Positions 1-64,000 of a DNA stretch of 64,000 nucleotides are shown piece after piece. Source of the DNA: Thermodesulfobacteriota bacterium (lineage in GTDB: Bacteria; Desulfobacterota_D; UBA1144; Nemesobacterales; UBA2774); contig OZ244197.1 of the NCBI GenBank assembly GCA_965216785.1, positions 1,728,001-1,792,000 on the forward strand. The letters run 5' to 3'. Every line of letters starts with the position of its first letter. Positions within the stretch are counted from its first letter, which is position 1. The translations under genes and the position numbers were made by a program. A model generated the notes under the pieces. The model worked only from the letters and a program-made list of their open reading frames with translations. It had not been told where the DNA came from and did not search any database.

Positions 1-3000
1 GACAATCTGGAGTCTGAATATTCCGATATATATACACCTGAGGTAATAGAAGCGTTAAAAGCGCTGTCAGTGTTTAACAAGGACCAGAAAATGCTGATGG
101 AAAAACGCTATTCCAGGCGCTCGCAGAGGTTTCGCAACAAAGAGAGAATTCGATTCCTCGATCCGAGCGATTTTATATCCAGAACAAACATTAAAGTGCA
201 GGACGCAAGGGACGGTAAGTTTGTAGGTACTGAAATCCCGCATGACCTTCAGAGGCAGTGGATTCAGGGCACCGGTCCTGCCGCGAAACCTAATACTTCG
301 ATAGAAAAAAGCATTCGTAACGTAGCATACGCCCTTCTTTCCGGGGCAGACGGGTGGATGTTCGACGGCGAGGACGCGCTTGGGCAGATAAGCTCCATGT
401 CGCTCGATAACCAAAGAAACCTGAAGCTCGCGATCAAAAAAGACCCTGTGTTCATGGATACCGCAGAGAAGGTGTCACGCGAGATGAACAAGTGGGCAAA
501 GGGATTTTTCGGAAAAGAGATAATCACAGATTGGAGAAGCCAGCTCGATTTTACTACAAAGATCTTTAGAGCCAGAGGGCTTCACCTGGACGACAGACAT
601 ATAAGAGATGAGAACGGACTTGCTCTTTCGGCATCAGTTGCCGACGTTGTGCTCTACGTGGTTAACAACTACAAAGAGCTTGCGGCGCAGAACTCTTCAA
701 TTGTACTTTACCTTCCAAAAATACAGACTGCTGAAGAGGCCGCTTTCTGGAACGAAATCTTAAACGCGGTGGAAGATCACCTAGACCTCGCTCACGGCGC
801 GATAAAAGTTTACGTGCTCGTAGAGCAGATAGAGGCTACTTTCCAGCTTATGGAAATCAGGGCCGCGCTCGGAAGACATTTCGCGGGTTACAACACAGGC
901 CGCTGGGACTACATAAACAGTGTGTCTGACGCAATGGCCTGGGACCCTACATTCATTAATCCAAACATCGAATCAATCACAATGACATACGGCTACATGC
1001 GTAACTATGAAGACAGGGTACGTAGAGCCGTAAACACTCCCGGCATAAACGGGAACTGCGCACTATGGCAGGGCGGTATGGAACCGAACATACCGGTTGG
1101 CTCTGAAGAGGGCGTCAAATCGGGTATGGAAAAGGCGCTTGCTGGAGCGGTAAGAGAGCAAAAAGAAGGCGCAAGCGGTAAATGGGTAGCACACTGGAAG
1201 ATGGTCCACATCATCAGACCTGTTTGGGAAAAAGCGGGTGAGGACAATCAGCTCGGGAGAAAGTTCCCTGCACTAACATATACAGACGAAGACGCGGACG
1301 GGCTGACTCTACTCGAGCCGGCGCCCAGGAGCATACGCGGCGCCAGAAACCTAATAAGTGTCGGGCTTCAGTACGGAAACGCATTCGGACAGGGATTTCA
1401 GGCAGCAGCGCTAAAGCCGGCAGACTTTTTCGGAAACGACGACATTCTATATCTTATGGAAGACGCCGCTACCGGAGAGATAAGGCTCAGCATTCTGTGG
1501 GAGTGGATTCATAAGGGCGCCCAGTTAAATGAGGCCGATAAGGAAACAAAGGTTAAAAAAGGCGACGTGTTCACGGCAGACCTTTTCGAAAGGCTCCTGA
1601 CCGAGGAATACGATAAGCTCCTCAAGGCCAAGGACAAAGACGTTCACGACGACTCAAAACCCACAACGCTTCCGATAGCAAGGGATATAGTGGAGACATA
1701 CGTGCTCGACGATGTGAAGACCCCTTGGTACATAGACCTTTTGAATATCAACTTGAACAATCACGATCTATCTACAGCGAAACTTAGAATTAAGCAGTAC
1801 ATGGATGCTTTCAGGAAGGACGGTACGAGAATTACCGAGAACCTGGACTTTTTGCCCGAAGAAGGACTCGATACGTCGCTAATCGACGAGCTTGATACCT
1901 TCGAAAGAAAAGTGAAAGAGACAAAAGAGTGGTTCGCGAATCCGCGCTTTAAAGGGGTGAGAAGGCTTTACTCCGCGCGTCAGGTCGTACAGCAGCAGGG
2001 TACGCTTGAGGCAGACTACGCTGTAGCCAGGAAGTATTCTGAGGAGTTCTACAACAGGCTCCGCGAGCTATTCGCAAACGGTGAGCAGATAACGAGCTTC
2101 GGACCCTACACGCCGGGTCAGGCGGTTGTTATGAAGCGCATCGGGATTGAGGGAATTTATCTCGGAGGCTGGGCGACATCCGCTAAAGGCTCATTGGATG
2201 AAGACCCGGGCGCAGACCTTGCAAGCTATCCGCTGAGCCAGGTGCCTGATGAAGCGGCAACGATTGTGCGCGCGCTTCTGACAGCGGATAAAAACCAGAC
2301 TTTCTTCCGTTCCAGAATGTCGGAGAAAGAAAGAAAATCCACTCCTAGAGTCGATTACAGACCGTTCATCATCGCCGACGCCGACACAGGGCACGGTGGA
2401 GACGCGCACGTACGAAACTTGGTACGCAGATTCGTCGAAGCGGGCGTTACGGGGTATCACATAGAAGACCAGAAGCCGGGTACGAAAAAGTGCGGACACC
2501 AGGGCGGTAAGGTTCTCGTCCCGGTAGACGAGCAGATAAAGAGACTAAACGCAGCCAGGTTCCAGCTGGATATTATGAAGGTGCCGGGCATCATCGTCGC
2601 AAGAACGGACGCTGAGGCAGCTACTCTACTTGACGGCAGGGGAGATGAAAGGGATCACCCGTTCATTCTCGGCGCAACTAATACCGAAGTGCCGGGTTAC
2701 AAGATTTGTTACCTCGCTATTCTAAAAAGGTTCTTCGATAAGGGCATCACCGATGTAAACGGTTTCATGCTCTACGATATATCGGAGGACGAGTACCAAG
2801 AGGCTTACGCATGGTTTGATAAAGTGGGCCTGACCGCGATAATAGACGAAAGCATTAAAGCGCTATTAGACGGTAAAGAGAGGAGCATAACCAAGCCTCT
2901 CGATAACGCAGCCACAAAGTTCGTCGAGATTTGGGAAGGCGAATCGGGGCTTATGACCTTCGCGCAGGCGGTAGCTGATGAAATGGAATTTAAAATTGAA

Positions 3001-4197
3001 GAGGGTCGCTCGCTCGATATGACCATGGATGAATGGTTTGAGTTCGCAAACCACTCCTCGTTCCACCATGCAAGAGAGCAAGCGCGCTCTATGGGCATCG
3101 AAGCTTCCTGGGACTGTGAGTTGTCAAGGACCCCGGAAGGTTACTATCAGGTGAAAGGCGGCATCGAATACGCGATAGCAAAATCACTCGCAGTAGCTCC
3201 TTACGCCGATCTGATCTGGATGGAAACTAAGACAGCAAACCTGGAAGAGGCAAGAGAGTTCGCGGAAGCGATACACGCTCAGTACCCGGACAAGATGCTT
3301 GCATACAACCTCTCCCCTTCGTTTAACTGGGACACTACCGGAATGACGGAAGAAGAGATGACGGTATTCCCGAAAGAGATCGGGAAGCTGGGATTTGTCT
3401 TTGACTTTATAACATACGGCGGACACCAGATTGACGGTCTGGCCTCTGAGGAATTTGCAACGGCTCTTCAGCAGGACGGAATGCTGGCGCTTGCAAGGCT
3501 CCAGCGCAAGTTCAGACTTCTTGACTCACCATATAGGACCCCGCAGTCACTCGTTGGCGGCCCGAGGCTTGACGGCGCGCTTTCGGCGTCTTCCGGTCGT
3601 ACTGCCACTACAAAGGCTATGGGTAAAGGCTCTACTCAGGTACAGCACATGGTTGAGACAGAAGTTCCGCCGAGGCTGCTTGAGCAGTGGCTTGAGCTAT
3701 GGACACAGCACTACGGGATTGCAGGACCTCTGCATGTAAAGCTTAGACCAAGCAGAGCGGGCTCGGAGCTCCTGGAGCTTTCGGTTCTGGATCCTGATAA
3801 TAACAAAGTCGCGGACGTTATCTTCTCAACACTCCGTGACCGTATGGGTAAGACTATGCTCAGCGTTAGGGACCAGAATACATATGATACCAATTACCGT
3901 CAGAAGAGACTTATGGCGCTAATTCACCTGTTCCTGATACACCGATATAAAGGTATGTCTGTGCACTATGTTAGCCCGACCGAAGACAACCAGATGCAGA
4001 CTAAGGGAATGAAGGCGCTCGGTATTTATGATGAAGTGAATACTGAAGTGGGTGATATTATTGTTGCAAAAGTTGACACGGATCGCATTGAGGGGCTTCT
4101 GAACCCTAATCAGAAGGAGCTAAAGAACCTCATAGCAAAGAAACCTTTGCCAAAGCCCAAAGCCAGTGCTAAAAAGACAACGAAAAGTAAAAAATAG
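1..4197 (+). CDS. Bifunctional malate synthase / isocitrate lyase fusion (5'-truncated) with ICL2-type C-terminal domain
   Basis: Frame is open from base 1. N-half has malate synthase A motifs ([28 protein letters not shown]). C-half has ICL motifs ([36 protein letters not shown]). Tail [23 protein letters not shown] resembles the mycobacterial ICL2 C-domain. Confidence 0.92.
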
Positions 4198-4216
4198 TAT
4201 CTTGTAGCAAATTAAG

Positions 4217-4245
4217 CCCGGGGCCTTTATAATAAAGGTCTCGGG
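4217..4245 (+). terminator. Stem-loop after the MS-ICL gene
   Basis: CCCGGGGCCTTTAT-A-ATAAAGGTCTCGGG inverted repeat 20 nt after the stop; no clear U-tract. Confidence 0.55.
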
Positions 4246-4279
4246 TGCAGTAAAAATAATGCCAGGGGGTTTTTAACGA

Positions 4280-4372
4280 ATGTTACAAGTTTTGCCGCCG
4301 GTAATCTTTGCTCTTGTCATTATAGGCTTTGTGGTCGCAATTATTCTGCGTGCCAGAAAAGAGCAGGACTAG
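4280..4372 (+). CDS. Putative 30-aa single-TM small protein
   Basis: MLQVLPPVIFALVIIGFVVAIILRARKEQD; AGGGGG SD-like upstream; below the ORF-track cutoff. Confidence 0.5.
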   Translation: MLQVLPPVIFALVIIGFVVAIILRARKEQD

Positions 4373-4512
4373 AGTTAATTTGCAAGGGGATATTCGAGGG
4401 GGACCCAATAAACTCGGTCTTTGAATAACTCTTTCTTTTAGTAAATCCCAACAACTCTATTTGTACCTAAATATTCAATAAGCTCATGCTCATTGGCGAG
4501 TGCTTAAATGAA

Positions 4513-4911
4513 TTATTTTCCATCGGGGGATGTAGCGGTATCTTCTGCTGAGGTTTCAGCCGCTGAAGATGCGGATGTTGCGGCCTCTGCTGCTTTTTCT
4601 TCAGGTTTAGTTTCAGTCGTTTCTTCGCTTTGTACACCGAACGCTTTTTCAAACCCGTAGTCTTCTATTATGGAGTCGTATATTTCACACGCTTTTGCGT
4701 AGTCACCCTGATCAGAGGCCTGTTGCCCTTTTTTCATACGCTCCCCAATGGCTTTTGAATTCTCGGAATTCAGCTTGCCCTGAAAATTCATATCCATCAT
4801 CCCTTTAATTACGTTTTGGTGATTGTTAAACGCCTGCATTTCGTTAGTGCACTCAGCGTATGCCACAGCCGAATATATTAAAAGAAGTGTTGTGATTATA
4901 ATTGTTCTCAT
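4513..4911 (-). CDS. Secreted hypothetical protein with Ala/Ser/Thr/Glu-rich tail
   Basis: Signal peptide ending AYA, two Cys, AAGGAGG SD inside the 3' end of the upstream gene. Confidence 0.7.
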   Translation of the reverse strand: MRTIIITTLLLIYSAVAYAECTNEMQAFNNHQNVIKGMMDMNFQGKLNSENSKAIGERMKKGQQASDQGDYAKACEIYDSIIEDYGFEKAFGVQSEETTETKPEEKAAEAATSASSAAETSAEDTATSPDGK

Positions 4912-4912
4912 C

Positions 4913-5848
4913 TTAGTCCTCCTTACTTTCGCTCTGTTTAAATTTGTATCCTTGTCGTTCGCGGGACTTAACCCTTATAGCGTGCTCGTAGCTGTCTACA
5001 CATTCCTCTTTGCAGCAGCCGCTCCTTTCAGATCCGCAGTTCTCGCACATAACAACGAGGTCGTCGCAGACCGGGTTCTTGCAATTGGTATAGCGGTCTG
5101 TCGGCCCGCCGCACCAGATACACTGTGAAATGGTGCCGCCCTCGGGGTCTACGTCCGAAACGAGCCTCTGGTCGAATACGAAGCACTTTCCTTCCCAAAT
5201 AGTATCGGGATATTTCTGGCAGAAATTTATTATCCCGTCCTTAAGCTGATACACGTCGGTAAACCCCTGCTCAACCATGTAGGAAGTTGCTTTCTCGCAC
5301 CTGATGCCGCCCGTGCAGTAGGTGACGATTTTTCTGTCTTTTATATTCTCCAATGACTTGAGCGCCTCGGGAAAATCCCTGAAATTCTCAATGTCGGGTG
5401 TTAGGGCGTTTTTAAATTTGCCGACTTTAGATTCATAGTTGTTTCTGGTATCGAGTATTATAAAGTCCTCTCCACTCTCGTATAACTCCAACAGCTCTTC
5501 AGGAGAAATATAGCGTCCTGTTTTTTTGAGGTCGAGCTCTTGGTCCATCCGGATGATCTCCTTTTTTACCCGTACTATCATTTTCTTAAACGGGCTGAAG
5601 GTGCATGTTTCTTCTTTAAACACTATGTCGGAGAACTGATCCTGCGCGGTAAGATAGGATTTATATCTTTCCATCTGTTCTTTTGAGCCCGAGAGTGAGC
5701 CGTTAATGCCTTCTTTGGCAACGAGTACTTTACCAAGAAAGCCCTGAGACTTGCAGAATTCCAGGTGCTCTGCGGCGAATTCATCCGGTCTTTGAATGTC
5801 CGTGAATTTATAAAATAGAATTACATGTATCTTAGGTTCTGTATTCAT
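4913..5848 (-). CDS. trhO: Rhodanese-domain tRNA uridine(34) hydroxylase (TrhO/YceA, UPF0176)
   Basis: LFYKF, EGING, DTRNNYE, YCTGGIRCEKA, WEGKCFVFD, Cys-rich tail; start at 5848 preferred over 5893. Confidence 0.85.
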   Translation of the reverse strand: MNTEPKIHVILFYKFTDIQRPDEFAAEHLEFCKSQGFLGKVLVAKEGINGSLSGSKEQMERYKSYLTAQDQFSDIVFKEETCTFSPFKKMIVRVKKEIIRMDQELDLKKTGRYISPEELLELYESGEDFIILDTRNNYESKVGKFKNALTPDIENFRDFPEALKSLENIKDRKIVTYCTGGIRCEKATSYMVEQGFTDVYQLKDGIINFCQKYPDTIWEGKCFVFDQRLVSDVDPEGGTISQCIWCGGPTDRYTNCKNPVCDDLVVMCENCGSERSGCCKEECVDSYEHAIRVKSRERQGYKFKQSESKED

Positions 5849-5969
5849 GATCCGGTAATTATAACTGATTGTTATATTTAACTTAATAGACATACCTCTA
5901 GTACCTGGGGTCCCGTAAACAAATATCTATGAAGGATTTATGGGAGTATTTACGAATAAAATCCGCATA

Positions 5970-6009
5970 AACGAAAAGAGGGAGCGGGTTTTGAAGCCGC
6001 TCCCTCTTT
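5970..6009 (-). terminator. Intrinsic terminator (potentially bidirectional)
   Basis: 13-bp stem AAAGAGGGAGCGG/CCGCTCCCTCTTT with T-rich tails on both strands. Confidence 0.8.
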
Positions 6010-6055
6010 CTTAAAGGAGGATGGAGGATGATTTAAGTGCGTTACTTAAGTTTCA
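5970..6055 (-). ncRNA. Candidate ~85-nt small RNA with tandem CCUCC anti-SD motifs
   Basis: Sigma70 promoter upstream, 5' hairpin TTAAGT-aacgc-ACTTAA, then CATCCTCCATCCTCCTTT, then an intrinsic terminator; no long ORF. Confidence 0.6.
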
Positions 6056-6060
6056 ATAAT

Positions 6061-6089
6061 AATATAAAGCGTGAGACTTAATATGTCAA
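6061..6089 (-). promoter_or_regulatory. Sigma70 promoter TTGACA-17-TATATT
   Basis: Minus strand reads TTGACA tattaagtctcacgctt TATATT; AT-rich UP-like region upstream. Confidence 0.75.
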
Positions 6090-6260
6090 GCAAAATTTTT
6101 TCTGTTATATAAAAATATCTCGTTTAATAGCGCTTAACGGCTCTAAGTTGCTCATCTTTCTATAATTATTATGTGTTTGTAAGTGAATATGATGTAAATA
6201 TAGCTTGATTTTATTACTTAGTTCTGATAAATATATCGGAACGATTTAAAGGAGGTTGTT

Positions 6261-6770
6261 ATGAGAAAAATCCCAAATATTTTGTATGTTTTTCTTTTTG
6301 TATCGGTCTTTGCTATAGGTTCTTTCATAGTGGAATCTCAGAGCGCGTTCGCCGGTAAAGGTGTGCAAGGGTGCGAAGTAGAAGTTGTATTGAACGCCAT
6401 ACCCGAAGGCGATACGGAATTTACATTTATTTCGACTCCAGGAGATGAATTCACCTTGGTTGAGACGGGGGAATGGTTCAAAATCTTGTTTGTGCCTATC
6501 GGCGGTTCGCTGCAAGTTACGGAGATAGTGCCCGAAGGTTGGACGCTCGTTGACGTTTCATGCGAAAGCCGAGGATCGGAAGGTTTTATCTTAATAGAAA
6601 ACGGCTTTTTCTTAGAGAGTTGCGTAGGTGATCTACTCGTATGCAATTTTGTGAATGCGCTTGAAGTAAGACCAATTCCAGCCTTATCACAGTGGGGAAT
6701 CATTGCAGCAGCAGTGGTTCTTGGGATCGTTGGTATTGTATTCTACAGCAGAAGAAAAGCTGCCGCGTAA
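6261..6770 (+). CDS. IPTL-CTERM sorting-domain surface protein
   Basis: Signal peptide; C-terminal IPALSQWG + TM helix + RRK; SD AAAGGAGG. Confidence 0.85.
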   Translation: MRKIPNILYVFLFVSVFAIGSFIVESQSAFAGKGVQGCEVEVVLNAIPEGDTEFTFISTPGDEFTLVETGEWFKILFVPIGGSLQVTEIVPEGWTLVDVSCESRGSEGFILIENGFFLESCVGDLLVCNFVNALEVRPIPALSQWGIIAAAVVLGIVGIVFYSRRKAAA

Positions 6771-6793
6771 TTTAATATCCGAATTCACTTATT

Positions 6794-6830
6794 AACCCGG
6801 AGGCTGACGCCTTAGCCTCCGGGTTTTCTT
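6794..6830 (+). terminator. Intrinsic terminator between convergent genes
   Basis: AACCCGGAGGCTGA-cgcc-TTAGCCTCCGGGTT followed by TTCTT. Confidence 0.85.
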
Positions 6831-6836
6831 TCTAAG

Positions 6837-7823
6837 CTAATTGTCTTGCTCAAATCCCAGCTCGCCACCTTCATGAATCGCCAGACCTATTTGTTCAAGA
6901 AAACCATGCCGGCCATTATACCAAAGTTTCCAATGGTCTCTATGTTTAATAGCGTATGGTTTGTATACAGCAGAACTGTCCCATGCTCTATACTTGCCTG
7001 GCTTGATTATAGGATTTGCAGGGTGTCTTTCCCAATTGTTTATTCCGTCGGCTGAGCGTGCTAGACCGATCATCGCGCGGTCAATGTTTTCAAAGCCTAT
7101 GTAAAACATTATATACCATTCATCGATTTGAATTACCTGTCCCCCGGTAACTTTATATCCATCCCAGCCTTTGTTAGTAGAAGGAAGAAATACCGGGTCC
7201 GGGTATTTCTTCCATTTATATCCATCGACGCTTGTAGCATAACCGATAGCATCCGGTTCATACTGTTCTCCGCCTGAATACCACATCTTATAAATCCGCT
7301 CACTTTGATCCCAGATGACATGAGGAACCATGACGGCAACTTTTTCCCATGGTTGGTCCGGATAGAGTACGGGCTTATCGCTCGCCCTTGTCCATGTTAT
7401 ACCGTCGGTACTAGTTGCATAACCGATGTACGAGTTATCGTCTGTTTGGCCCGTGTACCACATATGGTATAAACCGGAGTGTTTTAAAACTACCGGTCGA
7501 TTTACGCGGGATTCCCACCCCGAAGCTGAATTAGGTCCAAGTACAATTACCGGTTCACTCCAATTTATCCCGTCACTACTCTCGGTTAACGCAATACTCT
7601 TCTTTGGCCGCCAGGAAAACCACATGTGGTATAAATCGTCTTCCCGCAATACCGAGACATCAAAAGCCGTGCCCAAATCGCCTCCAAGAACCGGGTTTCC
7701 GTCAAACTTTTCCCAACCCCCGCTTGTCTCGGACAAACTATTCCAAAGTATAAAGGAAGTAACTGCAATGATTATTAGTAAGATAAAGACAGCTATGTAT
7801 TTTGTTGATTTCTCCATTTGCAT
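6837..7823 (-). CDS. Membrane-anchored five-bladed beta-propeller glycoside hydrolase (GH32/GH43/GH130-like)
   Basis: Repeated YxMWY..IGYATS.DG..W..PVL blades; N-terminal TM. Confidence 0.75.
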   Translation of the reverse strand: MQMEKSTKYIAVFILLIIIAVTSFILWNSLSETSGGWEKFDGNPVLGGDLGTAFDVSVLREDDLYHMWFSWRPKKSIALTESSDGINWSEPVIVLGPNSASGWESRVNRPVVLKHSGLYHMWYTGQTDDNSYIGYATSTDGITWTRASDKPVLYPDQPWEKVAVMVPHVIWDQSERIYKMWYSGGEQYEPDAIGYATSVDGYKWKKYPDPVFLPSTNKGWDGYKVTGGQVIQIDEWYIMFYIGFENIDRAMIGLARSADGINNWERHPANPIIKPGKYRAWDSSAVYKPYAIKHRDHWKLWYNGRHGFLEQIGLAIHEGGELGFEQDN

Positions 7824-7999
7824 AGCCCTATATTCAATTAGTATTTAAAATAAATGATCTATGGATGTCTTATTGATATTTATTAGAAAATTATACGGCA
7901 TAACATATACGCTGTATAATACTCAGATTCAAGATTAAATTATATGTTAGAATGACTTCTGAGGCTTAGTAAGGCCATTTTTAGAATGTAAATGCGTAA

Positions 8000-9607
8000 A
8001 TGTTCAATTTTACAAAAGACCAATCAATTTATGTTTTCATTCTGCTGATTATTTTAGTGATAATAGTCGGGACTTGTTTCATTCCGCTTAGTAATATGCT
8101 CCCCAATCGTGACTCTGGTGTATTTCTTTATGTGGGCCAACAAATTCTTGACGGAAGCATCCCTTATCGTGATATATGGGATCACAAAGGCCCAACTGTT
8201 TATTATATTAACGCATTGGGGCTGCTCATAGCTCAAGGCTCGCAGTGGGGAGTATTTTTCCTAGAGCTGCTTTCGCTCTTTATTGCTGCCTTACTCGGAT
8301 ACAAAGTGATGAGTAGAGCGTTTGGAAGGGCGCCCGCAGTTTGCGCTTCTATTTTGTGGATTTTTAGTATTTTTTACTTAAATATCGATGGATATGAAGG
8401 AAACTTTACAGAAGAGTACGCCCTGCCTCTAAGCTTTGCTACTATATATATTTTTTTGCAATCGAGGAATTCGAACTCAAAACTTGTATATTTTTTCTTA
8501 ATCGGGCTCATATTTTCGATTTCATTTTTGTTAAAACCCAATAGCACGGGAATACAGTTTTCCGTTTTATTATTTGTTTTTATTGAGGGAATTTTACAAA
8601 ATCGGATTTATGATCTGATTAAGAAAGTTCTTTCGTTTATTCTAGGTTCGTTAGTTATTCTGGTTCCTGTTTTAATCTATCTTAAGTGGAACGATGCCCT
8701 CAATGACTTATTGGATGTATTTCTTCGATACAACATTTTGTATTCTCACTCTTCTCTAAAGGATAAAATAGTTTCAATACTTCAAGGACTGTTTTATCTT
8801 GCTCCATCGGGGCTTATGTTTACAGCATTAGGTGCCTGGATATTCGGCTTATTTGCCTTAAGGGGTGGTTCAAGGCTACAAGAGAGCCAAAAGGACTTAA
8901 TTTATCTTAGTCTTCTGGCAATGCCTGTTGAATTTATATTCTCATCAATCACGGGAAGAATATATTATCATTACTACTTTTGCTGGCTTCCGGTATTTGC
9001 AGTCTTGACCAGTTACTTTTTTTCCATACTCCTTACACAAGTTTCCAGTACAAGTATCAATGTATATAAATACAAAATCGGAACGAATTACCTATTTTTA
9101 TCTGCTCTACTTATAGCTATGTGCAGTTTAACAAGTTTTATGGTTTATCATAATTTGAAGGAGCTCATATATTCATATGGTAAGGAACGGATTCCAGTTA
9201 TCGATAAAGTTGAGCGGCATAGAGACGGAGCGGAATATCTATTGATGTGGGGGGCTGAGGCCTCTGTCAATTATGCTACTAAAATTAAGTCTCCTACCCG
9301 CTATGTTTATCAGTATCCCTTATATACATGTGGTTATTACACAGAAGAAATGATTAACGAGTTCCTGGATGGCATTAGGGGAAAAAACCCTATAATCGTT
9401 GACACCTCTTCAACCAACGAATTCATTCCCCCGATTGATGATATTAAGAGAGAAAAGTGGGCATACCTGGCATTTGCAGGTAATAGTGGTGCTGATTGTC
9501 AGGTACTACAGGATATGGAAGAGGTGTTTGACTATATAAGCTCACAATACGAGCCGGTAGATACGATTGAAGAAAATGGATGGGTAATATATAAATTGAG
9601 ACAGTAA
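8000..9607 (+). CDS. GT-C fold membrane glycosyltransferase (ArnT/PMT-like)
   Basis: RDSGVF..G...L.G.IPYRDIWDHKGP, NFTEEY, multiple TM helices; visibly AT-rich. Confidence 0.75.
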   Translation: MFNFTKDQSIYVFILLIILVIIVGTCFIPLSNMLPNRDSGVFLYVGQQILDGSIPYRDIWDHKGPTVYYINALGLLIAQGSQWGVFFLELLSLFIAALLGYKVMSRAFGRAPAVCASILWIFSIFYLNIDGYEGNFTEEYALPLSFATIYIFLQSRNSNSKLVYFFLIGLIFSISFLLKPNSTGIQFSVLLFVFIEGILQNRIYDLIKKVLSFILGSLVILVPVLIYLKWNDALNDLLDVFLRYNILYSHSSLKDKIVSILQGLFYLAPSGLMFTALGAWIFGLFALRGGSRLQESQKDLIYLSLLAMPVEFIFSSITGRIYYHYYFCWLPVFAVLTSYFFSILLTQVSSTSINVYKYKIGTNYLFLSALLIAMCSLTSFMVYHNLKELIYSYGKERIPVIDKVERHRDGAEYLLMWGAEASVNYATKIKSPTRYVYQYPLYTCGYYTEEMINEFLDGIRGKNPIIVDTSSTNEFIPPIDDIKREKWAYLAFAGNSGADCQVLQDMEEVFDYISSQYEPVDTIEENGWVIYKLRQ

Positions 9608-9698
9608 AAGTATTAGAAATCTCAATGTCCGCGAAAAATACGGGTATCTTAGAGATCTTATCCACTTGTATTTTACATAAAGCGTTTGTCTGATTGAG

Positions 9699-9707
9699 TG
9701 CTATAAT
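9699..9707 (+). promoter_or_regulatory. Extended -10 promoter TGnTATAAT
   Basis: TGCTATAAT 24 nt upstream of the ATG at 9732. Confidence 0.55.
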
Positions 9708-9731
9708 GTTGTCAAATAGGGGGGAGACAAT

Positions 9732-10019
9732 ATGAGCATAAACAAGAGTTTCGCGTCATGGAGGAAACAGATACTTTATTTCCTCATTATATCCGTCTTC
9801 GGTGCCGTCGCGGGCATCGCGCACGGAGTGTTTTTCGACCTTGAGTGGTCTCAGATACAGAGGCTATCCATATTTGGGATAATATTTACTACCGTGATCA
9901 TTTTCCCGTCGCTTCTTTTATTCGAATACGTTTTCGATATAGATAACCAAGCGGAGATTACAGAGTTAAAAAACAGGGTGGAAAAGCTCGAGAGTACTCT
10001 GAAGGCACAAGGCGAGTAA
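9732..10019 (+). CDS. Small two-TM protein with C-terminal coiled coil
   Basis: SD GGGGGAG, two hydrophobic segments, heptad-like tail. Confidence 0.7.
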   Translation: MSINKSFASWRKQILYFLIISVFGAVAGIAHGVFFDLEWSQIQRLSIFGIIFTTVIIFPSLLLFEYVFDIDNQAEITELKNRVEKLESTLKAQGE

Positions 10020-10171
10020 GTACTCATATTGTTTTGAGATAATAGGAAAATATGATAATGTTGATAAGTAATGATAATGCTGAATAAGAATGCGATAATC
10101 TGGATTATGATTCTTGGATTATCAAAAAAATAAGTTTGCTGTGGGTTAAATATAATAGTGAGGGAAAAAAT

Positions 10172-12556
10172 ATGAATTTCAAAATTTTAGCAATACTGGC
10201 TTTGGTTGGCTTACTTTACGGTTGCAATTTGCAAGCGGAAGAGAAACAAACCGTTACGGCTTCGGAGTTGATAGATCGTTCGGTACTGCCAATACAACCC
10301 CCCAAGCGTGATCCTATAACTGAAATGGATGCTCGGAACGTCGAAACACCCGAGCGTTTTGATATAAAAGCCCCCGAAGGCGCTCCGAATATAGTAATAG
10401 TATTAATAGATGACATAGGCTACGGGGCATCGAGTACGTTCGGCGGCCCGATTTCTACACCGACGTTCGATAGGCTGGCTGAAAACGGCCTGCGGTTTAG
10501 CCGGTTTCATACTACAGCCTTATGCTCTCCAACAAGGGCGTCCTTACTTTCCGGCAGGAACCACCATGCGGTTAATGTAGGGTCTGTTATGGAGGTAGCA
10601 ACAGGTTTTCCCGGCAATCTAGGCCAAAGGCCTGATAACGCAAAATATGTAGCCGAAACTCTGCGCCAAAACGGTTACAGCACCGCCGCATTCGGCAAGT
10701 GGCATGAAACAGCGGCCTGGGAAGTATCGGTGTCGGGCCCGTTTTTCCGCTGGCCCACACATTCAGGATTCGATAAATTCTACGGGTTCATAGGTGGAGA
10801 GACCAATCAGTGGGACCCTGTTATATATGACGGCGTGACCAAGGTAGAGAAGAAGGACAACGAAGATTACCATTTTACGACAGACATGACCGATGAGGCT
10901 ATCGAGTGGATGAAATTTCAACATGCAATGACACCGGACAAGCCCTTTATGGTTTATTTCGCAACCGGGGCTGTACACGCGCCCCATCACGCACCGAAAG
11001 AATGGATTGAAAAATACGACGGGCAGTTCGACGGCGGCTGGGACAAACTACGCGAGGAAACATTTGCGCGTCAAAAGGAGCTTGGTTTAATTCCTGAGAA
11101 TACCAAATTGGCTCCAAAACCAGAAAGTATAAAAGATTGGGATCAACTAACACAAGAAGAGAAAAAGCTTTTCGCTATACAGATGGAAACATTCGCCGGA
11201 TTTACGGAACACACTGACAACGAGGTAGGACGCCTTGTGGATGCCATAGAGGAGATCGGCGAGCTCGACAATACGCTCTTTATCTATATTATGGGCGATA
11301 ACGGCTCCAGTGCCGAGGGGGGCTTAAACGGTACATATAATGAGCTCATAAATCTAAACGGGTTATTTGGTGTAGAGACTATCGAAAGTATGTCTGAAAA
11401 AGCCGATGAATGGGGAGGTCCCGATTCCTACCCGCACATGTCCGCCGCATGGGCGGTTGCTACGGACGTGCCTTTTACCTGGACCAAACAAATGGCCGCT
11501 GATTACGGAGGCACGCGGAACGGAATGGTGATGCATTGGCCAAGCGGTTTTTCTTCTAAAGGGGAGATCCGCTCGCAGTGGCACCACGTTAACGATATAA
11601 GCCCGACCATTCTTGAGGCAACGAAATTACCTGAGCCAAGGGTGATTAACGGAGTAGAGCAGCGTCCGATGGACGGGGTCAGTATGCTTTATGCTGCCAG
11701 AGATGAAGATGCCGAGGGCCGTCATACAACGCAGTATTTTGAGATGTTCGGCAACAGAGCCATATATCACGACGGCTGGCTTGCCCGTGTAGTACACCGC
11801 GTTCCATGGGAAGATAAACCCAAAAACACGCTCCAGGAAGATAAATGGGAGCTCTATAATACTGAAGAGGATTTTAGTCTCAGCAATGATCTGGCGGAGA
11901 CTAATCCTGAGAAGTTGGAAGAAATGAAAGCCTTATTTGAAAAAGAGGCTGTTAAAAATAATGTTTATCCCTTGGACGACCGTGTGTACGAGCGGTTTAA
12001 TCCAAAATTAGCGGGCCGCCCTGATTTAATGGGAGATAGAACCAGCTTAACTCTAGCAGAGGGAATGGACGGAATAATGGAAAATGCCTTCATCAATATA
12101 AAGAATAACTCTAAAACGATTACGGCGGACCTTGAGCTTAAAGGCAATGACCGGGGAATAATCTTGTCTCAGGGGGGTAAGTTTGGCGGCTGGGCTTTAT
12201 ACATGAATGAGGGCAAGCCCGCTTATACCTATAATTGGTTTGGATTGGAGAACTATACTATCACATCACCAAATGCCATCCCGAAAGGAAATGCGGAGGT
12301 TAAGCTGGAATTTGCCTATGAAGGCGGAGAAGAGCTTGGTAAAGGTGGTACCGCTACCCTTTATGTGAATGGAGAAAAGGTCGCTGAAGGTCAAATCGAA
12401 AAGACTATACCTGCTGTTTTCTCTGCTGATGAAACCGCTGATGTTGCAAAAGACGATGCTACACAAGTAGCAAACACCGTATTCAAAAACATGAATGATT
12501 CTGAATTTACGGGGTACGTTAAGAAGGTGGAAATAAGCATTCCTGAAAAACAATAA
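10172..12556 (+). CDS. Arylsulfatase (Cys-type, exported or lipoprotein)
   Basis: LIDDIG, CSPTRASLLSG signature, GKWH, GDNG; start MNFKIL with LYGC lipobox-like sequence. Confidence 0.92.
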   Translation: MNFKILAILALVGLLYGCNLQAEEKQTVTASELIDRSVLPIQPPKRDPITEMDARNVETPERFDIKAPEGAPNIVIVLIDDIGYGASSTFGGPISTPTFDRLAENGLRFSRFHTTALCSPTRASLLSGRNHHAVNVGSVMEVATGFPGNLGQRPDNAKYVAETLRQNGYSTAAFGKWHETAAWEVSVSGPFFRWPTHSGFDKFYGFIGGETNQWDPVIYDGVTKVEKKDNEDYHFTTDMTDEAIEWMKFQHAMTPDKPFMVYFATGAVHAPHHAPKEWIEKYDGQFDGGWDKLREETFARQKELGLIPENTKLAPKPESIKDWDQLTQEEKKLFAIQMETFAGFTEHTDNEVGRLVDAIEEIGELDNTLFIYIMGDNGSSAEGGLNGTYNELINLNGLFGVETIESMSEKADEWGGPDSYPHMSAAWAVATDVPFTWTKQMAADYGGTRNGMVMHWPSGFSSKGEIRSQWHHVNDISPTILEATKLPEPRVINGVEQRPMDGVSMLYAARDEDAEGRHTTQYFEMFGNRAIYHDGWLARVVHRVPWEDKPKNTLQEDKWELYNTEEDFSLSNDLAETNPEKLEEMKALFEKEAVKNNVYPLDDRVYERFNPKLAGRPDLMGDRTSLTLAEGMDGIMENAFINIKNNSKTITADLELKGNDRGIILSQGGKFGGWALYMNEGKPAYTYNWFGLENYTITSPNAIPKGNAEVKLEFAYEGGEELGKGGTATLYVNGEKVAEGQIEKTIPAVFSADETADVAKDDATQVANTVFKNMNDSEFTGYVKKVEISIPEKQ

Positions 12557-12796
12557 TCTGCGGGAATTCAAGCGAGTTTCCATTTAGCAGTGTTTGAGCT
12601 TGGGATTATGTAAATGCTGGCAGGTTAATTCTCTTCGTTCTTTGCTTAATATGCCTATAAGAGAAGTACTTTCGTCTATTTAACCCTTTTTCTACGAGGA
12701 TGGCTATAGCTTTGTTCATGCTCGGAACGTTTGACGCTATCTGTGTTGAGGTCATAATATATATGTAATTAATACCGCAATAGGGAGAACCGTGAT

Positions 12797-13390
12797 ATGA
12801 AAAGCAGGCTAGGCTTATCTATAACTCTGATATTTATTCTTTCCCTTACTCTAGGCTGTGTGCAGAAAAAGCAAGAAGACGCAGAAGAATCGTACTCGGT
12901 TTCTCAGATTCAGCGCGGACGACAGCTGGTGGCCGCGTCCAATTGCAGCGACTGCCACTCGCCAAAGATCCAGACCCCTGAAGACGACTTGACACCTGAT
13001 CCCACAAGGCTCATGTCCGGGCATCCGGAGGGCACTCCGCTCCCCGATCTTCCATATGAGAATATAGGCGCTCCCGGATGGGAAAGGGTTGTTTACACTA
13101 CGGATATGACCGTTTGGGTAGGTCCCTGGGGGGTGAGCTACTCGGCTAACCTGACTCCTGATCAGGAAACGGGTATCGGAGGCTGGACAGCGGATGATTT
13201 CGTAAAGACCATGCGCACAGGCACACATATGGGAATGGGTAGAGAGCTAATAGCTCCGATGCCCTGGGAAGACTACGCGAACTATAGCGACGAGGACCTC
13301 ATGGCAATCTACGCATACCTGAGAACGCTGACCCCTATCAGCAACAAAGTGCCTGCCCCCATCCCTCCGGACGACCCGTTGTTTCAATAA
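12797..13390 (+). CDS. Lipoprotein c-type cytochrome (monoheme)
   Basis: Lipobox LTLGC, CSDCH heme motif, ANLTPD.ETGIG.W, MPW distal Met. Confidence 0.85.
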   Translation: MKSRLGLSITLIFILSLTLGCVQKKQEDAEESYSVSQIQRGRQLVAASNCSDCHSPKIQTPEDDLTPDPTRLMSGHPEGTPLPDLPYENIGAPGWERVVYTTDMTVWVGPWGVSYSANLTPDQETGIGGWTADDFVKTMRTGTHMGMGRELIAPMPWEDYANYSDEDLMAIYAYLRTLTPISNKVPAPIPPDDPLFQ

Positions 13391-13483
13391 CTGCTGGGCA
13401 TATGTAGGGGCGCTTTTACATACTCTGCCTGAATAACTTGAGCAGGGCGGTTCCAATTTCACTCAATATAATTTCCCGACTTC

Positions 13484-14557
13484 TTAGTGAGAGGTGGTTT
13501 TCTCTTTAAGAATCTCCAGTACCGGTTTTGGCGTGTTGTCGGTATTTGGCGGCAATATCGGGTATTCAACTTTCGGCTGATCACCTGTCAGTGTTAATAG
13601 GAAAGCAGTGATATTCTCAACATCCTCGTCCGTAAGCTCGATTCCAAGCTGGGCCGAGCCCATAACGCCGACCGCTTGCTTTAGGCTCCAAACTTTCCCG
13701 GAATGAAAGTAGGGAGGAGTTAGCTCAATGTCTCGGAGCGTTGGCACTTTAAAGACAAACTTATCACTTTCTGTATTGGTAACCGCAAACCTTCCTTTAT
13801 CATCGGGGGGGAGTATATCCGCGCCTGGTTTCTGAACTAATCCAAATGGGAAATAACCGCTACCACCCATGTTAATCCCATTGTGGCACCCTGCGCAGCC
13901 CTTATCAACAAAAAGGCCGAGCCCTTCTTTTTCCTGAGCGTTAATTGCATCTTGATTACCTCCCAGGTATTGGTCAAAGCGTGAATTGGGTGTGAGTAGT
14001 GTTGCCTCAAATACTTCAATTGCCTTCACCGTGTTATCGAAAGAAACGGGGTTTTTGTCTTCCGGGAACGATTTAGTGAATAGCTCGACATACTCAGGCA
14101 TGCTGTTTAGAGTTTCTACGACTCGCTCCGGGGAATTGTTCATTTCAACTGATGCCTGCACCGGACCCTTGGCCTGCTCGGCGAGGTCCTTTGCCCTGCC
14201 GTCCCAGAACTGAGCTATATTAAATACGGAATTAAGTACTGTCGGGGCGTTCCTTGGGCCCCTTTGCCATGCGTGACCGACCGAAGTTTCTTGAAGATCA
14301 ACACCGCCCGTTCCCAGGTTATGGCAAGTATTGCAGCTTATGAGATTTGATGCAGATAATCTGGGCTCAAAGAAAAGCATCTTCCCAAGTTCTACTTTTT
14401 CAGGGGTTATAGGGTTGTTATCAAGTTCAGGCGGACTGTCGGGTACAGGTTTAAACAGGGCTTGTGACTTTTGAAGCAGATCATCCTCTGCCCGTATGGG
14501 CAGTGTTAAAATTAATGGTAATACTAAAAGGCAAGCCGTCAGAATTAACGTTCGCAT
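13484..14557 (-). CDS. ccp: Diheme cytochrome c peroxidase
   Basis: CNTCH and CAGCH, RNAPTV.N, QFWDGRA, FKVPTLR, PYFH; signal peptide. Confidence 0.92.
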   Translation of the reverse strand: MRTLILTACLLVLPLILTLPIRAEDDLLQKSQALFKPVPDSPPELDNNPITPEKVELGKMLFFEPRLSASNLISCNTCHNLGTGGVDLQETSVGHAWQRGPRNAPTVLNSVFNIAQFWDGRAKDLAEQAKGPVQASVEMNNSPERVVETLNSMPEYVELFTKSFPEDKNPVSFDNTVKAIEVFEATLLTPNSRFDQYLGGNQDAINAQEKEGLGLFVDKGCAGCHNGINMGGSGYFPFGLVQKPGADILPPDDKGRFAVTNTESDKFVFKVPTLRDIELTPPYFHSGKVWSLKQAVGVMGSAQLGIELTDEDVENITAFLLTLTGDQPKVEYPILPPNTDNTPKPVLEILKEKTTSH

Positions 14558-14641
14558 CTTCTAATCTCCTATATTAAGTATCTAAATCGCGCTCTTTGTT
14601 TATGGGCGGACTATATTACTTTACTTTTTTAAGAATAACAA

Positions 14642-14875
14642 TTAAAGCTCAATTGCGACATTATGATTTTTGGCCGTACTGCCCTCTACCTTTATAATAC
14701 TCTCAAGTTCGCTACAGCTTAGGTGCTTGGTGTTTTTTATCACCAGTTTTGAATCGGAAAGACTGCTTACAGAAGCGAAGCTCTGCATATCCTCTACCGA
14801 CCAGTCAGATGCATCGATAATAACCTCGGGCACATATGATAATATCTCTAAAACTTCATACTTTTGTCTGGACAT
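14642..14875 (-). CDS. Small hypothetical protein
   Basis: Strong AAGGAGG SD; co-oriented between adh and ccp. Confidence 0.65.
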   Translation of the reverse strand: MSRQKYEVLEILSYVPEVIIDASDWSVEDMQSFASVSSLSDSKLVIKNTKHLSCSELESIIKVEGSTAKNHNVAIEL

Positions 14876-14950
14876 ATAAGCCTCCTTGTGGCTTCATAAC
14901 CAACATTTTTAGTCTTAGCCGCTTATGTGCAATCAGTATCCTAATGTCGC

Positions 14951-16006
14951 TTAAGGCTGTATCGCAACTTTTATAACCCCGTCTTCCTGCGACGCGAACA
15001 ATCTGTATGCCTCCTCAATATCATCTAGAGAAAAGCGATGCGTTATGAGCTGTCTCAGATTTACCCTCTCGTTTTTAACCAGGCTCATAAGTCTCCTCAT
15101 TCTTTCCTTCCCGCCCGGACACAGTGTAGAGACAATTTTTTTATCTGCCAAGCCAAAGCCGAAGTCCTGGTTAGGAACCCCGATGTCATGGAGCTCTGTT
15201 GGGTATACGCCAAGGCTTGAGATCGTCCCGCCTACGCAGGTGGATCTTACACAATTCTCAAAGCTCTCCTGAAGCCCTATAGCCTCGATTGCTACATCTG
15301 CCCCTCTTCCCCCAGTTATGTCCATAACAGTATTTACAGGGTCATCGGATTTGTAATCTATTACGATATCAGCTCCCATTTTCTTTGACATTTCCATTCT
15401 CTGAGGCACGGTGTCAACGCCTATGATAAGCGATGCGCCCTTTAATCTTGCCCCAGCTACTGCGCTTAGTCCAATCGGCCCTTGTCCGAATACAACTACT
15501 ATGTCACCCACTTTGATTTCTGCGCTCTCAGCGCCGGATAGCCCGGTGGAAAAGATATCGGTCGTGAATAATACATCCTCATCCGACAGCTCGTCCGGTA
15601 TTCGGGCAAGATTGGCCATAGCGTTTGGGATCTTCACATAATCCGCTTGCGCTCCGTCAATGGTATTCCCCATCTTCCAGCCGCCCAGGAACCCTCCGCA
15701 CTGAGCCCAATGCGCGGAGAGACAGTACTCACACATACCGCAGGGTGTAATGGCATTTATGGCAACACGTTCTCCAAGCTCATAGCCCGAAACTCCCTCT
15801 CCGATATCGTGTATCACTCCAACCGGCTCATGCCCTATAATCTGACCGTGCTCCACCGGGTACTCGCCTCTCATTATGTGAACATCTGTACCGCATATAG
15901 TAGTAAGCGTTACCCTGATAACTGCTTCCCCCTGTCCCGCGACAGGGATAGGGCGATCCTCTAAACCGATTTTATTTACGTCTTTTAATATATTTGCTCT
16001 CATCAT
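14951..16006 (-). CDS. Zinc-dependent alcohol dehydrogenase (MDR family)
   Basis: CGTDVH, GHE, CGMCEYC...C, GQGPIG. Confidence 0.92.
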   Translation of the reverse strand: MMRANILKDVNKIGLEDRPIPVAGQGEAVIRVTLTTICGTDVHIMRGEYPVEHGQIIGHEPVGVIHDIGEGVSGYELGERVAINAITPCGMCEYCLSAHWAQCGGFLGGWKMGNTIDGAQADYVKIPNAMANLARIPDELSDEDVLFTTDIFSTGLSGAESAEIKVGDIVVVFGQGPIGLSAVAGARLKGASLIIGVDTVPQRMEMSKKMGADIVIDYKSDDPVNTVMDITGGRGADVAIEAIGLQESFENCVRSTCVGGTISSLGVYPTELHDIGVPNQDFGFGLADKKIVSTLCPGGKERMRRLMSLVKNERVNLRQLITHRFSLDDIEEAYRLFASQEDGVIKVAIQP

Positions 16007-16062
16007 GCTAAATTACCTCCCCAGTTATTTGGTATTTACCCTTACTTCCTATGTTAATAAAT

Positions 16063-16078
16063 GGCAATTCTTATGCCA
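16063..16078 (-). promoter_or_regulatory. Sigma54 -24/-12 promoter for adh unit
   Basis: TGGCATA-AGAA-TTGCC. Confidence 0.7.
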
Positions 16079-16150
16079 CATGGGCAGCATTCATATGTAG
16101 TTGGATATTATGAACAATCTGAGGTGTAGGAAATCGGTTCTTTATGTTGT

Positions 16151-16167
16151 TGTAAGATTTTAGGACG
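16151..16167. promoter_or_regulatory. Putative enhancer (UAS) site
   Basis: TGTAAGATTTTAGGACG, 73 bp upstream of the adh sigma54 site. Confidence 0.5.
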
Positions 16168-16225
16168 GCTAGATCATCATGTACTTTATATTTTAAGTCG
16201 GGTTATTAGACAGTGCTGTAGTCGG

Positions 16226-17233
16226 TCAACTCTTGATACGCTCTTCTGAAATTTGATTCACACATTCACGGCCTTCTTCAAAATCTTTTATATTTGAAAG
16301 AGTCGTATCCGCGATTGCTTCAAGCGCTTCTCTTGTAAAGAAAGCCTGGTGCCCTGTGATAAGCACGTTCGGAAAGGTCAGTAGGCGCGCGAAGACGTCA
16401 TCCTGTATCACCTCGTTAGTTAAATCCTCAAAGAACAGTTCTTCCTCTTCCTCATAAACGTCCAGTCCGAGATAGCCTATCTTCCCAGACTTTAGAGCCT
16501 GAATGACCGCCTTTGTATCAATCACTGCTCCCCTGCTAGTATTTATAATCATTACTCCCGGTTTCATCTTATTAATAGCATCGTTGTCAATCATGTGGTG
16601 CGTATCGGGCGTAAGAGGACAGTGAAGGCTGATTATGTCGGATTCACTGAAAAGCTGGCCAAGAGAAGTATAGGTTACGCCCAGGGCTTCACACTCTTTG
16701 GCCGGATAGGGGTCGTATGCTAATATCTTACAGCCCAATGCCTGCAGTATTCTTGCTAGAGCGGTTCCAATCTTCCCCGTGCCTACGATGCCTATTGTTT
16801 TACCGCTCAGGTTATAACCCAATAGCCCTTCGAGTGAAAAATTACCGTCCCTGACTCTAGAGTAGGCGCGGTGGGTCTTTCTGATGAGAGAAAGAATGAG
16901 GGCTAGAGTATGCTCTGCTACGGCCTGAGGGGAATAAGAAGGTACTCTTACTACCGTTATGCCGAGCTTCGCCGCATCTGCAAGGTCTACATTGTTAAAG
17001 CCCGCGCAGCGAAGCGCTACAAGCTCCGTTCCTCCTTCTTTGATTACCTTAAGGACATAACCGTCCAATATATCGTTAACAAAAACACAGACTGCTTTGA
17101 ATCCCGAAGCAAGCACAGAGGTTTCTCTATTTAGCGGCGGTTCAAAAAAAACCAGCTCGTGATTATAAAATTTGTTTCCCGCCTCTAGGAATTCCCTGTC
17201 ATACGATTTAGTGCTGAATACAGCTACCTTCAT
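16226..17233 (-). CDS. ldhA: D-lactate dehydrogenase (D-2-hydroxyacid dehydrogenase)
   Basis: MKVAVFS, LRCAGFNNVD, YSPQAVAEH, GTGKIG, NTSRG, DVYEEE, ITGHQAF. Confidence 0.9.
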   Translation of the reverse strand: MKVAVFSTKSYDREFLEAGNKFYNHELVFFEPPLNRETSVLASGFKAVCVFVNDILDGYVLKVIKEGGTELVALRCAGFNNVDLADAAKLGITVVRVPSYSPQAVAEHTLALILSLIRKTHRAYSRVRDGNFSLEGLLGYNLSGKTIGIVGTGKIGTALARILQALGCKILAYDPYPAKECEALGVTYTSLGQLFSESDIISLHCPLTPDTHHMIDNDAINKMKPGVMIINTSRGAVIDTKAVIQALKSGKIGYLGLDVYEEEEELFFEDLTNEVIQDDVFARLLTFPNVLITGHQAFFTREALEAIADTTLSNIKDFEEGRECVNQISEERIKS

Positions 17234-17336
17234 GTGAATCACCCCGTTATTATAGAGAGTAAAGCCACCGCTTCTCTTAATCAAGACACTTACAGCAATA
17301 GCATTGCTGCATGATACCAGAAGACTGATTATTAAA

Positions 17337-17353
17337 TGTATGAAAATCTTACA
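17337..17353. promoter_or_regulatory. Putative enhancer (UAS) site
   Basis: TGTATGAAAATCTTACA, 61 bp upstream of the sigma54 site at 17414. Confidence 0.5.
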
Positions 17354-17413
17354 ACGGACAGCCTGGTTAGCTGTTTTATGGCTTCCTAACTCACATTATA
17401 AGCGTCTTAGGTA

Positions 17414-17429
17414 TGGTACAAATCTTGCT
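17414..17429 (+). promoter_or_regulatory. Sigma54 -24/-12 promoter for ppsA unit
   Basis: TGGTACA-AATC-TTGCT. Confidence 0.7.
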
Positions 17430-17528
17430 GATAGTGTGAATAGTATAGTTGGACGGCGAATGTATTACATATCATAATTAATTGGGCGTTAATAACTGTT
17501 CAAAGTTTATATTTGGGAGGGACGAAAA

Positions 17529-17951
17529 ATGAGAAATTTTGTTTTTGTCACTTTATTCGCTTTTACTTTCTTCTCTGTACTGGGAGTTCAACATACGTAT
17601 GCAGAGAAGGTTCATGTCGTTAGGCTCAATAAATCACATGGGATAGTCGATAAAGAAAGGCCCAATGAGCTCACGGCGTATTTAGTATCGGAAAACGGTA
17701 GCGGGGGAGTGATAGTGACGCCAGTTGAGAGTCCCAAGTTCGGAATTATCAGAACGATTTATGCGAAAGAGAAAAAGGAGCTTCCGGATATCGGGCATCC
17801 TGGCGGCATAAAATCAGGCATTGAGCTTCGTATAGTATTTGAAGACTCCATGGTCGATCTTCCTCCTGAGGCCTGGATCACGCTTAATATCTACCAGTCA
17901 GGCGCAACCGAGATATGTACATACAGTATGGGATCTATTGTATGCGGATAA
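17529..17951 (+). CDS. Secreted hypothetical protein
   Basis: Signal peptide ending TYA; GGGAGGG SD. Confidence 0.7.
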   Translation: MRNFVFVTLFAFTFFSVLGVQHTYAEKVHVVRLNKSHGIVDKERPNELTAYLVSENGSGGVIVTPVESPKFGIIRTIYAKEKKELPDIGHPGGIKSGIELRIVFEDSMVDLPPEAWITLNIYQSGATEICTYSMGSIVCG

Positions 17952-17984
17952 TCATTTCCTGCATAAGTGAGTAAGGAGGCCCCT

Positions 17985-20399
17985 TTGACGAAAGAATCAA
18001 AATATATTCTTTGGTTTAAAGATATCGGCATCGAGGATATCCCTCTTGTTGGCGGTAAGAATGCTTCGCTTGGTGAGATGTACAGGGAGCTTGCGGCAGA
18101 GGGTATAAAGGTCCCCAATGGTTTTGCCGTCACGGCTCACAGTTACAACGATATACTGAGCTCATCAGGAATTTTAAATGATCTGAAAGACGCGATGGAT
18201 GGGCTTGATAAGAACGATGTTGCCGATCTGGCCAGGCGCGGCAAGCACGCCCGCGATTTAATTCTGGGGGCAGGAATTCCAGATGATATTTGGCAGGTGA
18301 TAGGGACTGCGTACGATGAGCTTTGCAAGGAATACGGTGTTAAAACCGATGTTGCGGTAAGGTCCTCGGCCACAGCAGAAGACCTGCCCACCGCTTCATT
18401 CGCGGGTCAGCAGGAGACCTATCTCAACATAAGCGGTAAGAGCGCGCTCAGAGAAGCATGCCTGAAATGCTTTGCGTCCCTCTTTACCGACAGAGCCATC
18501 TCTTACCGTATTGACAACGGCTTTGATCACTTTAAAGTGGCGCTTTCCGTGGGCGTGCAAAAGATGGTGCGCTCGGACCTGGCGACGAGCGGAGTGATAT
18601 TCACACTGGACACCGATACGGGTTTCCGCGACGTAGTCCTGATCACAGCTTGTTACGGGCTTGGAGAAAACATAGTCCAGGGGACAGTTAATCCCGATGA
18701 GTATTACGTGTTTAAACCTACCTTCAGGAGTGGTCATAGGGCAATCATCAAAAAAAACCTAGGTCAGAAGAAGATAAAAATGGTCTATGGTATAGGCGAT
18801 TCAAAGATGCTGACCCGGAATGTGGAAGTGTCGGCGATTGATAGAAGGCGCTTTTGTGTTTCAGACGAAGACCTTTTAAAATTAGCCGGCTATGCAATTG
18901 CAATAGAAGATCATTATACAGAAAAGGCGGGCGAACCGAGACCTATGGATATTGAGTGGGCTAAGGACGGCATGACCGGGGAACTCTTTATAGTTCAGGC
19001 AAGGCCTGAGACCGTGCAGGCGTTAAAAGACAGGGACGTTTTGGAAACATATCGCCTGGACGAAAAAGGGGAGGTCCTTGCTTCGGGTAAGAGCGTTGGA
19101 GAAAAGATAGCGAGCGGTAAAGCAAGGCTAGTGCGCGACTCCGGGAGTCTTTCAATGGTAGAGCCCGGTGAGGTTATTGTTGCCAACACCACTACGCCCG
19201 ATTGGGAGCCTGTGATGAAAACGGCCTCGGCCATCGTAACTAACAGGGGAGGTAGGACTTGTCATGCGGCCATCGTGAGCCGGGAGCTCGGAATACCGGC
19301 TGTTGTGGGCGCGGAGAACGCTACTGAAAATATAGATGACGGAATGCCGGTTACGGTAAGCTGCGCTCAGGGAGAGAAGGGTTTGGTTTATGAGGGTGAG
19401 CTTCCTTTTCATGTTGATAGAGTCACTCTGACAGATCTAAAGCGACCGAAAACAAAGATAATGATGAACCTGGCAAACCCAGAGCTTGCTTTTTCACTGT
19501 CCATGGTGCCAAATGACGGCGTTGGGCTTGCGCGTGTGGAGTTTATAATCACAAGCTACATCAAGATTCATCCCATGGCTCTCTTATATCCGGAAAAAGT
19601 CACAGACCCTAAGGCAATGAATGAAATCTACTATCTGACCTACGGCTATAAAGATAAAAAGTCCTATTTCGTCGACAGACTATCAGAGGGAGTAGGCACC
19701 ATTGCCGCGGCGTTTTATCCAAAACCCGTAATAGTGCGTATGAGCGATTTCAAAACTAATGAGTACGCAAGCCTTGTGGGAGGTGAGTTCTTTGAGCCCG
19801 CGGAGGAAAACCCCATGATAGGTTTTCGCGGAGCTTCACGTTACTACGATGAAAAGTACCGTGAAGGATTTGCGCTCGAATGCGAGGCCATGAAAAGAGT
19901 GCGTGAGGATATGGGACTCACAAATCTTGTGATAATGATCCCGTTTTGCAGAAGGGTGGAAGAGGCTAAAAAGGTGCTGGACGAAATGGCTAAAAACGGT
20001 CTCGTAAGGGGCGAGAGGGAGCTTGAGGTTTACGTGATGTGCGAGATACCGAATAACGTTATCCTGATAGATGAGTTCAGCGAGCTCTTTGATGGGTTTT
20101 CCATAGGCTCAAACGACCTGACGCAGCTTACTCTGGGAGTTGACAGAGACTCTGAGCTAATTGCACACGACTTTGATGAAAGAGACCCGGGTGTTATTAA
20201 GATGATCTCCATGACCATCCAAGGCTCAAAGCGCAATCAGACCCACTGCGGCATTTGCGGGCAGGCCCCGAGTGATTATCCTGAATTTGCGGAGTTCCTG
20301 GTCCGGGAAGGGATTGAGTCAATCTCACTAAACCCTGACTCGGTTATGAAAACTACACTCAGGGTAATAGAAATTGAGGAAGAGCTAGGTAATTTATAA
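17985..20399 (+). CDS. ppsA: Phosphoenolpyruvate synthase
   Basis: VGGKNASLGEM, VRSSATAED, GGRTCHAAI phospho-His, FSIGSNDLTQ, CGQAPSD; TTG start after AAGGAGG preferred. Confidence 0.96.
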   Translation: MTKESKYILWFKDIGIEDIPLVGGKNASLGEMYRELAAEGIKVPNGFAVTAHSYNDILSSSGILNDLKDAMDGLDKNDVADLARRGKHARDLILGAGIPDDIWQVIGTAYDELCKEYGVKTDVAVRSSATAEDLPTASFAGQQETYLNISGKSALREACLKCFASLFTDRAISYRIDNGFDHFKVALSVGVQKMVRSDLATSGVIFTLDTDTGFRDVVLITACYGLGENIVQGTVNPDEYYVFKPTFRSGHRAIIKKNLGQKKIKMVYGIGDSKMLTRNVEVSAIDRRRFCVSDEDLLKLAGYAIAIEDHYTEKAGEPRPMDIEWAKDGMTGELFIVQARPETVQALKDRDVLETYRLDEKGEVLASGKSVGEKIASGKARLVRDSGSLSMVEPGEVIVANTTTPDWEPVMKTASAIVTNRGGRTCHAAIVSRELGIPAVVGAENATENIDDGMPVTVSCAQGEKGLVYEGELPFHVDRVTLTDLKRPKTKIMMNLANPELAFSLSMVPNDGVGLARVEFIITSYIKIHPMALLYPEKVTDPKAMNEIYYLTYGYKDKKSYFVDRLSEGVGTIAAAFYPKPVIVRMSDFKTNEYASLVGGEFFEPAEENPMIGFRGASRYYDEKYREGFALECEAMKRVREDMGLTNLVIMIPFCRRVEEAKKVLDEMAKNGLVRGERELEVYVMCEIPNNVILIDEFSELFDGFSIGSNDLTQLTLGVDRDSELIAHDFDERDPGVIKMISMTIQGSKRNQTHCGICGQAPSDYPEFAEFLVREGIESISLNPDSVMKTTLRVIEIEEELGNL

Positions 20400-20470
20400 A
20401 AAACTAAAAAAGCAGTGACAGACCGTAAATGTTTTAAAATTGGGAATAATAATTTAAGGAGGGCTTTCTG

Positions 20471-20818
20471 ATGGTAAAAAATTATCCTGAGTCTTACAGG
20501 TCTTTACTGGATATGCAGAAAAAACTTTCAGCCGAGCTGCCGGGTCCAATGAAAAGCTTTGGTCGTCTGCACCAAGATGTGATAACAGATGCCGCACTGG
20601 ATACGAAAGCCAAGGAGCTCATTGCATTAGGTATTGGGATAGCAGTCAGATGCGATGGCTGTATCTCATATCACATTCATGATGCACTTGTGGCGGGAGC
20701 AACGCGAGAGGAAATAATAGAGACAATCGGGGTTGCAATACTCATGGGCGGCGGGCCTTCAATGGTTTATGGATGCGAGGCACTCGAAGCGTTGGACCAA
20801 TTCGATAAAGAGAATTAA
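20471..20818 (+). CDS. Carboxymuconolactone decarboxylase / AhpD-family protein
   Basis: KELIALGI..RCDGCI.YH...A...GAT.EEI, MGGGP. Confidence 0.88.
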   Translation: MVKNYPESYRSLLDMQKKLSAELPGPMKSFGRLHQDVITDAALDTKAKELIALGIGIAVRCDGCISYHIHDALVAGATREEIIETIGVAILMGGGPSMVYGCEALEALDQFDKEN

Positions 20819-20850
20819 ATTCTCGGTTTCTATTTTATAATCTCTTAATA

Positions 20851-22020
20851 ATGAATGAAATATCTCTGGTTCTCCTAATTATCGGGGCTTTGTTACTTAC
20901 AGGATATTCCGCACACATAGTTGGTAAACGTACGCATGTACCCAGAGTGACTCTTTTACTATTATTAGGTCTTATCTCAGGTCCCCACTTACTGGATTTA
21001 ATTCCCAAAACAATTGAAGAATGGTTCCCCTTTATAGCTCATATGGCTCTTGCCATGGTCGGCTTTTTATTAGGAGAAAGTTTCTACGGTAAGAATTTGA
21101 AGTCTACCGGAAGGGACGTACTTTGGATTTCTATAGCGCAAACGGTGGTGGTCTCACTCTTAGTTTTTACTATTCTCTATATATCGGGAGCAGGGCTGGC
21201 ATTATCGCTTATACTTGCGGGGATTGCGCCCGCTACCGCTCCTGCGGCGACCATCGACCTGGTACAAGAGAGTAGGGCGAAGGGCCCGCTTTCCGATACC
21301 TTGCTCGGAGTTGTGGCGCTCGATGATGCGTGGGGAATTATTTTATTCAGCGTAATGCTTATACTGGCAGAGGGATCTGTTAACGGATCAATATCAGAAA
21401 TGCATTTCCTTCACGGATTATGGGAAGTTTTTGGTGCTGTAGTTTTGGGAGCAGTTTTGGGAGTTCCGATGGCTTGGCTTACGGGCAGGGTCAGGACGGG
21501 AGAGCCTACACTGCTTGAAGCCGCCGGTTTTGTATTTGTCTGCGGAGGGCTGGCGCTTTACCTGAACGTTTCATTTTTGCTGAGCTCTATGGTATTGGGC
21601 GCCGTCGTTGCCAATAAAGCCAAGCACCATACTAAACCATTTCGGGATATAAAGGGAATAAGCGAACCGTTCCTTGCACTGTTCTTTTTCTTGGCTGGTT
21701 ATGAGTTTGAGCTGGAAAGCTTTTATGTTATCGGCGGCGTTACAGTTACCTACATTATTACGAGATTAATAGGGAAGGTTCTTGGAGGCCTGGCCGGTGG
21801 TAAAATGTCAAAAGCACCTCAGGTAATCACACGCGGTATAGGATGGTGTTTAGTGCCTCAAGCAGGAGTTGCCGTAGGAATGGCTTTACTCGTGGTTGAA
21901 AGATTGCCTGCTCTTGGAATCAAGATTCTGCCGGTTGTAATAGCGAGCACGATTATATTTGAGATTATCGGCCCGATACTTACTTTATGGCAGCTCAGAA
22001 AAGCGGGTGAAGTTGAGTAA
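20851..22020 (+). CDS. Cation:proton antiporter (CPA2)
   Basis: About 12 TM helices, ATAPAAT, ALDDA, PQAGVA. Confidence 0.88.
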   Translation: MNEISLVLLIIGALLLTGYSAHIVGKRTHVPRVTLLLLLGLISGPHLLDLIPKTIEEWFPFIAHMALAMVGFLLGESFYGKNLKSTGRDVLWISIAQTVVVSLLVFTILYISGAGLALSLILAGIAPATAPAATIDLVQESRAKGPLSDTLLGVVALDDAWGIILFSVMLILAEGSVNGSISEMHFLHGLWEVFGAVVLGAVLGVPMAWLTGRVRTGEPTLLEAAGFVFVCGGLALYLNVSFLLSSMVLGAVVANKAKHHTKPFRDIKGISEPFLALFFFLAGYEFELESFYVIGGVTVTYIITRLIGKVLGGLAGGKMSKAPQVITRGIGWCLVPQAGVAVGMALLVVERLPALGIKILPVVIASTIIFEIIGPILTLWQLRKAGEVE

Positions 22021-22145
22021 CGGCGAATCATTAATACTGGTATTATCGGGTTTTATCAACAATACTAAATGTATGAAACGAACTATGAGTACATCATATA
22101 TCAACCATTTGTCTTAAATAAGAAAATACACAGGAGTATTATTTA

Positions 22146-23051
22146 ATGCGGATTAAAAAAATTGTGTGGGCAACGGACGGGTCGAATGAAGCGCAAGAAG
22201 CGCTCAAATATGCGGTTTATCTGGCTAAGGAATATTCCGCAGAGATTTTGGGTGTATATGTAAGCACGAAGAAAGTTAAAAGTATCTCCTCAGAATTCTA
22301 TAGGTTGATGCAGGAGCAATTTAGCGATCTGGCCGAAACCGAAGATAAAGAATTTGAAGCTGATTTTGCCTCCACACAGGCAAGTATGAAATCCCAGGGC
22401 GTTCGTTTTGCCGGTACAGTTCTTAAAGGGGATGCAGCTTTAAAGATTGTAAATTTTATACACAAAGAAAACGCAGACCTTGTAGTGATCGGGACCCGGG
22501 GGCACGGGCTTATTGATAAAATGCTCATTGGAAGCACTACGCTTAAAGTCCTGAAAAAGTCTAGCATACCTGTCTTTGCCTTTAAAAAGAGTGAAAGAAA
22601 AAGAGCTAGTATTAAAAATATTCTCGTTCCGGTGGATGTGTTTCAACATAAGGGTCATGCGCTTGAGTATGCCGTCGACTTAGCCACTGTTCTGAACGCG
22701 CAAATACACGCGGTATATTCCATTCGGCTTGCTCGCCACATTTATGCTGTGCCGAGCATTCTGAACGAGCTCATTAAACACTCTAAAGCGGAGTTAATAA
22801 AAAGGGTAGAAGAAATAAAACTAAAACACAGGCTCCGGGGCAAAGATGCTGGTGAGCTCAGGATTAGCACACAAGTGATCCATGGCGTAAACCCGGCTAT
22901 AGCCATTACTGACTATGCTTCTACAAAGAATATTGATCTAATTGTTATAAACATGAACTCAAGAAGCGGAATTAAGAAATTGATTCTGGGCAGCACTACG
23001 GAAAAGATTGTTCGCTCTTCTCATTGCTCGACTCTCGTCGTAAGACCGTAG
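22146..23051 (+). CDS. Tandem universal stress protein
   Basis: Two USP domains: WATDGS..GTRG...LIGSTT and ILVPVD..LGSTTEKIVR. Confidence 0.92.
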   Translation: MRIKKIVWATDGSNEAQEALKYAVYLAKEYSAEILGVYVSTKKVKSISSEFYRLMQEQFSDLAETEDKEFEADFASTQASMKSQGVRFAGTVLKGDAALKIVNFIHKENADLVVIGTRGHGLIDKMLIGSTTLKVLKKSSIPVFAFKKSERKRASIKNILVPVDVFQHKGHALEYAVDLATVLNAQIHAVYSIRLARHIYAVPSILNELIKHSKAELIKRVEEIKLKHRLRGKDAGELRISTQVIHGVNPAIAITDYASTKNIDLIVINMNSRSGIKKLILGSTTEKIVRSSHCSTLVVRP

Positions 23052-23080
23052 TGGAAAAATCCGATCCACAACACCCCAAG

Positions 23081-23097
23081 TGTATCGGATTCTTACA
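23081..23097. promoter_or_regulatory. Putative enhancer (UAS) site
   Basis: TGTATCGGATTCTTACA, 74 bp upstream of the sigma54 site at 23171. Confidence 0.5.
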
Positions 23098-23170
23098 TAG
23101 TCCCAAGCTTTTCAATTAGAAGAATAAATAATATTTATTAATGCAGGCTGGTTACAACAAGTTAATCCTA

Positions 23171-23186
23171 CGGCACGCAGATTGCA
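23171..23186 (+). promoter_or_regulatory. Sigma54 -24/-12 promoter for CBS gene
   Basis: CGGCACG-CAGA-TTGCA. Confidence 0.75.
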
Positions 23187-23237
23187 CAACGTATAAATAA
23201 ATGTTGGTAAAAATCTATGTGGTAGGAGGTAACGGTT

Positions 23238-23678
23238 ATGAGTTTAGGAAATATGTGTAGAAAAGATGTTGTTACCGTGGGCCCGGAAACGATGGTAAGT
23301 GATGTGACAAAGCTCATGGAAGAGAAAAACATCGGAAGTGTGATTGTTAAAAATATTATAGAGGGCGCTGACAGAGAAAAATTTGGCATCGTAACGGACA
23401 GGGATATAGCGCTCAGGGTTATTAATAATAACCTTGATCCCGCAAACACCCCGATTGACGATGTGATGACTCAAAATCTGGTATTGACCCTTAGAGAGGA
23501 CATGGGGCTTTTTGAAGCTCTCGAGCTGGTAAGAAAGAGTGCTATCAGAAGATTCCCGATCGTAGACATCGACGGTAACTTAAAAGGAATTCTCACACTC
23601 GATGATATAATCAGGCTATTAGGTAAAGAGATGGCCGATGTAGCTAATATTATAGAAAATGAGGGGCCGCTTCTGTAA
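23238..23678 (+). CDS. CBS-pair domain protein
   Basis: GIVTDRDI, VMT, IRRFPIVD, GILTLDDI. Confidence 0.92.
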   Translation: MSLGNMCRKDVVTVGPETMVSDVTKLMEEKNIGSVIVKNIIEGADREKFGIVTDRDIALRVINNNLDPANTPIDDVMTQNLVLTLREDMGLFEALELVRKSAIRRFPIVDIDGNLKGILTLDDIIRLLGKEMADVANIIENEGPLL

Positions 23679-23704
23679 GAGCGTTTCTATATACTCAATT
23701 TCTG

Positions 23705-24895
23705 TCATACTATTTGGAACTGTCCTTTCAGTACTTTTTCCCACATCTCAGGCATTTCGTCGAGCATCTTTTCGGTAAGGAGTCCTATAGCATCTTCGTC
23801 GTAGTCTTTACCTTTAAGCTTTATATCGAGTGCCATGGGCTCGTTTATGGGTTTTCCTATTTGGGACACAATATAACAATATGCCTCTTCCGCATAGCCT
23901 TTTTGAATGATCAGTCGGCACAGCTCATTAGCGAATAAGTTGTAGATTTTTCCTACATGGCTAACGGGGTTTTTACCGGCCACTGCTTCGAGCGTCATGG
24001 GCCTGTATGGTGTAATCAATCCGTTTGCCCTGTTTCCCCTGCCTACCTGACCGTCATCTCCCCCCTCGGCGCTTGTTCCCGACACAGTGAGGTATACGCT
24101 TTCACTAGCGTAGTCATCGGCTGCGTTGATTTTTAGCTCTGTCCCTTCTCGGATACAATCCTGCGCTTCCAGGAAATCCTTAATTTCATTAATTTTCTGT
24201 ATATAATCAGTTATCGATATTACGTATTTATCAACGATCGCGATTGCAACGGTAAGTGTTATTTTCTCTTTATATCTTACTCCCATAACCTTTATATCTT
24301 CGCCTATGTAGGGATAGGCCCTTTTGGTTTCGGGATTATTTAGCAATTTCTCGGCCTTTAGTACAGTTTCCTCGAGAGTGTCGTGAGGATAAAATCCCGT
24401 TCCTATGGACGTATCGTTTGACAGGGGGATATCTCCTTTGCCAAAACGCTCGAACAGCTCTATTAGGTCTTTGCTCCCGGATCTGATCTTAACGTCGATT
24501 TTAATATGATCTTCTACGTCAAGGTGGCGGACATTTTTACTTATGGATTTCCTGACCGCATCTCTAGCTATTTCGTCTATGGGTAGGGCTATTCCTCTCT
24601 TCTCTTTTACTGCTCTTCCCGCAATGGTTAGCTCTATGGGCTTTACTATTCTGCCGCCGTTGTATGAGGGCTTTGACGCTCCTCCGACAAGAAGCGCTTT
24701 ATCGACATTGTGGTGCATGATTGAGCCGAATTCTTCGAGATAGTATTTACTTATAGCGATCGAAGTATCTTCGGCAATGAGATCACATATCGTATCGGGA
24801 TGTCCAAGTCCCTTCCTTTCGACAATCTCTATATCTCGGTCCTGAGCGAGCGTGTCGGTGAGTGGACCTACGAATATATTGTTATTCATATTCAT
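23705..24895 (-). CDS. mat: Archaeal-type S-adenosylmethionine synthetase
   Basis: [54 protein letters not shown]. Confidence 0.92.
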
Positions 24896-24904
24896 GAGTC
24901 ATAT

Positions 24905-24920
24905 TGCAAGACATATACCA
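24905..24920 (-). promoter_or_regulatory. Sigma54 -24/-12 promoter for mat
   Basis: TGGTATA-TGTC-TTGCA. Confidence 0.7.
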
Positions 24921-25003
24921 GTAAGAAATAGTAACACAAGCGGAATTAAGAGCGCTCTGGCGATATATCTTTTGTGAGAGGAAAAATGAGAGAAATTGTC
25001 AGA

Positions 25004-25020
25004 TGTCAGATTTATAGACG
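25004..25020. promoter_or_regulatory. Putative enhancer (UAS) site in the mat/pcm divergent region
   Basis: TGTCAGATTTATAGACG; an extra half-site TGTAAGATT at 25101. Confidence 0.45.
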
Positions 25021-25141
25021 GAGTATTCGTCTTTATTTGAAACAAAGGCTGAGGGTAGGGTATATAAAATTGAACCTCTTTTCAGCTATCTGCCTGTAAA
25101 TGTAAGATTGCTCGGAATTCTCTCCAATAACTGGATGCTCC

Positions 25142-25157
25142 TGGCATCAATATTGCT
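25142..25157 (+). promoter_or_regulatory. Sigma54 -24/-12 promoter for pcm operon
   Basis: TGGCATC-AATA-TTGCT. Confidence 0.75.
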
Positions 25158-25206
25158 CATTTAACTATTAGAGGTAGTAGGCACTGGACCTAAGAGGAGG
25201 CTTTAA

Positions 25207-25920
25207 ATGGAGCTATTATTTGTAGCTGTTTCTTTGTGTCTGTTGCTGGCCGCGGCTTTTAATGCCGATAAGGACGGCGGGACATATTCCCAAAGGCGGT
25301 GGGATATGGTCGAGTCTCAGATTGTCTCCAGGGGGGTTAGCGGAGCCCGGTTAATTGAGGCAATGCTTAAAGTTCCGAGGCATAAGTTCGTTCACCAGGA
25401 TTTTAGACACCAGGCGTACCTTGATTGCGCTCTTCCGATCGAGATGGGTCAGACTATATCTCAGCCATACATAGTCGCCTACATGACAGAGCTCCTAAAC
25501 CTGAAGGAAGGGAATAAGGTGCTTGAAATCGGTACAGGCTCGGGTTATCAGTCCGCTATACTCGCTGAGATGGGCTGCGAAGTATATACGATAGAGATAA
25601 TAGAGCCTCTTTCAAAAAGCGCTAAAGAAGTTTTAGATGAATTAGGTTATAAGAATATTCACTATAAAGTCGGCGACGGATACGAGGGGTGGAAAGAGCA
25701 CGCTCCCTACGACGGGATTGTCGTAACAGCTGCTCCGCCAGAGATTCCCGAGCCGTTAAAAGCGCAGCTCAATGAAAGGGGTAGGATGGTAATACCTGTT
25801 GGCGAGAATATTCAGGAGCTCGTCCTTATTAAAAATACTAAAACGGGGTTGGTTGAAAAAAGGGTAACCCCGGTACGCTTTGTTCCTATGGTGGGAGAGG
25901 CCCGGAAATCTCATCATTAA
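25207..25920 (+). CDS. pcm: Protein-L-isoaspartate O-methyltransferase
   Basis: VPRHKFV, GQTISQPY, LEIGTGSGYQ, APYDGIVVTAA, VRFVPM. Confidence 0.95.
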   Translation: MELLFVAVSLCLLLAAAFNADKDGGTYSQRRWDMVESQIVSRGVSGARLIEAMLKVPRHKFVHQDFRHQAYLDCALPIEMGQTISQPYIVAYMTELLNLKEGNKVLEIGTGSGYQSAILAEMGCEVYTIEIIEPLSKSAKEVLDELGYKNIHYKVGDGYEGWKEHAPYDGIVVTAAPPEIPEPLKAQLNERGRMVIPVGENIQELVLIKNTKTGLVEKRVTPVRFVPMVGEARKSHH

Positions 25921-25975
25921 GAGAGGGTTGTAGCGTAGAGACAGGGGGATAAAAACACAATTCGGAGGTACTAAA

Positions 25976-26455
25976 ATGAGTATCTTGAAGAGGTTAAAAA
26001 AATATCTGGATGAGAATAATATCAAATATATAGTGATAGCTCACTCCCCTTCCCATACGGGACAGGAGCTTGCCGAGACTGTGCACATTTCCGGCAAGGA
26101 GATAGCAAAAACAGTTATTCTTAAAACAGAGGATCAATACGTGATGGCGGTGCTGCCGGCTTCACGGATGATAGACGTTGAGTATCTCGAAGAATATATA
26201 GGAGCTCAGGGGCTCAGGCTTGCGGAAGAGAGTGAATTTAATGAATTATTCCCTGACTGTGAGCTTGGAGCGATGCCTCCATTCGGCAATTTATACGGGA
26301 TACCCGTTTACTCGGCCTCAGCCTTATCCGATGATGAGGAAATCGTTTTCAACGCCGGCACTCATACGGACGCCATTAGAATGAGCTACAAAGATTACGC
26401 GGATTTGGTTAAGCCTACGGTGATTCATTTTTCAGAACCGCTTTACACGCAGTAA
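25976..26455 (+). CDS. YbaK/EbsC-family aminoacyl-tRNA deacylase
   Basis: IAKTVIL (catalytic Lys), FPDCELGAMPPFG, FNAGTH. Confidence 0.9.
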   Translation: MSILKRLKKYLDENNIKYIVIAHSPSHTGQELAETVHISGKEIAKTVILKTEDQYVMAVLPASRMIDVEYLEEYIGAQGLRLAEESEFNELFPDCELGAMPPFGNLYGIPVYSASALSDDEEIVFNAGTHTDAIRMSYKDYADLVKPTVIHFSEPLYTQ

Positions 26456-26558
26456 TAAGCTGTGGTCATCAAGGCGTGAATTGGGTGCAGGGGCGGATAC
26501 GTGATTGATGGCCGATATGCATGGCGCTTGACTAAATAGATCGAAGAGAGGGAAAATC

Positions 26559-27758
26559 ATGGAATTTAACAACAGAATAAAGAGCCTTTCAGATTATGAG
26601 TATCAAAATAACCCGGTAACTTCCCTATACCTTAAATTGGGACCTCAGGATAGACAGAACCTAAAGTATAAATTGACTGTAAAGAACCTGGTAAGAGATA
26701 CAAGGGAGGCTCTCGGCAAACGAGGGTTAAGTAAGTCCGCATTAGACTCCATAGATTCTGATTTTTCTAAAATTACGGGATACGTGGAGAAAACAGCCGA
26801 TATCTCCGAATGCCGGGGTTTAGCTATATTTTCATCATCAGGTGAAGAATATTGGGAGGTATTTAAGCTCCCCGAAGTGTACCGAAACCAGCTAGTAGTG
26901 GACAGAACGCCTCTACTTGGCCAGCTGATAAAAATAAACGAGGAATACAGTGATATCGTCACGGTATTCGTGGATAGAAAAAAGGCAAGGATTTTCAGAC
27001 TCGACCCCGAAGGTTCGAATGAGATTTTGGATTATTTCTATCCGGCGGCATCGAGGACCAGGAAATTCAGCTCACCGGAAGGCACATTCAAACAGAGGGT
27101 TTCACAGGGAGAGGGAACGGGCAGTATGACACAGAGTTACGGGGAGCACAGCTTTCAAAGAACAATTGAAAACGAGGTGCATCAGCACTATAAGTACACC
27201 TCAGATAAGGTATTTGAGTATTATAAAGAACATAAATTCAAGTGGCTTATCGTAGGAGGTACGGAAAAGAATATCTCAGAGTTCACTGAGCATCTGCATA
27301 CGTATCTCGGGGACATTTTGGCGGGCACAATTACTGCAGACGTGGATAAAATAAAGCCTTATCAGGTTATGGATGCAGCATTGGAAGCGCTGCAGTCAAA
27401 GAAAATAGAGAGGCTACAAAGATTACTTGCCGAATTTGAGGAGAAAAAAGGCAAGGGATTAACCGTAGAAGGTGTTGATTCTACATTAAGCGCTCTATCA
27501 GCAGGTCAATTAAGAGTTCTCTTTGTAGAAGAAGATTTCAACATCCCGGGATTTGTGTGTCCTGAGACAGGGGTGCTGTTAACAGAAGAAAACAAAGAGC
27601 TTTGCCCGGAAGACGCGGAGCCCAAATACGTTGTCGATGTAGTGGACCTTTCCATTGAGGAAGCCTTCAGGCAAAAAGCGGAGATAGAGATTTTGCGCAG
27701 TGAAGAATCTAAGAAGAAAATAAGCGGGATGGCGGGAATTCTGAGGTTTAAACAATAG
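26559..27758 (+). CDS. Bacterial archaeo-eukaryotic release factor-like (baeRF/Balon-like) protein
   Basis: VTSLYL, GLAIF, VDRKKARIF, LIVGG, eRF1 domain 3 with CPET..CPED and GMAGILRF; no GGQ or NIKS. Confidence 0.82.
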   Translation: MEFNNRIKSLSDYEYQNNPVTSLYLKLGPQDRQNLKYKLTVKNLVRDTREALGKRGLSKSALDSIDSDFSKITGYVEKTADISECRGLAIFSSSGEEYWEVFKLPEVYRNQLVVDRTPLLGQLIKINEEYSDIVTVFVDRKKARIFRLDPEGSNEILDYFYPAASRTRKFSSPEGTFKQRVSQGEGTGSMTQSYGEHSFQRTIENEVHQHYKYTSDKVFEYYKEHKFKWLIVGGTEKNISEFTEHLHTYLGDILAGTITADVDKIKPYQVMDAALEALQSKKIERLQRLLAEFEEKKGKGLTVEGVDSTLSALSAGQLRVLFVEEDFNIPGFVCPETGVLLTEENKELCPEDAEPKYVVDVVDLSIEEAFRQKAEIEILRSEESKKKISGMAGILRFKQ

Positions 27759-27823
27759 GAAGGGTGATAACTCTTTAACCATCAAAACATCCCGAAACGT
27801 GAAGTAAGCGGGGTTTCGCGAAA

Positions 27824-28492
27824 ATGATGTTAAGAGCATACATCAGATTAGTTGTTTACATTATACTGGTAAGCGTAATTCTCTTTTTTTCAGCCGGGCG
27901 TATAGACTGGCTTGCTGCTTGGGTATTTCTGGTTATATATACGGCGATTATTATTATAGGCGTTACTTTTGTCGATCCAGAACTGTTAAAAGAACGAAGC
28001 AAGATAGGGCCAGGGGCTAAGAGGTGGGACATTGTAATAGCCAGCGTCGCAGTCGTCTTTTTGTTCCCGGCTACGTTTCTTGTTGCGGGTCTGGACGCCG
28101 GTCGTTACCATTGGTCGCCTCCCTTCCCGGTATGGCTTCAGATCGCTGCTTTTCTCGGATTCCTGGCAGGAAGCGCTCTGCAGTCGTGGGCAATAATTAC
28201 AAACAAGTTCTACTCGTCAGTCGTTCGGATTCAAACCGATAGGGGCCATTACGTTATCACAGACGGGCCGTACAGATACGTGCGCCATCCCGGTTACACA
28301 GGAGTTATCGTGACATCATTTGCTATCCCGCTGATGCTGGGATCGCTATGGGCTCTTGTTCCCGCGCTGATAGGGGACTGCATTCTCGTTATCCGCACCT
28401 TACTAGAAGACAATACTCTAAAGAGTGAGCTTGCAGGATATACGGAATACGCCGCTAAGACCCATTACCGTCTAATACCGGGTATCTGGTAG
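27824..28492 (+). CDS. Isoprenylcysteine carboxyl methyltransferase-family membrane protein
   Basis: TM helices, ITDGPYRYVRHPGY, RT..ED..L, YRLIPGIW. Confidence 0.88.
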   Translation: MMLRAYIRLVVYIILVSVILFFSAGRIDWLAAWVFLVIYTAIIIIGVTFVDPELLKERSKIGPGAKRWDIVIASVAVVFLFPATFLVAGLDAGRYHWSPPFPVWLQIAAFLGFLAGSALQSWAIITNKFYSSVVRIQTDRGHYVITDGPYRYVRHPGYTGVIVTSFAIPLMLGSLWALVPALIGDCILVIRTLLEDNTLKSELAGYTEYAAKTHYRLIPGIW

Positions 28493-28517
28493 CAGACATT
28501 TAAAATACTTACCCTAA

Positions 28518-29639
28518 TCAGGATTGTCCTACGGTTATGCTCTGACGGAATCTAAATAGCGCCGCGCTAAAGTAGAGCGATCCGATAAGGATCAAAATTA
28601 AAAAATCACCCCAGACCACTTCTACGCCCGCGTCGCGGAACAGCACGGCTTGGGCGTAGTTTACAAAATGTGTGGATGGTGAAAAGTACATAACATACCG
28701 CAGTACCGCAGGCATGCTGTCCATCGGGGTATAGACCCCCGAGAGGAGCATCATTACCAAAAAGACCGGCAGTGCGAGAAGGCCGAACTGCGGCATGGAG
28801 CGTGCGATAGTCGCAAGTAATATCCCGAGCGAAGTGACCGAGAATAGGAAGGCTATAGTGCCCGCGATAAACAAGGGGATTGAGCCCGCGATATGGACTT
28901 GAAGCAGTCCTTGTACGACTAAATATAATGAGGCAATGGCCGCAGCTACAATAACTAGCCCGTTTGCCCATATCTTCGCTGCCATTATGTCAAAAGGCCT
29001 TAGCGGCATTGCTAAAAGGTGCTCTAGAGTGCCGTGCTCACGCTCCCTTATCACAGCGGCGCCGGTAAGGATTATTGTCAGCAGCGTCATGTTGTTTATG
29101 ATTTCCATTATGCTCAGAAACCATACTGATTCAAGGTTCGGATTGAACTTAGATCTGATTACTATATTTGCCGCTTGCCCGGGGTCGTTGTAACTCATGA
29201 AGTCCCCTATCTCGTCCGCTATGATGCTTTGTATATACCCGGCGCCTCTGCCCGCTATACTCATTGCGGTCGCGTCCACGTTTATCTGAATTTCAGGACT
29301 CTTTTGTGCAAGCAGGTCCTCCTGGAAGTCCGGGGGGATATCTATTACAAAACTGTACTTTCCGTAATCCATAGCGCGGTCGATCTCGCTCACGGAAATC
29401 AGAGTCGGCGGCTTAAAATACGGCTCGAGCAAGGCGTCGTGTATCCGGCTCGAGAGGGTCGATCTGTCTTCATCCACTATGCCGATGGCGGCGTTCTCAA
29501 CGTCGGTTCCCGACTGGGAGGCCTCGTATACGCCAAACGATAGGGAATAGACGATCAGGAAAACCAGAAATAGATCGTAGCGCAAGCTGAATAGCTCTTT
29601 TATGCCCAGTCTGAAAATGTTATCTATTCTCTGTAGCAT
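28518..29639 (-). CDS. yhhJ: ABC-2 permease (YhhJ-like)
   Basis: GIKEL, VDEDRS, REREHGTLEHLL. Confidence 0.85.
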   Translation of the reverse strand: MLQRIDNIFRLGIKELFSLRYDLFLVFLIVYSLSFGVYEASQSGTDVENAAIGIVDEDRSTLSSRIHDALLEPYFKPPTLISVSEIDRAMDYGKYSFVIDIPPDFQEDLLAQKSPEIQINVDATAMSIAGRGAGYIQSIIADEIGDFMSYNDPGQAANIVIRSKFNPNLESVWFLSIMEIINNMTLLTIILTGAAVIREREHGTLEHLLAMPLRPFDIMAAKIWANGLVIVAAAIASLYLVVQGLLQVHIAGSIPLFIAGTIAFLFSVTSLGILLATIARSMPQFGLLALPVFLVMMLLSGVYTPMDSMPAVLRYVMYFSPSTHFVNYAQAVLFRDAGVEVVWGDFLILILIGSLYFSAALFRFRQSITVGQS

Positions 29640-29641
29640 AG

Positions 29642-32398
29642 TTAGCTCTCCTGAGCCTTTAATAGTAATAGGCCGAATGTTAGGTATGCGAATATAATGA
29701 TTACAAGAGCTAAATAGTTAATCGCGAGATCTCCAAAGTCGAGTGCTTTTGTAAAAGTTCCCATGCTGATGAGCTGAAAATATCCGTACGGGAATATAAG
29801 ACCCATTGCCTTTGCGCCCCCTGAAAGAGAGGATACCGGCGTAAAGTAGCCCGAGAAGTTAATTGCCGGGGTAACCGTGATAATAGCAGTTGCGAATATG
29901 GCGGCAATCTGTGTCCTTACCAAGGTGGAAACCATCATACCAAAGCCTGTAGTAGCAACTACATAGAAAAGAGCGCCCAAGGTGAGCGCGGCGAAGCTTC
30001 CCTTAACCGGGACTTTAAACAAAAAGAGGGATAGCAGCACAAGAGTGGCGAAATTAATCATAGCAAGCAGCACGTACGGGGCCTGCTTGCCCAGTAGAAA
30101 TTCGAGTTTTGTAACGGGGGTAGCATAGAAATTGGTAATCGAGCCTAGCTCTTTCTCGCGCACTACGCCTAGGGCCGTCATCATTGCCGGAATAAAAACG
30201 AGAAGTATCATGATCGTACCCGGTACCATTGCGAATACGCTTTTAAAATCCTGGTTGTAGCGAAAGCGCGTCTGTAAGCTGACGGGCAGGGTAGAGAGCC
30301 CCCGTCCATGATCTTTCATGGCTTGCTCTTCAAGGTAGCTTCGGTGAACGCCCTCTACATACCCGCGGCTCGTTTCAGCCCTATAGGGCATAGCGCCGTC
30401 GAGCCACACGCCCACTTCCGGCGTAGCCCCTCTCTTCAGGTCTTTCCCGAAGTCGGGGGGCATCTCAATCGCAAGTCTGAGCTCGCCGCTCCTGAGCCTA
30501 TGCTCAAGCTCTCTCTGGTCATAAATTGGAGGCGTCTCTTCAAAGTAGCGGGAGCCGGAAAAATTCTCGAGGTAGCGCCTGCTTTCGGGTGTGTTATCTC
30601 TGTCGAGCACGGCATAGGGGAGGTTTTCTACATCGAAAGTAATGCCGTATCCGAACACTATCATTAATATGATGGGGCCGAGCATAGCGAATGCCAGACG
30701 GATGGGGTCGCGCTTGATCTCCATTGCTTCGCGGCGCGCGTATGCCCACATACGCCCGAAATTCAGGATGCCGGGTCTTTGTTCTTTTCGGTCGTCGGTG
30801 TGGTGAGACGATATTTTCTCAGTTGTCTCTTGGTCGGTATTCTGTAAAATATCACCTTCGGCCTCTTCAAGATAGGCTATAAACGTATCTTCCAGGTTCT
30901 CGGAGGATTTACTCTCAATTAGCTCCCGGGGGCTTCCCTGCGCCAGCACTTTGCCCGCGTGCATTAATGATATGCGGTCGCACCGCTCCCCCTCATTCAT
31001 GAAATGTGTGGATATAAATATAGTTACGCCATCCTCTCTTGAAAGCTTAATCAAAAGCTCCCAGAAACCGTCTCTCGCAATCGGGTCGACACCCGAAGTA
31101 GGCTCGTCCAGAATCAGCATCCGGGGGGCGTGGATAAGAGCGACCGCGAGAGATAGCCGCTGCCTAATACCGAGCGGCAGCTTTTCGGGAAGCTCATTTT
31201 CAGATCCTTCAAGGCCGAAACGATCGATCATCTCCGATACCCGCTCGGGGATATATTCCCTGGGAAGATGAAAAAGGCGGGCGTGAAGTTCGAGGTTCTG
31301 CTTCACGGTGAGCTCGTTATACAGGGAAAAAGACTGAGACATATAACCGACCTGTTTTCTTATCTCCAAATCTCTTGCGTCTACGCTTTTCCCAAACAGA
31401 TAAGCTTCACCTTCAGATACGGGCAAAAGCCCGGTGAGCATTTTCATGGTCGTCGTTTTCCCGCAGCCGTTAGAGCCAAGGAAACCGAATATCTCGCCTT
31501 GCTCGATACGGAAGCTTACTTCGTCTACAGCGGTAAAGCTGCCAAAACGCTTGGTGAGATTCCTGGCTTCAATGGCTGTCTCGCCGACGTGATTTTGGTA
31601 CGGAGTAATCTCTAATTTTTTATAATACTTGCTCTCATCCTCGGGCATGAGATGTATAAACGCCTCTTCAAGGCTACTGGAGCCGTTTTGCTGTTTCAGC
31701 TGCTCTGGACTTCCGGTTTCGAGCACCCTTCCGTCGTTCATGGCGATGAGCCAGTCAAACCCCTCTGCCTCTTCCATATAGGCTGTAGCTATAATTACGC
31801 TCATTCCCTCACGCCTGTGACGGATGCGCTCGATTAGCTCCCAGAACTGACGTCGTGACAGGGGGTCGACTCCTGTTGTGGGCTCGTCTAGGATCAGGAG
31901 CGTAGGGTCGTGAATAAGAGCGCAGCAAAGACCGAGTTTCTGCTTCATACCCCCGGAGAGCTTGCCCGCGGGACGCGTGGAAAAAGGAGCGAGCCCGGTG
32001 CCTGTGAGAAGTTCCTTGATTCTCCATTCACGCTCTTTAGCAGACTGTCCGTAAAGGCGGCCGAAAAAATCCACATTATCGTAGACCGAGAGCGTCGGGT
32101 ACAGGTTCTTTCCGAGGCCCTGGGGCATGTAGGCTATGCCCGGGCAAATATCGGCTCTGTTCGAGGACACGGACATGTCCGACCCCAGTACCTCCACCTT
32201 ACCTCTTTGGATCTTGCGAACGCCGGATATAAGCGAGAGCATTGTGGACTTGCCCACACCGTCAGGGCCGATAAGCCCCGCCATGCATCCTGAGGGTATC
32301 TCTATACTTACATTGTCCAAAGCTTTGGTTTTGCCGTAGATTTGCGAGACGGCGGTGAGGCGCGCTACAGGTGCAGTCACATAAGAGCGTTCGCTCAT
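29642..32398 (-). CDS. rbbA: Ribosome-associated ATPase / ABC transporter RbbA
   Basis: Two ABC domains ([30 protein letters not shown]) fused to a permease. Confidence 0.92.
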
Positions 32399-32399
32399 T

Positions 32400-33389
32400 T
32401 TAATATCCGGTGTGCCGATCTAAATTTTCAGGCCACCGAGCTTTCGGGTCGACTTTAACGAATGCCATGCCCGGGAGCCCGGGTTTTATCCAGACCTCGT
32501 ATTTTTCTACAGTTTCGGGCGCTATGCTGACCTTCACGCGGAAAACCAGCTTTTGGCGCTCCTTGGCGGTTTCAACTTCTTTTGGTGTGAACTGAGCTTT
32601 GGAGGCGACGAAGGACACCCTGGCGGGAATTGCGAGCTCGGGAGCCGCGTCAAGCACTATCCTGCTCTCAGCGCCAATTGCCAGTATGCCCGCATCTTCC
32701 ATAGGCAGGAATACGCTCATATAAACATCCGAAAGGTCGATAATAGTGAGCACTTTTCCTCCGGCTGAGATAACTTCGCCGGGCTCGGCGAGACGGTACT
32801 GGACGCGGCCGCCGAAGGGGGTTTTGAGGACGCTGTCTCTTATGTCTACTTCGAGCCTTTCAGTTTGGGCCTTCGCAGCGTCAATCGCGGCTTCCGCATT
32901 TGCAACGTCAGCCCTTGCCGCGTCGCACATGGCTTTTGCCACTTCGTATTTTGCTCTATCCTGATCGAGTTTTTGTAGCGAGATGTTTCCGTTTTCATAA
33001 AGGCGTTTTGACCGGAGTAAATCTCTTTTTGTTAACTGGCATTCACTTTCACGCTGCGCGACTACCGCGAGCGCTGTACTGCGCTGTTTCTCCGCGCTGA
33101 TTTCAGATGCTTTAGCCTCCCTCAGCTGAGCTTCGAGAGATTCGGTATCCATCCGTGCTACAACCTGACCGGCTTGTACGTCGTCACCTTCATCTACCAA
33201 AATCTCAGAAACTCTCCCATAAAACTTTGTGGCAATGTCGACCTCGGTTGCTTCAAGGCGGCCATTCCCAGACGCGATACCCACCAGGGGCGGTACTCTA
33301 TAGTACTCCCACCATACGTAGGAGCCCGCAATCGCCGTAATAATCACCAGCGCCCCAATCACCGTAAAACTTAACTTGCTCTTAGTCAT
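32400..33389 (-). CDS. yhiI: HlyD-family membrane fusion protein (YhiI-like)
   Basis: [38 protein letters not shown]. Confidence 0.88.
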
Positions 33390-33554
33390 AGGTCCTACTC
33401 TTTACCTACACTCCGAATCATCCTTTAAGTGTAAGCTCTGATATCAATCATAAAGCAATATTTTACGCATATAAATATAGTCGTAGATATTTTACCCGCC
33501 TGCCAGCACATATGGTTAACAATAATACTTTATCTATAAAACACGCTTTTTTAT

Positions 33555-33570
33555 CGCAAACAGGATGCCA
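33555..33570 (-). promoter_or_regulatory. Sigma54 -24/-12 promoter for yhiI-rbbA-yhhJ
   Basis: TGGCATC-CTGT-TTGCG. Confidence 0.7.
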
Positions 33571-33913
33571 GTTAATAAAAACTCGCAGCTACAGTTTTGA
33601 CTGATCTAAGCTAGGGAACTGTCGGAGGTACGGGGGCTGTGGACATAATGAAAAAAGCTGTGCTCCAAAAAGGCTGGCAACAAAGATAGAAATAAACAAG
33701 AGTGAATGGACTATAGTATGGTTAAAGCCATAATACTTTAGTATGGTATTAAGGTGAATTATAAGTCAAAAATCATTTGATATATACTACTCAAGCCTAA
33801 TTTACATTAATACTCATTAATAATACAATGGAACTTACGGGTCGGTAGCCTTAGATTTTTCTTGTACGTTTGCGGAAGTAATACATTTTAATCTGTAAAA
33901 TATATTCGTATAG

Positions 33914-35215
33914 ATGGGTCGAATAGAAATGTCTACTTCTTTACGCCAAAGACACATATATAAAAATGATTCTGATACATCTTCCTTAAAGTCACGCTTA
34001 AAAACCTTGGCGCGGACAACGCTAGAGTTGCAAAAGAGTGAAAAGCGCTTTAGGTCCCTCATTGAAAATGTGTCGACCGGCATATATAGGTTTACTTCCT
34101 GCGGCAAAATTTTAGATGCGAATCCGGCGTTCATAAGGATGCTTGGTTTTTCCTCTATTGAAGAATTAGCCGTAAACGGGTTTGAAAACCAAAACTTTAG
34201 ATCCGAGCTTTCCTGGGAAAAAATTAAAGAGACTATAGAGATAGAGGGAGAAATAAATGGCCTGGAATCCGTATGGAATAAACGGGGCGGCACTGAAATA
34301 TATGTTTTAGAAAATATTTACGCAGTTAGATCAAGCGACGGGAATGTACTGTTTTATGAAGGAACAGCCGAAGATATAACCCAGCGCAAGGCAGAGCAGG
34401 ATAAGATGAAAGAGGATATCTTATATCTGGAAAAAAAGATTAATAGAAGAACCGCTCAACTGATGATTGCCAACGATTTACTGCGAAAAGAAGTGGCTGA
34501 GAAAAAGCAAAAAGGTAAAGAACTTAGAAACTCAAATAAGCAGCTTCGCGCGCTTACAAATCATCTGGAGTCGGTACGCGAAGAAGAAAGAACTAAAATA
34601 TCGCGCGAAGTTCATGATGGATTGGGTCAATCAATGGTATGTTTGAAAATAGACCTGGAGTCGTTAAATAAACAGATCAAGGAAATGTGCGACAAGCCTC
34701 AGATTGAAATGGTCAATGAAACGATCAAGAAGATGGCCGCTCTCATTGATTTCAATATACAGTCTGTTCGAAGGATAGCGATGGAGCTTAGACCGGGAGT
34801 GCTTGATGATCTGGGAACAGTCGCAGCAATCGAATGGCAGGCACAGGATTTTGAAAAACTGACCGGTATTAAATGCATATTTAATTCTGAAGTAAAGGAT
34901 ATCCCGTTGGATCGGGATTCCTCTACGGCTATATTCCGCATCTTTCAGGAGATACTAACTAATATTTCGCGTCATGCCGAAGCAACTACGGTCAAAGTGA
35001 ATATAAAAGAGCGCCGCAACAAATACGTACTACAGGTCGAGGATAACGGAATAGGAATTTCGACGAAAGAGATTTCAGCCCCGCAGTCCTTAGGACTACT
35101 GGGGATGAAGGAAAGAGCACTGCTTATCGGGGGCAATACGAAGATAGTTGGCAAACACAAAAAGGGAACGAAGATTACAGTCACTGTCCCTATGGCGAGG
35201 CGTGGAAATGATTAG
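33914..35215 (+). CDS. Cytoplasmic PAS histidine kinase (HisKA_3, NarX/UhpB type)
   Basis: PAS/PAC, EEERTKISREVHDGLGQ, FRIFQE.LTN..RHA, DNGIG, GLLGMKER. Confidence 0.92.
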   Translation: MGRIEMSTSLRQRHIYKNDSDTSSLKSRLKTLARTTLELQKSEKRFRSLIENVSTGIYRFTSCGKILDANPAFIRMLGFSSIEELAVNGFENQNFRSELSWEKIKETIEIEGEINGLESVWNKRGGTEIYVLENIYAVRSSDGNVLFYEGTAEDITQRKAEQDKMKEDILYLEKKINRRTAQLMIANDLLRKEVAEKKQKGKELRNSNKQLRALTNHLESVREEERTKISREVHDGLGQSMVCLKIDLESLNKQIKEMCDKPQIEMVNETIKKMAALIDFNIQSVRRIAMELRPGVLDDLGTVAAIEWQAQDFEKLTGIKCIFNSEVKDIPLDRDSSTAIFRIFQEILTNISRHAEATTVKVNIKERRNKYVLQVEDNGIGISTKEISAPQSLGLLGMKERALLIGGNTKIVGKHKKGTKITVTVPMARRGND

Positions 35216-35843
35216 AGTTCTAATTGCTGACGACCATCCGGTGGTGGGAATGGGTTTAAAATCAATTCTTGAGAAGGAAGCCGACATTTCCGTAAGTAAT
35301 CTGGCGAGAACCGCCAGGGAAACTCTGGAGTCTGTCCGTAATACGGATTTTGATATTTTATTGCTCGATATATCTTTGCCGGATATGAGCGGACTTGAAG
35401 TGTTACGTCAATTGAAAAGCGAATATCCTGAAATCAATGTATTGGTAATAAGCATGTACTCCGAGGACTTATATGCCGTAAGAGTTCTGAAGGAAGGCGC
35501 TTCTGGGTATTTGACCAAGGACAGCGCACCAGAGGATCTTGTAAAAGCGGTGAGGAAAGTAAATGCGTGCGGTAAATATGTGAGCTCCTCCCTTGCTGAA
35601 AAATTGGCTTTCGGCCTCGCGGATGATTTTGACGAGCCTCCGGATAAAGCCCTGTCCAACCGTGAATTTCAAGTCATGTGCATGATCGCAAACGGCAAAA
35701 CAATAAAGGAAATATCCCACGAGCTTTATTTAAGCGAAAAAACTATCAGCACGTACCGCACCCGAATTTTGAAAAAAATGAATATGAGGACAAACGCTGA
35801 ATTGATCAACTATTCTATAAAGAATAATCTGATTCTTTCTTGA
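35208..35843 (+). CDS. NarL/UvrY-family response regulator
   Basis: IADDH, LLDI, GYLTK, LuxR HTH LSNREFQV...LSEKTISTYR. Confidence 0.93.
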   Translation: MIRVLIADDHPVVGMGLKSILEKEADISVSNLARTARETLESVRNTDFDILLLDISLPDMSGLEVLRQLKSEYPEINVLVISMYSEDLYAVRVLKEGASGYLTKDSAPEDLVKAVRKVNACGKYVSSSLAEKLAFGLADDFDEPPDKALSNREFQVMCMIANGKTIKEISHELYLSEKTISTYRTRILKKMNMRTNAELINYSIKNNLILS

Positions 35844-36053
35844 GCGTCGATCGGCGTTCTGCTGAATGTGGTTTGATAAAATTTATCCTGCAACAATCAA
35901 TCTCACCCAATTTATAATCCTACCTTAGTGTATTTACTTTTTTATGCCCGCTTTTTCTAGACCCAAGAGCGCGCTATTAGAGTATGAATGTGTGGATTTA
36001 TACTCCGGTTTCCCAATATTTTCCAGAATTGTTTTTTGCTTGGCTTCTCTGAG

Positions 36054-36072
36054 TGTAGGACAAATGCCTACA
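36054..36072. promoter_or_regulatory. Inverted repeat TGTAGG-N7-CCTACA (putative regulator site)
   Basis: Intergenic palindrome plus an extra half-site AATCCTACA at 36086-36094. Confidence 0.45.
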
Positions 36073-36173
36073 AAAGAAATTGCAAAATCCTACACCAATA
36101 ATAGAGCTTGTCTGATATTCATTTAATAAGCGTTGTATTAGTATGGGTACATGTGCTTAGTTACGGGGGAAGA

Positions 36174-36566
36174 ATGAAGATTTTGGTTGTGGATGATTCG
36201 AGGATTATTCGAGAGAGGTTGGTAAATATACTTGACGTGATTAATGGAGTGTGTGTTGTTGAGCAGGCGGAAGATGCGGAGAACGCACTCACAGCTTATC
36301 ACAAGTTGAGGCCGGAGGTTTTAATACTGGATATCCATATGCATGGAGTAAATGGTATTGAGCTGTTGCAGCAGATTAAGAGTGAGCAATATGCTCCCTA
36401 CGTTATCATGCTCACAAACTTCCCATACCCTCAGTATAGAAAAAAATGCTTTGAAGAAGGGGCGGATTATTTTCTAGATAAGTCAACAGAGTTTGATGAA
36501 ATAAATGTCATTATAAGAAATATGGTAGAAGAGCACGAATTAGTTATGTGCTCGGACAAAGATTGA
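36174..36566 (+). CDS. Single-domain response regulator
   Basis: VVDDS, ILDI, MLT, FLDK. Confidence 0.9.
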   Translation: MKILVVDDSRIIRERLVNILDVINGVCVVEQAEDAENALTAYHKLRPEVLILDIHMHGVNGIELLQQIKSEQYAPYVIMLTNFPYPQYRKKCFEEGADYFLDKSTEFDEINVIIRNMVEEHELVMCSDKD

Positions 36567-36598
36567 AACGAACTGGGTTAAAGAGCATGAGGGATTAA

Positions 36599-37180
36599 AT
36601 GGGTATAGTGGCAAACAGAATAAATCACAGGTTGGAACATGCGGATGTGATATATACGGGCGAAGTTCCCGATGCGTCCGCAGATAAGTTGTGGTATGTG
36701 GTTTACACAATTGTGAGGCATGAGAAAACTGTAAACTCCTTGCTTTTGAATAAGGGCATCGAGACTTTTCTACCTTTGAGGGAAGTTTTGACTCAATGGA
36801 AAGACAGAAGAAAAAAAGTACAGTTCCCGCTTTTTCCCGGATACATGTTCGTAAGGATATTTGAGAAAGACACCAGCGTCTTACTTAATGTTTTGAATAC
36901 GAGAGGTGTTATAAAAATTCTGAGCTCAAACGGTAGCTACGAGGTCGTACCTGCCGGGCAGATAGATTCGATAAAACTTCTTTTGGAAAAAAACGTTGAG
37001 CTTGACCCTTACCAATATTTTGTCAAAGGGAAAGAGGTTGTAGTGGTAAACGGGCCTCTGCAGGGTGTGAACGGAATAATTGTAGAAAGAAAGGGACAGA
37101 ACAGACTTATTGTGTCGATTGATATCATTAAGCGTTCTGTTTCAGTTGAAGTAGACCCGGCTGATTTAGAATTGGTATAG
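36599..37180 (+). CDS. UpxY/RfaH/LoaP-type NusG-family antiterminator
   Basis: WYVVYT..RHEK, WKDRRKKV..PLFPGY.FV, KOW V.V..GPL.G. Confidence 0.9.
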   Translation: MGIVANRINHRLEHADVIYTGEVPDASADKLWYVVYTIVRHEKTVNSLLLNKGIETFLPLREVLTQWKDRRKKVQFPLFPGYMFVRIFEKDTSVLLNVLNTRGVIKILSSNGSYEVVPAGQIDSIKLLLEKNVELDPYQYFVKGKEVVVVNGPLQGVNGIIVERKGQNRLIVSIDIIKRSVSVEVDPADLELV

Positions 37181-37335
37181 GAAATTTTATAGCTGGGTAT
37201 AAGCGTATTTTTTATCTGATTTTATGTAAGTGAGGTGGCGAAGCTGTGTCAACTATGGGGTTAAAGGTCAGTGGTTCTGACAAAGATAATAATAGGTGTG
37301 GTTACTTTCCTTTTAATTTATTCAGGGGGGGTATT

Positions 37336-38358
37336 ATGAATAAAAAAACATCATTTTTCATTTTTTTACTGGCAGCCATGATCACCGGGTGCGGCGGTGG
37401 AGGAGGGTCTGTAAATACTTCTCAGATGGCGCGCCAGGATTACGAGTCCTCTCAGGCGGTCGGTGATATTAATTCCAGGCTGCTTTCAATGGGATCGTCG
37501 AGGACAACTGAAACACTGCCGAGTTTGAAAGCGCCGGAAGGATATCTTATTGGTCCTGCGGACTTACTTGAAGTCAGGGTTTTCGAATCCGATAAGTTAA
37601 CTACTACCGTGAGGGTAAGTTCAAGGGGAGAGATCACGGTGCCTCTCCTTGACAATGTCTACGTTGACGGACTCACAGCAAGGGAAGCGGAGATCCGCTT
37701 AGAGAACCTTTTGAGGGATGGTGATTATATAGACAATCCTCACGTGGGAGTATTCGTAGTCGAGCACAAGAGTAAAGTTGTATCGGTAATGGGCTATGTA
37801 AATCAGCCTGGCAGCTATGAGCTTCTGGGCGGGCGGACTTTGCTGGATGTTTTAGCATCCGCGCAGGGGTTAAATGAAAAAGCCGGAACAACAGTATTTG
37901 TAACCAGAAGCCAAGAAGACGGGAGTAAAGATTCCTATCTTATAGATCTTGATGACCTTGTTAGCAGCGGCACCCCAGATAGCAATCTAGAGCTTAAACC
38001 CGGTGATTTGGTATATGTACCTGAAGCCGCAAATGTTTTTGTTGAAGGTGCTGTGCGCCAACCGGGCGCATATCCGATAAACGAGGGAAAAACTACCCTT
38101 ACCGAGGCTGTAATAATGGCCGGTGGGGTCGCGAGTATTGCTAATGACGATGTGACACTAATTCGTTATCTCGGCAACGGAAACAAAGAGGTCGTGAATC
38201 TTAATCTAGACAGTATCCAGTCGGGTCAAGAAAAAGACCCTATTCTAAATGAAAAGGACGCGGTTATCGTAGGAGCGAGCGGACTCAAGAGTTTTCTTTA
38301 CGGCTTTAAAATCAGCATATTCGGTTTGGGGGGAATTGGTTTCGATCCTCCCAATTAA
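37336..38358 (+). CDS. wza: Polysaccharide export lipoprotein Wza
   Basis: Lipobox ITGC, YLIGPAD, SLBB repeats. Confidence 0.9.
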   Translation: MNKKTSFFIFLLAAMITGCGGGGGSVNTSQMARQDYESSQAVGDINSRLLSMGSSRTTETLPSLKAPEGYLIGPADLLEVRVFESDKLTTTVRVSSRGEITVPLLDNVYVDGLTAREAEIRLENLLRDGDYIDNPHVGVFVVEHKSKVVSVMGYVNQPGSYELLGGRTLLDVLASAQGLNEKAGTTVFVTRSQEDGSKDSYLIDLDDLVSSGTPDSNLELKPGDLVYVPEAANVFVEGAVRQPGAYPINEGKTTLTEAVIMAGGVASIANDDVTLIRYLGNGNKEVVNLNLDSIQSGQEKDPILNEKDAVIVGASGLKSFLYGFKISIFGLGGIGFDPPN

Positions 38359-38389
38359 TTTAACTTAGGATTAACGGGAAAGAACAACT

Positions 38390-40705
38390 ATGGACGATAA
38401 GTTGAATGGAACGGGCAGGCAGATTACCGAAGTTGAGGTCATGGATTTAGATGACCAGCATAAAGACCAAAGACCTTCTTTAAATCAATCGGACTACGAT
38501 ATATACATTGAAGAATCGTCAGGTCTGAATGATTACATATATGTAATCAAAAGAAGAAAATGGGTCGTGTTGGCATGTCTTTTTATATCGATCTTCATTG
38601 TAGGCGTTGTAACCGTCATGATGGAGAAGATATATCAGGCTACGATAATGGTTGAAATTGCGCCTGAAAATCCTAAAGTAACAGGGTTTCAGGAGGTAAT
38701 GGATCTTCAAATACAGCAACAGGATGAGTTTTATGAGACTCAGTATAAGCTTTTGAAAAGCAGGTCTTTGGCTCTAGAGGTAATAAATGAATTAGACCTG
38801 AAATCACATCCTGAATTTGACGTCAACAAGAAGCCGGGAACGATAACTGTCATTAAAAATACAATCATTAATGCGATAAATAATGCTTTACCTTCAAAAA
38901 AAGATGAATACCCTGTTGAACAACATAAGGAGCTTTCCGAACAAGAAAAGCTGGTTTCCGCCTTCTTATACAGAGTAAAAGTTACTCCTGATAGAGACTC
39001 CAGACTGGTTCAAGTTAGTTTTGAGAGTGTGGATCCCAAACTTTCAGCCCTTGCTGTTAATACCCTGGCGGATCAATACATCGAGTGGGTACTGGAAAAG
39101 AAGCTTGGTGTTACAAAGTCTGCGGTTCAATCCCTTAGTAAACAGCTTAGTAAAGTTAAAGCGAAGCTTGAAAAAACTCAGGATGAGCTAAGCCAATTCG
39201 CAAAAAAATGGGATATTGTGTCTTTAGATAAGGATCTCAATCTTACCTACAAACAACTTGCCGATCTAAACAATGCGCTTGCGAAAGCGGAAACGGAAAG
39301 ACTCTCTCGGGAAGCCCTCTATGAAGAAGTGAAGGCTGGGAATTATGAATTATTACCGCAGGTGATAAATGATCCAACCATTCGTGCTCTTAAAACAGAG
39401 TATGTAAAGCTTAAATCTCAGTACGACCACCTCGATGCCAGATTTGGCCCGAATTACCCTGAAATGAAAGAATTAAGCGCTCAAGTCGCGAGGGTTCAAA
39501 GTGAGATACAAAGCCAGTTGGATGAAATTTCGCGAAGCATTAAAAAGGGCTACACAGCGTCTAAGAAATTGGAAGATATGCTAAGACAAAGAACTGATGT
39601 ACAGAAAACGCGCGCCGGGGAGCTAAATGAGCTGGCGACCCATTATCAAATGCTGGAGGGTGAGGTTGCTACGAATAAAGGTATATATCAGAATCTGCTC
39701 CAGCGACTTAAGGAAACAGAAGTAACATCGGGCATAAGAGCGACCAATGTACAGGTTATTGACTATGCGTTTCCCCCACTCAGCCCGTATAAGCCCAATC
39801 TATTATTCAATACCTTTATTGCTGCTGTCATGGGGCTTATGGCGGGAGTAATGCTGGCGTTTGGGTTCGAGCACTTTGATCAAACGATCCGTGATGAAGT
39901 AGACGTTAAAAAAAGATTGCCGATACCGTTTATGGGTAAGATACCGGCAGTAGAAAAAAGTGAGAGACGATCTCTTGAAAAGGTCGTTTATACAAACCCT
40001 CTGTCTAAAGTATCTGAAGCTTTCAGAGTGCTTAAAACTTCGGTCCTGTATTCATTGCGCGATCAAGGAACCCCTAAAGCACTTCTGGTAACAAGCACGC
40101 AGCCCCTAGAGGGAAAGACAACAGTGTCTTGTAATTTAGCCCTTACTATGGTTCAGTCGGGTTTAAGTGTAGTTTTGGTGGACGCAGATTTAAGAAGGCC
40201 GCGTCTTCACAACATTTTCTTGAAAAACGTCAAAAATGGGCATGGTTTGAGCTCGTACCTTAGTGAGGAGCCTGATTCCGATATTCCAAATATTATTTAT
40301 CCTTCTGAAATTAACGGACTGGATATCATTCCTGCAGGTCCAATTAAGCTCAATCCCGCCGATTTGATAGATTCTAAACGGATGAAAGATTTACTTGATA
40401 ATTTGGTCAAGAAATACGATCACGTAATTTTGGACAGTATTCCGGTAATGGAATTGGCCGACACGCGTCTTCTTTCAAGACAAGTTGACAGTGTTCTGCT
40501 TGTTGCTAGCGTAGGAATTGCGCGCAGGGAAGTGCTGCAAAACAGCGTGGAGGAACTTGTAAAAGTAGGGGCGAGGATTATAGGGGTTGTGATTAATAGA
40601 CTCGACTACGGCAGCAGGTATGGAAATGCGTATGACTACTATTATCTGTCAGAAGATGCTGAAAAGAAAAAGTTTAGTGGTGATAACTTATTTGATCGGT
40701 CATAG
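38390..40705 (+). CDS. wzc: Polysaccharide co-polymerase / tyrosine autokinase Wzc
   Basis: Two TM with coiled coil, STQPLEGKTT, VDADLRRP, C-terminal Tyr cluster. Confidence 0.93.
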   Translation: MDDKLNGTGRQITEVEVMDLDDQHKDQRPSLNQSDYDIYIEESSGLNDYIYVIKRRKWVVLACLFISIFIVGVVTVMMEKIYQATIMVEIAPENPKVTGFQEVMDLQIQQQDEFYETQYKLLKSRSLALEVINELDLKSHPEFDVNKKPGTITVIKNTIINAINNALPSKKDEYPVEQHKELSEQEKLVSAFLYRVKVTPDRDSRLVQVSFESVDPKLSALAVNTLADQYIEWVLEKKLGVTKSAVQSLSKQLSKVKAKLEKTQDELSQFAKKWDIVSLDKDLNLTYKQLADLNNALAKAETERLSREALYEEVKAGNYELLPQVINDPTIRALKTEYVKLKSQYDHLDARFGPNYPEMKELSAQVARVQSEIQSQLDEISRSIKKGYTASKKLEDMLRQRTDVQKTRAGELNELATHYQMLEGEVATNKGIYQNLLQRLKETEVTSGIRATNVQVIDYAFPPLSPYKPNLLFNTFIAAVMGLMAGVMLAFGFEHFDQTIRDEVDVKKRLPIPFMGKIPAVEKSERRSLEKVVYTNPLSKVSEAFRVLKTSVLYSLRDQGTPKALLVTSTQPLEGKTTVSCNLALTMVQSGLSVVLVDADLRRPRLHNIFLKNVKNGHGLSSYLSEEPDSDIPNIIYPSEINGLDIIPAGPIKLNPADLIDSKRMKDLLDNLVKKYDHVILDSIPVMELADTRLLSRQVDSVLLVASVGIARREVLQNSVEELVKVGARIIGVVINRLDYGSRYGNAYDYYYLSEDAEKKKFSGDNLFDRS

Positions 40706-40840
40706 GAGTTTTTATTTCAACAATGCCGCTATCTATGGCCCATAGCTGTGCTGGTTTTCCTGAAGATCAAATTCAAGTGGCTTTGCCTTCGATCGATACC
40801 TGATTTAACTCATTTAAAAAAATTACAGGAGGTGTGGACA

Positions 40841-41197
40841 ATTAATATCAACGATATTAAAAAAGTTCCAAAACCCTGGGGACATGAAATATGGTGGGCC
40901 CAGACTGATAATTACGTGGGAAAGATCCTGCATGTTAAGAAAGGGCAGGCGTTAAGCTATCAATATCATGAGGTTAAGGATGAGACTATTTATCTTTACA
41001 GTGGCGAAATTTCCCTGCAGATAGAAGAAGTCGGTAAAGCGAAAGAGGAAATTACTCTTTCTCCCGGTGAGTCTGTAAGAATAAAACCGCTCACTAAGCA
41101 CCGCATGATAGCGAAAGAGGATTGTGATTTATTAGAGGTATCCACACCTGAAGTCGAGGACGTGGTGAGATTGGAAGATAGATACGGCAGAGTATGA
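40841..41197 (+). CDS. Cupin protein (mannose-6-phosphate isomerase type II C-terminal-like)
   Basis: KPWG.E, LSYQYH..KDET, HRM, EVSTPE..DVVRLEDRYGR; start uncertain (ATT 40841 vs GTG 40748). Confidence 0.8.
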   Translation: MNINDIKKVPKPWGHEIWWAQTDNYVGKILHVKKGQALSYQYHEVKDETIYLYSGEISLQIEEVGKAKEEITLSPGESVRIKPLTKHRMIAKEDCDLLEVSTPEVEDVVRLEDRYGRV

Positions 41198-41316
41198 AGA
41201 ATCCTCGAAGCAACTCTCTTACTCTAGCGTTATGTTAATACTTCGCTTAAGAGCTGTCTAACCATTAGGAGAGTTCCAATTACAACTTCAATAGGGTTTT
41301 GAAATCGTGAATAATC

Positions 41317-42825
41317 ATGAACTTGCTTAATTTAAAAACACAGGAGCGCCACTCAAAAGTGGTTTTTTACAATCGTGCCGAGGAGGGTTGGCAATGGGCG
41401 AATACCGCCAACTTATTAATTGATATCTTTTTTATCCTCCTCAGCACTACACTTGTTTTCTATGTGCGGTTTTCGCACGAGCTATATGTCTACGGAGCTG
41501 ACGGGAAATTCGACGGTATTATCAATACCGGAGTATTTTCAATAACTAATTATGATTTATTTTCTAGTTACATAGGGTTTCTTGTTCTATATCTTGCTTT
41601 TATAGTCCTGCTATTTAAGAACTATGAGCTCTATTCCACGAGTTTGGCCAGGTCATGGATAGATGAAGCGCTGTTAGTGTTCAAGAGTGTCTCCATAGCT
41701 ACGCTCATAATGATGGTGGTCATGTATTTGGCAAAGCAGCAGGTTTCCCGTTTCGTTGTTCTTTTTAGCTGGGCAACCAACATACTGTTGCTGGCGGGAT
41801 GGAGATACGTCGGACACACAATGCTTCAAAGGCGTGTAAAAAGTGGCGACGGGTTGAGAAGGGTTCTTATTGTTGGTGCCGGTAGAGTAGGGCGGAAGCT
41901 CGCTGAGATGCTTGAAAACAATAAGCATTTGGGGCTGGAGGTAAAGGGTTTTGTTGATGATTTTAAACTGGGCAAGGGGATTTTAGGCCGGATAAGTGAT
42001 ATGCCGCAGATATTAAGGGGCCAGTTTATTGACGAAGTGTATGTCACAATACTTTCCGAGAGAGAACTTGTTAAAACTGTTACCAAAGAGGCACTTATAC
42101 ATAAAGCCGACGTAAAGGTAATACCGGACCTTCTTGACGGCATCGTCCCACAGAGCCGCCCACTTTCGCTCGGATTCCTCGGCGACTTGCCCGTAATGGA
42201 AATATACCGAAAGCCCATACCGGAACTTGGCCTTTTCATTAAAAGGGCAATAGATCTCGTATGCGGTTTTTTTATGTTTTTGCTCACGCTGCCGGTTCTG
42301 ATAGTTGTTGCCATCATAATTAAAATAGACTCTCCGGACGGCCCTATTATCTATCGCTCCAAACGAGTAGGAAAGAAAGGCGCATTCTTTTATTGCTACA
42401 AATTCCGCACGATGTCTGCGAACGCGGACGATCTTAAGGACAAACTCAGAGAGCTCAATGAGAGAAGCGGTCCTTTTTTCAAGATCACTGATGATCCGCG
42501 TATTACGAGAGTCGGGAGATTTTTAAGAAAGTACAGCCTGGATGAACTGCCCCAGATGTTTAATCTAATTAGCGGGGATATGAGCCTGGTTGGGCCAAGA
42601 CCTCACCCTCTCGATGATTTTGATCTCTATGATCTTGAAGATTATAGGAGACTCGATGTAAAACCGGGGATAACGAGTCTTTGGGCCGTGGAGGCGAGAA
42701 ACGATCCTTCTTTTGAACGGAATATGGAGCTCGATCTGTACTACATTGAGAACTGGAGTATATGGCTTGATATAAGAATTCTTCTTAAAACAGTTCCTAC
42801 GGTGCTAAAAGGTTCCGGCATCTAA
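41317..42825 (+). CDS. Priming polyprenyl glycosylphosphotransferase (WcaJ/WbaP family)
   Basis: TM region, Rossmann-like GAG, KFRTM, DPRITRVG.FLRKYSLDELPQ, MSLVGPRP. Confidence 0.95.
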   Translation: MNLLNLKTQERHSKVVFYNRAEEGWQWANTANLLIDIFFILLSTTLVFYVRFSHELYVYGADGKFDGIINTGVFSITNYDLFSSYIGFLVLYLAFIVLLFKNYELYSTSLARSWIDEALLVFKSVSIATLIMMVVMYLAKQQVSRFVVLFSWATNILLLAGWRYVGHTMLQRRVKSGDGLRRVLIVGAGRVGRKLAEMLENNKHLGLEVKGFVDDFKLGKGILGRISDMPQILRGQFIDEVYVTILSERELVKTVTKEALIHKADVKVIPDLLDGIVPQSRPLSLGFLGDLPVMEIYRKPIPELGLFIKRAIDLVCGFFMFLLTLPVLIVVAIIIKIDSPDGPIIYRSKRVGKKGAFFYCYKFRTMSANADDLKDKLRELNERSGPFFKITDDPRITRVGRFLRKYSLDELPQMFNLISGDMSLVGPRPHPLDDFDLYDLEDYRRLDVKPGITSLWAVEARNDPSFERNMELDLYYIENWSIWLDIRILLKTVPTVLKGSGI

Positions 42826-42890
42826 ACGGCTATTTATTTCACCGCCTGAAAATCTATGTCTATCACAAAAGTTAACTGCTGACAGCTCAA

Positions 42891-44213
42891 ATGCGCAATC
42901 TGCTAAAAAATATCCGTTTCGGCATATCCAGTACTATTGGCAAGAACATTATATCTCTGTATTTGCTGCAAATATCCTACTATGTTCTACCCCTTATTAC
43001 TGTTCCATATCTTGTCCGCGTGTTAGGGCCGGAGAAGTTCGGTCTCGTTGCTTTCGGGCAAAGTCTTATAACATTTTTCGTATTATTTGTTAACTACGGT
43101 TTCGATCTCACGGCGACAAGAGAGATTTCGGTAAAGCGCAAGAGCAATAAAGATGTGAGCGTTATTTCATGCAGTGTGTGGATTGCGAAACTCCTTTTAG
43201 GCTTAATTGGTCTGTCGGTGCTTTTATTGTTGATTCGTTTTGTGCCTAAAATGAATCAGAACTCTGTCCTCTTACTAATTCTATTCGGAATTGCCGTTGG
43301 AAATATGCTGTTCCCCAACTGGCTTTTCCTCGGACTTGAGAGGATGAAGGCTATATCGGTAATTAACATGTCGATGCGCGCGGTAACTACCGCGGGGGTT
43401 TTTATTCTTATTCGAAACCCCGATGATTACTTGATATATGCAGGGCTTCTTTCGTTTCAATGGGTGTTTGCGGGAATATTGGGCATCGTCTTTGCAATCG
43501 TAAGATTAAAAATCCGTATAAGTGTTCCAAAATCCCATGAAGTAACTCAAGTTCTGTCCAAAGGGTGGACACTGTTTTTATCGAACATAGCTCAAAGTAT
43601 TTATTACTCCGGAAATAGCTTCATTTTGGGAATGTTAACAAATTACACGGTAGTTGGATATTACAGCGCGGCTGAAAAAATTACCCTTTCGCTTTTGGGT
43701 TTGTTCAGGCCGGTAGCGCTGGCTGTCTACCCGAGGTTAAGCCGTATAGCTTCTTCTTCCAAAAACACAGTTCTTTTCTGGAGCAGAAGGCTGATATTTG
43801 TAATGGGCGGCTTGGGTTTGGCGGCTTCACTCACAATGTTTTTCGGCGCGCCTTTGATTGTGAAGATAATTTTAGGATCCGGATACGGACCTTCAATAAT
43901 CGTCCTTCAGGTTCTGTCCCTGCTGCCGTTTATTGTGGCCCTGTCAGATGTGTTGAGCATCCAGATCATGCTCCCATTCAGTAAAGACAAATTCTATACC
44001 ATGATTAGAGTGTTTACGGCTTTTTTACACATTTTGCTCGCGTTATTGCTCGTTCCGAGGTTTAATGAAGCGGGTATGGCCGCGACTTTAGTCTCAAGTC
44101 AGGCATTCATACTTATTTCTACTTTTCTATGTTTATCATACTGGAAGCTTAGCCCCCTGCATTACAAAATTGAAGAGAATATTCCCCACAGCCCTGCTAA
44201 CTCAAAAACCTAA
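42891..44213 (+). CDS. wzx: Wzx flippase
   Basis: PLITVPYLVRVLGPE.FG, about 12 TM, VGYYSAAEK. Confidence 0.9.
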   Translation: MRNLLKNIRFGISSTIGKNIISLYLLQISYYVLPLITVPYLVRVLGPEKFGLVAFGQSLITFFVLFVNYGFDLTATREISVKRKSNKDVSVISCSVWIAKLLLGLIGLSVLLLLIRFVPKMNQNSVLLLILFGIAVGNMLFPNWLFLGLERMKAISVINMSMRAVTTAGVFILIRNPDDYLIYAGLLSFQWVFAGILGIVFAIVRLKIRISVPKSHEVTQVLSKGWTLFLSNIAQSIYYSGNSFILGMLTNYTVVGYYSAAEKITLSLLGLFRPVALAVYPRLSRIASSSKNTVLFWSRRLIFVMGGLGLAASLTMFFGAPLIVKIILGSGYGPSIIVLQVLSLLPFIVALSDVLSIQIMLPFSKDKFYTMIRVFTAFLHILLALLLVPRFNEAGMAATLVSSQAFILISTFLCLSYWKLSPLHYKIEENIPHSPANSKT

Positions 44214-44326
44214 TTTTTGACTTGGTTTTGGGGAAAATTAGCATGCGTAAGTGATTGTAATAACAAAAGGTTGTTTTAAAACGCCGGAAAATTAAAAGAT
44301 CAGGGATGATGGTAGGCAGAGGTTAA

Positions 44327-44524
44327 ATGAAAAGAAAAACAATCAGGACAAATGATAGATGTGAAAAATGTGATGGGTTCCTCATATTCGAGGTCAGAGA
44401 TGAATTCCATGATAATAGCAGCAATAAAACCAGGGCCGGCGTATGGAAATGCACCACTTGTGAAACGGCGACTATAGGAATGATTGTCAGGAGCCTGGGA
44501 ATTAGAGCGGCACCTAGAAATTAG
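44327..44524 (+). CDS. Small zinc-ribbon protein
   Basis: CEKC...WKCTTC; SD-like GGCAGAGG. Confidence 0.55.
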   Translation: MKRKTIRTNDRCEKCDGFLIFEVRDEFHDNSSNKTRAGVWKCTTCETATIGMIVRSLGIRAAPRN

Positions 44525-44545
44525 ATTATAGCTTTAATATCGGGG

Positions 44546-44573
44546 CCGGGTTTTTATCTAGACAAAACCCCGG
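44546..44573. terminator. Imperfect GC-closed hairpin inside EPS locus
   Basis: CCGGGTTTTT-ATCTAGAC-AAAACCCCGG; no U-tract on +. Confidence 0.35.
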
Positions 44574-44678
44574 GCAACTAAAATCGGAGAAAATAATATT
44601 GTATAAAAATCTTATCAATAATGATATCGGGAAGATGCATGAATCAGCTCGGGGCGGTAAGGACGGAGTAATACTTCA

Positions 44679-45893
44679 ATGAATAGGCAAAATTTATCAA
44701 ATATAAAAGTCGCGTGGCTTATCCCTTCTATGGCAAGGGGATTTACTTGGCAGCCGCTGCTGAAGGCATTCGCCAGTTTATTTCCGGACTCTATGGTTTT
44801 TACGGGTCTTTGGCCGATAAACCGGTCCACGGAGAACGTTGATTTCAACCTTAATGTTGTCGGAAAAACCAGGTTTTTAACTATAGACAAGGACAGCTCG
44901 AATTACGCCAGAGGAATAATAATGCCTCCGTTAAGGATTATTCTTCATTTATTGAAATACTTCCCGGACGTCATATTGGTATATGGGTTTTCACTATGGA
45001 CAGTAATTGTGGTGCTACTCAAACCGTTTACAAGATGGCGTGTAGTAATCGTATATGAAGGTAGTACCCCAACCGTGGATGCAAAGGAATCGAAGTTTCG
45101 GATCTCCGGGCGTAAACTGATGAGCAGATTCTCAGATGCGTTTATAACAAATTCTCACGCCGGTAAGGACTACCTGGCTCAATTTCTGAAAGCGAAAAGA
45201 GAGCTCGTTTTCGTGCGTCCCTACGGGGTTCCCGATAAAGAATATCTGTCCCTCAAAAAGGTGAATGTAAAGCCTTTAATCAAAGGTGTGAAGCGGCCCA
45301 TATTCCTTTACGCCGGTCTTTTAATTGAGCGTAAGGGTATCAAATTCCTCCTGCGCGCCCTCGCCGTCTTAAAAAGAGAGGGATGCGATAATTTCACGCT
45401 TATGGTTGTCGGGGACGGTCCGCAGCGAGAGGAGCTTGAGGGTATTGTAAGTGAAGAGGGTATGGAAAAACAAGTCAAGTGGATGGGGTGGGTGGATTAC
45501 AATAGCCTCGGATATTATTTTGATTCTTCAGATGTCTTTGTCTTTCCGACGTTTGAGGATACTTGGGGTTTAGTTGTACTTGAGGCAATGAGTTTTGCTA
45601 AGCCTATTGTGTGCTCTGAATTGGCAGGAGCGATGGAAATGGTCAAGAATGAAGAAAATGGTTTCACCTTTAACCCTGCCAATGGCAAACCTGAAGAACT
45701 GTCGGGAATTATTAAAAAATTTATAGATGACCCGAATCTTATAAAACGTATGGGGGAGAAGTCAAAAAAAATGGCATCGTCTCATACCCCTGAAATAGTT
45801 GCGAATGACCTCAAATACATAATAGAGTTTGTTTTAGGCAGGAGGGAAAGGGGTTCAATGGAGTTTAAGGAATATCAACAGGAGCAAACTTGA
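44679..45893 (+). CDS. GT4 glycosyltransferase
   Basis: G.LIERKG, VGDGP, DTWGLVVLEAM. Confidence 0.92.
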   Translation: MNRQNLSNIKVAWLIPSMARGFTWQPLLKAFASLFPDSMVFTGLWPINRSTENVDFNLNVVGKTRFLTIDKDSSNYARGIIMPPLRIILHLLKYFPDVILVYGFSLWTVIVVLLKPFTRWRVVIVYEGSTPTVDAKESKFRISGRKLMSRFSDAFITNSHAGKDYLAQFLKAKRELVFVRPYGVPDKEYLSLKKVNVKPLIKGVKRPIFLYAGLLIERKGIKFLLRALAVLKREGCDNFTLMVVGDGPQREELEGIVSEEGMEKQVKWMGWVDYNSLGYYFDSSDVFVFPTFEDTWGLVVLEAMSFAKPIVCSELAGAMEMVKNEENGFTFNPANGKPEELSGIIKKFIDDPNLIKRMGEKSKKMASSHTPEIVANDLKYIIEFVLGRRERGSMEFKEYQQEQT

Positions 45894-45937
45894 TAACCCC
45901 CGTTGTATAACCAGATTACTTCAAAGCGGTTAACACA

Positions 45938-48478
45938 ATGAACATATATCAGGACGTCGAAAGAATTTTGAGCGATACGGAGTATGCTGTCCTACACGGA
46001 TGGCAATCGCTTCCCGATCACCATGAGTCTGATCTGGATATTGTAATCAATCCAGATCATTTGAACTTGCTGGAAGAATCGCTGGTTGATTTTAAACCGG
46101 CGAAACTCGTGCAGCTGCTTCAGCACGAATCTTCCTGCTTCTATTTTATATTGGCACATAAGAACGGGAACGGAATGGAATTTCTGCAGGTCGACGCTGC
46201 CACGGATTATAGAAGAAACGGGCTTACTTATTTCTCCGCAGAGGAGTTAAACCGCGCAAGAAAGCAATGGAAGGGGTTCTGGGTAACTTCTCCTGAAACG
46301 GAGCTTGCCTATCTACTTGTAAAGAAAACACTTAAGGGCGAAACACCGGGACATCAAAAGAAAAGACTCGAGTATTTAGTTGATAAGCTTGGGGTGCAAA
46401 GATCCACAGCTATATCAACGGAGCTTTTCGGTAAGGAATCGGGACAAAGGGTAATATCCTGGATCTCTAATAGTAACTGGAGCGTTCTTGAGTCAAATGT
46501 GCCCGGATTAAAAAGGTCGCTTATGTTCGAAGCAGTAAAAAAAGACCCGTTAAACCCTCTGACATATTGGCTTGGCGAAGCAAAACGTATTGTAAGAAGA
46601 TGGCTCTATCCAACAGGGTTGTTTATAGCAGTGCTCGGCCCAGACGGGGTGGGGAAGAGTACTTTGATCGAAAGTATCGAAGCACAGCTCTCAGGAGCGT
46701 TTCGCCGCAGCGCGAATTTCCATCTAAGACCGGGACTTATTGGTAGAAACGATCAAGGCGCGCCTGTAACCGACCCTCATGGAAAGCCGCCGCGTTCATT
46801 TTTGGCCTCTATTCTGAAAATCGCTTATTACTTCTGCGATTACGCGCTTGGCTTTGTATTAAAACTTTATCCTAAAATTGTACGATCGACCCTGGTGATA
46901 TTTGACAGGTATTACGACGATTTGCTGGTTGACCCAGCGCGCTATAGGTATGGAGGTCCTTCCTGGCTCGTTAAATTCACGCGTCGTTTTATCCCCAGGC
47001 CAGATTTGTTCTTGATCCTTGACGCTTCCGAAGACGAGCTTCTTAAACGAAAGCAGGAAGTGGGTAAGGATGAGTTAACACGCCAGCGAAAGGCGTATAG
47101 GGATCTTGCGGCTGGGCTTCCAAACGCATTTGTCCTGGATGCAGGTCAAAGCCCTGAAAAACTTGCCGATGACGCTTCGGAAATCGTGTTGGATTATCTG
47201 CACGGACGCTACATGGGGCGCCGGAATTTGTTTTTCAAAAACGATGATACAAACAAGACTCTCGCCTGGTTAAACGCGGCTTTGTCGGCAGATACCGATA
47301 GGTCGTACTTAGCTATATCGGACCTTGAACGAGAAGTTGTGAGGCCAGGTTGGGAAAATTATTATGAATTCAATTACTTGCCAATTAATAACGGCAGGGG
47401 GTATTTACTGCCTGTAAACTCTAAAGCCGCAGCGAACGGCCTTTCGTTATATAACGCACAGAGCTTGAGCGCAAGGGCAGTCAAATCAGCGCTAAAAAAA
47501 CCTTACCTAAGCGCTGTTGGCAACGTATTTATGAAATCCATAAATTTAAAGATAAAAAAGGGTATTAGTTGCGAAGAGAAGAGCGAAGTCCTGTTGTTTG
47601 AGTATTTAAAGGAAGCTCTTGGAGAGAAAAAGCTTGATTTTGCCGTTTCCCTTGGAACCCCGGGGCCCCATAGAAAACCGGTAATTCAATTAACTAACGC
47701 AAATGATACCGTAATTGGCTATGCAAAAGTCGGATGGAACGGGGTTACGAATTCGCTTGTGAAAAATGAAGCCGATACGATAAACGATCTATCGAGGAAC
47801 TCTTTTCACTCTTTATGTATACCTTCTCTACTGCACTCCGGATGGTGGGATAACCGCTACTTGACCATACAATCTTCGCCAAAGGGTAATCTCTCGCCAG
47901 CACCTAAGAGCCTTACTTCACACTATTTGAATGTGGTCGAGGAGTTAGCGGATCTGAACTTAAAATATATGCCTATAAAAGAGAGCGCTTTTTGGACAAG
48001 TCTTTTAGATAACTTAAAAAATGTCAAAGGCGGTTTCTACCTCGGCGTTTTAGAGCGAAAAATTATACCTAAGGTAGATGAGAGCTTCGGCGATACGCCG
48101 CTCCCGTTTCATATGTCTCACGGAGACCTAGCTCCCTGGAATGCATATATCAAAGATGAAATGCTCTATCTCTATGACTGGGAATATTCCCGTCCGGACG
48201 CGCCAGGAGGCTGGGACTTGTTTCATTTTAGTACTCAGAGCAATCTACTTCTCAAAAATAGAAATTCCGGCGAGCTCTGTAAAACAATCATAAACGATGC
48301 TTACAGCAGTTTGACAAAACCATATTGGGATAAGCTTGGAATCAGTAAAAACGCCCTCAGCACGCTTTTCGTTTTATACATCCTAGAAAGGCTTTCAATC
48401 GCCGCTTCTGAGGGGGCGGAGAGCTCTCACGAAATTAGTCAGTTCTCAAAGATGATCAATGTCTTAGTCAATTCCTAA
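45938..48478 (+). CDS. Tri-domain nucleotidyltransferase-like / thymidylate-kinase-like / APH-type phosphotransferase protein
   Basis: SDLDIV near the N-terminus; GPDGVGKST and FDRY centrally; HGDLAPWN and DWE at the C-terminus. Confidence 0.75.
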   Translation: MNIYQDVERILSDTEYAVLHGWQSLPDHHESDLDIVINPDHLNLLEESLVDFKPAKLVQLLQHESSCFYFILAHKNGNGMEFLQVDAATDYRRNGLTYFSAEELNRARKQWKGFWVTSPETELAYLLVKKTLKGETPGHQKKRLEYLVDKLGVQRSTAISTELFGKESGQRVISWISNSNWSVLESNVPGLKRSLMFEAVKKDPLNPLTYWLGEAKRIVRRWLYPTGLFIAVLGPDGVGKSTLIESIEAQLSGAFRRSANFHLRPGLIGRNDQGAPVTDPHGKPPRSFLASILKIAYYFCDYALGFVLKLYPKIVRSTLVIFDRYYDDLLVDPARYRYGGPSWLVKFTRRFIPRPDLFLILDASEDELLKRKQEVGKDELTRQRKAYRDLAAGLPNAFVLDAGQSPEKLADDASEIVLDYLHGRYMGRRNLFFKNDDTNKTLAWLNAALSADTDRSYLAISDLEREVVRPGWENYYEFNYLPINNGRGYLLPVNSKAAANGLSLYNAQSLSARAVKSALKKPYLSAVGNVFMKSINLKIKKGISCEEKSEVLLFEYLKEALGEKKLDFAVSLGTPGPHRKPVIQLTNANDTVIGYAKVGWNGVTNSLVKNEADTINDLSRNSFHSLCIPSLLHSGWWDNRYLTIQSSPKGNLSPAPKSLTSHYLNVVEELADLNLKYMPIKESAFWTSLLDNLKNVKGGFYLGVLERKIIPKVDESFGDTPLPFHMSHGDLAPWNAYIKDEMLYLYDWEYSRPDAPGGWDLFHFSTQSNLLLKNRNSGELCKTIINDAYSSLTKPYWDKLGISKNALSTLFVLYILERLSIAASEGAESSHEISQFSKMINVLVNS

Positions 48479-48492
48479 TCGAGAATATTCTT

Positions 48493-49725
48493 ATGCAGAA
48501 AAAACTCAAAGTGTTGGTATCCGCATATGCGTGTGAGTCCGGAAAGGGTTCTGAGCCCGGAGTAGGATGGAACTGGGTAAAACAAATTGCCCGCTTCCAT
48601 GAAGTTTGGGTGATAACACGCTCAAGCAACCGCGAATCCATAGAGTGTCAACAGAGCGGGGATTCTTCCAATATTCATTGGGTGTATTTTGATTATCCCC
48701 CATGGCTCAGGTCTTGGAAGAGGGGGCAGCGCGGAGTCCATCTGTATTACTACTTGTGGCAGATAGCCGTTTATTTTATGGCGAGGCGGATACATAAAGA
48801 AGTTAAATTCGACATAGTACATCATTTAACCTTCGGAGTTTACTGGCTTCCGAGTTTTCTATCTCTTATCCCAGCGGCTTTTATACACGGCCCGCTCGGT
48901 GGAGCTGAAAGAACGCCTAGGGAGTTTTACAGGAGTTTCAGTTTAAAGGGGAAGATTTATGAATGGCTCAGGGATACTGCAAGGTGGTTTGGCGAGAAAG
49001 ATCCTTTCGTGCTGTTAAGTATCAGGAGGGCAAAACTGGTACTTGCTAAAGTACAGGAAACGGGCGACCGTCTGTCTGTGCTCGGGGCAAAAGAAGTGCT
49101 GGTTTTCCCGGAGTCTGGTATCAGCGTAAAAGAAATTGAAAAACGCGCTGTGATAAAAGAGTCAGAATCCAAGAACTTTAAATTTATTAGTATAGGCCGC
49201 TTACTGCACTGGAAAGGTTTTCATCTGGGACTTTCGGCGTATTCGAGGTTCGTTAAGGAATTTCCTTCAAGCGAGTATTGGTTTATCGGTAACGGTCCGG
49301 AGCGGCAGAATTTGCAACTTTTGGCGGAGAAGCTGGGTGTTTCGGACAAAGTAAAGTTTTTTGATGAATTACCTCACGATCAAGTTTTAGAAACGTTGTA
49401 TGAGTGTGATGTATTAGTACATCCGAGTATCCACGATTCAGGCGGGTGGGTGTGTCTTGAAGCAATGGCTTTCGGAAAACCGGTTTTGTGTCTTGATCTG
49501 GGCGGACCGGCCATGCAGGTAACCGAAGAGACAGGATTTAAGGTTCCCGCGAAAAACCCGGAGCAGTCTGTCGAAGATCTTAGGAGCGCGATGATTCGGC
49601 TTGCCGGAGATTCCGGACTCGGCAGAACAATGGGCGAAGCGGCCCGCGAAAGGGTACTAGAGCATTTTGAATGGGATAAAAAGGGCGAGTGGATAAATAA
49701 AATTTATCAAGAAGCGATGATTTAA
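48493..49725 (+). CDS. GT4 glycosyltransferase
   Basis: SAYAC...GSEPG.GW, GRLLHWKG, DSGGWVCLEAM. Confidence 0.92.
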   Translation: MQKKLKVLVSAYACESGKGSEPGVGWNWVKQIARFHEVWVITRSSNRESIECQQSGDSSNIHWVYFDYPPWLRSWKRGQRGVHLYYYLWQIAVYFMARRIHKEVKFDIVHHLTFGVYWLPSFLSLIPAAFIHGPLGGAERTPREFYRSFSLKGKIYEWLRDTARWFGEKDPFVLLSIRRAKLVLAKVQETGDRLSVLGAKEVLVFPESGISVKEIEKRAVIKESESKNFKFISIGRLLHWKGFHLGLSAYSRFVKEFPSSEYWFIGNGPERQNLQLLAEKLGVSDKVKFFDELPHDQVLETLYECDVLVHPSIHDSGGWVCLEAMAFGKPVLCLDLGGPAMQVTEETGFKVPAKNPEQSVEDLRSAMIRLAGDSGLGRTMGEAARERVLEHFEWDKKGEWINKIYQEAMI

Positions 49726-51219
49726 ATGAATGTAAAAAGAAAACAGACCGATTTCAAGTTCCTCATAGTTGTTCTTGCCGCGGTGTTGCCGATAAGCCTT
49801 TGTATCCTGCTTATATCGAACAGGTTCGATAACTATGTGCTCCTTATCGCCGCTTTGGGATTACCGGCGGGGCTTCTGACATTAAGAGCACTATTTGTCT
49901 CTAGCCTAAGGTTAAAAGTATTAATTTCCCAACTCCGCTGGTGGCATTTGCTCTGGTTTCTAGTCTTATTAAGCGGGCTTGTTTTTCGAATCAGAAATAC
50001 ATATGAAGCTCAAGACAGTCCGGTCGACTTTTGGGCTCTGTTTAGAATGGGGATTATGGGTTTTGTAGGTTTTGTGCTTTTAGTCAGATTAGCGATGAAA
50101 AAAACCAACTGGTTAACTACACTTTTCCAAGGCTCAATAGGTCTTTTGGCAGCATATGCCGTAGTTGCCATAATGTCTACACTGTGGTCGATTTACCCTT
50201 TATGGACATTATATAAATCTGTTGAGTATTTGATTGATGTAGTCCTTATTGCGGCAATAGTAGCCTCGGCCAGATCGATAAAAGATTATAAGATGCTGTT
50301 TGACTGGACTTGGTTTTTGTTAGGTTTACTTGCCGCCAGCGCCTGGCTTGGCATTTTAATATGGCCGGATATCGCAATTCGTCAGGACGTCGGTGTTCTG
50401 GGCGGCCAGCTTGCCGGAGTGATGCCCGCCATGGAAACAAATAAGGTTGGAGAGCTAGGGGCTATATTGGGCATTGTGGCGTTAAACCGGTTTTTATTCA
50501 TGAAAGATCGCAGGTTTTATTTTGTTATTTTCCTGGTAGCAATGGCCACCATGATATTTGCGCAGAGCCGCTCGCCTATAACCGGTTTTCTGGTGGCTTT
50601 GCCATTGATGTTGTTCGCGGCAAGAAGGATCGGGCCGATCGCTCTCACGCTTATGGTGATGTTCTTTTTACTTTTCCTTACAGGTGTTACAGATGTATTT
50701 TGGGAATATTTTCTCAGAGGACAGAGCAGAGAGGAGTTTTCTTCTCTATCCGGAAGGACGTACGGGTGGGTGCTTGGGTGGGAGCTCTTTAAGCTCAATC
50801 CGCTGCTGGGATTCGGCGCGTACGCGGGGGGGAGATTCGCGGTGCTTACCGAGCTTGGTACGAACATGAGCTCGGGGCAGTGGTCTTCTATTCTTAATAC
50901 ATGGCTGGAAATCCTCATAGGCGTTGGGTTGATGGGAATATTCTTCGTCATAGCGGCATTTATTAAAACATGGGCGAATATCATAAAAGGTACTATCTCG
51001 AGCGAGGCGGGTTCTATCTATCATTGTTTAGCCGTAGAAGCGATAGGAGTTCTCGCGCTTATCTCCGTACGCTCGATGTTCACTACAAATATCTTTTGGC
51101 ATCCCCCGTTGATCTTTCTCCTTATAGTCGGGTACGGCGAGTTTTTGTACATGTATTACAGACGGGCAAAAATTAGGCAAAGAAAAGCATCCCACAGCAA
51201 ATCTTTAGCAACCACATGA
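49726..51219 (+). CDS. Wzy polymerase / O-antigen ligase family
   Basis: Multi-TM, QSR, LSGRT..W, NPLLGFG. Confidence 0.82.
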   Translation: MNVKRKQTDFKFLIVVLAAVLPISLCILLISNRFDNYVLLIAALGLPAGLLTLRALFVSSLRLKVLISQLRWWHLLWFLVLLSGLVFRIRNTYEAQDSPVDFWALFRMGIMGFVGFVLLVRLAMKKTNWLTTLFQGSIGLLAAYAVVAIMSTLWSIYPLWTLYKSVEYLIDVVLIAAIVASARSIKDYKMLFDWTWFLLGLLAASAWLGILIWPDIAIRQDVGVLGGQLAGVMPAMETNKVGELGAILGIVALNRFLFMKDRRFYFVIFLVAMATMIFAQSRSPITGFLVALPLMLFAARRIGPIALTLMVMFFLLFLTGVTDVFWEYFLRGQSREEFSSLSGRTYGWVLGWELFKLNPLLGFGAYAGGRFAVLTELGTNMSSGQWSSILNTWLEILIGVGLMGIFFVIAAFIKTWANIIKGTISSEAGSIYHCLAVEAIGVLALISVRSMFTTNIFWHPPLIFLLIVGYGEFLYMYYRRAKIRQRKASHSKSLATT

Positions 51220-51223
51220 TCTC

Positions 51224-52132
51224 ATGAATATCAGCAAAAAAATTAGAAAAATTTATCATCAGATTAAAACAGTAAAACTCTATAATGACTCAAGAGATGA
51301 CCTGTCAATGGAAAAAGTGGAAAGGACATATGAATTTAAATCCCATGCGTTGGGACAGCAAATATTTTGCCCGTATTGCAATGGAGAGACCGTGATACAT
51401 TGGGAAAGTCTAAGTTTTTGGAAATGTTTGTCATGCAGCCTGGTCTTTCGTTTTCCCCTGCCTGACGGGCACAGTGTGGTAGAGCTGTATGAGGACAGCT
51501 GGAACGCTCCTTTTGAGAATAGGAGTGAGACTGGAGGGACCTCTCTTGATCTTGCGGTTGTCTACGCAAGGAAACTGGCGGACACCCTGGAGCTCAAGGA
51601 CTTCAAGGGGCTCAGGATCCTTGATTTTGGAGCCGGAAGGGGCGATGCGATGACTGCGCTATCCAGGCTGGGAGCCGACGTGTACGGGGTAGAGCCGTTT
51701 GGATACGAGGGTCTTGTTGAGAGGGGATTTAAGATGTTTCGGTTCCTGGATGATATTCCTGAAGGGATGACTTTTGACGGCATTATTACAATGGATGTGG
51801 TTGAGCACCTCACGACTCCCTGGGTTGAATTAAAGGGACTTAATAGTTTACTGAATAAAGATGGTTTTCTTTATATATCAACACCCAACGCCGATTCGCT
51901 AAGAGCGGTAGTCGAGCGTGAGAAATGGAGGGAAGCTTTAAGACCCGGCCATTTTGTGCTTTTTAACCAGAATTCTCTTGAGAACATGTTGGCAGACTTA
52001 GAATTTAAGAACATAAAGAGGCTCAGGTGGTATTTAAAGTACAATGAAAATAAAATTCATAATTTTTTGGGCTATATGCTGCAAACCGTTGGTATAGATG
52101 GTGAGCTGCGTTATTTAATAAGGAAATCATGA
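51224..52132 (+). CDS. Class I SAM-dependent methyltransferase
   Basis: N-terminal CxxC..CxxC, LDFGAGRG, DVVEH, STPN. Confidence 0.88.
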   Translation: MNISKKIRKIYHQIKTVKLYNDSRDDLSMEKVERTYEFKSHALGQQIFCPYCNGETVIHWESLSFWKCLSCSLVFRFPLPDGHSVVELYEDSWNAPFENRSETGGTSLDLAVVYARKLADTLELKDFKGLRILDFGAGRGDAMTALSRLGADVYGVEPFGYEGLVERGFKMFRFLDDIPEGMTFDGIITMDVVEHLTTPWVELKGLNSLLNKDGFLYISTPNADSLRAVVEREKWREALRPGHFVLFNQNSLENMLADLEFKNIKRLRWYLKYNENKIHNFLGYMLQTVGIDGELRYLIRKS

Positions 52133-53331
52133 GAGTACTCGTCGTACATAATTTTTATCAGCAGCCAGGTGGTGAGGATACGGTGTTTTCAGCCGAAACG
52201 GACCTTCTTCGCCGGCATGGTCATGAGGTTATTGAGTACACGGAAAGTAACGACAGTGTTAATTCCATGAATACCCTGAGTGCAGCCGTAAATACTATAT
52301 GGTCGCACCGCTCAAAAAGAAAGATGATTGATATTCTCGATAGGGTTAAACCAGATGTGGTGCACTTTCACAATACGTTTTTGCTCATATCTCCGTCCGC
52401 ATATTACGCGTGCAAAGAAAAGAACGTGCCGGTAATACAATCACTTCACAATCCAAGGCTGCTCTGTCCGGCTGCTAATCTTTACCGAGACGGAAAGGTA
52501 TGTGAGGACTGTGTGGGTAAAACTCCCCCGTGGCCCGGTGTGATACACGGGTGTTACAGGGACTCTAGGGCTCAAACCGCTATAGTCTCGACGATGCTGA
52601 CGCTGCACCGGATGCTCAAGACCTGGGATAAGGTCATAGATACTTTTATCGTATTTACCGAATTTTACAGAAAAAAGTTTATCCAAGGTGGGCTCCACTC
52701 TGAAAAGATTGCTTTAAAGCCCCACTTTGTCGATCCCGACCCGGGCTGCCGAAATGGTGAAAAAGGGGACTACGCGCTTTACATCGGTAGACTCGATAAG
52801 GAAAAGGGGATCCCGACATTACTCAAGGCCTGGCGGAACACCGACGACGTCCCGTTAAAAATAAGGGGTGACGGGAATCTTCTGGGTGAGGTTAACGATT
52901 ATATTAGCCGGAACGAAATTAAATCTGTCGAAATTGTAAAACGGCTTGAGAAGCTAGAGCTAAACGAGTTAATCAAAAAGGCCAGATTTTTGGTCTGGCC
53001 GTCTGAAGGTTATTACGAAACGTTCGGTTTAGTGGCAATAGAGGCGTTTGCCTGCGGCGTGCCGGTGATTGCTTCAAGGACCGGGACTTTAGCGGAAAAT
53101 GTAACGGACGGGTACACGGGACTGCACTTTGCCCCGGGCGATGTAGAGGATTTATCCGCGAAAGTAAATTGGGCATGGAGTAACCCGGACAAGATGGCAA
53201 AGATGGGTAGGGCCGCAAGAAAAGAATATGAAACTCATTATACGGCAGAGAAGAATTACAGGATGCTGCTCGATATATATGAAAGAGCGATTAGTGGTAA
53301 ATCATCCGGCGGCAAAGTGCATTTAGCCTGA
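52129..53331 (+). CDS. GT4 glycosyltransferase
   Basis: HNFYQQPGGED, GRLDKEKG, ETFGLVAIEA. Confidence 0.92.
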   Translation: MRVLVVHNFYQQPGGEDTVFSAETDLLRRHGHEVIEYTESNDSVNSMNTLSAAVNTIWSHRSKRKMIDILDRVKPDVVHFHNTFLLISPSAYYACKEKNVPVIQSLHNPRLLCPAANLYRDGKVCEDCVGKTPPWPGVIHGCYRDSRAQTAIVSTMLTLHRMLKTWDKVIDTFIVFTEFYRKKFIQGGLHSEKIALKPHFVDPDPGCRNGEKGDYALYIGRLDKEKGIPTLLKAWRNTDDVPLKIRGDGNLLGEVNDYISRNEIKSVEIVKRLEKLELNELIKKARFLVWPSEGYYETFGLVAIEAFACGVPVIASRTGTLAENVTDGYTGLHFAPGDVEDLSAKVNWAWSNPDKMAKMGRAARKEYETHYTAEKNYRMLLDIYERAISGKSSGGKVHLA

Positions 53332-53486
53332 ACTTCCTGAAACATCAATAAACTGACTGATTCTTAGGTCAGGGTTATCAAATCTGAACATATAAACATA
53401 TAAATCACGTGGAGAATCGGAAATTGTATATTCCCGTTCTTCTCAGTCCCATTGGTTGATAATGAGCTAAATGAGGAAGAAATTCA

Positions 53487-54254
53487 ATGAGCGAAAATAA
53501 GTGCGATAGTTACAAAATACTGGGCGTTAATGTAGCCGCGGTCCAGATAAGCGACGTAATCGGGCAGATGGACGAGTGGATAGAAGAGAAGAGCTTTGGG
53601 CATTATATCGCGGTCACGAATACGCATGTTGTGACCGAATCCTGGTTCAACCCGGAATATAGGAAAGTTCTAAATACGGCCGATTTTGTTGTTCCCGACG
53701 GAATGCCTTTGGTTTGGCTGGCGAGGTTGGGTGGATATCCCCTCAAACGCCGGGTTTACGGTCCGGAACTTATGGAAACTTTCATTAAAGAAAACGGCCG
53801 GAAGCGCCGGCACTTCATCTACGGAGGTAAGCCCGGCACGCCCGAGAGGCTTATAGAAAATCTATCGGAAAGCTATCCGGGGATACATTTTGTCGGCAGT
53901 TATTCACCCCCGTTCCGTCAGTTAACCCAAGAGGAGGACAGGGAAGTTGTCGACATGATAAACGATCTTGAGCCCGACGTCATTTGGGTAGGTCTTGGAG
54001 CGCCGAAGCAGGAAAAATGGATGCACGATCACAGACACTTAATTCAATCGCCGATTATGGTGGGGGTCGGGGCGGCATTTGATTTCCTGGCTGGCGAGAA
54101 ATCACAGGCCCCTTCATTCTTCAGGGAAAACGGTTTTGAATGGTTATGGCGCTTGATGAGCGAGCCCCGCCGCCTTTGGCGCAGATACCTTGTCTACGGA
54201 CCGCTTTTTATAGGTTTGGTAATGCTTGAGAAAATGAGAATTTTAAAAATTTGA
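53487..54254 (+). CDS. WecB/TagA/CpsF-family (GT26) glycosyltransferase
   Basis: PDGMP, RVYGPEL, GLGAPKQE, GVGAAFDF, EWLWRL..EPRRLWRRY. Confidence 0.93.
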   Translation: MSENKCDSYKILGVNVAAVQISDVIGQMDEWIEEKSFGHYIAVTNTHVVTESWFNPEYRKVLNTADFVVPDGMPLVWLARLGGYPLKRRVYGPELMETFIKENGRKRRHFIYGGKPGTPERLIENLSESYPGIHFVGSYSPPFRQLTQEEDREVVDMINDLEPDVIWVGLGAPKQEKWMHDHRHLIQSPIMVGVGAAFDFLAGEKSQAPSFFRENGFEWLWRLMSEPRRLWRRYLVYGPLFIGLVMLEKMRILKI

Positions 54255-54298
54255 GACTAAATAACTGAAATCGAGTGGATTTCGGGAGGAGTAAGATC

Positions 54299-55348
54299 AT
54301 GAAAAAAAAGATCCTCATTACGGGAGGCAGCGGCTTTATCGGCTCCCATTTATGCGAAAGGTTACTAGCTGAGAGAAACGAAGTAATCTGCGTGGATAAT
54401 TTTTTTACTGGAACAAAATACAACATTAAGGATATGCTGGGGAATCCGTATTTTGAGCTTGTTCGGCATGATATATGTTTTCCCCTATATATGGAAGTGG
54501 ATGAAATATATAACCTTGCCTGTCCTGCTTCTCCCATCCACTATCAATTTGACCCTGTACAAACGACAAAGGTAAACGTGCTCGGAGCCATAAATATGCT
54601 GGGTCTGGCCAAAAGACTGAAGGTAAAGATTTTTCAGGCCTCAACCAGCGAGGTTTACGGTGACCCCGCTGTTCATCCTCAACGTGAAGAGTATTGGGGG
54701 AATGTAAATCCCATCGGTACCAGGTCATGTTACGATGAAGGGAAAAGATGCGCGGAAACCCTGTTTTTCGATTACAACCGCCAGCACGGGATAGATATCA
54801 GAGTGGCCAGGATTTTCAATACTTACGGCCCCAGAATGCATCCCCGAGACGGCAGGGTGGTTAGCAATTTCATCATACAGGCCCTATTGGGGAACCCCAT
54901 AACTATTTACGGACAGGGGCTTCAGACAAGGTCTTTTTGTTACGTTGACGATCTGGTTAAAGGCATTATCGGCCTGATGAACCTGCCCGAAGGGTTTACG
55001 GGGCCTGTCAACATTGGAAACCCTGTGGAGAAAACCATAATCGAGCTTGCGGAAAAGATTATCGATCTGACAGGTTCTCGATCAGAGCTCGTTTTTCAAC
55101 CGCTGCCCGCCGATGATCCCGTAAGGAGAAAACCGGATATCCAACTTGCAAACGAAAAACTTGATTGGGCGCCCGAGGTTGATCTTGAGACAGGGCTTAC
55201 AAAAACAATCGAGTATTTTGATGAGTTTCTCCGCTCGAGCAAAGGACAGGACATTGTTGATACTCAAGGAGAACAAACGGACGGGAAGTGGAGACAAAAA
55301 AATATAAACGCTATTCCGTTAAAGGAATCTGCGACGACCGCGTCTTGA
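54299..55348 (+). CDS. UDP-glucuronate decarboxylase (UDP-xylose synthase)
   Basis: [42 protein letters not shown]. Confidence 0.93.
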
Positions 55349-55373
55349 CAGTATATTTGGCCGGATAAAGAAA

Positions 55374-56363
55374 ATGAATCAAAATCATCCAAAAATTAGC
55401 CTGGGCATGCCCGTTTTTAACGGAGAAAACTATATAGAGCCCGCGATCCGCTCAATAATGGCTCAAACGTATTCGGATTTTGAGCTTATTATTGCCGATA
55501 ATGCTTCTCAGGACCGCACCGAGGAGATATGCCGTCAGTACTCTGAAAAAGACAGCCGGATTCGATATTATCGCAATGATTCTAACATTGGCGCCGCGAG
55601 GAACTTTAACCTTACCGTCGAGCTCGCAAAAGGTGAATTCTTCAAGTGGGCGGCCCATGACGATACGCTCGCCCCTGAGTATTTGAAGAGATGTCTTGAA
55701 GTACTGGAACAAGACGAGTCTCTGATCCTTAGTTTCCCGAAAACAATTTTAGTAAATCATAGCGGAGATACGCTCGGTAAATACGAAGTACATATGAGCA
55801 ATATCTCTTCTAAGAGACCACAAGCCAGATTCAGGGACTTGGTATTTGTGAGCCACTGGGGGATCGAGATTTTCGGTTTATTCAGAAAGAGTGTTTTAGA
55901 TGCTACTAATTTGCTGGCCAGCTTTCCGGGATCCGACAGGACCTTCATGGCCGAGCTTAGTTTGGTGGGCCGGATGTATGAAATTCCTGAATACCTCTTT
56001 TATTCAAGGGACCATTCCGAAAGATCCACCAAGACCGGAACGATACACTCGCGCGCGGGGTGGTGGGATACAAAAAATACGGGTCAGACCGTGTTTCCAC
56101 AGTGGAGGCTCTTTTATGAGCTTATTAGAATTGTAAAGAACGCCCGGATATCGCCTAAAGAGCGGGCGGCATGCTATATGTATATGGCAAAATGGCCTGC
56201 TTCAAGCCTTAACTGGGTGCGAATGATTATGGATTTGGCTACGGCTGTTGAGCCAAGGTCATGGGAGTATGCCCAATGGCTTAAAAGGAAATTTTCAAAA
56301 AAGGGTAAAAATGAGGTCAGAGATACGAAAGAAGATTTAATGTCCCAGAACCTCAAGTCTTAA
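55374..56363 (+). CDS. GT2 glycosyltransferase
   Basis: GMPVFNG, DNAS.D.T, FKWAAHDD. Confidence 0.92.
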   Translation: MNQNHPKISLGMPVFNGENYIEPAIRSIMAQTYSDFELIIADNASQDRTEEICRQYSEKDSRIRYYRNDSNIGAARNFNLTVELAKGEFFKWAAHDDTLAPEYLKRCLEVLEQDESLILSFPKTILVNHSGDTLGKYEVHMSNISSKRPQARFRDLVFVSHWGIEIFGLFRKSVLDATNLLASFPGSDRTFMAELSLVGRMYEIPEYLFYSRDHSERSTKTGTIHSRAGWWDTKNTGQTVFPQWRLFYELIRIVKNARISPKERAACYMYMAKWPASSLNWVRMIMDLATAVEPRSWEYAQWLKRKFSKKGKNEVRDTKEDLMSQNLKS

Positions 56364-56416
56364 ATTTTCATTCCATTAATAAAATTTTTCAAACCATGTA
56401 TAAGGAGGGACAAGCT

Positions 56417-57190
56417 ATGAAGGTAGCTATTCTCGCCGGAGGTTACGGATCGCGTCTTGCCGAAGAGACCGAGGTTAAACCCAAGCCTATGATAGATATA
56501 GGGGGGCGTCCGATACTTTGGCACATAATGAGGCATTACGCGCATTATGGATATGACGAATTTGTCATCGCCCTTGGATACAAGGGTGAAGTGATAAAAA
56601 AATATATGGCCGATTACTGTTCTTTGAACGGAAATCTCAGGGTAAGGCTCGGTACCGGGGAAATAGAGACAAACGGCGGATTCAGGCCTAATTGGACCGT
56701 AGATCTGGTAGATACCGGAGTGCCTACTCTGACAGGCGGTAGGATCAAGCGTCTCGCGCCTTATATAGGCAACGAGACGTTCATGCTGACCTGGGGAGAC
56801 GGGGTCTCAGATGTGAATCTGGACGATCTATTGGAGTTTCACCGCTCACACGGCAAGCTCGCCACTATGACGGCCGTGCGCCCCACTGCACGTTACGGCC
56901 ATCTTGACCTGAATGGAAGCCAGGTTTTGGTTTTCTCGGAAAAACCACAAGCAGAGGAAGGATGGATAAACGGAGCCTTTTTTGTTCTCGAGCCCGAGGT
57001 GTTTGATTACATTGAGGGCGATGAGACTATGTGGGAGCGTGAGCCGCTTGAACGGCTAGCGCAAGAAGGCGAGCTTATGGCATACAAGCACGATTCTTTC
57101 TGGCAATGTATGGACACTTTACGGGAAAAACACTTACTGGAGAAGCTTTGGCAGAGTGGAAATCCACCTTGGAAAATTTGGAGGGATTAA
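56417..57190 (+). CDS. rfbF: Glucose-1-phosphate cytidylyltransferase
   Basis: ILAGGYGSRLAEET..KPKPM, TGGRIKR, WQCMDTLR. Confidence 0.93.
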   Translation: MKVAILAGGYGSRLAEETEVKPKPMIDIGGRPILWHIMRHYAHYGYDEFVIALGYKGEVIKKYMADYCSLNGNLRVRLGTGEIETNGGFRPNWTVDLVDTGVPTLTGGRIKRLAPYIGNETFMLTWGDGVSDVNLDDLLEFHRSHGKLATMTAVRPTARYGHLDLNGSQVLVFSEKPQAEEGWINGAFFVLEPEVFDYIEGDETMWEREPLERLAQEGELMAYKHDSFWQCMDTLREKHLLEKLWQSGNPPWKIWRD

Positions 57191-57191
57191 A

Positions 57192-58250
57192 ATGCGTATA
57201 TTAGTTACAGGACATAAAGGATATATCGGTACTGTTATGGTGCCAATGCTCTTGGAGAGGGGGCATGAGGTAGTCGGACTTGACAGCGATCTATATGAGA
57301 GGTGCAACTTCGGTGATTTGGATTCTGAAGTTCCATCTATCAGAAAAGATGTAAGGGACGTCGAGATCTCCGATCTTGAAGGGTTTGACGCTGTGGTGCA
57401 TTTAGCGGGCCTATCGAATGATCCGCTTGGGGATTTAAATCCCGATCTGACGTACGAGATAAATTACTTGGCATCTCTTAATCTGGCCAGGCTGGCGAAA
57501 ACCGCTGGGATCAGGCGTTTTGTTTTTTCGTCTTCCTGTAGTAACTACGGGGCCTCGGGCGAAAATATGATAGACGAAGGAGCGGAATTCAATCCCGTTA
57601 CTCCATACGGACGCTCCAAAGTCCTTGTAGAAAGGGATGTTTCTAAGTTGGCGGACTCAAAGTTCAGTCCGACCTTCCTTAGAAACGCGACCGCGTACGG
57701 GCTCTCGCCTCGTCTTCGTTTCGATCTTGTGCTGAATAATCTGGTCGCCTGGGCTTTTACAACCGGTCAGGTACATCTGAAAAGTGACGGGACTCCATGG
57801 CGTCCTATTGTGCATATAGAGGACATATCGCTTGCTTGTATTGCGGTATTAAACGCGCCGATCGAGCTTGTGCATAACGAAGCGTTTAATGTAGGGAATA
57901 CCGATGAGAATTATCAGATACGCGAGCTTGCGGAAATAGTAAAAGAAACCGTTCCGGGTTCCCAGGTCGATTTTGCTGAGGGCGCCGGACCCGATAAGCG
58001 CTGTTATCGAGTGGACTGCGGTAAGTTGGAACGTACTCTGCCCGAGTATAAACCCGTATGGACCGCGAGGCGCGGAGCAAAGCAGCTATACGAAGCTTAC
58101 CAAAAAATCGGTCTTCGGCTTGATGATTTTGAAGGACCGAGATACAGGCGCATAGATCATATAAAGGAGCTTATTTCCAATGGGAATTTAAGCACCGATT
58201 TGCGCTGGACAGAGGAATTCGATGCCAAAACCGCTGTTGGAACGGAGTGA
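57192..58250 (+). CDS. Extended SDR NAD-dependent epimerase/dehydratase
   Basis: TGHKGYIG, HLAGLSND, SSSCS.YG, YGRSK. Confidence 0.9.
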   Translation: MRILVTGHKGYIGTVMVPMLLERGHEVVGLDSDLYERCNFGDLDSEVPSIRKDVRDVEISDLEGFDAVVHLAGLSNDPLGDLNPDLTYEINYLASLNLARLAKTAGIRRFVFSSSCSNYGASGENMIDEGAEFNPVTPYGRSKVLVERDVSKLADSKFSPTFLRNATAYGLSPRLRFDLVLNNLVAWAFTTGQVHLKSDGTPWRPIVHIEDISLACIAVLNAPIELVHNEAFNVGNTDENYQIRELAEIVKETVPGSQVDFAEGAGPDKRCYRVDCGKLERTLPEYKPVWTARRGAKQLYEAYQKIGLRLDDFEGPRYRRIDHIKELISNGNLSTDLRWTEEFDAKTAVGTE

Positions 58251-58253
58251 ACA

Positions 58254-59489
58254 ATGAAAATATACGAAGAAATTCAACAATGTCGCTCGTGCGGCCACAA
58301 TGAGCTTGATCTTGTGATCTCTTTTGGAGAGACGACCCTTGCCGACCGTCTTCTTACGCAAGATCAACTACAAGACCCGGAGCTCAAAGTACCACTGAAC
58401 CTGGTTTTTTGTCCCAACTGCTCCCTTGTTCAGATTACGGAGACTGTTTCACCTGAAATTCTGTTTTGTCAGGATTACCCGTATTTCTCCTCCACCTCTC
58501 AGGCGCTCCTTCGTCATTCCAAGGACAACGCCGAGGAGCTCATATCCTCCAGGAATCTTGATTCCAGTAGTTTGGTGATAGAGGTCGCTAGTAATGACGG
58601 GTATATGCTTAGAAATTTTGTCGAGCATAATATCCCTGTTCTGGGCATTGACCCTGCTGATGGGCCTGCCGGTGAGGCAAGAAAAGCGGGCATTCCTACA
58701 CTTTGTACGTTCTTCGATAAACAACTAGCGGAGAACATATCTCAGCAAAATATGTTTGCGGATGTTTTAATCGCTAATAATGTACTTGCGCACGTGGCGG
58801 ACTTGAACGGATTTGTAGATGCTGTTGGTACGGTTTTAAAAGAAGATGGTGTAGCTGTGATCGAGGTTCCGTACATAGAGGACCTGATTCAAAAATGCGA
58901 ATTCGATACTATCTATCACCAGCATCTTTGTTACTTTTCGGTTACGGCGCTGGACAAACTATTCAGGGACCACGGGCTTTATCTTAACAGTGTAAGAAGG
59001 ATCTCCATTCATGGGGGCTCTTTGCGGCTATTCGTGGAAAAGCGGGAGTCGCCGGATGAAAATATCACAAATCTTTTGAGACAGGAAATGGCGGCGGGCA
59101 TGGAAGGGCTCGGCTACTACTCGCGCTTTGCAGAGCGCGTGAATGAGGTGAAAGACTCGCTCTCTTTAATGCTGGCGGAGCTGAAAGCTAAAAGATCTAG
59201 CCTTGCCGCGTACGGTGCAGCCGCAAAAGCGACTACGCTTCTCAGTTACTGCGGCATCGATGGTAATGATTTGGACTTTATCGTGGATTTAAACTCATTC
59301 AAGCACGGAAGGTATATGGGCGGGAACCATTTGCCTATATTGCCAACCGATAAATTACTTGAGCAGATGCCTGATTACGTTCTGCTTTTAGCCTGGAACT
59401 TCGCAGATGAAATCCTCAGTCAGCAGGAAGCGTACAGACAAAGAGGGGGGAAGTTCATTATTCCCATTCCCTATCCTTCTATCGCTTAA
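58254..59489 (+). CDS. NDP-hexose C-methyltransferase
   Basis: CRSC..CPNC Zn site, [34 protein letters not shown]. Confidence 0.9.
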
Positions 59490-59505
59490 CGGATGAAAAC
59501 AGAAC

Positions 59506-60600
59506 ATGCATATAACGAAGCTTAGCAGATTATTCAGAAAAGTAAGGACAAAAACCTTAAGTTTTATACCGAAAAACGATATTGTAGCGGGTCTGCCCGA
59601 AGGTCTTTGCTTTGATGAACTTAACGAATTGTGCCTTCTTTCCCTCAGAGAGCCTTTGCTGTGTGTATCGCACTGCTCGCTTTCAGGGTGGAAAAAGTCC
59701 AATACATATCGACTAATGCTTGAAACAGAGAATAGAGGTAAATGGAGTTTAATCTATAAGAACGCCGCATATCAGCACGAGATGATCCCGGCGCTCAGTA
59801 GCCTGCCGATACATCCGGGACCCCCGGAATATACAATTTACAGTAAAGCCAATGGGGAGATTATTAAATACCTGCCTGCGATTCATATGTGCCGTGAAGT
59901 AATACCCGGTCTTCATTACAGGTATCTGATGCAGGATTTGAGCAAGCATTACCGTGCGGCTCGCAATAAAGACATCCTGTCCATAACATCCGAGTTGGCC
60001 CAATTGTATGATAATCTCGGGGAATGCGAATTTAATTTAAACGAAGATACCTTTATTATTTATAATGAGGGTCTATGCGCGGAGCTTAAAACCTACATTT
60101 TAGAGGGCCTTCAGCGATATTGTGATGTGGTAAACGGTACAGCTGTGAATTGGGCTTGTGATAATTGGGAAAAAATTTCAGCCTTATACGATGAAAAATA
60201 CGGCTATTCAGCTCTAAATACGATAATACACGGTGACTCGAACCTCGCGAATATTCTCATACACAATCAAAACGGCGACAAAATAAAGTTTATCGACTGG
60301 GAATGGGCGGGGATCGGGCTTGTGCATCAGGATCTGGCGTCTCTTCTTAAAAGGGCCAACCCGGCTGTCGAGGAGGCCGCTCTTGAAATCTTCTCAAAAT
60401 ACGACCGGAGCCTTTCGAGCGGGGAGCATCGAAGACTGTATGAGCTCTGCCAGCTGGAGCGCGGTTTGATAGATTGCGCCTTTTTGGCCAACCAAGTTAT
60501 AGAGTCAAGTGACAAGACCAAAATCGATATCGCGGGCTACATAGAGGATTCAGCTTCCAGGGTTATGGGAGCCTATAACAAGCTGAACCGGGGTTTTTAG
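59506..60600 (+). CDS. Aminoglycoside/choline-kinase-family phosphotransferase
   Basis: IIHGDSNLANI, FIDWEWAGIG...DLA. Confidence 0.8.
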   Translation: MHITKLSRLFRKVRTKTLSFIPKNDIVAGLPEGLCFDELNELCLLSLREPLLCVSHCSLSGWKKSNTYRLMLETENRGKWSLIYKNAAYQHEMIPALSSLPIHPGPPEYTIYSKANGEIIKYLPAIHMCREVIPGLHYRYLMQDLSKHYRAARNKDILSITSELAQLYDNLGECEFNLNEDTFIIYNEGLCAELKTYILEGLQRYCDVVNGTAVNWACDNWEKISALYDEKYGYSALNTIIHGDSNLANILIHNQNGDKIKFIDWEWAGIGLVHQDLASLLKRANPAVEEAALEIFSKYDRSLSSGEHRRLYELCQLERGLIDCAFLANQVIESSDKTKIDIAGYIEDSASRVMGAYNKLNRGF

Positions 60601-60653
60601 CTCTTTCCCATATTTTAACTACCTCAAATTACAAAGGGATTTAACAGCCTATC

Positions 60654-61718
60654 ATGTATGAGAACGATGAGTTTGAACTGTGGAACTTAGCTCCTGACAG
60701 TGCCGCATTAACCGGTGCCCAGACCATATTTAATCTTCTGGGGAGGATAAAGCGCCCTGATAAGATTAAAAGTATCACATATTCGATTAACGGCAGTCCC
60801 GAGAGAGCAATATTTTTTAAATACTTGAAAAACTGTTCCGAGAGGCTTATGCGCCCGGGCGATTTTAACATTGATACAATACGGATTGAGGACCTCGGAC
60901 CGAAAAACCGATTGGAGTTTAGGTTGGACCTGGGAGCTGAAGAAAAAAAATATGAAATCAATTTTGCAACTCGTTTGAACAGTGAAGCAACACAGCGTTT
61001 TAGGCTTGACTTGTCAGAGGCGAGCTATCCTCAAGAGGTCGGGCAGATAGTTGACGGCAGGTGGCTATGCAGCAGAGACGAGCACTCAGAGCCCTGTCTC
61101 GAGATTAAAAAGCAGGATGCCGGTCTCGATAGAATTATTCTCTTCGGACGGCATGACTGGACTTCAGACTATGAAATTACGGCTAGGCTGTGCGTAACTT
61201 CCTGGACACATATTACACACAACGTAGGGTTGCTCTTTAAGTGGAATCCCCATCTTCAGGGGGACGGCAGCTGTTTGCCTGCACAGTGGTCTACGGGGCT
61301 GGGTTACTATTATTCACTGTCTAAGGGTTTGAGAATTCGTTTCGGCCATAATGTGCACATCGATACTAACGGTAATAAGAAGGGAGACTATGTTTTAAAG
61401 GAAAAACCGCTTTCTCTATACCGTTACCTTAAAGGCAATATCATTAAGCTTTCTCTTCCATTCTTAAAACTGGTAAACGGCAATTCAGATCTGGTGGTAA
61501 ACCCTTTTTCTCAGATAGTTCCCGGCAGGCAATATCTTTTTAGAATGCGGGTCCATCGTGAAAAGTACACTCTTACGGTTTGGGAGAAAGGAAAGATCGA
61601 GCCTTCTCCACAGTTAGTGGTGTGTGAGCCGCTTGAAATATTACCACAGGGTTCAGTTGGAATAATCGCTTATAACTGCGGTGTGAGAGTATACGAATTT
61701 GATGTTTCTCCAATATAG
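60654..61718 (+). CDS. Hypothetical protein, possibly lectin-like beta-sandwich
   Basis: Long co-oriented ORF; WTSDYEITAR and GSVGI segments are reminiscent of concanavalin/DUF1080-like folds. Confidence 0.6.
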   Translation: MYENDEFELWNLAPDSAALTGAQTIFNLLGRIKRPDKIKSITYSINGSPERAIFFKYLKNCSERLMRPGDFNIDTIRIEDLGPKNRLEFRLDLGAEEKKYEINFATRLNSEATQRFRLDLSEASYPQEVGQIVDGRWLCSRDEHSEPCLEIKKQDAGLDRIILFGRHDWTSDYEITARLCVTSWTHITHNVGLLFKWNPHLQGDGSCLPAQWSTGLGYYYSLSKGLRIRFGHNVHIDTNGNKKGDYVLKEKPLSLYRYLKGNIIKLSLPFLKLVNGNSDLVVNPFSQIVPGRQYLFRMRVHREKYTLTVWEKGKIEPSPQLVVCEPLEILPQGSVGIIAYNCGVRVYEFDVSPI

Positions 61719-61727
61719 AAAGGAAAC

Positions 61728-63332
61728 ATGCGCGTGAGTGAAATGAAAATGAAACTCAACCAATACTGTGTGTCATCTAAATTCAGATTAGCGGGATACT
61801 GTTATGCATTTCTGGCTATAGTAATCTCCTTGTTCATATTCAGTGAGGGAGCCTACGGCAGGGAGTATGATACCAAGCCCGATGCCAAATACGTTATCTT
61901 AATGATTAGCGACGGCTGGGGGATAAAACACATCGAGGCCGCGGGTAAGTACACAGGCCGTACTCCGGTATATCAGTCATGGGACACGTTCTGGATGTCA
62001 ACTTACCCCGCCGGAGGCGGTTACGACACAGAGCTTGCGTGGTCTGATTTCCAATATGTTAAGAGCGGGGCGACCGATAGCTCCGCGTCGGCTACAGCAA
62101 TGTACACAGGCACAAAGACTAAACCGTCGATGATAGGTGTATCACCGGAAGGCAGGCGCCTGTTTTCAATCGCTGAAAAAGCCAAAATGTTAAATATGGC
62201 TGTAGGCGTAGTCAGTTCTTTGCAGATATCCCATGCTACCCCGGGTGCTTGGTACGCTCACAATGATTACAGGTTTAATTCGTACGCGATCGCGGAAGAG
62301 GGTTTGTTCGGCGACCCTCAGGCAACATACAGCAAATGGAATTGGAATGATAAGGCTAGGCATATTGCGCAAATGATTTTTAAGTGGCTGCCGCGCTCGC
62401 ATAAATTATTCAATGACTTATATGCCGGAGACCACGGCATTTCGGACCCTATAGAAGTATTAATAGGTGCAGACGGTACAGGCTACTTGGGTGAGCCTTA
62501 CATGAATGAGCACATTCGCGAGAAGCTTAGGAGTGAAAGCTCTCAGCCGGAAAAGCACACTCTGATTGAGAGCGTAGACGGAGAAGACGACGGAGTGCGT
62601 CTTAGTATGGCGGCTGAAAACGAAAGTATCACAAAGCTTGTGGGTTTATTCAAACACAGCTACCGCTTAGCCGACGGTTCCGGCCACAATCCGGAAAACC
62701 CCACACTTGCAGAAATGACGTCAGCCGCATTAAAAGTGCTTGGCCGCAACACCAATGGTTTCGGATTGCTTGTCGAGGGCGGAGCGGTCGATTTTGCCGC
62801 TCACAGCAATAATATGAATCAGATGCTGGGGGAGCAGATTGATTTTGACCAAGCCGTTGAGTCAGTAGTCGATTGGGTTGAAGACCCCTCAAACGGCAGT
62901 AACTGGAATAACACTCTTGTTCTCGTAACCGGAGATCACGAAACCGGCTATTTAACAGCCGGTCCGGGTATTTTCGCAGACCAGCCTCTCGGTGAAGTAA
63001 GTGAGAGAACACTTTCATTAGAGAAAATTGTTGAGGGAAGCGGTCGTCGCGCCAGCTGGGAGGATGTAGATGGGGACGGTGAAATAGGGAAGGATGAAAC
63101 CGTGTACTGGGCTTGGAACAGTGATAAACATACAAATAATCTTATCCCTTTATACGCCAAGGGGTTTAATTCCGAGCTCCTCGCGGGCTTTGCATTTAAT
63201 AAAGATCGGGTACGAGGCTCATTTATTGATAATACTCATGTGTACCATGTCATAGACACCGCAATATCACAACCATCGGCTAATGAAGGTATTAATGTAA
63301 ATATGGTCGGTATACCGAATCAAATACCCTAG
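61728..63332 (+). CDS. Alkaline phosphatase (PhoA family), exported
   Basis: MISDG, TDSSASAT (catalytic Ser), SHATPG, EGGAVDFAAH, TGDHETG. Confidence 0.9.
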   Translation: MRVSEMKMKLNQYCVSSKFRLAGYCYAFLAIVISLFIFSEGAYGREYDTKPDAKYVILMISDGWGIKHIEAAGKYTGRTPVYQSWDTFWMSTYPAGGGYDTELAWSDFQYVKSGATDSSASATAMYTGTKTKPSMIGVSPEGRRLFSIAEKAKMLNMAVGVVSSLQISHATPGAWYAHNDYRFNSYAIAEEGLFGDPQATYSKWNWNDKARHIAQMIFKWLPRSHKLFNDLYAGDHGISDPIEVLIGADGTGYLGEPYMNEHIREKLRSESSQPEKHTLIESVDGEDDGVRLSMAAENESITKLVGLFKHSYRLADGSGHNPENPTLAEMTSAALKVLGRNTNGFGLLVEGGAVDFAAHSNNMNQMLGEQIDFDQAVESVVDWVEDPSNGSNWNNTLVLVTGDHETGYLTAGPGIFADQPLGEVSERTLSLEKIVEGSGRRASWEDVDGDGEIGKDETVYWAWNSDKHTNNLIPLYAKGFNSELLAGFAFNKDRVRGSFIDNTHVYHVIDTAISQPSANEGINVNMVGIPNQIP

Positions 63333-63370
63333 TCCAGCCGGATATAAAATTCTACGAGTGAAAATCTCAA

Positions 63371-64000
63371 ATGAAAATACAAAAAGGTTTAATAAATATT
63401 ATGCTTTTGTCGATTATCTTTCTGCTGCTCATATCGTGCGGCAGTGATTCGGGCACGGAGCTAAGTGAATGGGCGAGTCTCTCCAGCAAAAGGGGAGAGA
63501 TTCCCGAGCCCGGACCTTCAAAACAGCAGACGGCTAGTCTGATTCTGGATGTGGATAAAGACGGAGTCAATGATTTTATCATAGCCAGCCGGCAAAAGGG
63601 CCCTTCAGTTTATTGGTATAGACGCGGAGGTGACGGATGGGAGAAATATTTAATAGAAAAAGACACTCTGCCCGTGGAGGCGGGAGGGGCGTTTCACGAC
63701 ATCGATAGGGACGGGGACCTCGACATAGTATTCGGGGCGGATGCGTCGGATAATAAAATGTGGTGGTGGGAGAACCCATATCCGGATTTTGATCCAAAGC
63801 GTTCATGGAAAAGGCGTGTAATAAAAAACTCGGGCGCTAAAAAGCATCACGACCAAATGTTCGGAGACTTCGACCACGACGGGGAGACGGAGCTCGTCTT
63901 CTGGAACCAAGGGGACAACAAGCTTTTTATGGCACAAATACCAAATGAGCCCAGACTCAGCGGGCCCTGGCTGTATACACAAATATTCTCGAGCGAATCA
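63371..64000 (+). CDS. FG-GAP/VCBS-repeat lipoprotein (3'-truncated; absent from ORF track)
   Basis: MKIQKG..LLISC lipobox; DVDKDGVND, DIDRDGDLDI and DFDHDGETE repeats; frame open to window end. Confidence 0.85.
   Translation, partial: MKIQKGLINIMLLSIIFLLLISCGSDSGTELSEWASLSSKRGEIPEPGPSKQQTASLILDVDKDGVNDFIIASRQKGPSVYWYRRGGDGWEKYLIEKDTLPVEAGGAFHDIDRDGDLDIVFGADASDNKMWWWENPYPDFDPKRSWKRRVIKNSGAKKHHDQMFGDFDHDGETELVFWNQGDNKLFMAQIPNEPRLSGPWLYTQIFSSES

Follow-up and report, generated by a model that had tools for sequence, protein, structure and literature searches.

Candidate small RNAs with an anti-Shine-Dalgarno seed in Dadabacteria and their possible co-regulation with type II secretion genes

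The sRNA locus and its family

The window analyzed here, that is, the whole stretch of 64,000 nt of DNA, contains on its minus strand a compact locus that a preliminary description had proposed to be a complete sRNA gene. The promoter proposed there, with TTGACA and TATATT separated by 17 nt, is present at 6089–6061, where the sigma70-type −35 hexamer occupies positions 6084..6089, and the −10 hexamer, which follows the family pattern TAnnnT, positions 6061..6066. This promoter matches the consensus at 11 of 12 positions and is the best among seven promoter-like sites between 4500 and 7500, while the number of such sites is at chance level, because the shuffled sequence of this region gives 6.1 of them. 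The spacer contains an operator-like dyad (O1, T(T/A)AAG-N7-CTTTA; 6065..6081), which overlaps the −10 hexamer by 2 nt, and a second operator-like dyad (O2, TTAA-N8-CTTAA; 6033..6049) is located 32 bp past O1. The predicted sRNA is about 85 nt long (5967..6054), with both ends inferred: the 5′ end was placed about 7 nt past the −10 hexamer, and the 3′ end within the U-rich tail (5967–5977), which contains UUUUCGUUU. The CCUCC-containing tract corresponds to a 20-nt seed, CAUCCUCCAUCCUCCUUUAA, at 6011..6030, which is composed of an anti-AUG sequence, 7 nt and an anti-Shine-Dalgarno (anti-SD) sequence. In agreement with the single-stranded state proposed for it, this seed is unpaired in ensemble folds of family members, with a median unpaired probability of 0.87 in 113 members. 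The seed is directly followed by an intrinsic-terminator hairpin of 14 pairs (5974..6010), in which the 13 Watson–Crick pairs described before are accompanied by one G-U pair and a 9-nt loop; this hairpin was not listed by the terminator scanner, which has a loop limit of 8 nt. The whole RNA folds with an energy of −27.3 kcal/mol (z −5.9), and none of 200 shuffled sequences folded equally well.

The divergent gene on the plus strand (6261–6770) encodes an IPTL-CTERM-like protein, which scores 20.0 against the Pfam IPTL cut-off of 20.8. The exact 10-nt complement of the seed in its ribosome binding site (RBS), TTAAAGGAGG, was confirmed at 6246..6255, but the same sequence occurs 28 times genome-wide, and AAGGAGG, also noted elsewhere before, has 450 sites in the genome. 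In the target ranking described below this gene is only number 206 of 2884 (−17.3 kcal/mol), and it is not a recurrent upstream neighbor in relatives, which argues against its proposed role as a special target. Further upstream on the plus strand of the window (70–4197) is a gene for a malate synthase–isocitrate lyase fusion protein of 1375 aa.

The exact 20-nt seed is present in three copies in the source genome (C1:954584+, C1:1076804+ and the window copy; 6e-6 expected), each of which has its own promoter and terminator. Judged from these sequences, the three copies with identical seeds are sibling genes of one family of predicted sRNAs. The gene trhO, which encodes a tRNA U34 hydroxylase (4913..5893, minus strand; NF001133 above cut-off), is the downstream neighbor at the window copy only.

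A scan of 185,579 species genomes found the exact 20-mer in 110 stretches, and among the 115 occurrences listed, in which two loci appear twice, 113 show the family architecture, oddly labelled assemblies included. The two occurrences outside the family are one Rossellomorea RBS and one pilQ start region (L121, the same as L381). Most of the 80 titles listed were Dadabacteria, Thermodesulfobacteriota or Deltaproteobacteria, and the remaining ones were uncultured, Spirochaetia- or Brocadia-labelled assemblies and the one Rossellomorea. The full family architecture in assemblies titled Spirochaetia or Candidatus Brocadia (L081, L086, L088, L099, L101, L107, L108 and L046) suggests that these are mislabelled. 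No exact seed match was found in viral contigs. BLAST gave matches, some of them marginal, in 39 of 41 genomes including the source genome, and the covariance model matched 99 of 120 phylum genomes, counts that overstate independence because the genomes are related. By family, the covariance-model matches covered all genomes of f1–f5 and f7 and 35 of 37 in f8, and they were weak in f6 (4 of 6) and in f9 (2 of 19), whose genomes have about 1 Mb.

Most families of the order have kept the promoter, the twin 17-bp dyads, the seed and the terminator; TTGAC was itself a selection criterion for the 113 unique members. An alignment of 60 sequences, most of them chosen by the seed, showed that the seed is near-invariant, including its non-SD half, and that the terminator covaries, with double-sided changes in eight of nine consensus pairs and 90.6% of cells paired. 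The consensus structure consists of the terminator only. No open reading frame (ORF) or leader peptide is conserved among family members, which agrees with the absence of a long ORF noted at the window copy. Divergent members carry the seed variants CAUCCUUCAUCCUCCUUU in genus g14 and CAUCCUUAAUCCUCCUUUAA in family f2. The f2-type copies (L320–L322, L090 and L129) have no dyad in the spacer, and the dyad-like sequence TTAAG-N7-(A/T)TTAA is found just upstream of their −35 hexamer. In seven f9 genomes (G107, G108 and G112–G116), where the RNA is barely detectable, the start-like motif GGAGGATGGAT-N-GATG was seen at one site each.

An Rfam scan of the window gave no match at the gathering threshold, and with E-value thresholds Rfam 15 gave eight sub-threshold matches, mostly on the terminator, the best of which scored 23.6 bits against 70. 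Membership in the families of cuckoo/CcsR, AbcR or RNAIII, which the preliminary description had named as known anti-SD sRNAs, is thus not borne out by Rfam. Neither Hfq nor CsrA was found in the five genomes searched. Dependence on Hfq was rejected on this basis, and so was a CsrB/RsmZ-type sponge of CsrA, for which the GGA repeats are also on the opposite strand. With its own promoter, an intrinsic terminator and no conserved ORF, the locus has features expected of a trans-acting base-pairing sRNA. Taken together, these data make it very probable that the locus is a real sRNA gene, and the multiple copies, the near-invariant unpaired seed and the covarying terminator are in line with the earlier proposal that it is likely a stand-alone, trans-acting translational repressor.

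The heptamer ATCCTCC is also located directly before terminators at other places of the source genome (C1:2127718−, 2115880−, 2034022+, 2329956+ and 631357−), and further short sites of this kind are at 741245–741341− and 2120718–2120796−. This arrangement was observed at 11 of 412 ATCCTCC occurrences (8 loci), in comparison to 0–1 for three control 7-mers. Several of the sites are within the 3′ ends of genes for small secreted proteins, and by their sequence they could possibly be 3′-UTR-derived relatives of the sRNA.

A twin-dyad cassette at sRNA and type II secretion promoters

The O1 dyad was found within the promoter spacer of 112 of 113 members and the O2 dyad in 110, leaving three without it. 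Their spacing is 32 bp in 106 members and 33 bp in four, unlike the distance from O2 to the seed, which varies between 2 and 12 nt. The O2 sequence had previously been described as a short hairpin at the 5′ end of the RNA. This hairpin does fold in the window copy, but it is not kept as an RNA structure in the family: two inner pairs are broken in 33 and 30 of 59 sequences (one of the six pairs fell on a gap column and was uninformative), and the 5′ part folds with −2 kcal/mol or better in 46 of 113 members and does not fold at all in 50. Hence, O2 is better read from sequence comparison as a putative DNA operator, common to the gspC and gspL promoters, than as an RNA hairpin.

The connection to type II secretion comes from the search for paired dyads in the source genome, where the five best sites precede the three sRNAs, gspC and gspL (scores 21.5–34.7), and the next site scores 14.5. 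The gspC and gspL cassettes stand in front of the operons gspC-D-E and gspL-M-N for type II secretion, the GspL assignment having a profile score below its cut-off. Of 30 gspC loci, 28 carry the cassette, which in 27 of them stops 0–1 nt short of the ATG; among gspL loci, 24 of 30 carry it. The two gspC loci without it are a truncated one and one from g14 (L189). Of the 120 phylum genomes, 59 contain the cassette and none contains the reversed control. The scan gave no cassette in f6 (0/6), g14 (0/36) and f9 (0/19). In g14, gspC is kept without the cassette and the RNA keeps only O1, and in f6 GspC was not found in any of the three genomes searched. Inspection of 20 further cassette sites placed 15 in front of family RNAs, two in front of gspC and three in front of another locus. 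The latter is a non-family locus behind a twin-dyad promoter in three g3 genomes (L222, L223 and L224), which in L223 (3003–5601) and L224 consists of a type III polyketide-synthase-like gene, a class III aminotransferase gene and a further gene.

Sites placed in the promoter spacer and just past the transcription start have the usual geometry of repressor binding. Because one dyad is in the spacer and the other just after the start, we infer that the dyads would be repressor operators. With the same cassette at both kinds of promoters, shared regulation of the sRNAs and of gspC and gspL appears highly likely. A candidate for a lineage-wide regulator is a single-copy protein of the XRE family with a helix–turn–helix (HTH) motif (L365:10478–10894, minus strand; G000:C1:232477–232893), whose gene is usually near the pil operon. 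This protein is present in 115 of 120 phylum genomes, including cassette-less ones, and no dyad was detected upstream of its gene in the three genomes examined, where the best score was 3.8. Single-dyad sites near genes for LysM hydrolases and topA had no conserved counterpart among the available orthologues.

Type II secretion has been described, in the part of a preprint that was consulted, as distinctive of the terrestrial Dadabacteria clades (10.1101/2020.06.22.165886). The RNA is almost missing from the family with small genomes, which fits this distribution, as far as it is given there.

Predicted mRNA targets

To predict which mRNAs the seed could recognize, 2884 heuristically called genes of the source genome were ranked by seed duplex energy; start codons and signal peptides were assigned by in-house heuristics. 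The seed is complementary to an SD sequence, a 7-nt spacer and AUG. The data showed that pilQ, which encodes the type IV pilus secretin (TIGR02515 above cut-off), ranks 6th of 2884 in the source genome and 2nd of 677 in the relative G036, and that tsaP, the gene for the partner that anchors this secretin (E 1.5e-25 to 3jc8 TsaP), ranks 7th and 5th, respectively. For validation we used start regions from relatives outside the selection, which were 14 of 22 pilQ matches and six of 20 tsaP matches. One of the pilQ sequences (L385, from G025) does not include the true start, and it was left out of the 13 start regions compared individually and included in the 14-sequence shuffle mean. Ten of 13 pilQ and five of six tsaP start regions were within the best 0.8% of the energies in the source genome, the ten pilQ regions even within 0.7%; the remaining three pilQ leaders reached the 3–8% level only, and the remainder of both sets together the 2–8% level. 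For the pilQ set and the tsaP set alike, the real seed was better than all 300 seeds with a shuffled 5′ part. The gain over 5′-shuffled seeds was at least 6 kcal/mol in most pilQ and tsaP leaders, while its mean for cytoplasmic genes with strong SDs was −0.08 kcal/mol. The pilQ leader of G048 pairs perfectly over 21 consecutive nt.

The pilQ leaders of two f6 genomes without the canonical seed, G057 and G029, have no SD and are at the 19th and 40th percentile. In a comparison for compensatory changes, the variant seed of G057 paired to its own pilQ leader with −17.9 kcal/mol, versus −15.7 kcal/mol for G029. G029 served as a negative control, as the covariance model finds no copy of the RNA there, while G037 carries a divergent copy. 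Another conserved top target, which is TIGR04551-like, keeps the same leader in G029, where this model finds no copy. A search of six genomes with the RNA (G003, G008, G032, G037, G031 and G078) found neither pilQ nor tsaP, so that these two cannot be the sole targets of the RNA. By prediction, the seed has the conserved complementarity to pilQ and tsaP start regions that is expected of a base-pairing sRNA, and these pairing energies suggest that both mRNAs are probably direct targets.

A c-di-GMP-I riboswitch (RF01051, 59.2 bits versus 35) is located upstream of the pilMNOPQ operon, beyond the window (L365:9123–9206, minus strand; G000:C1 ~231122–231205). In Geobacter, aptamers of this kind in front of pilM are able to sense c-AMP-GMP.

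Beyond these two genes, 40 of the top 50 predicted targets in the source genome encode exported-looking proteins, in comparison to 27% in the background and to 19–34 of 50 for 25 seeds with a shuffled non-SD half. This bias persisted after adjustment for SD strength and after 51 IPTL-like paralogues were dropped. It was not replicated in 800 kb of G036 (17 of the top 30, shuffles 12–21, p 0.15), where strong SDs alone mark exported proteins, and it was absent in G037 and G029. The target list of G037 is headed by outer-membrane-like proteins. A class-wide bias toward exported proteins is thus tentative. The IPTL-like genes account for 15 of the top 50 targets in the source genome, where some 51 proteins end in an IPTL-CTERM-like tail. 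Almost all of these begin with what looks like a signal peptide and have a strong SD. Three genes for RpoD-like sigma factors (G000:C1:2322817+, 331802+ and 1131723+) rank 8th, 25th and 33rd, and these ranks are not well conserved in the stretches of relatives.

The genes that share the cassette with the sRNAs behave differently in this ranking. The gspC and gspL leaders have no SD pairing (0.2 and 0.8 kcal/mol), a weakness equalled by only 4% of genes, and in the two gsp regions each of the 14 genes listed has a rank between 572 and 2857, which suggests that they would escape the sRNA.

Alternative readings, the proposed circuit and known systems

The most serious alternative is that the RNA is a general SD-blocking sRNA, which would be co-regulated with the gsp operons and dampen every mRNA with a strong SD; its matches to pilQ and tsaP would then be a side effect of G-rich leaders that are conserved. 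The abundance of AAGGAGG sites, the lack of a seed-specific export bias in G036 and the persistence of the RNA in genomes in which neither pilQ nor tsaP was found agree with this explanation. It is nevertheless unlikely in view of the near-invariant non-SD half of the seed, the gain over 5′-shuffled seeds at pilQ and tsaP, which is next to none for strong-SD cytoplasmic genes, and the perfect 21-nt match. A role as a protein decoy is less probable still. The RNA could titrate a protein that binds CCUCC or the 3′ tail of 16S rRNA, as the seed ends like the 16S tail CCUCCUUU and ATCCTCC precedes five other terminators in the genome; alternatively, its O2-containing 5′ end could mimic the gspC and gspL leaders, with which it has the O2 sequence in common, and titrate an RNA-binding repressor. 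On the other hand, O1 is the same dyad placed in untranscribed DNA at a fixed distance of 32–33 bp, CsrA was not found in the five genomes searched, and the 5′ half of the seed fits an SD, spacer and AUG rather than 16S sequence.

The two readings in which the locus does not act as a separate RNA fare worse. The suggestion of the preliminary description that it could be an attenuated trhO leader, or more generally a read-through control element of the downstream gene, gains something from the observation that in 62 of the 74 loci with an identified downstream gene, the closest one runs in the same direction as the RNA. Most of these, however, go back to three inherited loci whose genes are unrelated (SCO at 21, a hypothetical gene at 20 and trhO at 15), and at 12 loci the gene is convergent; each of the tandem copies comes with a promoter and a terminator of its own, the seed is unpaired and there is no conserved leader peptide. 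The trhO attenuator was rejected, and a leader function in general is improbable. It is even harder to maintain that the element is a plus-strand minigene acting as a ribosome trap (SD-AUG-AUU-UAA) or an untranscribed DNA element. The plus strand does read as a perfect SD, 7 nt and ATG with a stop two codons on, but the sequence after the ATG is not conserved, all members carry the promoter and the U-tract on the minus strand, and from 5821 up to the element the plus strand shows no promoter-like site. The minigene was rejected.

The reading that we prefer is that of sibling sRNAs of about 85 nt, which would be under shared twin-dyad control and would block translation of pilQ, tsaP and other mRNAs; resting on sequence comparison, this model as a whole is somewhat better than an even bet. 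In this model, one putative dyad-binding repressor would hold the sRNA, gspC and gspL promoters, and its release would turn on the type II secretion operons and the sibling sRNAs together. The seed would pair across the SD, the spacer and the AUG of target mRNAs, and in this way block ribosome loading on pilQ, tsaP and a wider set of mRNAs that have G-rich spacers and encode exported or outer-membrane proteins. The SD-less leaders of gspC and gspL would spare these two genes. On balance, envelope investment would move away from pili and surface proteins and toward type II secretion, independently of Hfq. The strongest form of this proposal, a secretin switch of Dadabacteria in which one repressor would release both type II secretion and Hfq-independent sRNAs that silence PilQ, TsaP and many sorted surface proteins, with the SD-less secretion genes immune, is put forward tentatively, its chances being slightly below even.

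If the model is true, a small RNA couples two related envelope machines in opposite directions, with type II secretion turned on and the type IV pilus gate turned off, and a broad anti-SD RNA can spare its own regulon by means of SD-less leaders. Sequence alone here yields a family, a 57-bp promoter–operator signature, a predicted regulon and ranked targets. Among the papers listed by a full-text search of the literature, which included few subscription papers, no regulatory RNA or operator was described for the uncultured Dadabacteria or for Desulfobacterota_D, and the family was not described under sRNA control of pilQ, reciprocal sRNA control of pili and secretion, or anti-SD sRNAs and type II secretion. 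It is apparently a real and undescribed sRNA family of a known kind, whose predicted regulon is unexpected.

The closest parallel is provided by the csRNAs of Streptococcus. According to the consulted part of the study that describes them, they are sibling sRNAs under one regulator, with two stem–loops and an unpaired region that can pair with the SD as well as with the start codon, CAU being the anti-AUG sequence; their promoters contain the direct repeat TTTAAG-N5-TTTAAG bound by CiaR, and the regulon also contains protein operons (PMC3091779). Similarly, the seed described here consists of CAU, 7 nt and CCUCCUUU, it is unpaired, and the siblings and protein operons are predicted to be under common control. 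Compared with the csRNAs as presented in that part, the Dadabacteria promoters have twin inverted repeats in repressor positions, one in the spacer and one past the start, rather than the CiaR direct repeat, the terminator is the only conserved stem–loop, the phylum and the targets are different, and there is no Rfam match. The LhrC1–5 sRNAs of Listeria, as described in the consulted part of the corresponding paper, are multi-copy RNAs with a CU-rich anti-SD sequence, which repress a surface-protein mRNA independently of Hfq through three UCCC sites in loops and a linker, are tied to an envelope regulator and require the LisRK two-component system (PMC4132741). The Dadabacteria RNA resembles this account in its multiple copies, its anti-SD sequence, its predicted independence of Hfq, its predicted link to envelope regulation and its predicted surface and exported targets, while it differs from it in having one linear 20-nt seed, no UCCC in this seed and no match to Rfam. 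In the cuckoo/CcsR RNAs of Alphaproteobacteria, the part of the source consulted places CCUCCUCCC in the loops of 2–4 adjacent hairpins (PMC4615179). In both cases a CCUCC-type anti-SD motif is the main conserved sequence next to covarying stems, but CCUCCAUCCUCC is located here in a single-stranded linker before one terminator, in contrast to the loops in the cuckoo RNAs as given there. The RybB/MicA-type sRNAs, which depend on sigmaE and Hfq, reduce the production of outer-membrane and exported proteins, and the coding arm of their regulon builds envelope machinery. The predicted regulon in Dadabacteria would likewise combine a non-coding arm that lowers exported proteins with a coding arm for envelope machinery; it differs in that its promoters are of the sigma70 type with twin dyads, that no Hfq was found in the genomes searched, and that its coding arm is type II secretion.

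Follow-up and report, generated by a model that had tools for sequence, protein, structure and literature searches.

A candidate low-oxygen sigma-54 regulon in a Dadabacteria-like bacterium

Introduction

Why should six promoters of the sigma-54 type lie within 18 kb of one bacterial genome, and which activator, answering to which signal, might control them? The locus belongs to a host of Dadabacteria-like lineage and was studied in a window of 64 kb, the whole stretch of DNA that was analysed. An earlier note on this DNA had read it as a dormancy-like island, analogous to the mycobacterial DosR regulon and driven throughout by sigma-54 and an activator encoded elsewhere.

Results

The six 16-nt sites lie between positions 16063 and 33570 of the window (Table 1), all of them intergenic and each facing the next gene at a distance of 11–167 nt. 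The pattern YGGYAY-N5-TTGC fits these six and nothing else in the 64 kb, and 0.013 sites would be expected by chance within the 1,691 intergenic nt of the block. Genome-wide the pattern has 51 intergenic matches at spacer 5, 49 of them facing a gene, compared with 1–8 at each of the other spacers (2–4 and 6–9) and 2.6 ± 1.7 (maximum 7) in 30 dinucleotide shuffles. The genome also encodes rpoN, which scores over the curated cut-off, and 15 full sigma-54 activators. The earlier note, which had claimed six sigma-54 promoters from the GG-N10-GC spacing, is confirmed on this point, and its gene labels stand on family and profile matches. Its remark that the flanks are free of sites holds for the strict pattern, but a matrix trained on the genome finds weaker candidates there (scores of 10–13 versus 15–19). 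The density of sites is not unique to the block; another 18 kb, at 73–91 kb of the genome, contains seven.

Table 1. Positions of promoters, predicted enhancers and genes of the block and of the candidate regulator (window coordinates unless marked "genome").
Feature	Position	Strand	Remarks
adh, Zn-dependent alcohol dehydrogenase	14951..16006	-	Pfam ADH_N/ADH_zinc_N
Sigma-54 (-24/-12) promoter of adh	16063..16078	-	score 18.0; site of at least 10 before the ortholog in 14/16 relative loci
Enhancer palindrome of adh	16151..16167	-	centre about -107, score 12.7
D-lactate/2-hydroxyacid dehydrogenase	16226..17233	-	divergent from ppsA unit; profile matches
Enhancer palindrome of orf140-ppsA unit	17337..17353	+	centre about -95, score 15.2
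Sigma-54 promoter of orf140-ppsA-cmd-nhaP-(usp)	17414..17429	+	pattern and matrix
orf140 (no family), PEP synthase, CMD/AhpD-like protein, Na+/H+ exchanger, tandem-domain USP	17529..23051	+	family matches
Enhancer palindrome of cbs	23081..23097	+	centre about -108, score 8.8 here
Sigma-54 promoter of cbs	23171..23186	+	pattern, matrix and ortholog loci
cbs, stand-alone CBS-pair protein	23238..23678	+	family match
mat, archaeal-type SAM synthetase	23705..24895	-	PF01941, NF003366 over cut-off
Sigma-54 promoter of mat	24905..24920	-	kept in only 2/8 ortholog loci
Enhancer common to divergent mat/pcm promoters	24997..25020	.	weak 17-mer 25004-25020, score 5.6; perfect extra half-site 24997-25003
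Sigma-54 promoter of pcm-ybaK-baeRF10-icmt	25142..25157	+	present before 7/8 pcm orthologs
pcm (isoaspartyl methyltransferase), YbaK-type tRNA-editing protein, baeRF10, ICMT-family membrane methyltransferase	25207..28492	+	
baeRF10, aeRF1/Balon-like protein	26559-27758	+	inside pcm operon
yhiI-rbbA-yhhJ ABC exporter operon	28518..33389	-	RbbA equivalog over cut-off
Sigma-54 promoter of yhiI	33555..33570	-	pattern match
gnat-sensor-activator operon	genome 2,723,618-2,727,199	minus	about 1 Mb from window; GNAT, PAS-PAS kinase, activator
NtrC-type activator gene	genome 2,723,618-2,724,973		

The extent of the orf140-ppsA operon was inferred from strand and spacing, and the start of the D-lactate/2-hydroxyacid dehydrogenase gene was picked from the sequence (an ATG behind GGGGTG); the matrix scan found no sigma-54 promoter of this gene's own. 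The first ATG of mat coincides approximately with the predicted +1.

Five of the six promoters, those of adh, the ppsA unit, cbs, mat and pcm, are preceded at about 80–200 nt by a 17-bp palindrome, TGTC(A/C)GA-N3-TC(T)GACA, with mat and pcm having one weak site in common. When only the six window promoters were searched for a motif, the result was no better than in the controls; the palindrome was learned de novo from 20 upstream regions of other genera, where it scored 110.7 versus 58–72 in 15 shuffles. A match of at least 10 precedes 14 of 56 sigma-54 sites of the genome, compared with 1.7% of 605 background upstream regions, mostly at -83 to -111, and an extra half-site follows on the promoter side at 7 of the 21 sites listed (background 1.3%). 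Scores are modest at cbs and at mat/pcm. The palindrome is conserved in position at orthologous promoters despite rearrangement: it scores at least 11 at -99 to -128 in 10 of 16 adh loci, 11.6–19.8 in all nine cbs loci (six of which belonged to the training set), and 10.8–21.5 at -154 to -232 before six of seven pcm orthologs, while that of the orf140-ppsA unit is conserved in one relative (G002) and before ppsA in another (G012). It is likely the binding site of one NtrC-type activator. At yhiI no enhancer match was found at -60 to -200 (score 0.2), nor in a same-genus relative; in two other relatives, however, operons with the enhancer do include yhiI-rbbA-yhhJ. The yhiI promoter is of the sigma-54 type in sequence but may answer to another activator.

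Elsewhere in the genome, the palindrome and a sigma-54 promoter precede ccoI-ccoNO-ccoP-ccoG (cbb3 oxidase), a cytochrome c-nosZ unit whose nosZ is Sec-dependent and of clade II, a haem-synthesis divergon, hsp20, and several USP and CBS genes; a cation P-type ATPase and an AAA_33 protein also belong to the predicted regulon. An NnrS gene lies, like nosZ, within or beside motif-controlled units. Conservation is strongest for the respiratory members, namely cbb3 oxidase, nosZ and haem synthesis. The GC content of the block is not distinct, and its gene order is shuffled outside the genus. The block is likely one cluster of a genome-wide low-oxygen regulon and not a self-contained island.

An activator encoded elsewhere, the other half of the original proposal, finds support in an operon about 1 Mb away, which encodes a GNAT protein, a FixL-like sensor and an NtrC-type activator with receiver Asp57, GAFTGA and a Fis-type HTH, and which is itself preceded by the palindrome and a sigma-54 promoter. 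Among the 15 activators, only this one is flanked on both sides by high-scoring motif promoters (15.4 and 18.0). In relatives, the operon adjoins cbb3-operon genes in 17 of 20 loci and is preceded by motif and promoter (score of at least 10) in 13 of 20; the ccoI promoters in view all score at least 16 (12/12). In four Dadabacteria loci (L121, L136, L138 and L139) the pair stands amid usp, cbs, adh, pcm, ybaK and hsp20 genes with motif-bearing promoters. Of the 25 genomes that encode the sensor, 20 show the strict motif-plus-promoter pattern, versus 1 of the 16 that do not encode it, a contrast to be read with the caveat that many sensor-negative genomes are poor in sigma-54 sites and that kin are not independent; a reversed control gave none in 41 genomes. 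Activators with the recognition helix SRDTLYRK have the motif nearby (at least 12, from 4 kb before to 0.5 kb after the activator) in 8/8 Dadabacteria and 8/12 Acidobacteriota cases, compared with 4/56 for other helices, four loci whose helix did not align being omitted. Its own motif, its adjacency to cbb3 genes and the acidobacterial helix–motif link make the gnat operon the likely regulator. The acidobacterial kinases beside the same-helix activator have no haem-PAS match, so that this activator clade is not tied to a FixL-like sensor.

The first PAS domain of the sensor matches the haem-PAS structures of FixL and DosP (E ~1e-13). His98 and Arg118 (H+20), which by analogy with FixL and from the alignment to 1dp6/8js5 we take to be the proximal haem ligand and the distal residue, are present in 23/23 and 22/23 aligned loci, respectively. 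Thr is retained at H+4 of the H-box, but the acidic residue (Glu/Asp) at H+1 is absent, its place being taken by His in all 31 Dadabacteria rows (in some cases a genome may be represented twice); the N-box position carries an invariant Asp. In Agp1, His at this position eliminated kinase activity (PMC8292422), and the sensor may therefore not itself donate the phosphate. It could work chiefly as a phosphatase under O2 control, with phosphate coming from another kinase or acetyl phosphate, although the N-box Asp might restore a general base.

The baeRF10 gene bears on the term dormancy. Its predicted structure (mean pLDDT 61) has an aeRF1-like three-domain fold without GGQ or NIKS, and in this fold as well as in its stress-operon context it resembles Balon, Rv2629 and Msmeg1130 as described in PMC10901736. 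The top fold match is Msmeg1130 (E 8e-16, TM 0.52), yet eRF1 follows at 2e-15, and the search does not separate Balon from eRF1. Unlike Balon, the protein falls below the cut-offs of three NCBIfam models (78/330, 44/480 and 36/320 bits), and no HP decoding-centre motif is conserved in its alignment. In 7 of 12 relative loci it has no sigma-54 promoter within 400 nt, nor does it there follow pcm or orf140. On these sequence comparisons baeRF10 is a distant Balon relative only. Because it is distant and often lacks such a promoter, "low-oxygen" describes the regulon better than "dormancy"; the hypoxia theme and the DosR-like gene content remain.

Discussion

With a probability of about 0.75, we propose that the palindrome of the five promoters binds one NtrC-type activator, which would be switched on at low oxygen by the FixL-type haem-PAS sensor beside the cbb3 operon. 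The activator of the gnat operon would bind the palindrome, and the PAS domain of the sensor would bind haem and O2. In its oxygenated form the sensor would hold the activator unphosphorylated; upon loss of O2, the phosphorylated activator would accumulate, loop to the sigma-54 polymerase and open the palindrome promoters, with positive feedback through the promoter of its own operon. The window genes would then help the cell to balance redox, save energy, repair proteins and slow translation when oxygen is limiting.

The protein on the palindrome could instead be another sigma-54 activator, or several of them with similar helices, the FixL-like operon being only a target. Fourteen other activators are encoded in the genome, palindromes of the TGT-N11-ACA type are common to the NtrC-type class, and in one relative (G036, 93% complete) four strict motif-promoter sites occur, one of them before a cbs ortholog, but no ortholog of the pair; around its motif sites lie multihaem cytochromes and another HAMP-kinase/activator pair, which has the helix SPVTIWRK and bears the motif in its own promoter. 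However, none of the 14 has strong motif promoters adjoining, and both the helix–motif link across phyla and the presence pattern of the sensor speak for the gnat operon, which leaves this account a small but appreciable chance. It is less probable still that the same activator answers to NO or CO, redox state or conditions of N2O respiration instead of O2. Haem-PAS domains bind NO and CO too, nosZ and the NnrS gene would fit such signals, and the acidobacterial partners, without haem PAS, flank multihaem cytochromes and molybdopterin reductases; the distal Arg, which in FixL holds bound O2, is nevertheless almost always kept, and the cbb3 oxidase is the most conserved target.

A PAS-HisKA_3 kinase and a LuxR/NarL-type regulator (window 33914–35843), adjacent and divergent to yhiI and with homologs also near baeRF10 in G007, would be natural candidates if the block were controlled as by mycobacterial DosS/DosR. 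We consider this very unlikely: sigma-54 promoters depend on activators of the AAA+ class, to which LuxR proteins do not belong, the PAS of the kinase lacks the haem His, and a LuxR-type palindrome at 36054 lies before the downstream polysaccharide cluster and not at the six promoters. The least probable account is that unrelated sigma-54 promoters cluster here by chance; groups of 4–7 sites do occur elsewhere in the genome and yhiI lacks the motif, but a common motif, kept in position at rearranged orthologous promoters, links the other five.

The general idea of a sigma-54 hypoxia regulon is already published: PMC11841059 describes a Myxococcus xanthus regulon for oxygen limitation that is run by sigma-54 and an NtrC-type protein and includes CBS, USP and cbb3 genes. 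NmpRSTU and the system predicted here both have an NtrC-type activator, sigma-54 promoters, a haem-based sensor and autoregulation, and both target, here by motif prediction, CBS and USP genes, a haem-synthesis gene and a P-type ATPase with cbb3 oxidase. In Myxococcus, NmpU senses through a protoglobin in a four-protein relay and NmpR binds GCGCA-N5-TGCGC (PMC11841059). In contrast, our 92%-complete genome gave no protoglobin match and has a two-gene FixL-type haem-PAS/activator pair plus GNAT, a 17-bp TGTCAGA-N3-TCTGACA-type box, and nosZ among the predicted targets; the Myxococcus box is absent from 14–37 kb of the window and has one intergenic occurrence genome-wide at no more than one mismatch. 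The proposed system would resemble NmpRSTU in its working and differ from it in its predicted sensor and its motif.

The rhizobial FixL-FixJ-FixK cascade likewise has cbb3 and nos genes as targets. Like FixL, the sensor has a haem-PAS with proximal His and distal Arg before a HisKA-type kinase core (1dp6, 8js5), but it reaches 181 of the 850 bits required by the NCBIfam FixL model and has His at H+1; its partner is a sigma-54 AAA+ activator in place of the LuxR-type FixJ, and no FixK/FNR tier was found. DosR, too, is a LuxR-type regulator, whereas the promoters here are of the sigma-54 type and the adjacent LuxR pair, without the haem His, likely has its box elsewhere. In gene content, the DosR regulon and the Burkholderia cenocepacia lxa locus, as described in PMC3721108, resemble our system in clustered USPs, Hsp20/alpha-crystallin, a cation-transporting ATPase, alcohol dehydrogenase and an ABC exporter with a low-oxygen theme; of the DosR gene list (in part after PMC3721108), USPs, CBS, Hsp20, cation ATPase, AAA_33 protein and an aeRF1-like factor were found here. 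The lxa locus has an FNR/Anr-like TGA-N6-TCA motif (PMC3721108), but neither this box nor TTGAT-N4-ATCAA was found in our region, and no CRP/FNR HTH scored over the cut-off in the 92%-complete genome.

The closest precedent for the H-box is Deinococcus radiodurans DrBphP, which, as reported in PMC8292422 and PMC3510030, lacks kinase activity and acts as a phosphatase. Both proteins have His at H+1 and have lost the paired N-box Asn; DrBphP differs in being a light sensor with Glu at H+4 and His in the N-box (PMC8292422), where our sensor has Thr and an invariant Asp. The invariant His makes the sensor a candidate for a second phosphatase-only sensor, or for a His-Asp swap that keeps kinase activity. 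We entertain, as a tentative and rather unlikely extension, that Dadabacteria, in the absence of FNR/FixK, have wired a FixL-type haem sensor directly to a sigma-54 activator as master switch of cbb3 respiration, clade II N2O reduction and DosR-like survival, the sensor being a phosphatase gated by O2 and not a kinase (it would be a pseudo-kinase by its His at H+1) and the input coming from the co-transcribed GNAT or acetyl phosphate.

The analysis puts forward, for this uncultivated lineage, a candidate switch for oxygen, the DNA site it would use and the promoters it would control, that of a clade II nitrous-oxide reductase among them. The system would be another case in which one low-oxygen gene set (USP, CBS, Hsp20, cbb3) stands under different regulators: DosR, FNR/FixK, NmpR and, in the system proposed here, a FixL-type sensor paired with an NtrC-type activator.

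Sigma-54 promoters and their upstream palindrome

The six promoters are real. The six GG-N10-GC 16-mers that the earlier note had reported lie where it placed them, all intergenic and each facing the next gene, and they alone match the strict pattern YGGYAY-N5-TTGC within the 64-kb window. Across the 3.12-Mb single-contig genome, the same pattern has 51 intergenic matches, 49 of them facing a gene, versus 1-8 matches at other spacer lengths. By comparison, 30 shuffles gave 2.6 +/- 1.7 matches, with 0.013 expected in the intergenic DNA of the island. The genome encodes rpoN and, counting the complete ones of 20 proteins that match the profile, 15 full sigma-54 activators.

The density of six sites within 18 kb is high, yet another locus of the genome (L022; see table) has 7 sigma-54 sites. 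At three of these, near two other activators, the palindrome is of another kind (TGTAAA-N5-TTTACA-like), and one site precedes a sigma-70-family gene. Several genes of this family follow a sigma-54 promoter either immediately or with one gene in between, which suggests sigma cascades. The first ATG of mat falls approximately at the predicted +1 (the leader is 3 nt in the relative G002 and normal in the relative G009), and the mat mRNA may be leaderless.

A de novo motif search with the six window promoters only, which is confounded by the spacer common to mat and pcm, performed no better than control sets. The same kind of search on 20 upstream regions of other genera returned the palindrome TGTC(A/C)(G/T)A-N3-T(C/A)(T/G)GACA (score 110.7 versus 58-72 for shuffles). 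With the resulting matrix, for which no sequence from the present genome was used, adh reaches 12.7 (-107), the ppsA unit 15.2 (-95), and cbs 8.8 (-108); the value is 5.6 for the site that mat has in common with pcm and 0.2 for yhiI. An additional, perfect half-site accompanies the mat/pcm enhancer, as is the case for 7 of 21 listed sites versus 1.3% of background, and the promoters of pcm orthologs carry the motif at 10.8-21.5 in six of seven cases. Genome-wide, scores of at least 10 occur at 14 of 56 sigma-54 sites versus 1.7% of 605 other upstream regions. The yhiI promoter is without the motif here, in G002 and in G018; in G003 and G028, yhiI-rbbA-yhhJ lies within motif-bearing operons. 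No FNR, CRP, NmpR, or LuxR-type box was found at the six promoters, except for a loosely overlapping match at the ppsA enhancer. With 2 mismatches allowed, matches to the IHF consensus are too loose to be informative; the genome has three HU/IHF-family genes.

Coordinates of the features discussed, in the window, in the whole contig (genome), or in relatives
Feature	Sequence	Coordinates	Strand	Observation
Di-haem cytochrome c peroxidase gene	window	13484-14557	-	394 nt downstream of adh
mat leader region	window	24881-24920	-	
Kinase-LuxR block	window	33914-38358		PAS-HisKA_3 kinase, LuxR regulator, single receiver, UpxY antiterminator, polysaccharide export gene
Palindrome TGTAGG-N7-CCTACA	window	36054		
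Sigma-54 cluster L022	genome	73-91 kb		
Sigma-70-family genes	genome	73,501; 331,802; 565,793; 1,389,563		
Second stress cluster (L217)	genome	2,362-2,373 kb		AAA_33 protein, three USPs, CBS, Hsp20, TrkA channel, another adh, CHAD
gnat-sensor-activator operon	genome	2,723,618-2,727,199		motif-bearing promoter, score 18.0
gnat operon leader	genome	2,727,150-2,727,225	-	also very short
Repeated sigma-54-like 16-mer	relative	G032:C1:425423-428202		11 identical copies, ~279-nt spacing; tandem repeat
Split activator gene	relative	G033:C30:14030-15191		two frames, through either a sequencing error or a pseudogene; likewise in L128 (G013)

Island genes and a predicted wider regulon

Pfam and NCBIfam confirm the genes of the island: adh, a D-lactate-type dehydrogenase, PEP synthase, a CMD protein, a Na+/H+ exchanger, a tandem USP, the CBS pair, an archaeal-type SAM synthetase, an isoaspartyl methyltransferase, a YbaK-type editor, the baeRF10 protein, an ICMT-type methyltransferase, and yhiI-rbbA-yhhJ. 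Gene order is conserved within the genus and shuffled beyond it, and the sigma-54 sites move with the genes. A site is kept upstream of the orthologs of adh at 14 of 16 loci, of cbs at 9/9, of pcm at 7/8, and of mat at only 2/8; for ppsA, it is clear in two and weak in two of the four loci with upstream DNA (two of six are unscorable). A horizontally acquired island was rejected, as the composition is not distinct, and the window contains no tRNA border.

According to a relaxed joint scan for motif plus sigma-54 site, combined with gene annotation, motif-bearing promoters precede ccoI-ccoNO-ccoP-ccoG-dsbD and cytochrome c-nosZ, the nosZ product being over the cut-off of the Sec-dependent model. 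The motif also precedes a protoporphyrinogen oxidase/radical-SAM divergon, usp with a cation P-type ATPase, a second usp, two more CBS genes, hsp20, several unknown proteins and, weakly, pta-ackA. The second stress cluster has motif-bearing promoters as well and is conserved in G007, G013, and G022. Because such promoters are spread genome-wide, including this cluster, the window is one part of a larger predicted regulon. The di-haem cytochrome c peroxidase downstream of adh may be a further member, since its ortholog sits in a motif-controlled unit of G028 (L121). Beyond the island, the palindrome at 36054 points to the LuxR pair as a likely regulator of the polysaccharide cluster.

A candidate regulator

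The gnat-sensor-activator operon, whose sensor is a PAS-PAS kinase and whose NtrC-type activator is encoded at genome 2,723,618-2,724,973, likely supplies the regulator of the motif promoters. It adjoins the nos and cbb3 clusters, and among the 15 activators, strong motif promoters flank this one only. The first PAS domain of the sensor matches the haem-PAS domains of FixL and DosP. Among 23 aligned loci of the 25 given, His98 is present in 23 and Arg118 in 22; they align with the haem ligand and the distal arginine of FixL, respectively. Of 20 loci from relatives, 17 have cbb3-operon genes next to the operon, and in 13 the operon carries the motif together with the promoter; each of the 12 ccoI promoters in view scores at least 16. 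At L121, L136, L138, and L139, it lies among usp, cbs, adh, pcm, ybaK, and hsp20 genes; the gene types of the window are therefore physically tied to it. The closest named records of the activator (64-78% identity) are from Ca. Dadabacteria and related MAGs, which marks the host as Dadabacteria-like. The gnat product has weak matches only, to assorted acetyltransferases. No CRP/FNR regulator over the cut-off and no protoglobin was found in the genome, which is 92% complete.

Of 25 sensor-positive genomes, 20 have the strict composite of motif and promoter, versus 1 of 16 sensor-negative genomes and none for the reversed control. Four of the five sensor-positive genomes without the composite show the motif by matrix; several sensor-negative genomes say little, because they have almost no sigma-54 sites. 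The motif lies close to activators whose recognition helix is SRDTLYRK at 8/8 Dadabacteria and 8/12 acidobacterial loci versus 4/56 for other helices (Fisher p 2.6e-5, which is overstated as kin are not independent; four loci without an aligned helix were left out). Against this sensor-activator pair as the regulator, G036 has four strict motif-promoter sites and no ortholog of the pair (best match 43%). The sites lie around genes for multihaem cytochromes and for another pair, a HAMP kinase and an activator, and the promoter of this other pair carries the motif as well. The sensor-activator pair is either missing in the G036 assembly, or the box is read there by a different activator. In G033, the ortholog is split and there is no strict site, and acidobacterial kinases beside the homologous activator gave no haem-PAS match.

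At L247-L248 of G036, a large multihaem cytochrome/MtrC-like cluster with hemA has many motif-bearing sigma-54 promoters around the HAMP kinase and activator, and is a candidate extracellular electron-transfer regulon. At L140-L154 (Acidobacteriota), the homologous activator and an H+1-His kinase lie beside multihaem cytochromes, MtrB porins, and molybdopterin reductases; the same palindrome is present, with few clear sigma-54 sites.

Relation to dormancy and to known systems

The earlier note had called the island dormancy-like. In favor of this label, the baeRF10 protein has a predicted aeRF1-like fold whose top match is Msmeg1130/Balon, with eRF1 close behind, and it is without GGQ and NIKS motifs. 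Against it, the protein falls below the Balon-family cut-offs and has no conserved equivalent of the HP motif described for Balon (PMC10901736). A PDB sequence search gave one weak eRF1 match. In four relatives, the baeRF10 gene follows a pcm or orf140 promoter, and in G028 a motif-bearing promoter of its own, whereas seven other relatives have no nearby sigma-54 site. A hibernation role is plausible.

The nearest system is NmpRSTU of M. xanthus, which has a similar target list but differs from the pair in its protoglobin relay and GCGCA-N5-TGCGC box (PMC11841059). FixLJ-FixK shares the sensor domain, and DosR and lxa share gene content (PMC3721108). The pair and its predicted regulon fit none of these four systems as a family member. 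A Poribacteria record (L158) has a protoglobin kinase adjoining an NtrC-type activator with a motif-like site, an NmpU-like architecture. A literature search over mostly open-access papers found no description of the pair or the regulon in Dadabacteria.

The kinase core of the sensor is odd. Its H-box is AHHMGTP: all 31 Dadabacteria rows carry His in position H+1 and Thr in position H+4, and the paired N-box Asn is replaced by Asp (Asp412 in the sensor). The seven other kinases of this genome with a matched H-box have Glu or Asp at H+1. Kinase activity requires an acidic residue at H+1, and phosphatase activity requires Thr/Asn at H+4 (PMC3510030). His at H+1 is reported to be very rare; it is found in the phosphatase-only DrBphP, and it inactivated Agp1 (PMC8292422). 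The sensor may therefore be an O2-gated phosphatase, or a His-Asp pair may stand in for the usual Glu-Asn pair. Under both readings, the output would be activation at low oxygen if, as we infer, the sensor follows the polarity of FixL.

What the first reader, a model, noticed from the sequence alone, without database searches (positions are those of the whole stretch)
23705..28492. Divergent SAM-supply / protein-repair / translation-hibernation module
Seen: back-to-back sigma54 promoters drive an archaeal-type SAM synthetase one way and pcm - YbaK deacylase - GGQ-less aeRF1-like protein - ICMT-family methyltransferase the other way. Known: Pcm uses SAM to repair isoAsp in ageing proteins, YbaK proteins deacylate mischarged tRNA, and Balon/Rv2629 aeRF1 homologues occupy the ribosomal A site in dormancy. 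Inference: a co-induced kit that makes its own SAM, repairs aged proteins, clears tRNAs and parks ribosomes. I do not know of this combination being described as a system. It is the top candidate in the window.
Basis: partly seen in the sequence, partly recalled or inferred. Interest (0 to 1): 0.82.

Follow-up and report, generated by a model that had tools for sequence, protein, structure and literature searches.

The report
Low-oxygen regulon genes, clustered locally
Five intact genes for SAM synthesis, likely protein repair, likely tRNA editing and likely ribosome parking share a conserved promoter signature with the high-affinity oxidase and nitrous-oxide reductase genes of the same bacteria, so they are likely one locally gathered piece of a larger low-oxygen response rather than a self-contained system.

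Summary
The genes and both sigma54 sites are as described. The five-gene block is not a widespread system. All five genes sit together in 3 of 120 genomes of the phylum (Ca. Dadabacteria by homologue names), and none of 46 other bacterial loci holds two of the four partner genes. What is conserved is the promoter. A 17-bp palindrome (TGTC-N9-GACA, window 25004-25020) lies between the two sigma54 sites. A matrix trained only on relatives' MAT-pcm spacers finds it upstream of sigma54 sites before the cbb3 oxidase operon (26 of 29 orthologues), the nosZ operon (11 of 29), and a FixL-type heme-PAS kinase plus sigma54 activator operon (20 of 27); background is 14 of 2664 genes. No CRP/FNR regulator was found. 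Best reading: part of a low-oxygen, sigma54-driven regulon, like DosR or Myxococcus NmpRSTU but with another sensor and motif. The MAT and pcm are second copies. The aeRF1-like protein is baeRF family 15, Balon-like in fold but untested. YbaK and ICMT substrates are unknown. No expression data.

The parts
23705..24895 (-). Archaeal-type SAM synthetase (accessory; housekeeping metK elsewhere)
   Evidence: conserved GHPD, DDG and GKN columns
24905..24920 (-). sigma54 -24/-12 site for MAT; predicted +1 lies within a few bases of the start codon
   Evidence: kept in 8 of 22 spacers
25004..25020 (.). Palindromic upstream activator site TGTC-N9-GACA type (score 9.8), 84 bp from the MAT site and 138 bp from the pcm site
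25142..25157 (+). sigma54 -24/-12 site for pcm-ybaK-baeRF-icmt
   Evidence: 22 of 22
25207..25920 (+). pcm, protein-L-isoaspartate O-methyltransferase; second copy, 55% identical to the other pcm of the genome; hydrophobic N-terminus shared with housekeeping copies
25976..26455 (+). YbaK/ProXp (INS superfamily) protein of unassigned subfamily
26559..27758 (+). Bacterial aeRF1 homologue (baeRF-1 family 15 by listed homologue), Glu196 where related proteins have the catalytic Gln, long flexible loop 163-195; Balon-like fold
27824..28492 (+). ICMT/PEMT-family membrane methyltransferase, substrate unknown
17337..17353 (.). Same palindrome (score 11.9), 77 bp before the sigma54 site at 17414-17429 that heads the orphan-ppsA-CMD-antiporter-USP run
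17529..23678 (+). Flanking run: 140-aa orphan, ppsA, CMD/AhpD, cation/H+ antiporter, tandem USP, CBS pair (CBS has a sigma54-like site at 23171 but a poor palindrome, score 1.4)
14951..16167 (-). Zn alcohol dehydrogenase with a sigma54-like site near 16078 and palindrome at 16151-16167 (score 13.0): same regulon
28518..33389 (-). Convergent HlyD-RbbA-ABC2 operon; sigma54-like site at 33555-33570, palindrome weak (3.0); recurs beside the block

Best explanation
The five genes are likely one piece of a low-oxygen regulon of Ca. Dadabacteria, gathered next to each other in two genera of one family. Shown: two divergent sigma54 sites share a central 17-bp palindrome, and the same palindrome-plus-sigma54 pair precedes the cbb3 oxidase, nosZ, heme-synthesis, USP and ADH genes and an operon of GNAT, PAS-PAS histidine kinase and GAFTGA-bearing response regulator (G000 C1:2723618-2727199). 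Inferred: when O2 falls, the kinase's FixL-type heme-PAS domain (His98 and Arg118 match the FixL heme His and distal Arg) switches on, phosphorylates the regulator, which binds the palindrome and opens the sigma54 promoters. The cell would then raise high-affinity and N2O respiration and, from this locus, extra SAM (MAT), isoAsp repair of long-lived proteins (Pcm), clearing of some mischarged tRNA (ProXp-like), and non-catalytic occupation of the ribosomal A site (baeRF, Gln replaced by Glu). The individual biochemical roles follow from family knowledge and were not tested; the MAT-to-Pcm supply link rests on conserved divergent pairing.
For: Palindrome found in relatives' MAT-pcm spacers. With a matrix trained on 12 such sites only: 21 of 76 intergenic sigma54-like sites of G000 score >=8 against 3.0% of 5000 random intergenic positions; 26 of 29 ccoI orthologues, 25 of them at 66-68 bp; 11 of 29 nosZ operons; 20 of 27 kinase operons, with a sigma54 site in 27 of 27 (hand count); 7 of 18 YbaK-like genes that are not in the block; 7 of 57 baeRF upstream regions at >=7, all unlinked or promoter-first copies; background 14 of 2664 ORFs. 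Targets annotated by Pfam and ORFs. The kinase PAS domain's PDB hits are mainly FixL and DosP; His kept in 28 of 28 and Arg in 28 of 29 orthologues. The kinase is in 46 of 120 genomes, including 23 of 23 with the MAT, 33 of 33 with ccoI and 30 of 31 with baeRF; it lies within 20 kb of ccoI in 19 of 33 (hand count). No CRP/FNR HTH over cut-off in G000. Island pcm copies carry the sigma54 site (12 of 12) and the 17 unlinked copies examined do not.
Against: No expression, binding or heme data; no RNA run holds the region. The regulator is one of 15 activators in the genome and is tied to the motif only by autoregulation and linkage. I wrote the seed consensus by eye after seeing six G000 promoters, so the G000 enrichment is partly circular; the ccoI, nosZ, kinase and YbaK tests are not. 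The window's own palindrome is moderate (9.8), the CBS and HlyD promoters score 1.4 and 3.0. 18 of 29 nosZ operons lack the pair. baeRF in the trmI locus (0 of 17) and MAT in families f7/f5 show no such promoter directly upstream, so membership is not universal. Genomes are kin, so counts overstate independence.
Confidence: 0.72

Rival explanations
1. A dedicated, self-contained kit: the MAT feeds Pcm and ICMT, while YbaK and baeRF act together to clear tRNA and park ribosomes; the five genes are selected as a unit.
For: One predicted operon with 55-103 bp gaps; MAT-pcm divergent pair in 13 of 14 family loci; 27 of 57 metagenome baeRF loci are of the island type, 21 with pcm, 13 with YbaK, 16 with ICMT, 6 with all (loci overlap); pcm next to MAT in 2 distant bacteria, once with ahcY (L072, L073); ybaK-pcm adjacent in G028.
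Against: All five together in 3 of 120 genomes; MAT and baeRF within 10 kb in 5 of 21 genomes that have both; members are dropped or swapped singly; 0 of 46 outside bacterial MAT loci hold two partners.
Confidence: 0.12
2. Same regulon, but the signal is not O2: the activator answers NO/N2O, redox or energy state, or a different sigma54 activator binds the palindrome.
For: nosZ and an nnrS neighbour are among or near the targets; heme-PAS domains can bind NO and CO (own knowledge); 15 candidate activators; the top PDB hit of the PAS domain is an unnamed kinase domain (10jx).
Against: Tightest footprint is on the cbb3 operon; FixL ligand residues conserved; the kinase operon carries the site itself and is linked to ccoI.
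Confidence: 0.12
3. Chance patchwork of mobile stress genes without common control.
For: Accessory archaeal-type MATs occur in varied plasmid and island contexts; patchy presence (23 of 120).
Against: Conserved sigma54 sites and palindrome at fixed spacing across genera.
Confidence: 0.04

Closest known systems
Myxococcus xanthus NmpRSTU oxygen-utilisation regulon (PMC11841059; passages and section 22 read)
   Same: NtrC-like activator with sigma54, heme sensor kinase, autoregulation; targets CBS, USP, P-type ATPase plus cbb3 oxidase, heme synthesis.
   Different: NmpU senses with a protoglobin in a multi-step relay and NmpR binds GCGCA-N5-TGCGC; here a FixL-type PAS kinase, one adjacent regulator, TGTC-N9-GACA, and added targets nosZ, MAT, pcm, YbaK-like, baeRF. 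Orthology to NmpR was not tested.
Mycobacterial DosR regulon and Burkholderia cenocepacia lxa locus (PMC3721108; passages and part of Table 4)
   Same: Low-oxygen gene set of USPs, Hsp20, cation ATPase, ADH, class II RNR, ABC transporter; Rv2629/Msmeg1130 are hypoxia-induced (PMC10901736). Relatives' MAT loci hold USP, CBS, HPF, RNR II.
   Different: Those use DosR- or Anr/FixK-type regulators; no MAT, pcm or YbaK-like gene was seen in the passages read.
FixLJ-FixK (rhizobia)
   Same: Heme-PAS kinase with the same ligand residues; cbb3 as target.
   Different: Output is a sigma54 activator rather than FixJ then FixK (own knowledge); no CRP/FNR protein found in G000.
Balon / Rv2629 / Msmeg1130 hibernation factors (PMC10901736; passages)
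   Same: Three-domain aeRF1 fold, top Foldseek hits (TM 0.70), no GGQ or NIKS, stress-operon context.
   Different: 15-17% identity; below all three NCBIfam cut-offs; no HP motif; remnant zinc-ribbon cysteines; about 20-residue loop insertion; in family f7 it sits among tRNA/rRNA modification genes.
baeRF-1 clade, family 15 (Burroughs and Aravind, PMC6514570; passages and supplement parts)
   Same: A 49%-identical homologue (A2V51_00380, P0181) is listed under family 15; HPF neighbourhood and non-catalytic A-site role proposed there.
   Different: YbaK, PCMT, tRNA_edit, AdoMet_Synth and USP do not occur as words in that supplement.
INS superfamily trans-editing proteins (PMC11295145; passages)
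   Same: PF04073 fold.
   Different: Not YbaK proper by TIGR00011; closest solved structure is an uncharacterised protein (3op6); ProXp subfamily not assigned.

Membership tests
Archaeal-type MAT | Family model over cut-off, catalytic motifs intact | tested here: met
   PF01941 480 bits, NF003366 509>435; invariant columns; PDB alignment
Pcm/PIMT | Equivalog model over cut-off | tested here: met
   NF001453 248.7>188; TIGR00080 221.5>159
YbaK (Cys-tRNAPro deacylase) | TIGR00011 cut-off | tested here: not met
   47.8 against 153.25
INS/ProXp superfamily | tRNA_edit domain | tested here: met
   PF04073 98.4 bits; atlas
INS/ProXp superfamily | Deacylase activity and substrate | not testable with these tools
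   needs assay
baeRF-1 clade | Three-domain aeRF1 architecture in a bacterium that is homologous to listed members | tested here: met
   homologue listed under family 15; Pfam family-10 hit (51 bits) is likely a cross-hit
Balon-family hibernation factor | No NIKS and no GGQ | tested here: met
   Glu at the Gln position in 57 of 58 clade sequences
Balon-family hibernation factor | HP motif at the decoding-centre loop | tested here: not met
   No His-Pro in the protein; Gly-Pro (P29 invariant) aligns with Asp-Pro of Msmeg1130, so the family itself varies
Balon-family hibernation factor | NCBIfam NF052287/8/9 cut-offs | tested here: not met
   78/330, 44/480, 36/320
Balon-family hibernation factor | bL27 trap, EF-Tu(GDP)-binding hairpin, A-site binding | not testable with these tools
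   loop 163-195 has pLDDT<50; needs cryo-EM
ICMT (isoprenylcysteine methyltransferase) | NF040696 cut-off | tested here: not met
   40.6 against 160; only the Pfam superfamily is met
NmpRSTU regulon | GCGCA-N5-TGCGC site and protoglobin sensor | tested here: not met
   site here is TGTC-N9-GACA; kinase has PAS domains only
NmpRSTU regulon | sigma54 activator controlling cbb3, USP, CBS, heme genes | tested here: inconclusive
   sites and targets met by sequence; control itself not shown
FixL-type O2 sensor | Heme-ligating His and distal Arg in PAS | tested here: met
   alignment to FixL; 28 of 28 and 28 of 29; residue roles are from own knowledge
FixL-type O2 sensor | Heme binding and O2-switched kinase activity | not testable with these tools
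   needs protein
FNR/FixK/DosR regulon | CRP/FNR-type regulator in the genome | tested here: not met
   no PF13545 match over cut-off in a 92% complete genome; a DosR-type regulator was not searched

The most novel reading that the evidence does not exclude
Ca. Dadabacteria run their whole low-oxygen programme without FNR/FixK, through a FixL-type heme kinase wired directly to a sigma54 activator with its own palindrome; this one switch couples clade II N2O reduction and cbb3 respiration to a translation-shutdown set (second SAM synthetase, second Pcm, an unassigned ProXp deacylase, and a family-15 baeRF with Gln-to-Glu that is a new type of A-site hibernation factor recruited from a tRNA-modification locus).
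Probability: 0.4. Interest if true: 0.68.

Novelty: new variant of a known kind. Interest (0 to 1): 0.5.

Why it matters
It gives a testable regulator, site and target list for an uncultured lineage that often carries nosZ (42 of 120 genomes), so it bears on when these bacteria consume N2O. It also places three poorly understood proteins under a predicted low-oxygen switch: accessory archaeal-type SAM synthetases in bacteria that already have MetK, an unassigned ProXp editing protein, and family-15 baeRF. That gives each a condition in which to look for function.

Tried and rejected
No RNA holder was listed for window 20000-29600; this is no evidence on expression and no reads were laid. Sigma70 scan was at chance level, 26 against 25.5. 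Wide recurrence of the block was rejected: 0 of 46 non-Aquificota bacterial loci outside the phylum (22 GTDB, 17 plus 2 from phylum samples, 5 of 44 plasmid records), 0 of 9 Aquificota and 0 of 48 archaeal loci have two of pcm/YbaK/baeRF/ICMT (many contigs are short, ICMT and YbaK were sought with single seeds, and the annotation of L183 lists two ICMT-family genes more than 10 kb from the MAT that my seed missed). The GTDB scan returned only 80 of 594+ relatives. Archaeal-type MAT was over cut-off in 3 of 401 and 19 of 301 genomes in two other phyla. The pcm hydrophobic N-terminus as a module-specific feature was rejected: housekeeping copies have it and some island copies lost it. Family-10 assignment was dropped after the supplement check. 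The careful baeRF tree did not finish; the quick tree was used and no clade test was run, so direction of gene movement is not shown. No close orthologue of the regulator in 5 outside genomes (best 43%). Desulfovibrio activator motifs could not be compared because they are in figures (PMC3333781, PMC4641369; passages only). Literature searches listed no paper on this gene block or on a Dadabacteria oxygen regulon; the library lacks most subscription papers, one Balon supplement was an unreadable scan and its datasets were not held. Earlier findings: none. The 140-aa orphan gave no Pfam or atlas hit. No complex prediction was run.
Full report
Observation. All five ORFs are intact at the stated coordinates and match the families named, with different strength: MAT and pcm pass curated cut-offs, while the YbaK, Balon and ICMT equivalog models are all failed and only the wider Pfam families are met. 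The two sigma54 sites are real consensus matches, 3 in the window against 0.49 expected, in a genome with 15 strong sigma54 activators. Homologue names point to Ca. Dadabacteria; that is an inference from names. The block is flanked by ppsA-CMD-antiporter-USP-CBS on one side and an HlyD-RbbA-ABC2 operon on the other.

The genes are spare copies or unusual family members. The genome has a normal metK beside ahcY and a second pcm, 126 of 230 aligned residues identical. Five distant bacteria with an archaeal-type MAT also all have metK (5 of 5). The aeRF1-like protein models at pLDDT 82.8; its top structural matches are Msmeg1130 and Balon on ribosomes (TM 0.70 and 0.59), and eRF1/aRF1 score TM 0.47 or less. 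Related proteins carry GGWSQ in the catalytic loop; this clade has a roughly 20-residue insertion and Glu at that place (57 of 58 sequences). A 49% identical homologue is listed under baeRF-1 family 15 in the supplement of PMC6514570, whose text proposes a non-catalytic A-site role for Gln-less families. It works like Balon by fold and context, but it fails the HP motif and the NCBIfam models, so I do not file it as Balon.

Is the block a recurring system? Among 120 genomes of the phylum, MAT is in 23, baeRF in 31, the YbaK-like gene in 22, pcm in 55. MAT and baeRF lie within 10 kb in 5 of the 21 genomes with both, all in genera g1 and g2; all five genes are together in 3. The stable core is MAT divergent from pcm, in 13 of 14 loci of family f1 and 0 of 8 in f7/f5. 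Of 57 metagenome baeRF loci, 27 are of the island type, 14 lie in an MFS-trmI-truD-baeRF-nuclease-rsmG locus, and 16 elsewhere (loci overlap). G000 has that same locus with only 49 bases between trmI and the nuclease gene, and island copies nest with other f1 copies in the quick tree. This fits relocation of baeRF into the island, but the direction is not shown. Outside the phylum, 46 bacterial MAT loci gave pcm 2, YbaK-like 1, baeRF 2, and none with two partners. One has ahcY-pcm-MAT next to an HPF gene. Plasmid MATs sit among ppsA, USP, P-type ATPase, ppk2 and fixJ genes. So the genes belong to a rotating pool, and the five-gene order is local.

The promoter is the conserved part. The pcm-side sigma54 site is in 22 of 22 spacers and the MAT-side site in 8 of 22. 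A palindrome TGTC-N9-GACA stood out in these spacers. I built a matrix from 12 sites of relatives only, selected with a consensus written by eye after I had seen six G000 promoters. In G000, 21 of 76 intergenic sigma54-like sites have a site scoring 8 or more, against 3.0% of random positions. The targets include ccoI-ccoNO-ccoP-ccoG, hemY-type and radical-SAM heme genes, USPs, a Zn-ADH in this window and the ppsA run; the cytochrome c-nosZ-nosD-nosL operon scores just under the threshold at 7.7. Independent tests in other genomes: ccoI 26 of 29, nearly all at 66-68 bp; nosZ 11 of 29; YbaK-like genes away from the block 7 of 18, background 14 of 2664 ORFs; baeRF 7 of 57 at 7 or more, five of them one clade, and 0 of 17 in the trmI locus. 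Island pcm copies have the sigma54 site (12 of 12), unlinked ones do not (0 of 17). Against: the window's own site is moderate (9.8) and the CBS and HlyD promoters lack a good one.

Candidate regulator. One target operon encodes a GNAT protein, a PAS-PAS kinase and a GAFTGA-bearing response regulator. The first PAS domain aligns with FixL and DosP heme domains and keeps the His in 28 of 28 and the Arg in 28 of 29 orthologues. Its own promoter has a sigma54 site in 27 of 27 and the palindrome in 20 of 27. The kinase is present in 46 of 120 genomes, among them all 23 with MAT and all 33 with ccoI, within 20 kb of ccoI in 19 of 33, and was not found in families f8, f9 and f6, which also gave no MAT, baeRF or ccoI match. 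Kin are not independent. No CRP/FNR protein was found in G000. That this pair reads the palindrome and senses O2 is inferred, not shown.

Mechanism, committed. Low O2 likely activates the kinase; the phosphorylated activator binds the central palindrome and drives both divergent promoters together with the respiratory operons. From this locus the cell would gain SAM, isoAsp repair, tRNA editing and A-site parking for a period of slow or arrested growth. Confidence 0.72 for the regulon reading; a dedicated five-gene kit 0.12; another signal or activator 0.12; chance 0.04.

Comparison. The closest described system is Myxococcus NmpRSTU (PMC11841059, passages and section 22): sigma54 activator, heme sensor, cbb3, USP, CBS and heme targets, but a protoglobin sensor and a different site. 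DosR and lxa share the gene pool (PMC3721108), and Balon genes are already known to lie in stress operons (PMC10901736). My ten literature searches listed nothing on this block or on a Dadabacteria oxygen regulon, within a library that lacks most subscription journals.

Verdict. Observation confirmed; interpretation partly supported. A new variant of a known kind (low-oxygen dormancy regulon), with a new site and a plausible new sensor-activator wiring. Interest 0.5.

Noticed in passing
G000 C1:2723618-2727199 (L238, L250): GNAT, FixL-type PAS-PAS kinase and sigma54 activator operon with its own palindrome, between a nosZ operon and near the cbb3 operon; candidate master low-oxygen regulator.
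   Followed up: yes
window 24889-24920: The predicted sigma54 start for MAT falls within about 0-7 bases of the ATG here and in L021/L107, with no clear ribosome site: possibly a leaderless message; L014 has a normal leader.
   Followed up: partly
window 17529-17951: 140-aa protein with a signal-like N-terminus and no family hit; in 12 of 27 island loci it is present, often between ybaK and baeRF.
   Followed up: partly
window 25207-25270 and L283-L310: Most pcm copies of this phylum begin with an acidic residue and a 15-20 residue hydrophobic stretch, maybe a membrane anchor; lost in some island copies (remnant still visible in L014, L128).
   Followed up: partly
G000 C1:1857274-1862776: MFS-trmI-nuclease-rsmG-OCD-MTAP locus lacking the truD and baeRF genes that family f7 has at this spot.
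   Followed up: partly
window 28518-33389; L197, L198, L219: RbbA-type ABC operon (ribosome-associated ATPase model, 1501 bits) recurs next to baeRF, also in two genomes of another phylum.
   Followed up: no
G000 C1:2359012-2371844 and 235690-239400: Two more DosR-like islands (USPs, Hsp20, AAA_33, VIT1, cation ATPase, CBS, ADH) with the same promoter pair at some genes.
   Followed up: partly
G002:C84, G009:C116, G097:C195, G098:C145, G099:C85: A further pcm domain inside ORFs of about 670 aa: a fused form.
   Followed up: no
G007:C15:605651-606870: Only a short MAT-like remnant beside an island pcm that keeps its sigma54 site and palindrome: likely MAT loss.
   Followed up: no
L072 7996-11179: Gammaproteobacterial ahcY-pcm(short)-MAT run beside HPF, glycogen phosphorylase and an alternative ATP synthase operon.
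   Followed up: no
window 70-4197: 1375-aa malate synthase / isocitrate lyase fusion.
   Followed up: no
window 36599-63332: Large exopolysaccharide cluster led by a NusG-family gene, next to a PAS kinase and two response regulators.
   Followed up: no

Follow-up and report, generated by a model that had tools for sequence, protein, structure and literature searches.

What is the role of a protein that combines a nucleotidyltransferase (NT) domain, a thymidylate-kinase-like (TMK-like) domain and an APH/choline-kinase-fold kinase within a polysaccharide gene cluster? The window, i.e., the 64,000-nucleotide stretch of a Thermodesulfobacteriota genome (contig OZ244197.1) analyzed here, encodes such a protein of 846 aa, which is flanked by GT4 glycosyltransferases inside a Wzx/Wzy locus, in agreement with the setting among glycosyltransferases described in an earlier note on this DNA. 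Here and below, fractions of 80 refer to loci that were picked by similarity to this protein (the query), which biases both the linkage counts and the tree distances. The relevant features are:

36599..44213, + strand, start of the locus: NusG-like antiterminator, Wza, Wzc, cupin, WcaJ-type priming transferase and Wzx flippase
44679..45893, + strand, upstream GT4 glycosyltransferase, a variable neighbor (14/80 loci; absent from the G004 locus)
45938..48478, + strand, three-domain protein, NT + thymidylate-kinase-like + APH/choline-kinase-fold kinase, 846 aa (ORF, homolog alignment)
45938..46603, + strand, aa 1-222, Pol-beta-superfamily NT domain (model, structure matches, conservation)
46610..47227, + strand, aa 225-430, thymidylate-kinase-like P-loop kinase domain (PF02223, TIGR00041, residue comparison)
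47336..48475, + strand, aa 467-846, APH/choline-kinase-fold kinase with a family-specific N-terminal extension (model, structure matches, conservation)
48493..49725, + strand, GT4a, GT4 glycosyltransferase, co-inherited fourth module member
49726..55348, + strand, remaining recurrent cassette: Wzy-type polymerase, methyltransferase, GT4b (48/80 loci), WecG/TagA-type GT (46/80 loci) and NAD-dependent epimerase/decarboxylase

The three-domain protein

The earlier note recognized the fusion by its motifs, and each of these is present where it had been placed: SDLDI at aa 31 (nt 46028), GPDGVGKST at aa 234 (nt 46637), DRY at aa 323 (nt 46904) and, in the C-terminal part, HGDxxxxN at aa 728 (nt 48119) and DWE at aa 747 (nt 48176); a match to PF02223 and two confident structural models bear out the domain assignments. 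None of 5000 shuffles contained all five patterns, and, among the 408 ORFs of at least 500 aa in the genome, 1 did. The query aligns with 112 full-length homologs (identity 37-85%), which rules out an assembly artefact as the source of the fusion. The earlier note had allowed that the domains might lack catalytic geometry; all three are intact, and their catalytic residues are almost invariant among the 113 aligned sequences. When non-gap rows are counted without dereplication, D34 is kept in 433/433, D86 in 438/441, K240 in 461/461, R324 in 464/466, K597 in 280/282 and D747 in 278/278. The second APH-type kinase of the window (59506-60600) was considered as a paralog of the module kinase and rejected (hhalign probability 3.6).

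Nucleotidyltransferase domain

Per-domain structure prediction for the NT and kinase domains combined with Foldseek, as suggested in the earlier note, identifies a Pol-beta NTase fold and an APH/choline-kinase fold in the first and the last domain of the query, respectively, neither of which is matched by Pfam at E<=0.01. The structures nearest to the NT model (residues 1-225, pLDDT 96.9) are MenT1 (Z 11.3, rmsd 3.6 over 161), ANT(2'')-Ia (Z 10.8, rmsd 3.3 over 148) and LnuA, with MenT1, TglT and MenT4 among the top matches; overall, the ANT(2'')/LnuA/MenT enzymes are matched with Z 8.8-11.3 at 9-15% identity. All 10 Foldseek matches listed at E<=0.001 and the top 8 VIA matches are NTases. In addition to the fold, the domain contains the G...DxD motif of the Pol-beta superfamily (H20-G21, D32, D34), the third carboxylate (D86) and three lysines on the helical subdomain (K129/K130/K133). 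All these features are shared with ANT(2'')-Ia, LnuA and MenT/TglT, from which the module differs in its context, polysaccharide synthesis rather than resistance or toxin-antitoxin pairs. ANT(2'') and LnuA place an NMP on sugar hydroxyls.

LicD is also a Pol-beta-fold protein; the LicD-type FKRP gives Z 5.1, within the background range, and the LicD model does not match the query; for the relatives, the listing covered 25 of 54 families. Tam41, which belongs to the Pol-beta enzymes and cytidylylates a phosphate group, is absent among the best 50 VIA matches to the NT domain, to which it may still be related. Pfam, NCBIfam and PDB sequence searches leave the domain without a name. It has no match to PF14907 (NTP_transf_5, the PsmN family), which is weakly matched by 4 of 104 relatives (best E 0.0041). 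The Atlas lead for this domain is to a cluster (0.89) with 13% PF14907.

APH/choline-kinase-fold kinase domain

The kinase model (residues 467-846, pLDDT 93.6) adopts the APH/choline-kinase fold, with the best matches to choline/ethanolamine kinases (Z 16.4-17.3) and LicA (Z 16.8); the nearest solved sequence to the kinase profile is pneumococcal LicA (E 8.9e-7). The catalytic Lys (K597), Glu (E611), HxDxxxxN (H728-G-D730, N735) and DxE (D747-W-E749) of the APH superfamily are all present. PF01636 does not match the query at E<=0.01, although it matches many homologs. Choline kinases bind choline through a Glu; the corresponding position is occupied by Gln767 in 100 of 113 sequences, which argues against choline as the substrate of this predicted kinase. 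Anomeric kinases share the fold (N-acetylhexosamine kinase, Z 14.5; maltokinase, Z 13.4) and score lower than the choline, fructosamine and aminoglycoside kinases.

The prominence of MenT1, TglT and MenT4 among the NT matches and the fusion of the module to a flippase in some loci raise the possibility of a regulatory unit, in which the kinase and the NT would phosphorylate or nucleotidylate GT4a, the flippase or each other, similarly to toxin-antitoxin NTases, and so control polymer synthesis. However, the kinase is far closer to small-molecule kinases (Z 16-17 for the best) than to protein kinases (Bud32, Z 10.5; Rio2, Z 9.6), Pfam scans of the neighbors detect no antitoxin families, and the NMP kinase-like domain would be left without a role, which makes this scheme highly unlikely.

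Thymidylate-kinase-like domain

The query matches PF02223 with 35.6 bits (cut-off 27) but scores 31.9 bits against the TIGR00041 equivalog, below the cut-off of 83.25. Similarly to thymidylate kinases, the domain has the fold, the P-loop with an acidic residue (D236/K240), the DR motif (D323-R324) and the lid arginine (R371); it differs in the base/sugar site, which is rebuilt (K294, Y302, D328, D332, P333), in additional His, Pro-His and Arg residues that are invariant, and in its constant association with NT or the kinase. In the alignment with the Tmk of the same genome, E63 corresponds to K294, R71 to Y302, H74 to G305, S97 to D328, Y101 to D332 and Q102 to P333. In Tmk, thymine and deoxyribose are bound by Arg, Ser, Tyr and Gln. 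The residues that we take to bind the acceptor phosphate are kept, and the Tyr that presumably excludes ribose is lost; thus, the domain fits an NMP kinase, and such an activity, in turn, fits a reaction that releases an NMP.

Given the TIGR00041 score, the replaced thymine-site residues and the canonical Tmk (171 bits) encoded elsewhere in the genome, the 846-aa protein is, judging by its sequence, not the housekeeping Tmk. The earlier note likewise did not take it for an ordinary dTMP kinase. A dTMP kinase, either the ordinary one or a duplicate, that carries accessory domains and makes dTDP for dTDP-sugars would explain the PF02223 match, the label 'thymidylate kinase' given to many homologs by JGI and NCBI, and the presence of rfbABCD on two plasmid loci; the replacement of the deoxyribose-site residues as well and the restriction of the module to 6 of 61 related genomes speak against this explanation, which appears extremely improbable.

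Module architecture and co-inheritance

The earlier note pictured a one-protein assembly line, a view that the survey of polysaccharide loci it proposed does not sustain: the three parts recur together, but the triple fusion is found in 18/80 loci and NT-TMK with a separate kinase gene in 47/80, and the order can also be kinase-NT-TMK. The one-protein form is therefore incidental. Of the 11 loci without a kinase nearby, 8 genomes were searched, and the kinase was found elsewhere in 7 of these.

The survey also brought out a co-inherited neighbor that had been missed. GT4a is encoded within 10 kb in 65/80 loci, at other places in 8 of 10 additional genomes, in 3/3 plasmid loci and in 6/6 module-bearing relatives; a displaced kinase adjoins GT4a in three genomes (G318, G321, G322), and in the relative G059, NT-TMK is lost and GT4a carries an in-frame stop. 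Across 31 loci, the pairwise distance agreement among NT, kinase and GT4a is 0.68-0.79, versus 0.25-0.41 with GT4b or WecG. Thus, GT4a is the fourth member of the module. The TMK-like domain co-varies poorly with the other parts (0.20-0.33; 0.21 with the kinase). The linkage has exceptions: NT-TMK and kinase without GT4a (G326), NT-TMK alone (G320), TMK-like or divergent NT-TMK genes without a kinase (G236, G287) and a kinase retained after NT loss (G059, L048). In the search of 251 genomes, 3 candidates were scored per genome and absences were re-tested individually.

The GT4a sequence looks like that of an ordinary GT4, having the donor-binding Arg/Lys and a D-x7-E motif; about 19 conserved positions distinguish module-linked from module-less GT4a. 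In 7 genomes, related GT4s operate without the module. Pfam, NCBIfam and PDB sequence searches identified no characterized ortholog, and the best NCBIfam match, Myxococcus-type EpsH, scores 118 bits versus 800.

One flippase family is present in 50/80 loci, a circular count given that the model was built from the same loci. An obligate flippase partner was ruled out: this family also occurs without the module, and the flippase of the window is of another type (33 bits). The module-flippase fusions suggest that the unit acts at the lipid-linked stage, but they are not specific: flippases of this family are also fused to another GT4 in 4 loci. RfbF-like transferases are encoded in 2/80 loci. Among the neighbor clusters and near neighbors, there is no conserved substrate-supply, transporter or cytidylyltransferase gene, which fits housekeeping substrates.

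Predicted function and comparison with known systems

Starting from the observed folds, catalytic residues and co-inheritance, we infer the reactions, their order and the substrate as follows. The four activities make up an optional unit of Wzx/Wzy clusters, which might decorate the lipid-linked repeat unit, prior to its export, with a phosphodiester-linked group; this is a reading that we favor tentatively and that falls somewhat short of probable. GT4a would add or define the sugar to be decorated, and the APH-fold kinase would phosphorylate a sugar-like hydroxyl with ATP, yielding a phosphomonoester. The NT domain would activate this phosphate with an NTP, releasing PPi; joining of the activated group to a second hydroxyl would free a ribonucleoside monophosphate, which the TMK-like domain would re-phosphorylate, i.e., recycle.

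A partial precedent comes from the lasso peptide pseudomycoidin. In the available text of the report, PsmN, an NTase modeled on ANT(2''), requires its DxD motif to put a hexose on the phosphate made by the kinase PsmK (PMC6993621); the same ANT(2'') entry, 4xje, is among the top matches of the module NT. PsmK differs in being HprK-type and acting on a peptide, the cluster as described there includes neither an NMP kinase nor a GT4, and, as far as that text goes, the authors left the chemistry of PsmN unresolved (PMC6993621).

Several observations count against a phosphodiester decoration made in this way. With no separate transferase found for the joining step, one domain would have to perform two reactions, or the GT4 would have to catalyze this step; cells already own NMP kinases, so that a need for recycling hardly explains why the residues are nearly invariant; and the poor co-variation of the TMK-like domain and the linkage exceptions also fit poorly.

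The comparison with the phosphocholine pathway LicA-LicC-LicD made in the earlier note holds for the kinase fold, LicA being one of the top fold matches, and for the logic of kinase, nucleotide activation and phospho-transfer to a glycan, so far as the accessible portion of the source describes it (PMC10434233), but not beyond. LicB, LicC and LicD are not found among the 52 neighbor-cluster representatives and 78 of the 91 unclustered near neighbors, the NT domain is nearer to ANT(2'')/LnuA/MenT than to FKRP, Gln767 replaces the choline-kinase Glu, and the NMP kinase and dedicated GT4 of the module have no counterparts in Lic.

The main rival is a private donor: the kinase would phosphorylate a sugar or cyclitol, NT would make the NDP-derivative, the TMK-like domain would add a second phosphate, to either the sugar phosphate or the 3'-OH group of the activated donor, and GT4a would transfer the product. 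This pathway would suit the ordinary look and distinctive positions of GT4a, the use of NTPs by the structural neighbors of NT and the anomeric kinases of the same fold. It also has parallels elsewhere. The Campylobacter jejuni O-methyl phosphoramidate enzymes Cj1415-Cj1418 presumably belong to families unlike those of the module at all three steps. In the text available, a kinase, a nucleotidyltransferase and a second kinase make CDP-phosphoramidate 3'-phosphate as a donor for capsule decoration (PMC11800397), which resembles the private-donor scheme. This pathway also differs from the module in that the transferase is separate and the capsule is ABC-exported. Acarbose synthesis, as covered by the accessible part of the source, likewise orders a kinase, a nucleotidyltransferase and a dedicated (pseudo)glycosyltransferase (AcbU, AcbR, AcbS) for an unusual sugar analogue, but AcbR resembles glucose-1-phosphate adenylyltransferases rather than Pol-beta enzymes, and that system, unlike the one described here, includes genes for cyclitol synthesis (PMC9200736). 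A private donor is nonetheless unlikely, considering that no conserved nearby gene supplies an unusual sugar, that a GT frees NDP, leaving the TMK-like domain without a canonical job, that anomeric kinases are not the closest matches, and that related GT4s operate without the module.

A different novel route, which we consider distinctly unlikely, starts from a non-standard nucleoside or polyol: the two kinases would convert it to the di- or triphosphate, and the ANT/LnuA-like domain would put its monophosphate on the GT4-installed sugar. In its explicit form, even less likely, the kinase would convert X, a nucleoside-like or polyol molecule, to X-monophosphate, the TMK-like domain to X-diphosphate, a host kinase or the same kinase to X-triphosphate, and NT would place X-monophosphate on one of the hydroxyls of the sugar that GT4a has added. 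Each fold would then be used in the textbook manner, no enzyme beyond those present would be needed, and the rank of ANT(2'') and LnuA among NT matches and the altered base site would be accounted for. Conversely, the neighborhood encodes no source of X, the TMK-like domain and the kinase do not co-vary although both would bind X, and we know of no polysaccharide carrying such a group.

A literature search found no description of the NT/TMK-like/kinase/GT4 module, in line with the earlier note, which knew of no characterized enzyme of this architecture; the available text of a Curvibacter EPS paper does not mention a kinase.

Distribution and implications

The NT-TMK family comprises 3177 clusters at 50% identity (E<=1e-30), labeled in databases 'thymidylate kinase' or 'hypothetical'. 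Named records come from Acidobacteriota, Bacteroidota and Rhodothermia, Pseudomonadota, Cyanobacteria, Verrucomicrobiota, Chloroflexota, Spirochaetota, Bacillota and Dadabacteria. NT, TMK-like domain and kinase, fused or split, accompany one particular GT4 in the polysaccharide clusters of many phyla. Being defined by four parts (NT, TMK-like, kinase, GT4a) and present in cultured carriers such as Microbulbifer guangxiensis, Devosia elaeis, Rhodothermus bifroesti, Leisingera and Hymenobacter swuensis, the module is directly testable. Should the non-standard nucleoside or polyol route be correct, it would be a widespread glycan decoration without a CDP-type carrier enzyme, yielding nucleotidylated or unprecedented phosphodiester-bearing exopolysaccharides in thousands of lineages. 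If the module installs a phosphate-linked group, biofilm and capsule polymers would undergo a previously undescribed modification that changes their charge, and the Pol-beta and TMK folds would have a new role in glycan synthesis.

The three-domain protein and its locus

All the motifs that the earlier note had assigned to the nucleotidyltransferase (NT), thymidylate kinase (TMK)-like and APH-type kinase parts of an 846-aa protein are present in the translated ORF where it placed them; the five motif patterns co-occur in none of 5000 shuffles and in one of the 408 long ORFs of the genome. This gene and the glycosyltransferase (GT) gene that completes what we denote the module are:

45938-48478, + strand: 846-aa three-domain protein (ORF translation)
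48493-49725: GT4a, a GT4 glycosyltransferase

The surrounding operon is of the Wzx/Wzy polysaccharide type, with a NusG-like gene, Wza, Wzc, WcaJ, Wzx, Wzy, three GT4s, WecG and sugar-nucleotide genes. The closest named homolog of the 846-aa protein among the matches listed (85%) comes from a Candidatus Dadabacteria genome, and the window therefore probably belongs to this group. The 465 bases between the flippase and a GT4 within the operon (44214-44678) contain no ORF reaching 100 aa; in the genome G019, an additional GT-like gene occupies this place.

The predicted fold of residues 1-225 (pLDDT 96.9) is that of a Pol-beta nucleotidyltransferase, similar to MenT1 (Z 11.3, rmsd 3.6, 161 aligned), ANT(2'') (Z 10.8, rmsd 3.3, 148 aligned), JHP933 (Z 10.0), TglT (Z 9.5) and LnuA (Z 8.8), in agreement with Foldseek; the Z of the LicD-type FKRP is 5.1. 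For the kinase (residues 467-846, pLDDT 93.6), choline/ethanolamine kinases, LicA, fructosamine kinases and APHs are all tied at Z 16-17, and the best non-TMK sequence match of its profile is LicA. An alignment of 113 sequences (the query and 112 of the 120 listed matches, the self-hit and 7 partial ones being left out) contains ten invariant residues, D86, G234, D236, K240, D323, R324, K597, E611, D747 and E749, which are near-invariant also in larger domain sets (283-467 rows, not dereplicated).

Downstream of the cassette lies a second optional block (55374-63332, + strand), which starts with a GT2, a glucose-1-phosphate cytidylyltransferase (above cut-off), an epimerase and a C-methyltransferase, and also encodes an APH-type kinase unrelated to that of the module, a 354-aa protein matching neither Pfam nor NCBIfam models, and an alkaline phosphatase. 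The block, which has the appearance of a pathway to a CDP-branched sugar that includes a kinase of its own, is retained in G007 and G019 and missing at the G004 locus.

Elsewhere in the window, a 1375-aa ORF (70-4197, + strand) presumably represents, by its isocitrate lyase motif, a malate synthase-isocitrate lyase fusion; such fusions are known mainly from eukaryotes. The genes at 23705-27758 seem to us to resemble those for archaeal-type SAM synthetase, protein-isoaspartate methyltransferase, YbaK-like and release-factor-like proteins. Outside the window (G000 C1 3098588-3100267), a second glycan cluster encodes a 560-aa protein whose kinase domain is a distant one (45 bits), and similar kinases of 580-650 aa are found beside polysaccharide deacetylases in L097-L101.

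The TMK-like domain

Residues 225-430 score above the PF02223 cut-off and below that of the dTMP-kinase equivalog model. A canonical Tmk (171 bits) is encoded separately, and in an alignment of the two anchored at the DR motif, the TMK-like domain retains the P-loop acid, the phosphate-binding Arg and the lid Arg, with six Tmk residues replaced: E63 by K294, R71 by Y302, H74 by G305, S97 by D328, Y101 by D332 and Q102 by P333. We take these positions, from Tmk structures, to be the thymine-binding and 2'-OH-excluding sites, so that dTMP is an unlikely acceptor and a phosphomonoester bearing a ribose-like diol a likely one. The complete module was found in 6 of the 61 related genomes and is therefore accessory. 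Housekeeping Tmk identity is ruled out by the separate canonical Tmk, the replaced base- and sugar-site residues and this accessory distribution; the domain is a relative of Tmk, not a Tmk, and plain dTMP supply is a very improbable role for the module.

Family size and architectures

The NT-TMK profile matches 3177 clusters (50% identity) at E<=1e-30. Among the best 80 of at least 268 confirmed genome loci, 18 encode the triple fusion, 47 NT-TMK with a separate kinase gene, 11 NT-TMK without a kinase in the locus DNA examined, 3 TMK-kinase (one of them truncated where its contig ends) and 1 another arrangement; for the 11 kinase-less loci, the kinase is present elsewhere in 7 of the 8 genomes searched. 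In Hymenobacter, the domain order is kinase-NT-TMK. In two loci (L012 523-3598 and L022 2550-5491), an NT gene whose TMK P-loop has decayed adjoins a gene with an intact TMK, which, as read from the sequences, is a duplication with reciprocal loss. The module is fused to a flippase in L029, L063, L071, L078 and the further carriers P0298, P0307, P0317 and P0319, and to a hexapeptide acetyltransferase in L050; this flippase is also found fused to another GT4.

GT4a as the fourth member of the module

In the best 80 of at least 268 loci, GT4a lies within 10 kb of the module in 65, compared with 48 for GT4b (another GT4 of the recurrent cassette), 46 for WecG and 49 for WcaJ. For the remaining 15 loci, GT4a was found in 8 of 10 genomes searched, adjoining the displaced kinase in three of the 8. 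All 3 plasmid loci examined (of 8 matches) encode GT4a, although their other GTs differ. Seven of the 61 relatives possess GT4a, namely all 6 module carriers and G059, which lost NT-TMK and in which GT4a is interrupted by an in-frame stop. The link is one-way only, because 7 of 10 non-seed GT4a-like matches in a sample of 251 Acidobacteriota genomes have no module genome-wide. Exceptions to module linkage are G326 (no GT4a), G320 (NT-TMK only), and G236 and G287 (no kinase); G059 and the locus L048 retain the kinase. GT4a is doubled in L041, L047 (12541-15108), L063 and L068, as a tandem two-domain fusion or two genes.

In a midpoint-rooted tree of GT4a (78 rows, fragments under 300 residues left out), a 69-sequence clade (local support 0.99) comes entirely from module-bearing loci, most of its members having been picked for proximity to the module, and the 7 module-less sequences fall outside. 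Module-linked L103 groups with these 7, and the tree does not resolve the placement of L094. Across 31 loci (6 with fragments left out; split-half ceilings 0.72-0.87; pairs not independent), the correlation of tree distances among NT, kinase and GT4a is 0.68-0.79, compared with 0.25-0.41 for these three against GT4b and WecG. Against the TMK domain it is 0.20-0.33; TMK distances are narrowed because TMK motifs were among the criteria by which loci were retrieved.

Neighboring genes and comparison with the Lic pathway

Pfam scans of neighbors (52 cluster representatives at E<=1e-5; 78 of 91 unclustered near neighbors at E<=1e-9) detected no LicB, LicC, LicD, transporter or substrate-synthesis gene common to the loci. 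RfbF-like transferases occur in 2 of the 80 loci, and tailoring genes (methyl-, acetyl-, pyruvyl- and sulfotransferases) differ between loci. In L105 (12126-14004) and L048 (6126-8906), both of which lost the NT domain, a 245-aa SAM methyltransferase is encoded between the flippase and the kinase; the combination of methyltransferase and kinase is reminiscent of WbdD-type methyl-phosphate capping.

The earlier note had compared the protein with LicA/LicD phosphocholine decoration. Two defining genes of the Lic pathway are missing among the neighbors scanned, and the Glu of the choline site of choline kinases is replaced by Gln in the module kinase; thus, the module is not a Lic member. In outline, its mode of action would resemble that of the Lic pathway (PMC10434233).

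Predicted mechanism

One variable substrate appears to be common to the kinase, NT and GT4a; the TMK-like domain, tied to NT, appears to handle a constant nucleotide part. An NMP kinase is useful only if NMP is freed, e.g., in the coupling of a nucleotide-activated phosphate to a hydroxyl. If the substrates are solely housekeeping ones, the simplest scheme, which we favor tentatively and at somewhat less than even chance, is a putative phosphodiester pathway: GT4a would set the sugar, the kinase would form a phosphomonoester, NT would activate it using NTP, a phosphodiester would be made on the lipid-linked unit and the freed NMP would be recycled. The nearest experimental precedent is PsmK/PsmN: PsmN, modelled on ANT(2''), requires the DxD for placing hexose on a kinase-made phosphate, its chemistry itself being unresolved (PMC6993621).

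The main rival, a private donor for GT4a, would be analogous to the acarbose pathway (PMC9200736) and the Campylobacter phosphoramidate donor (PMC11800397), and seems to us rather unlikely. The same enzymes might instead serve a triphosphate relay, which we consider improbable, or modify a protein, which is slightly less probable still. The full-text literature searched, mostly main texts outside subscription journals, yielded no description of the module; its proteins may be listed in supplementary gene tables. The module is real, widespread and uncharacterized, and would represent a new form of nucleotide-activation chemistry for glycans.
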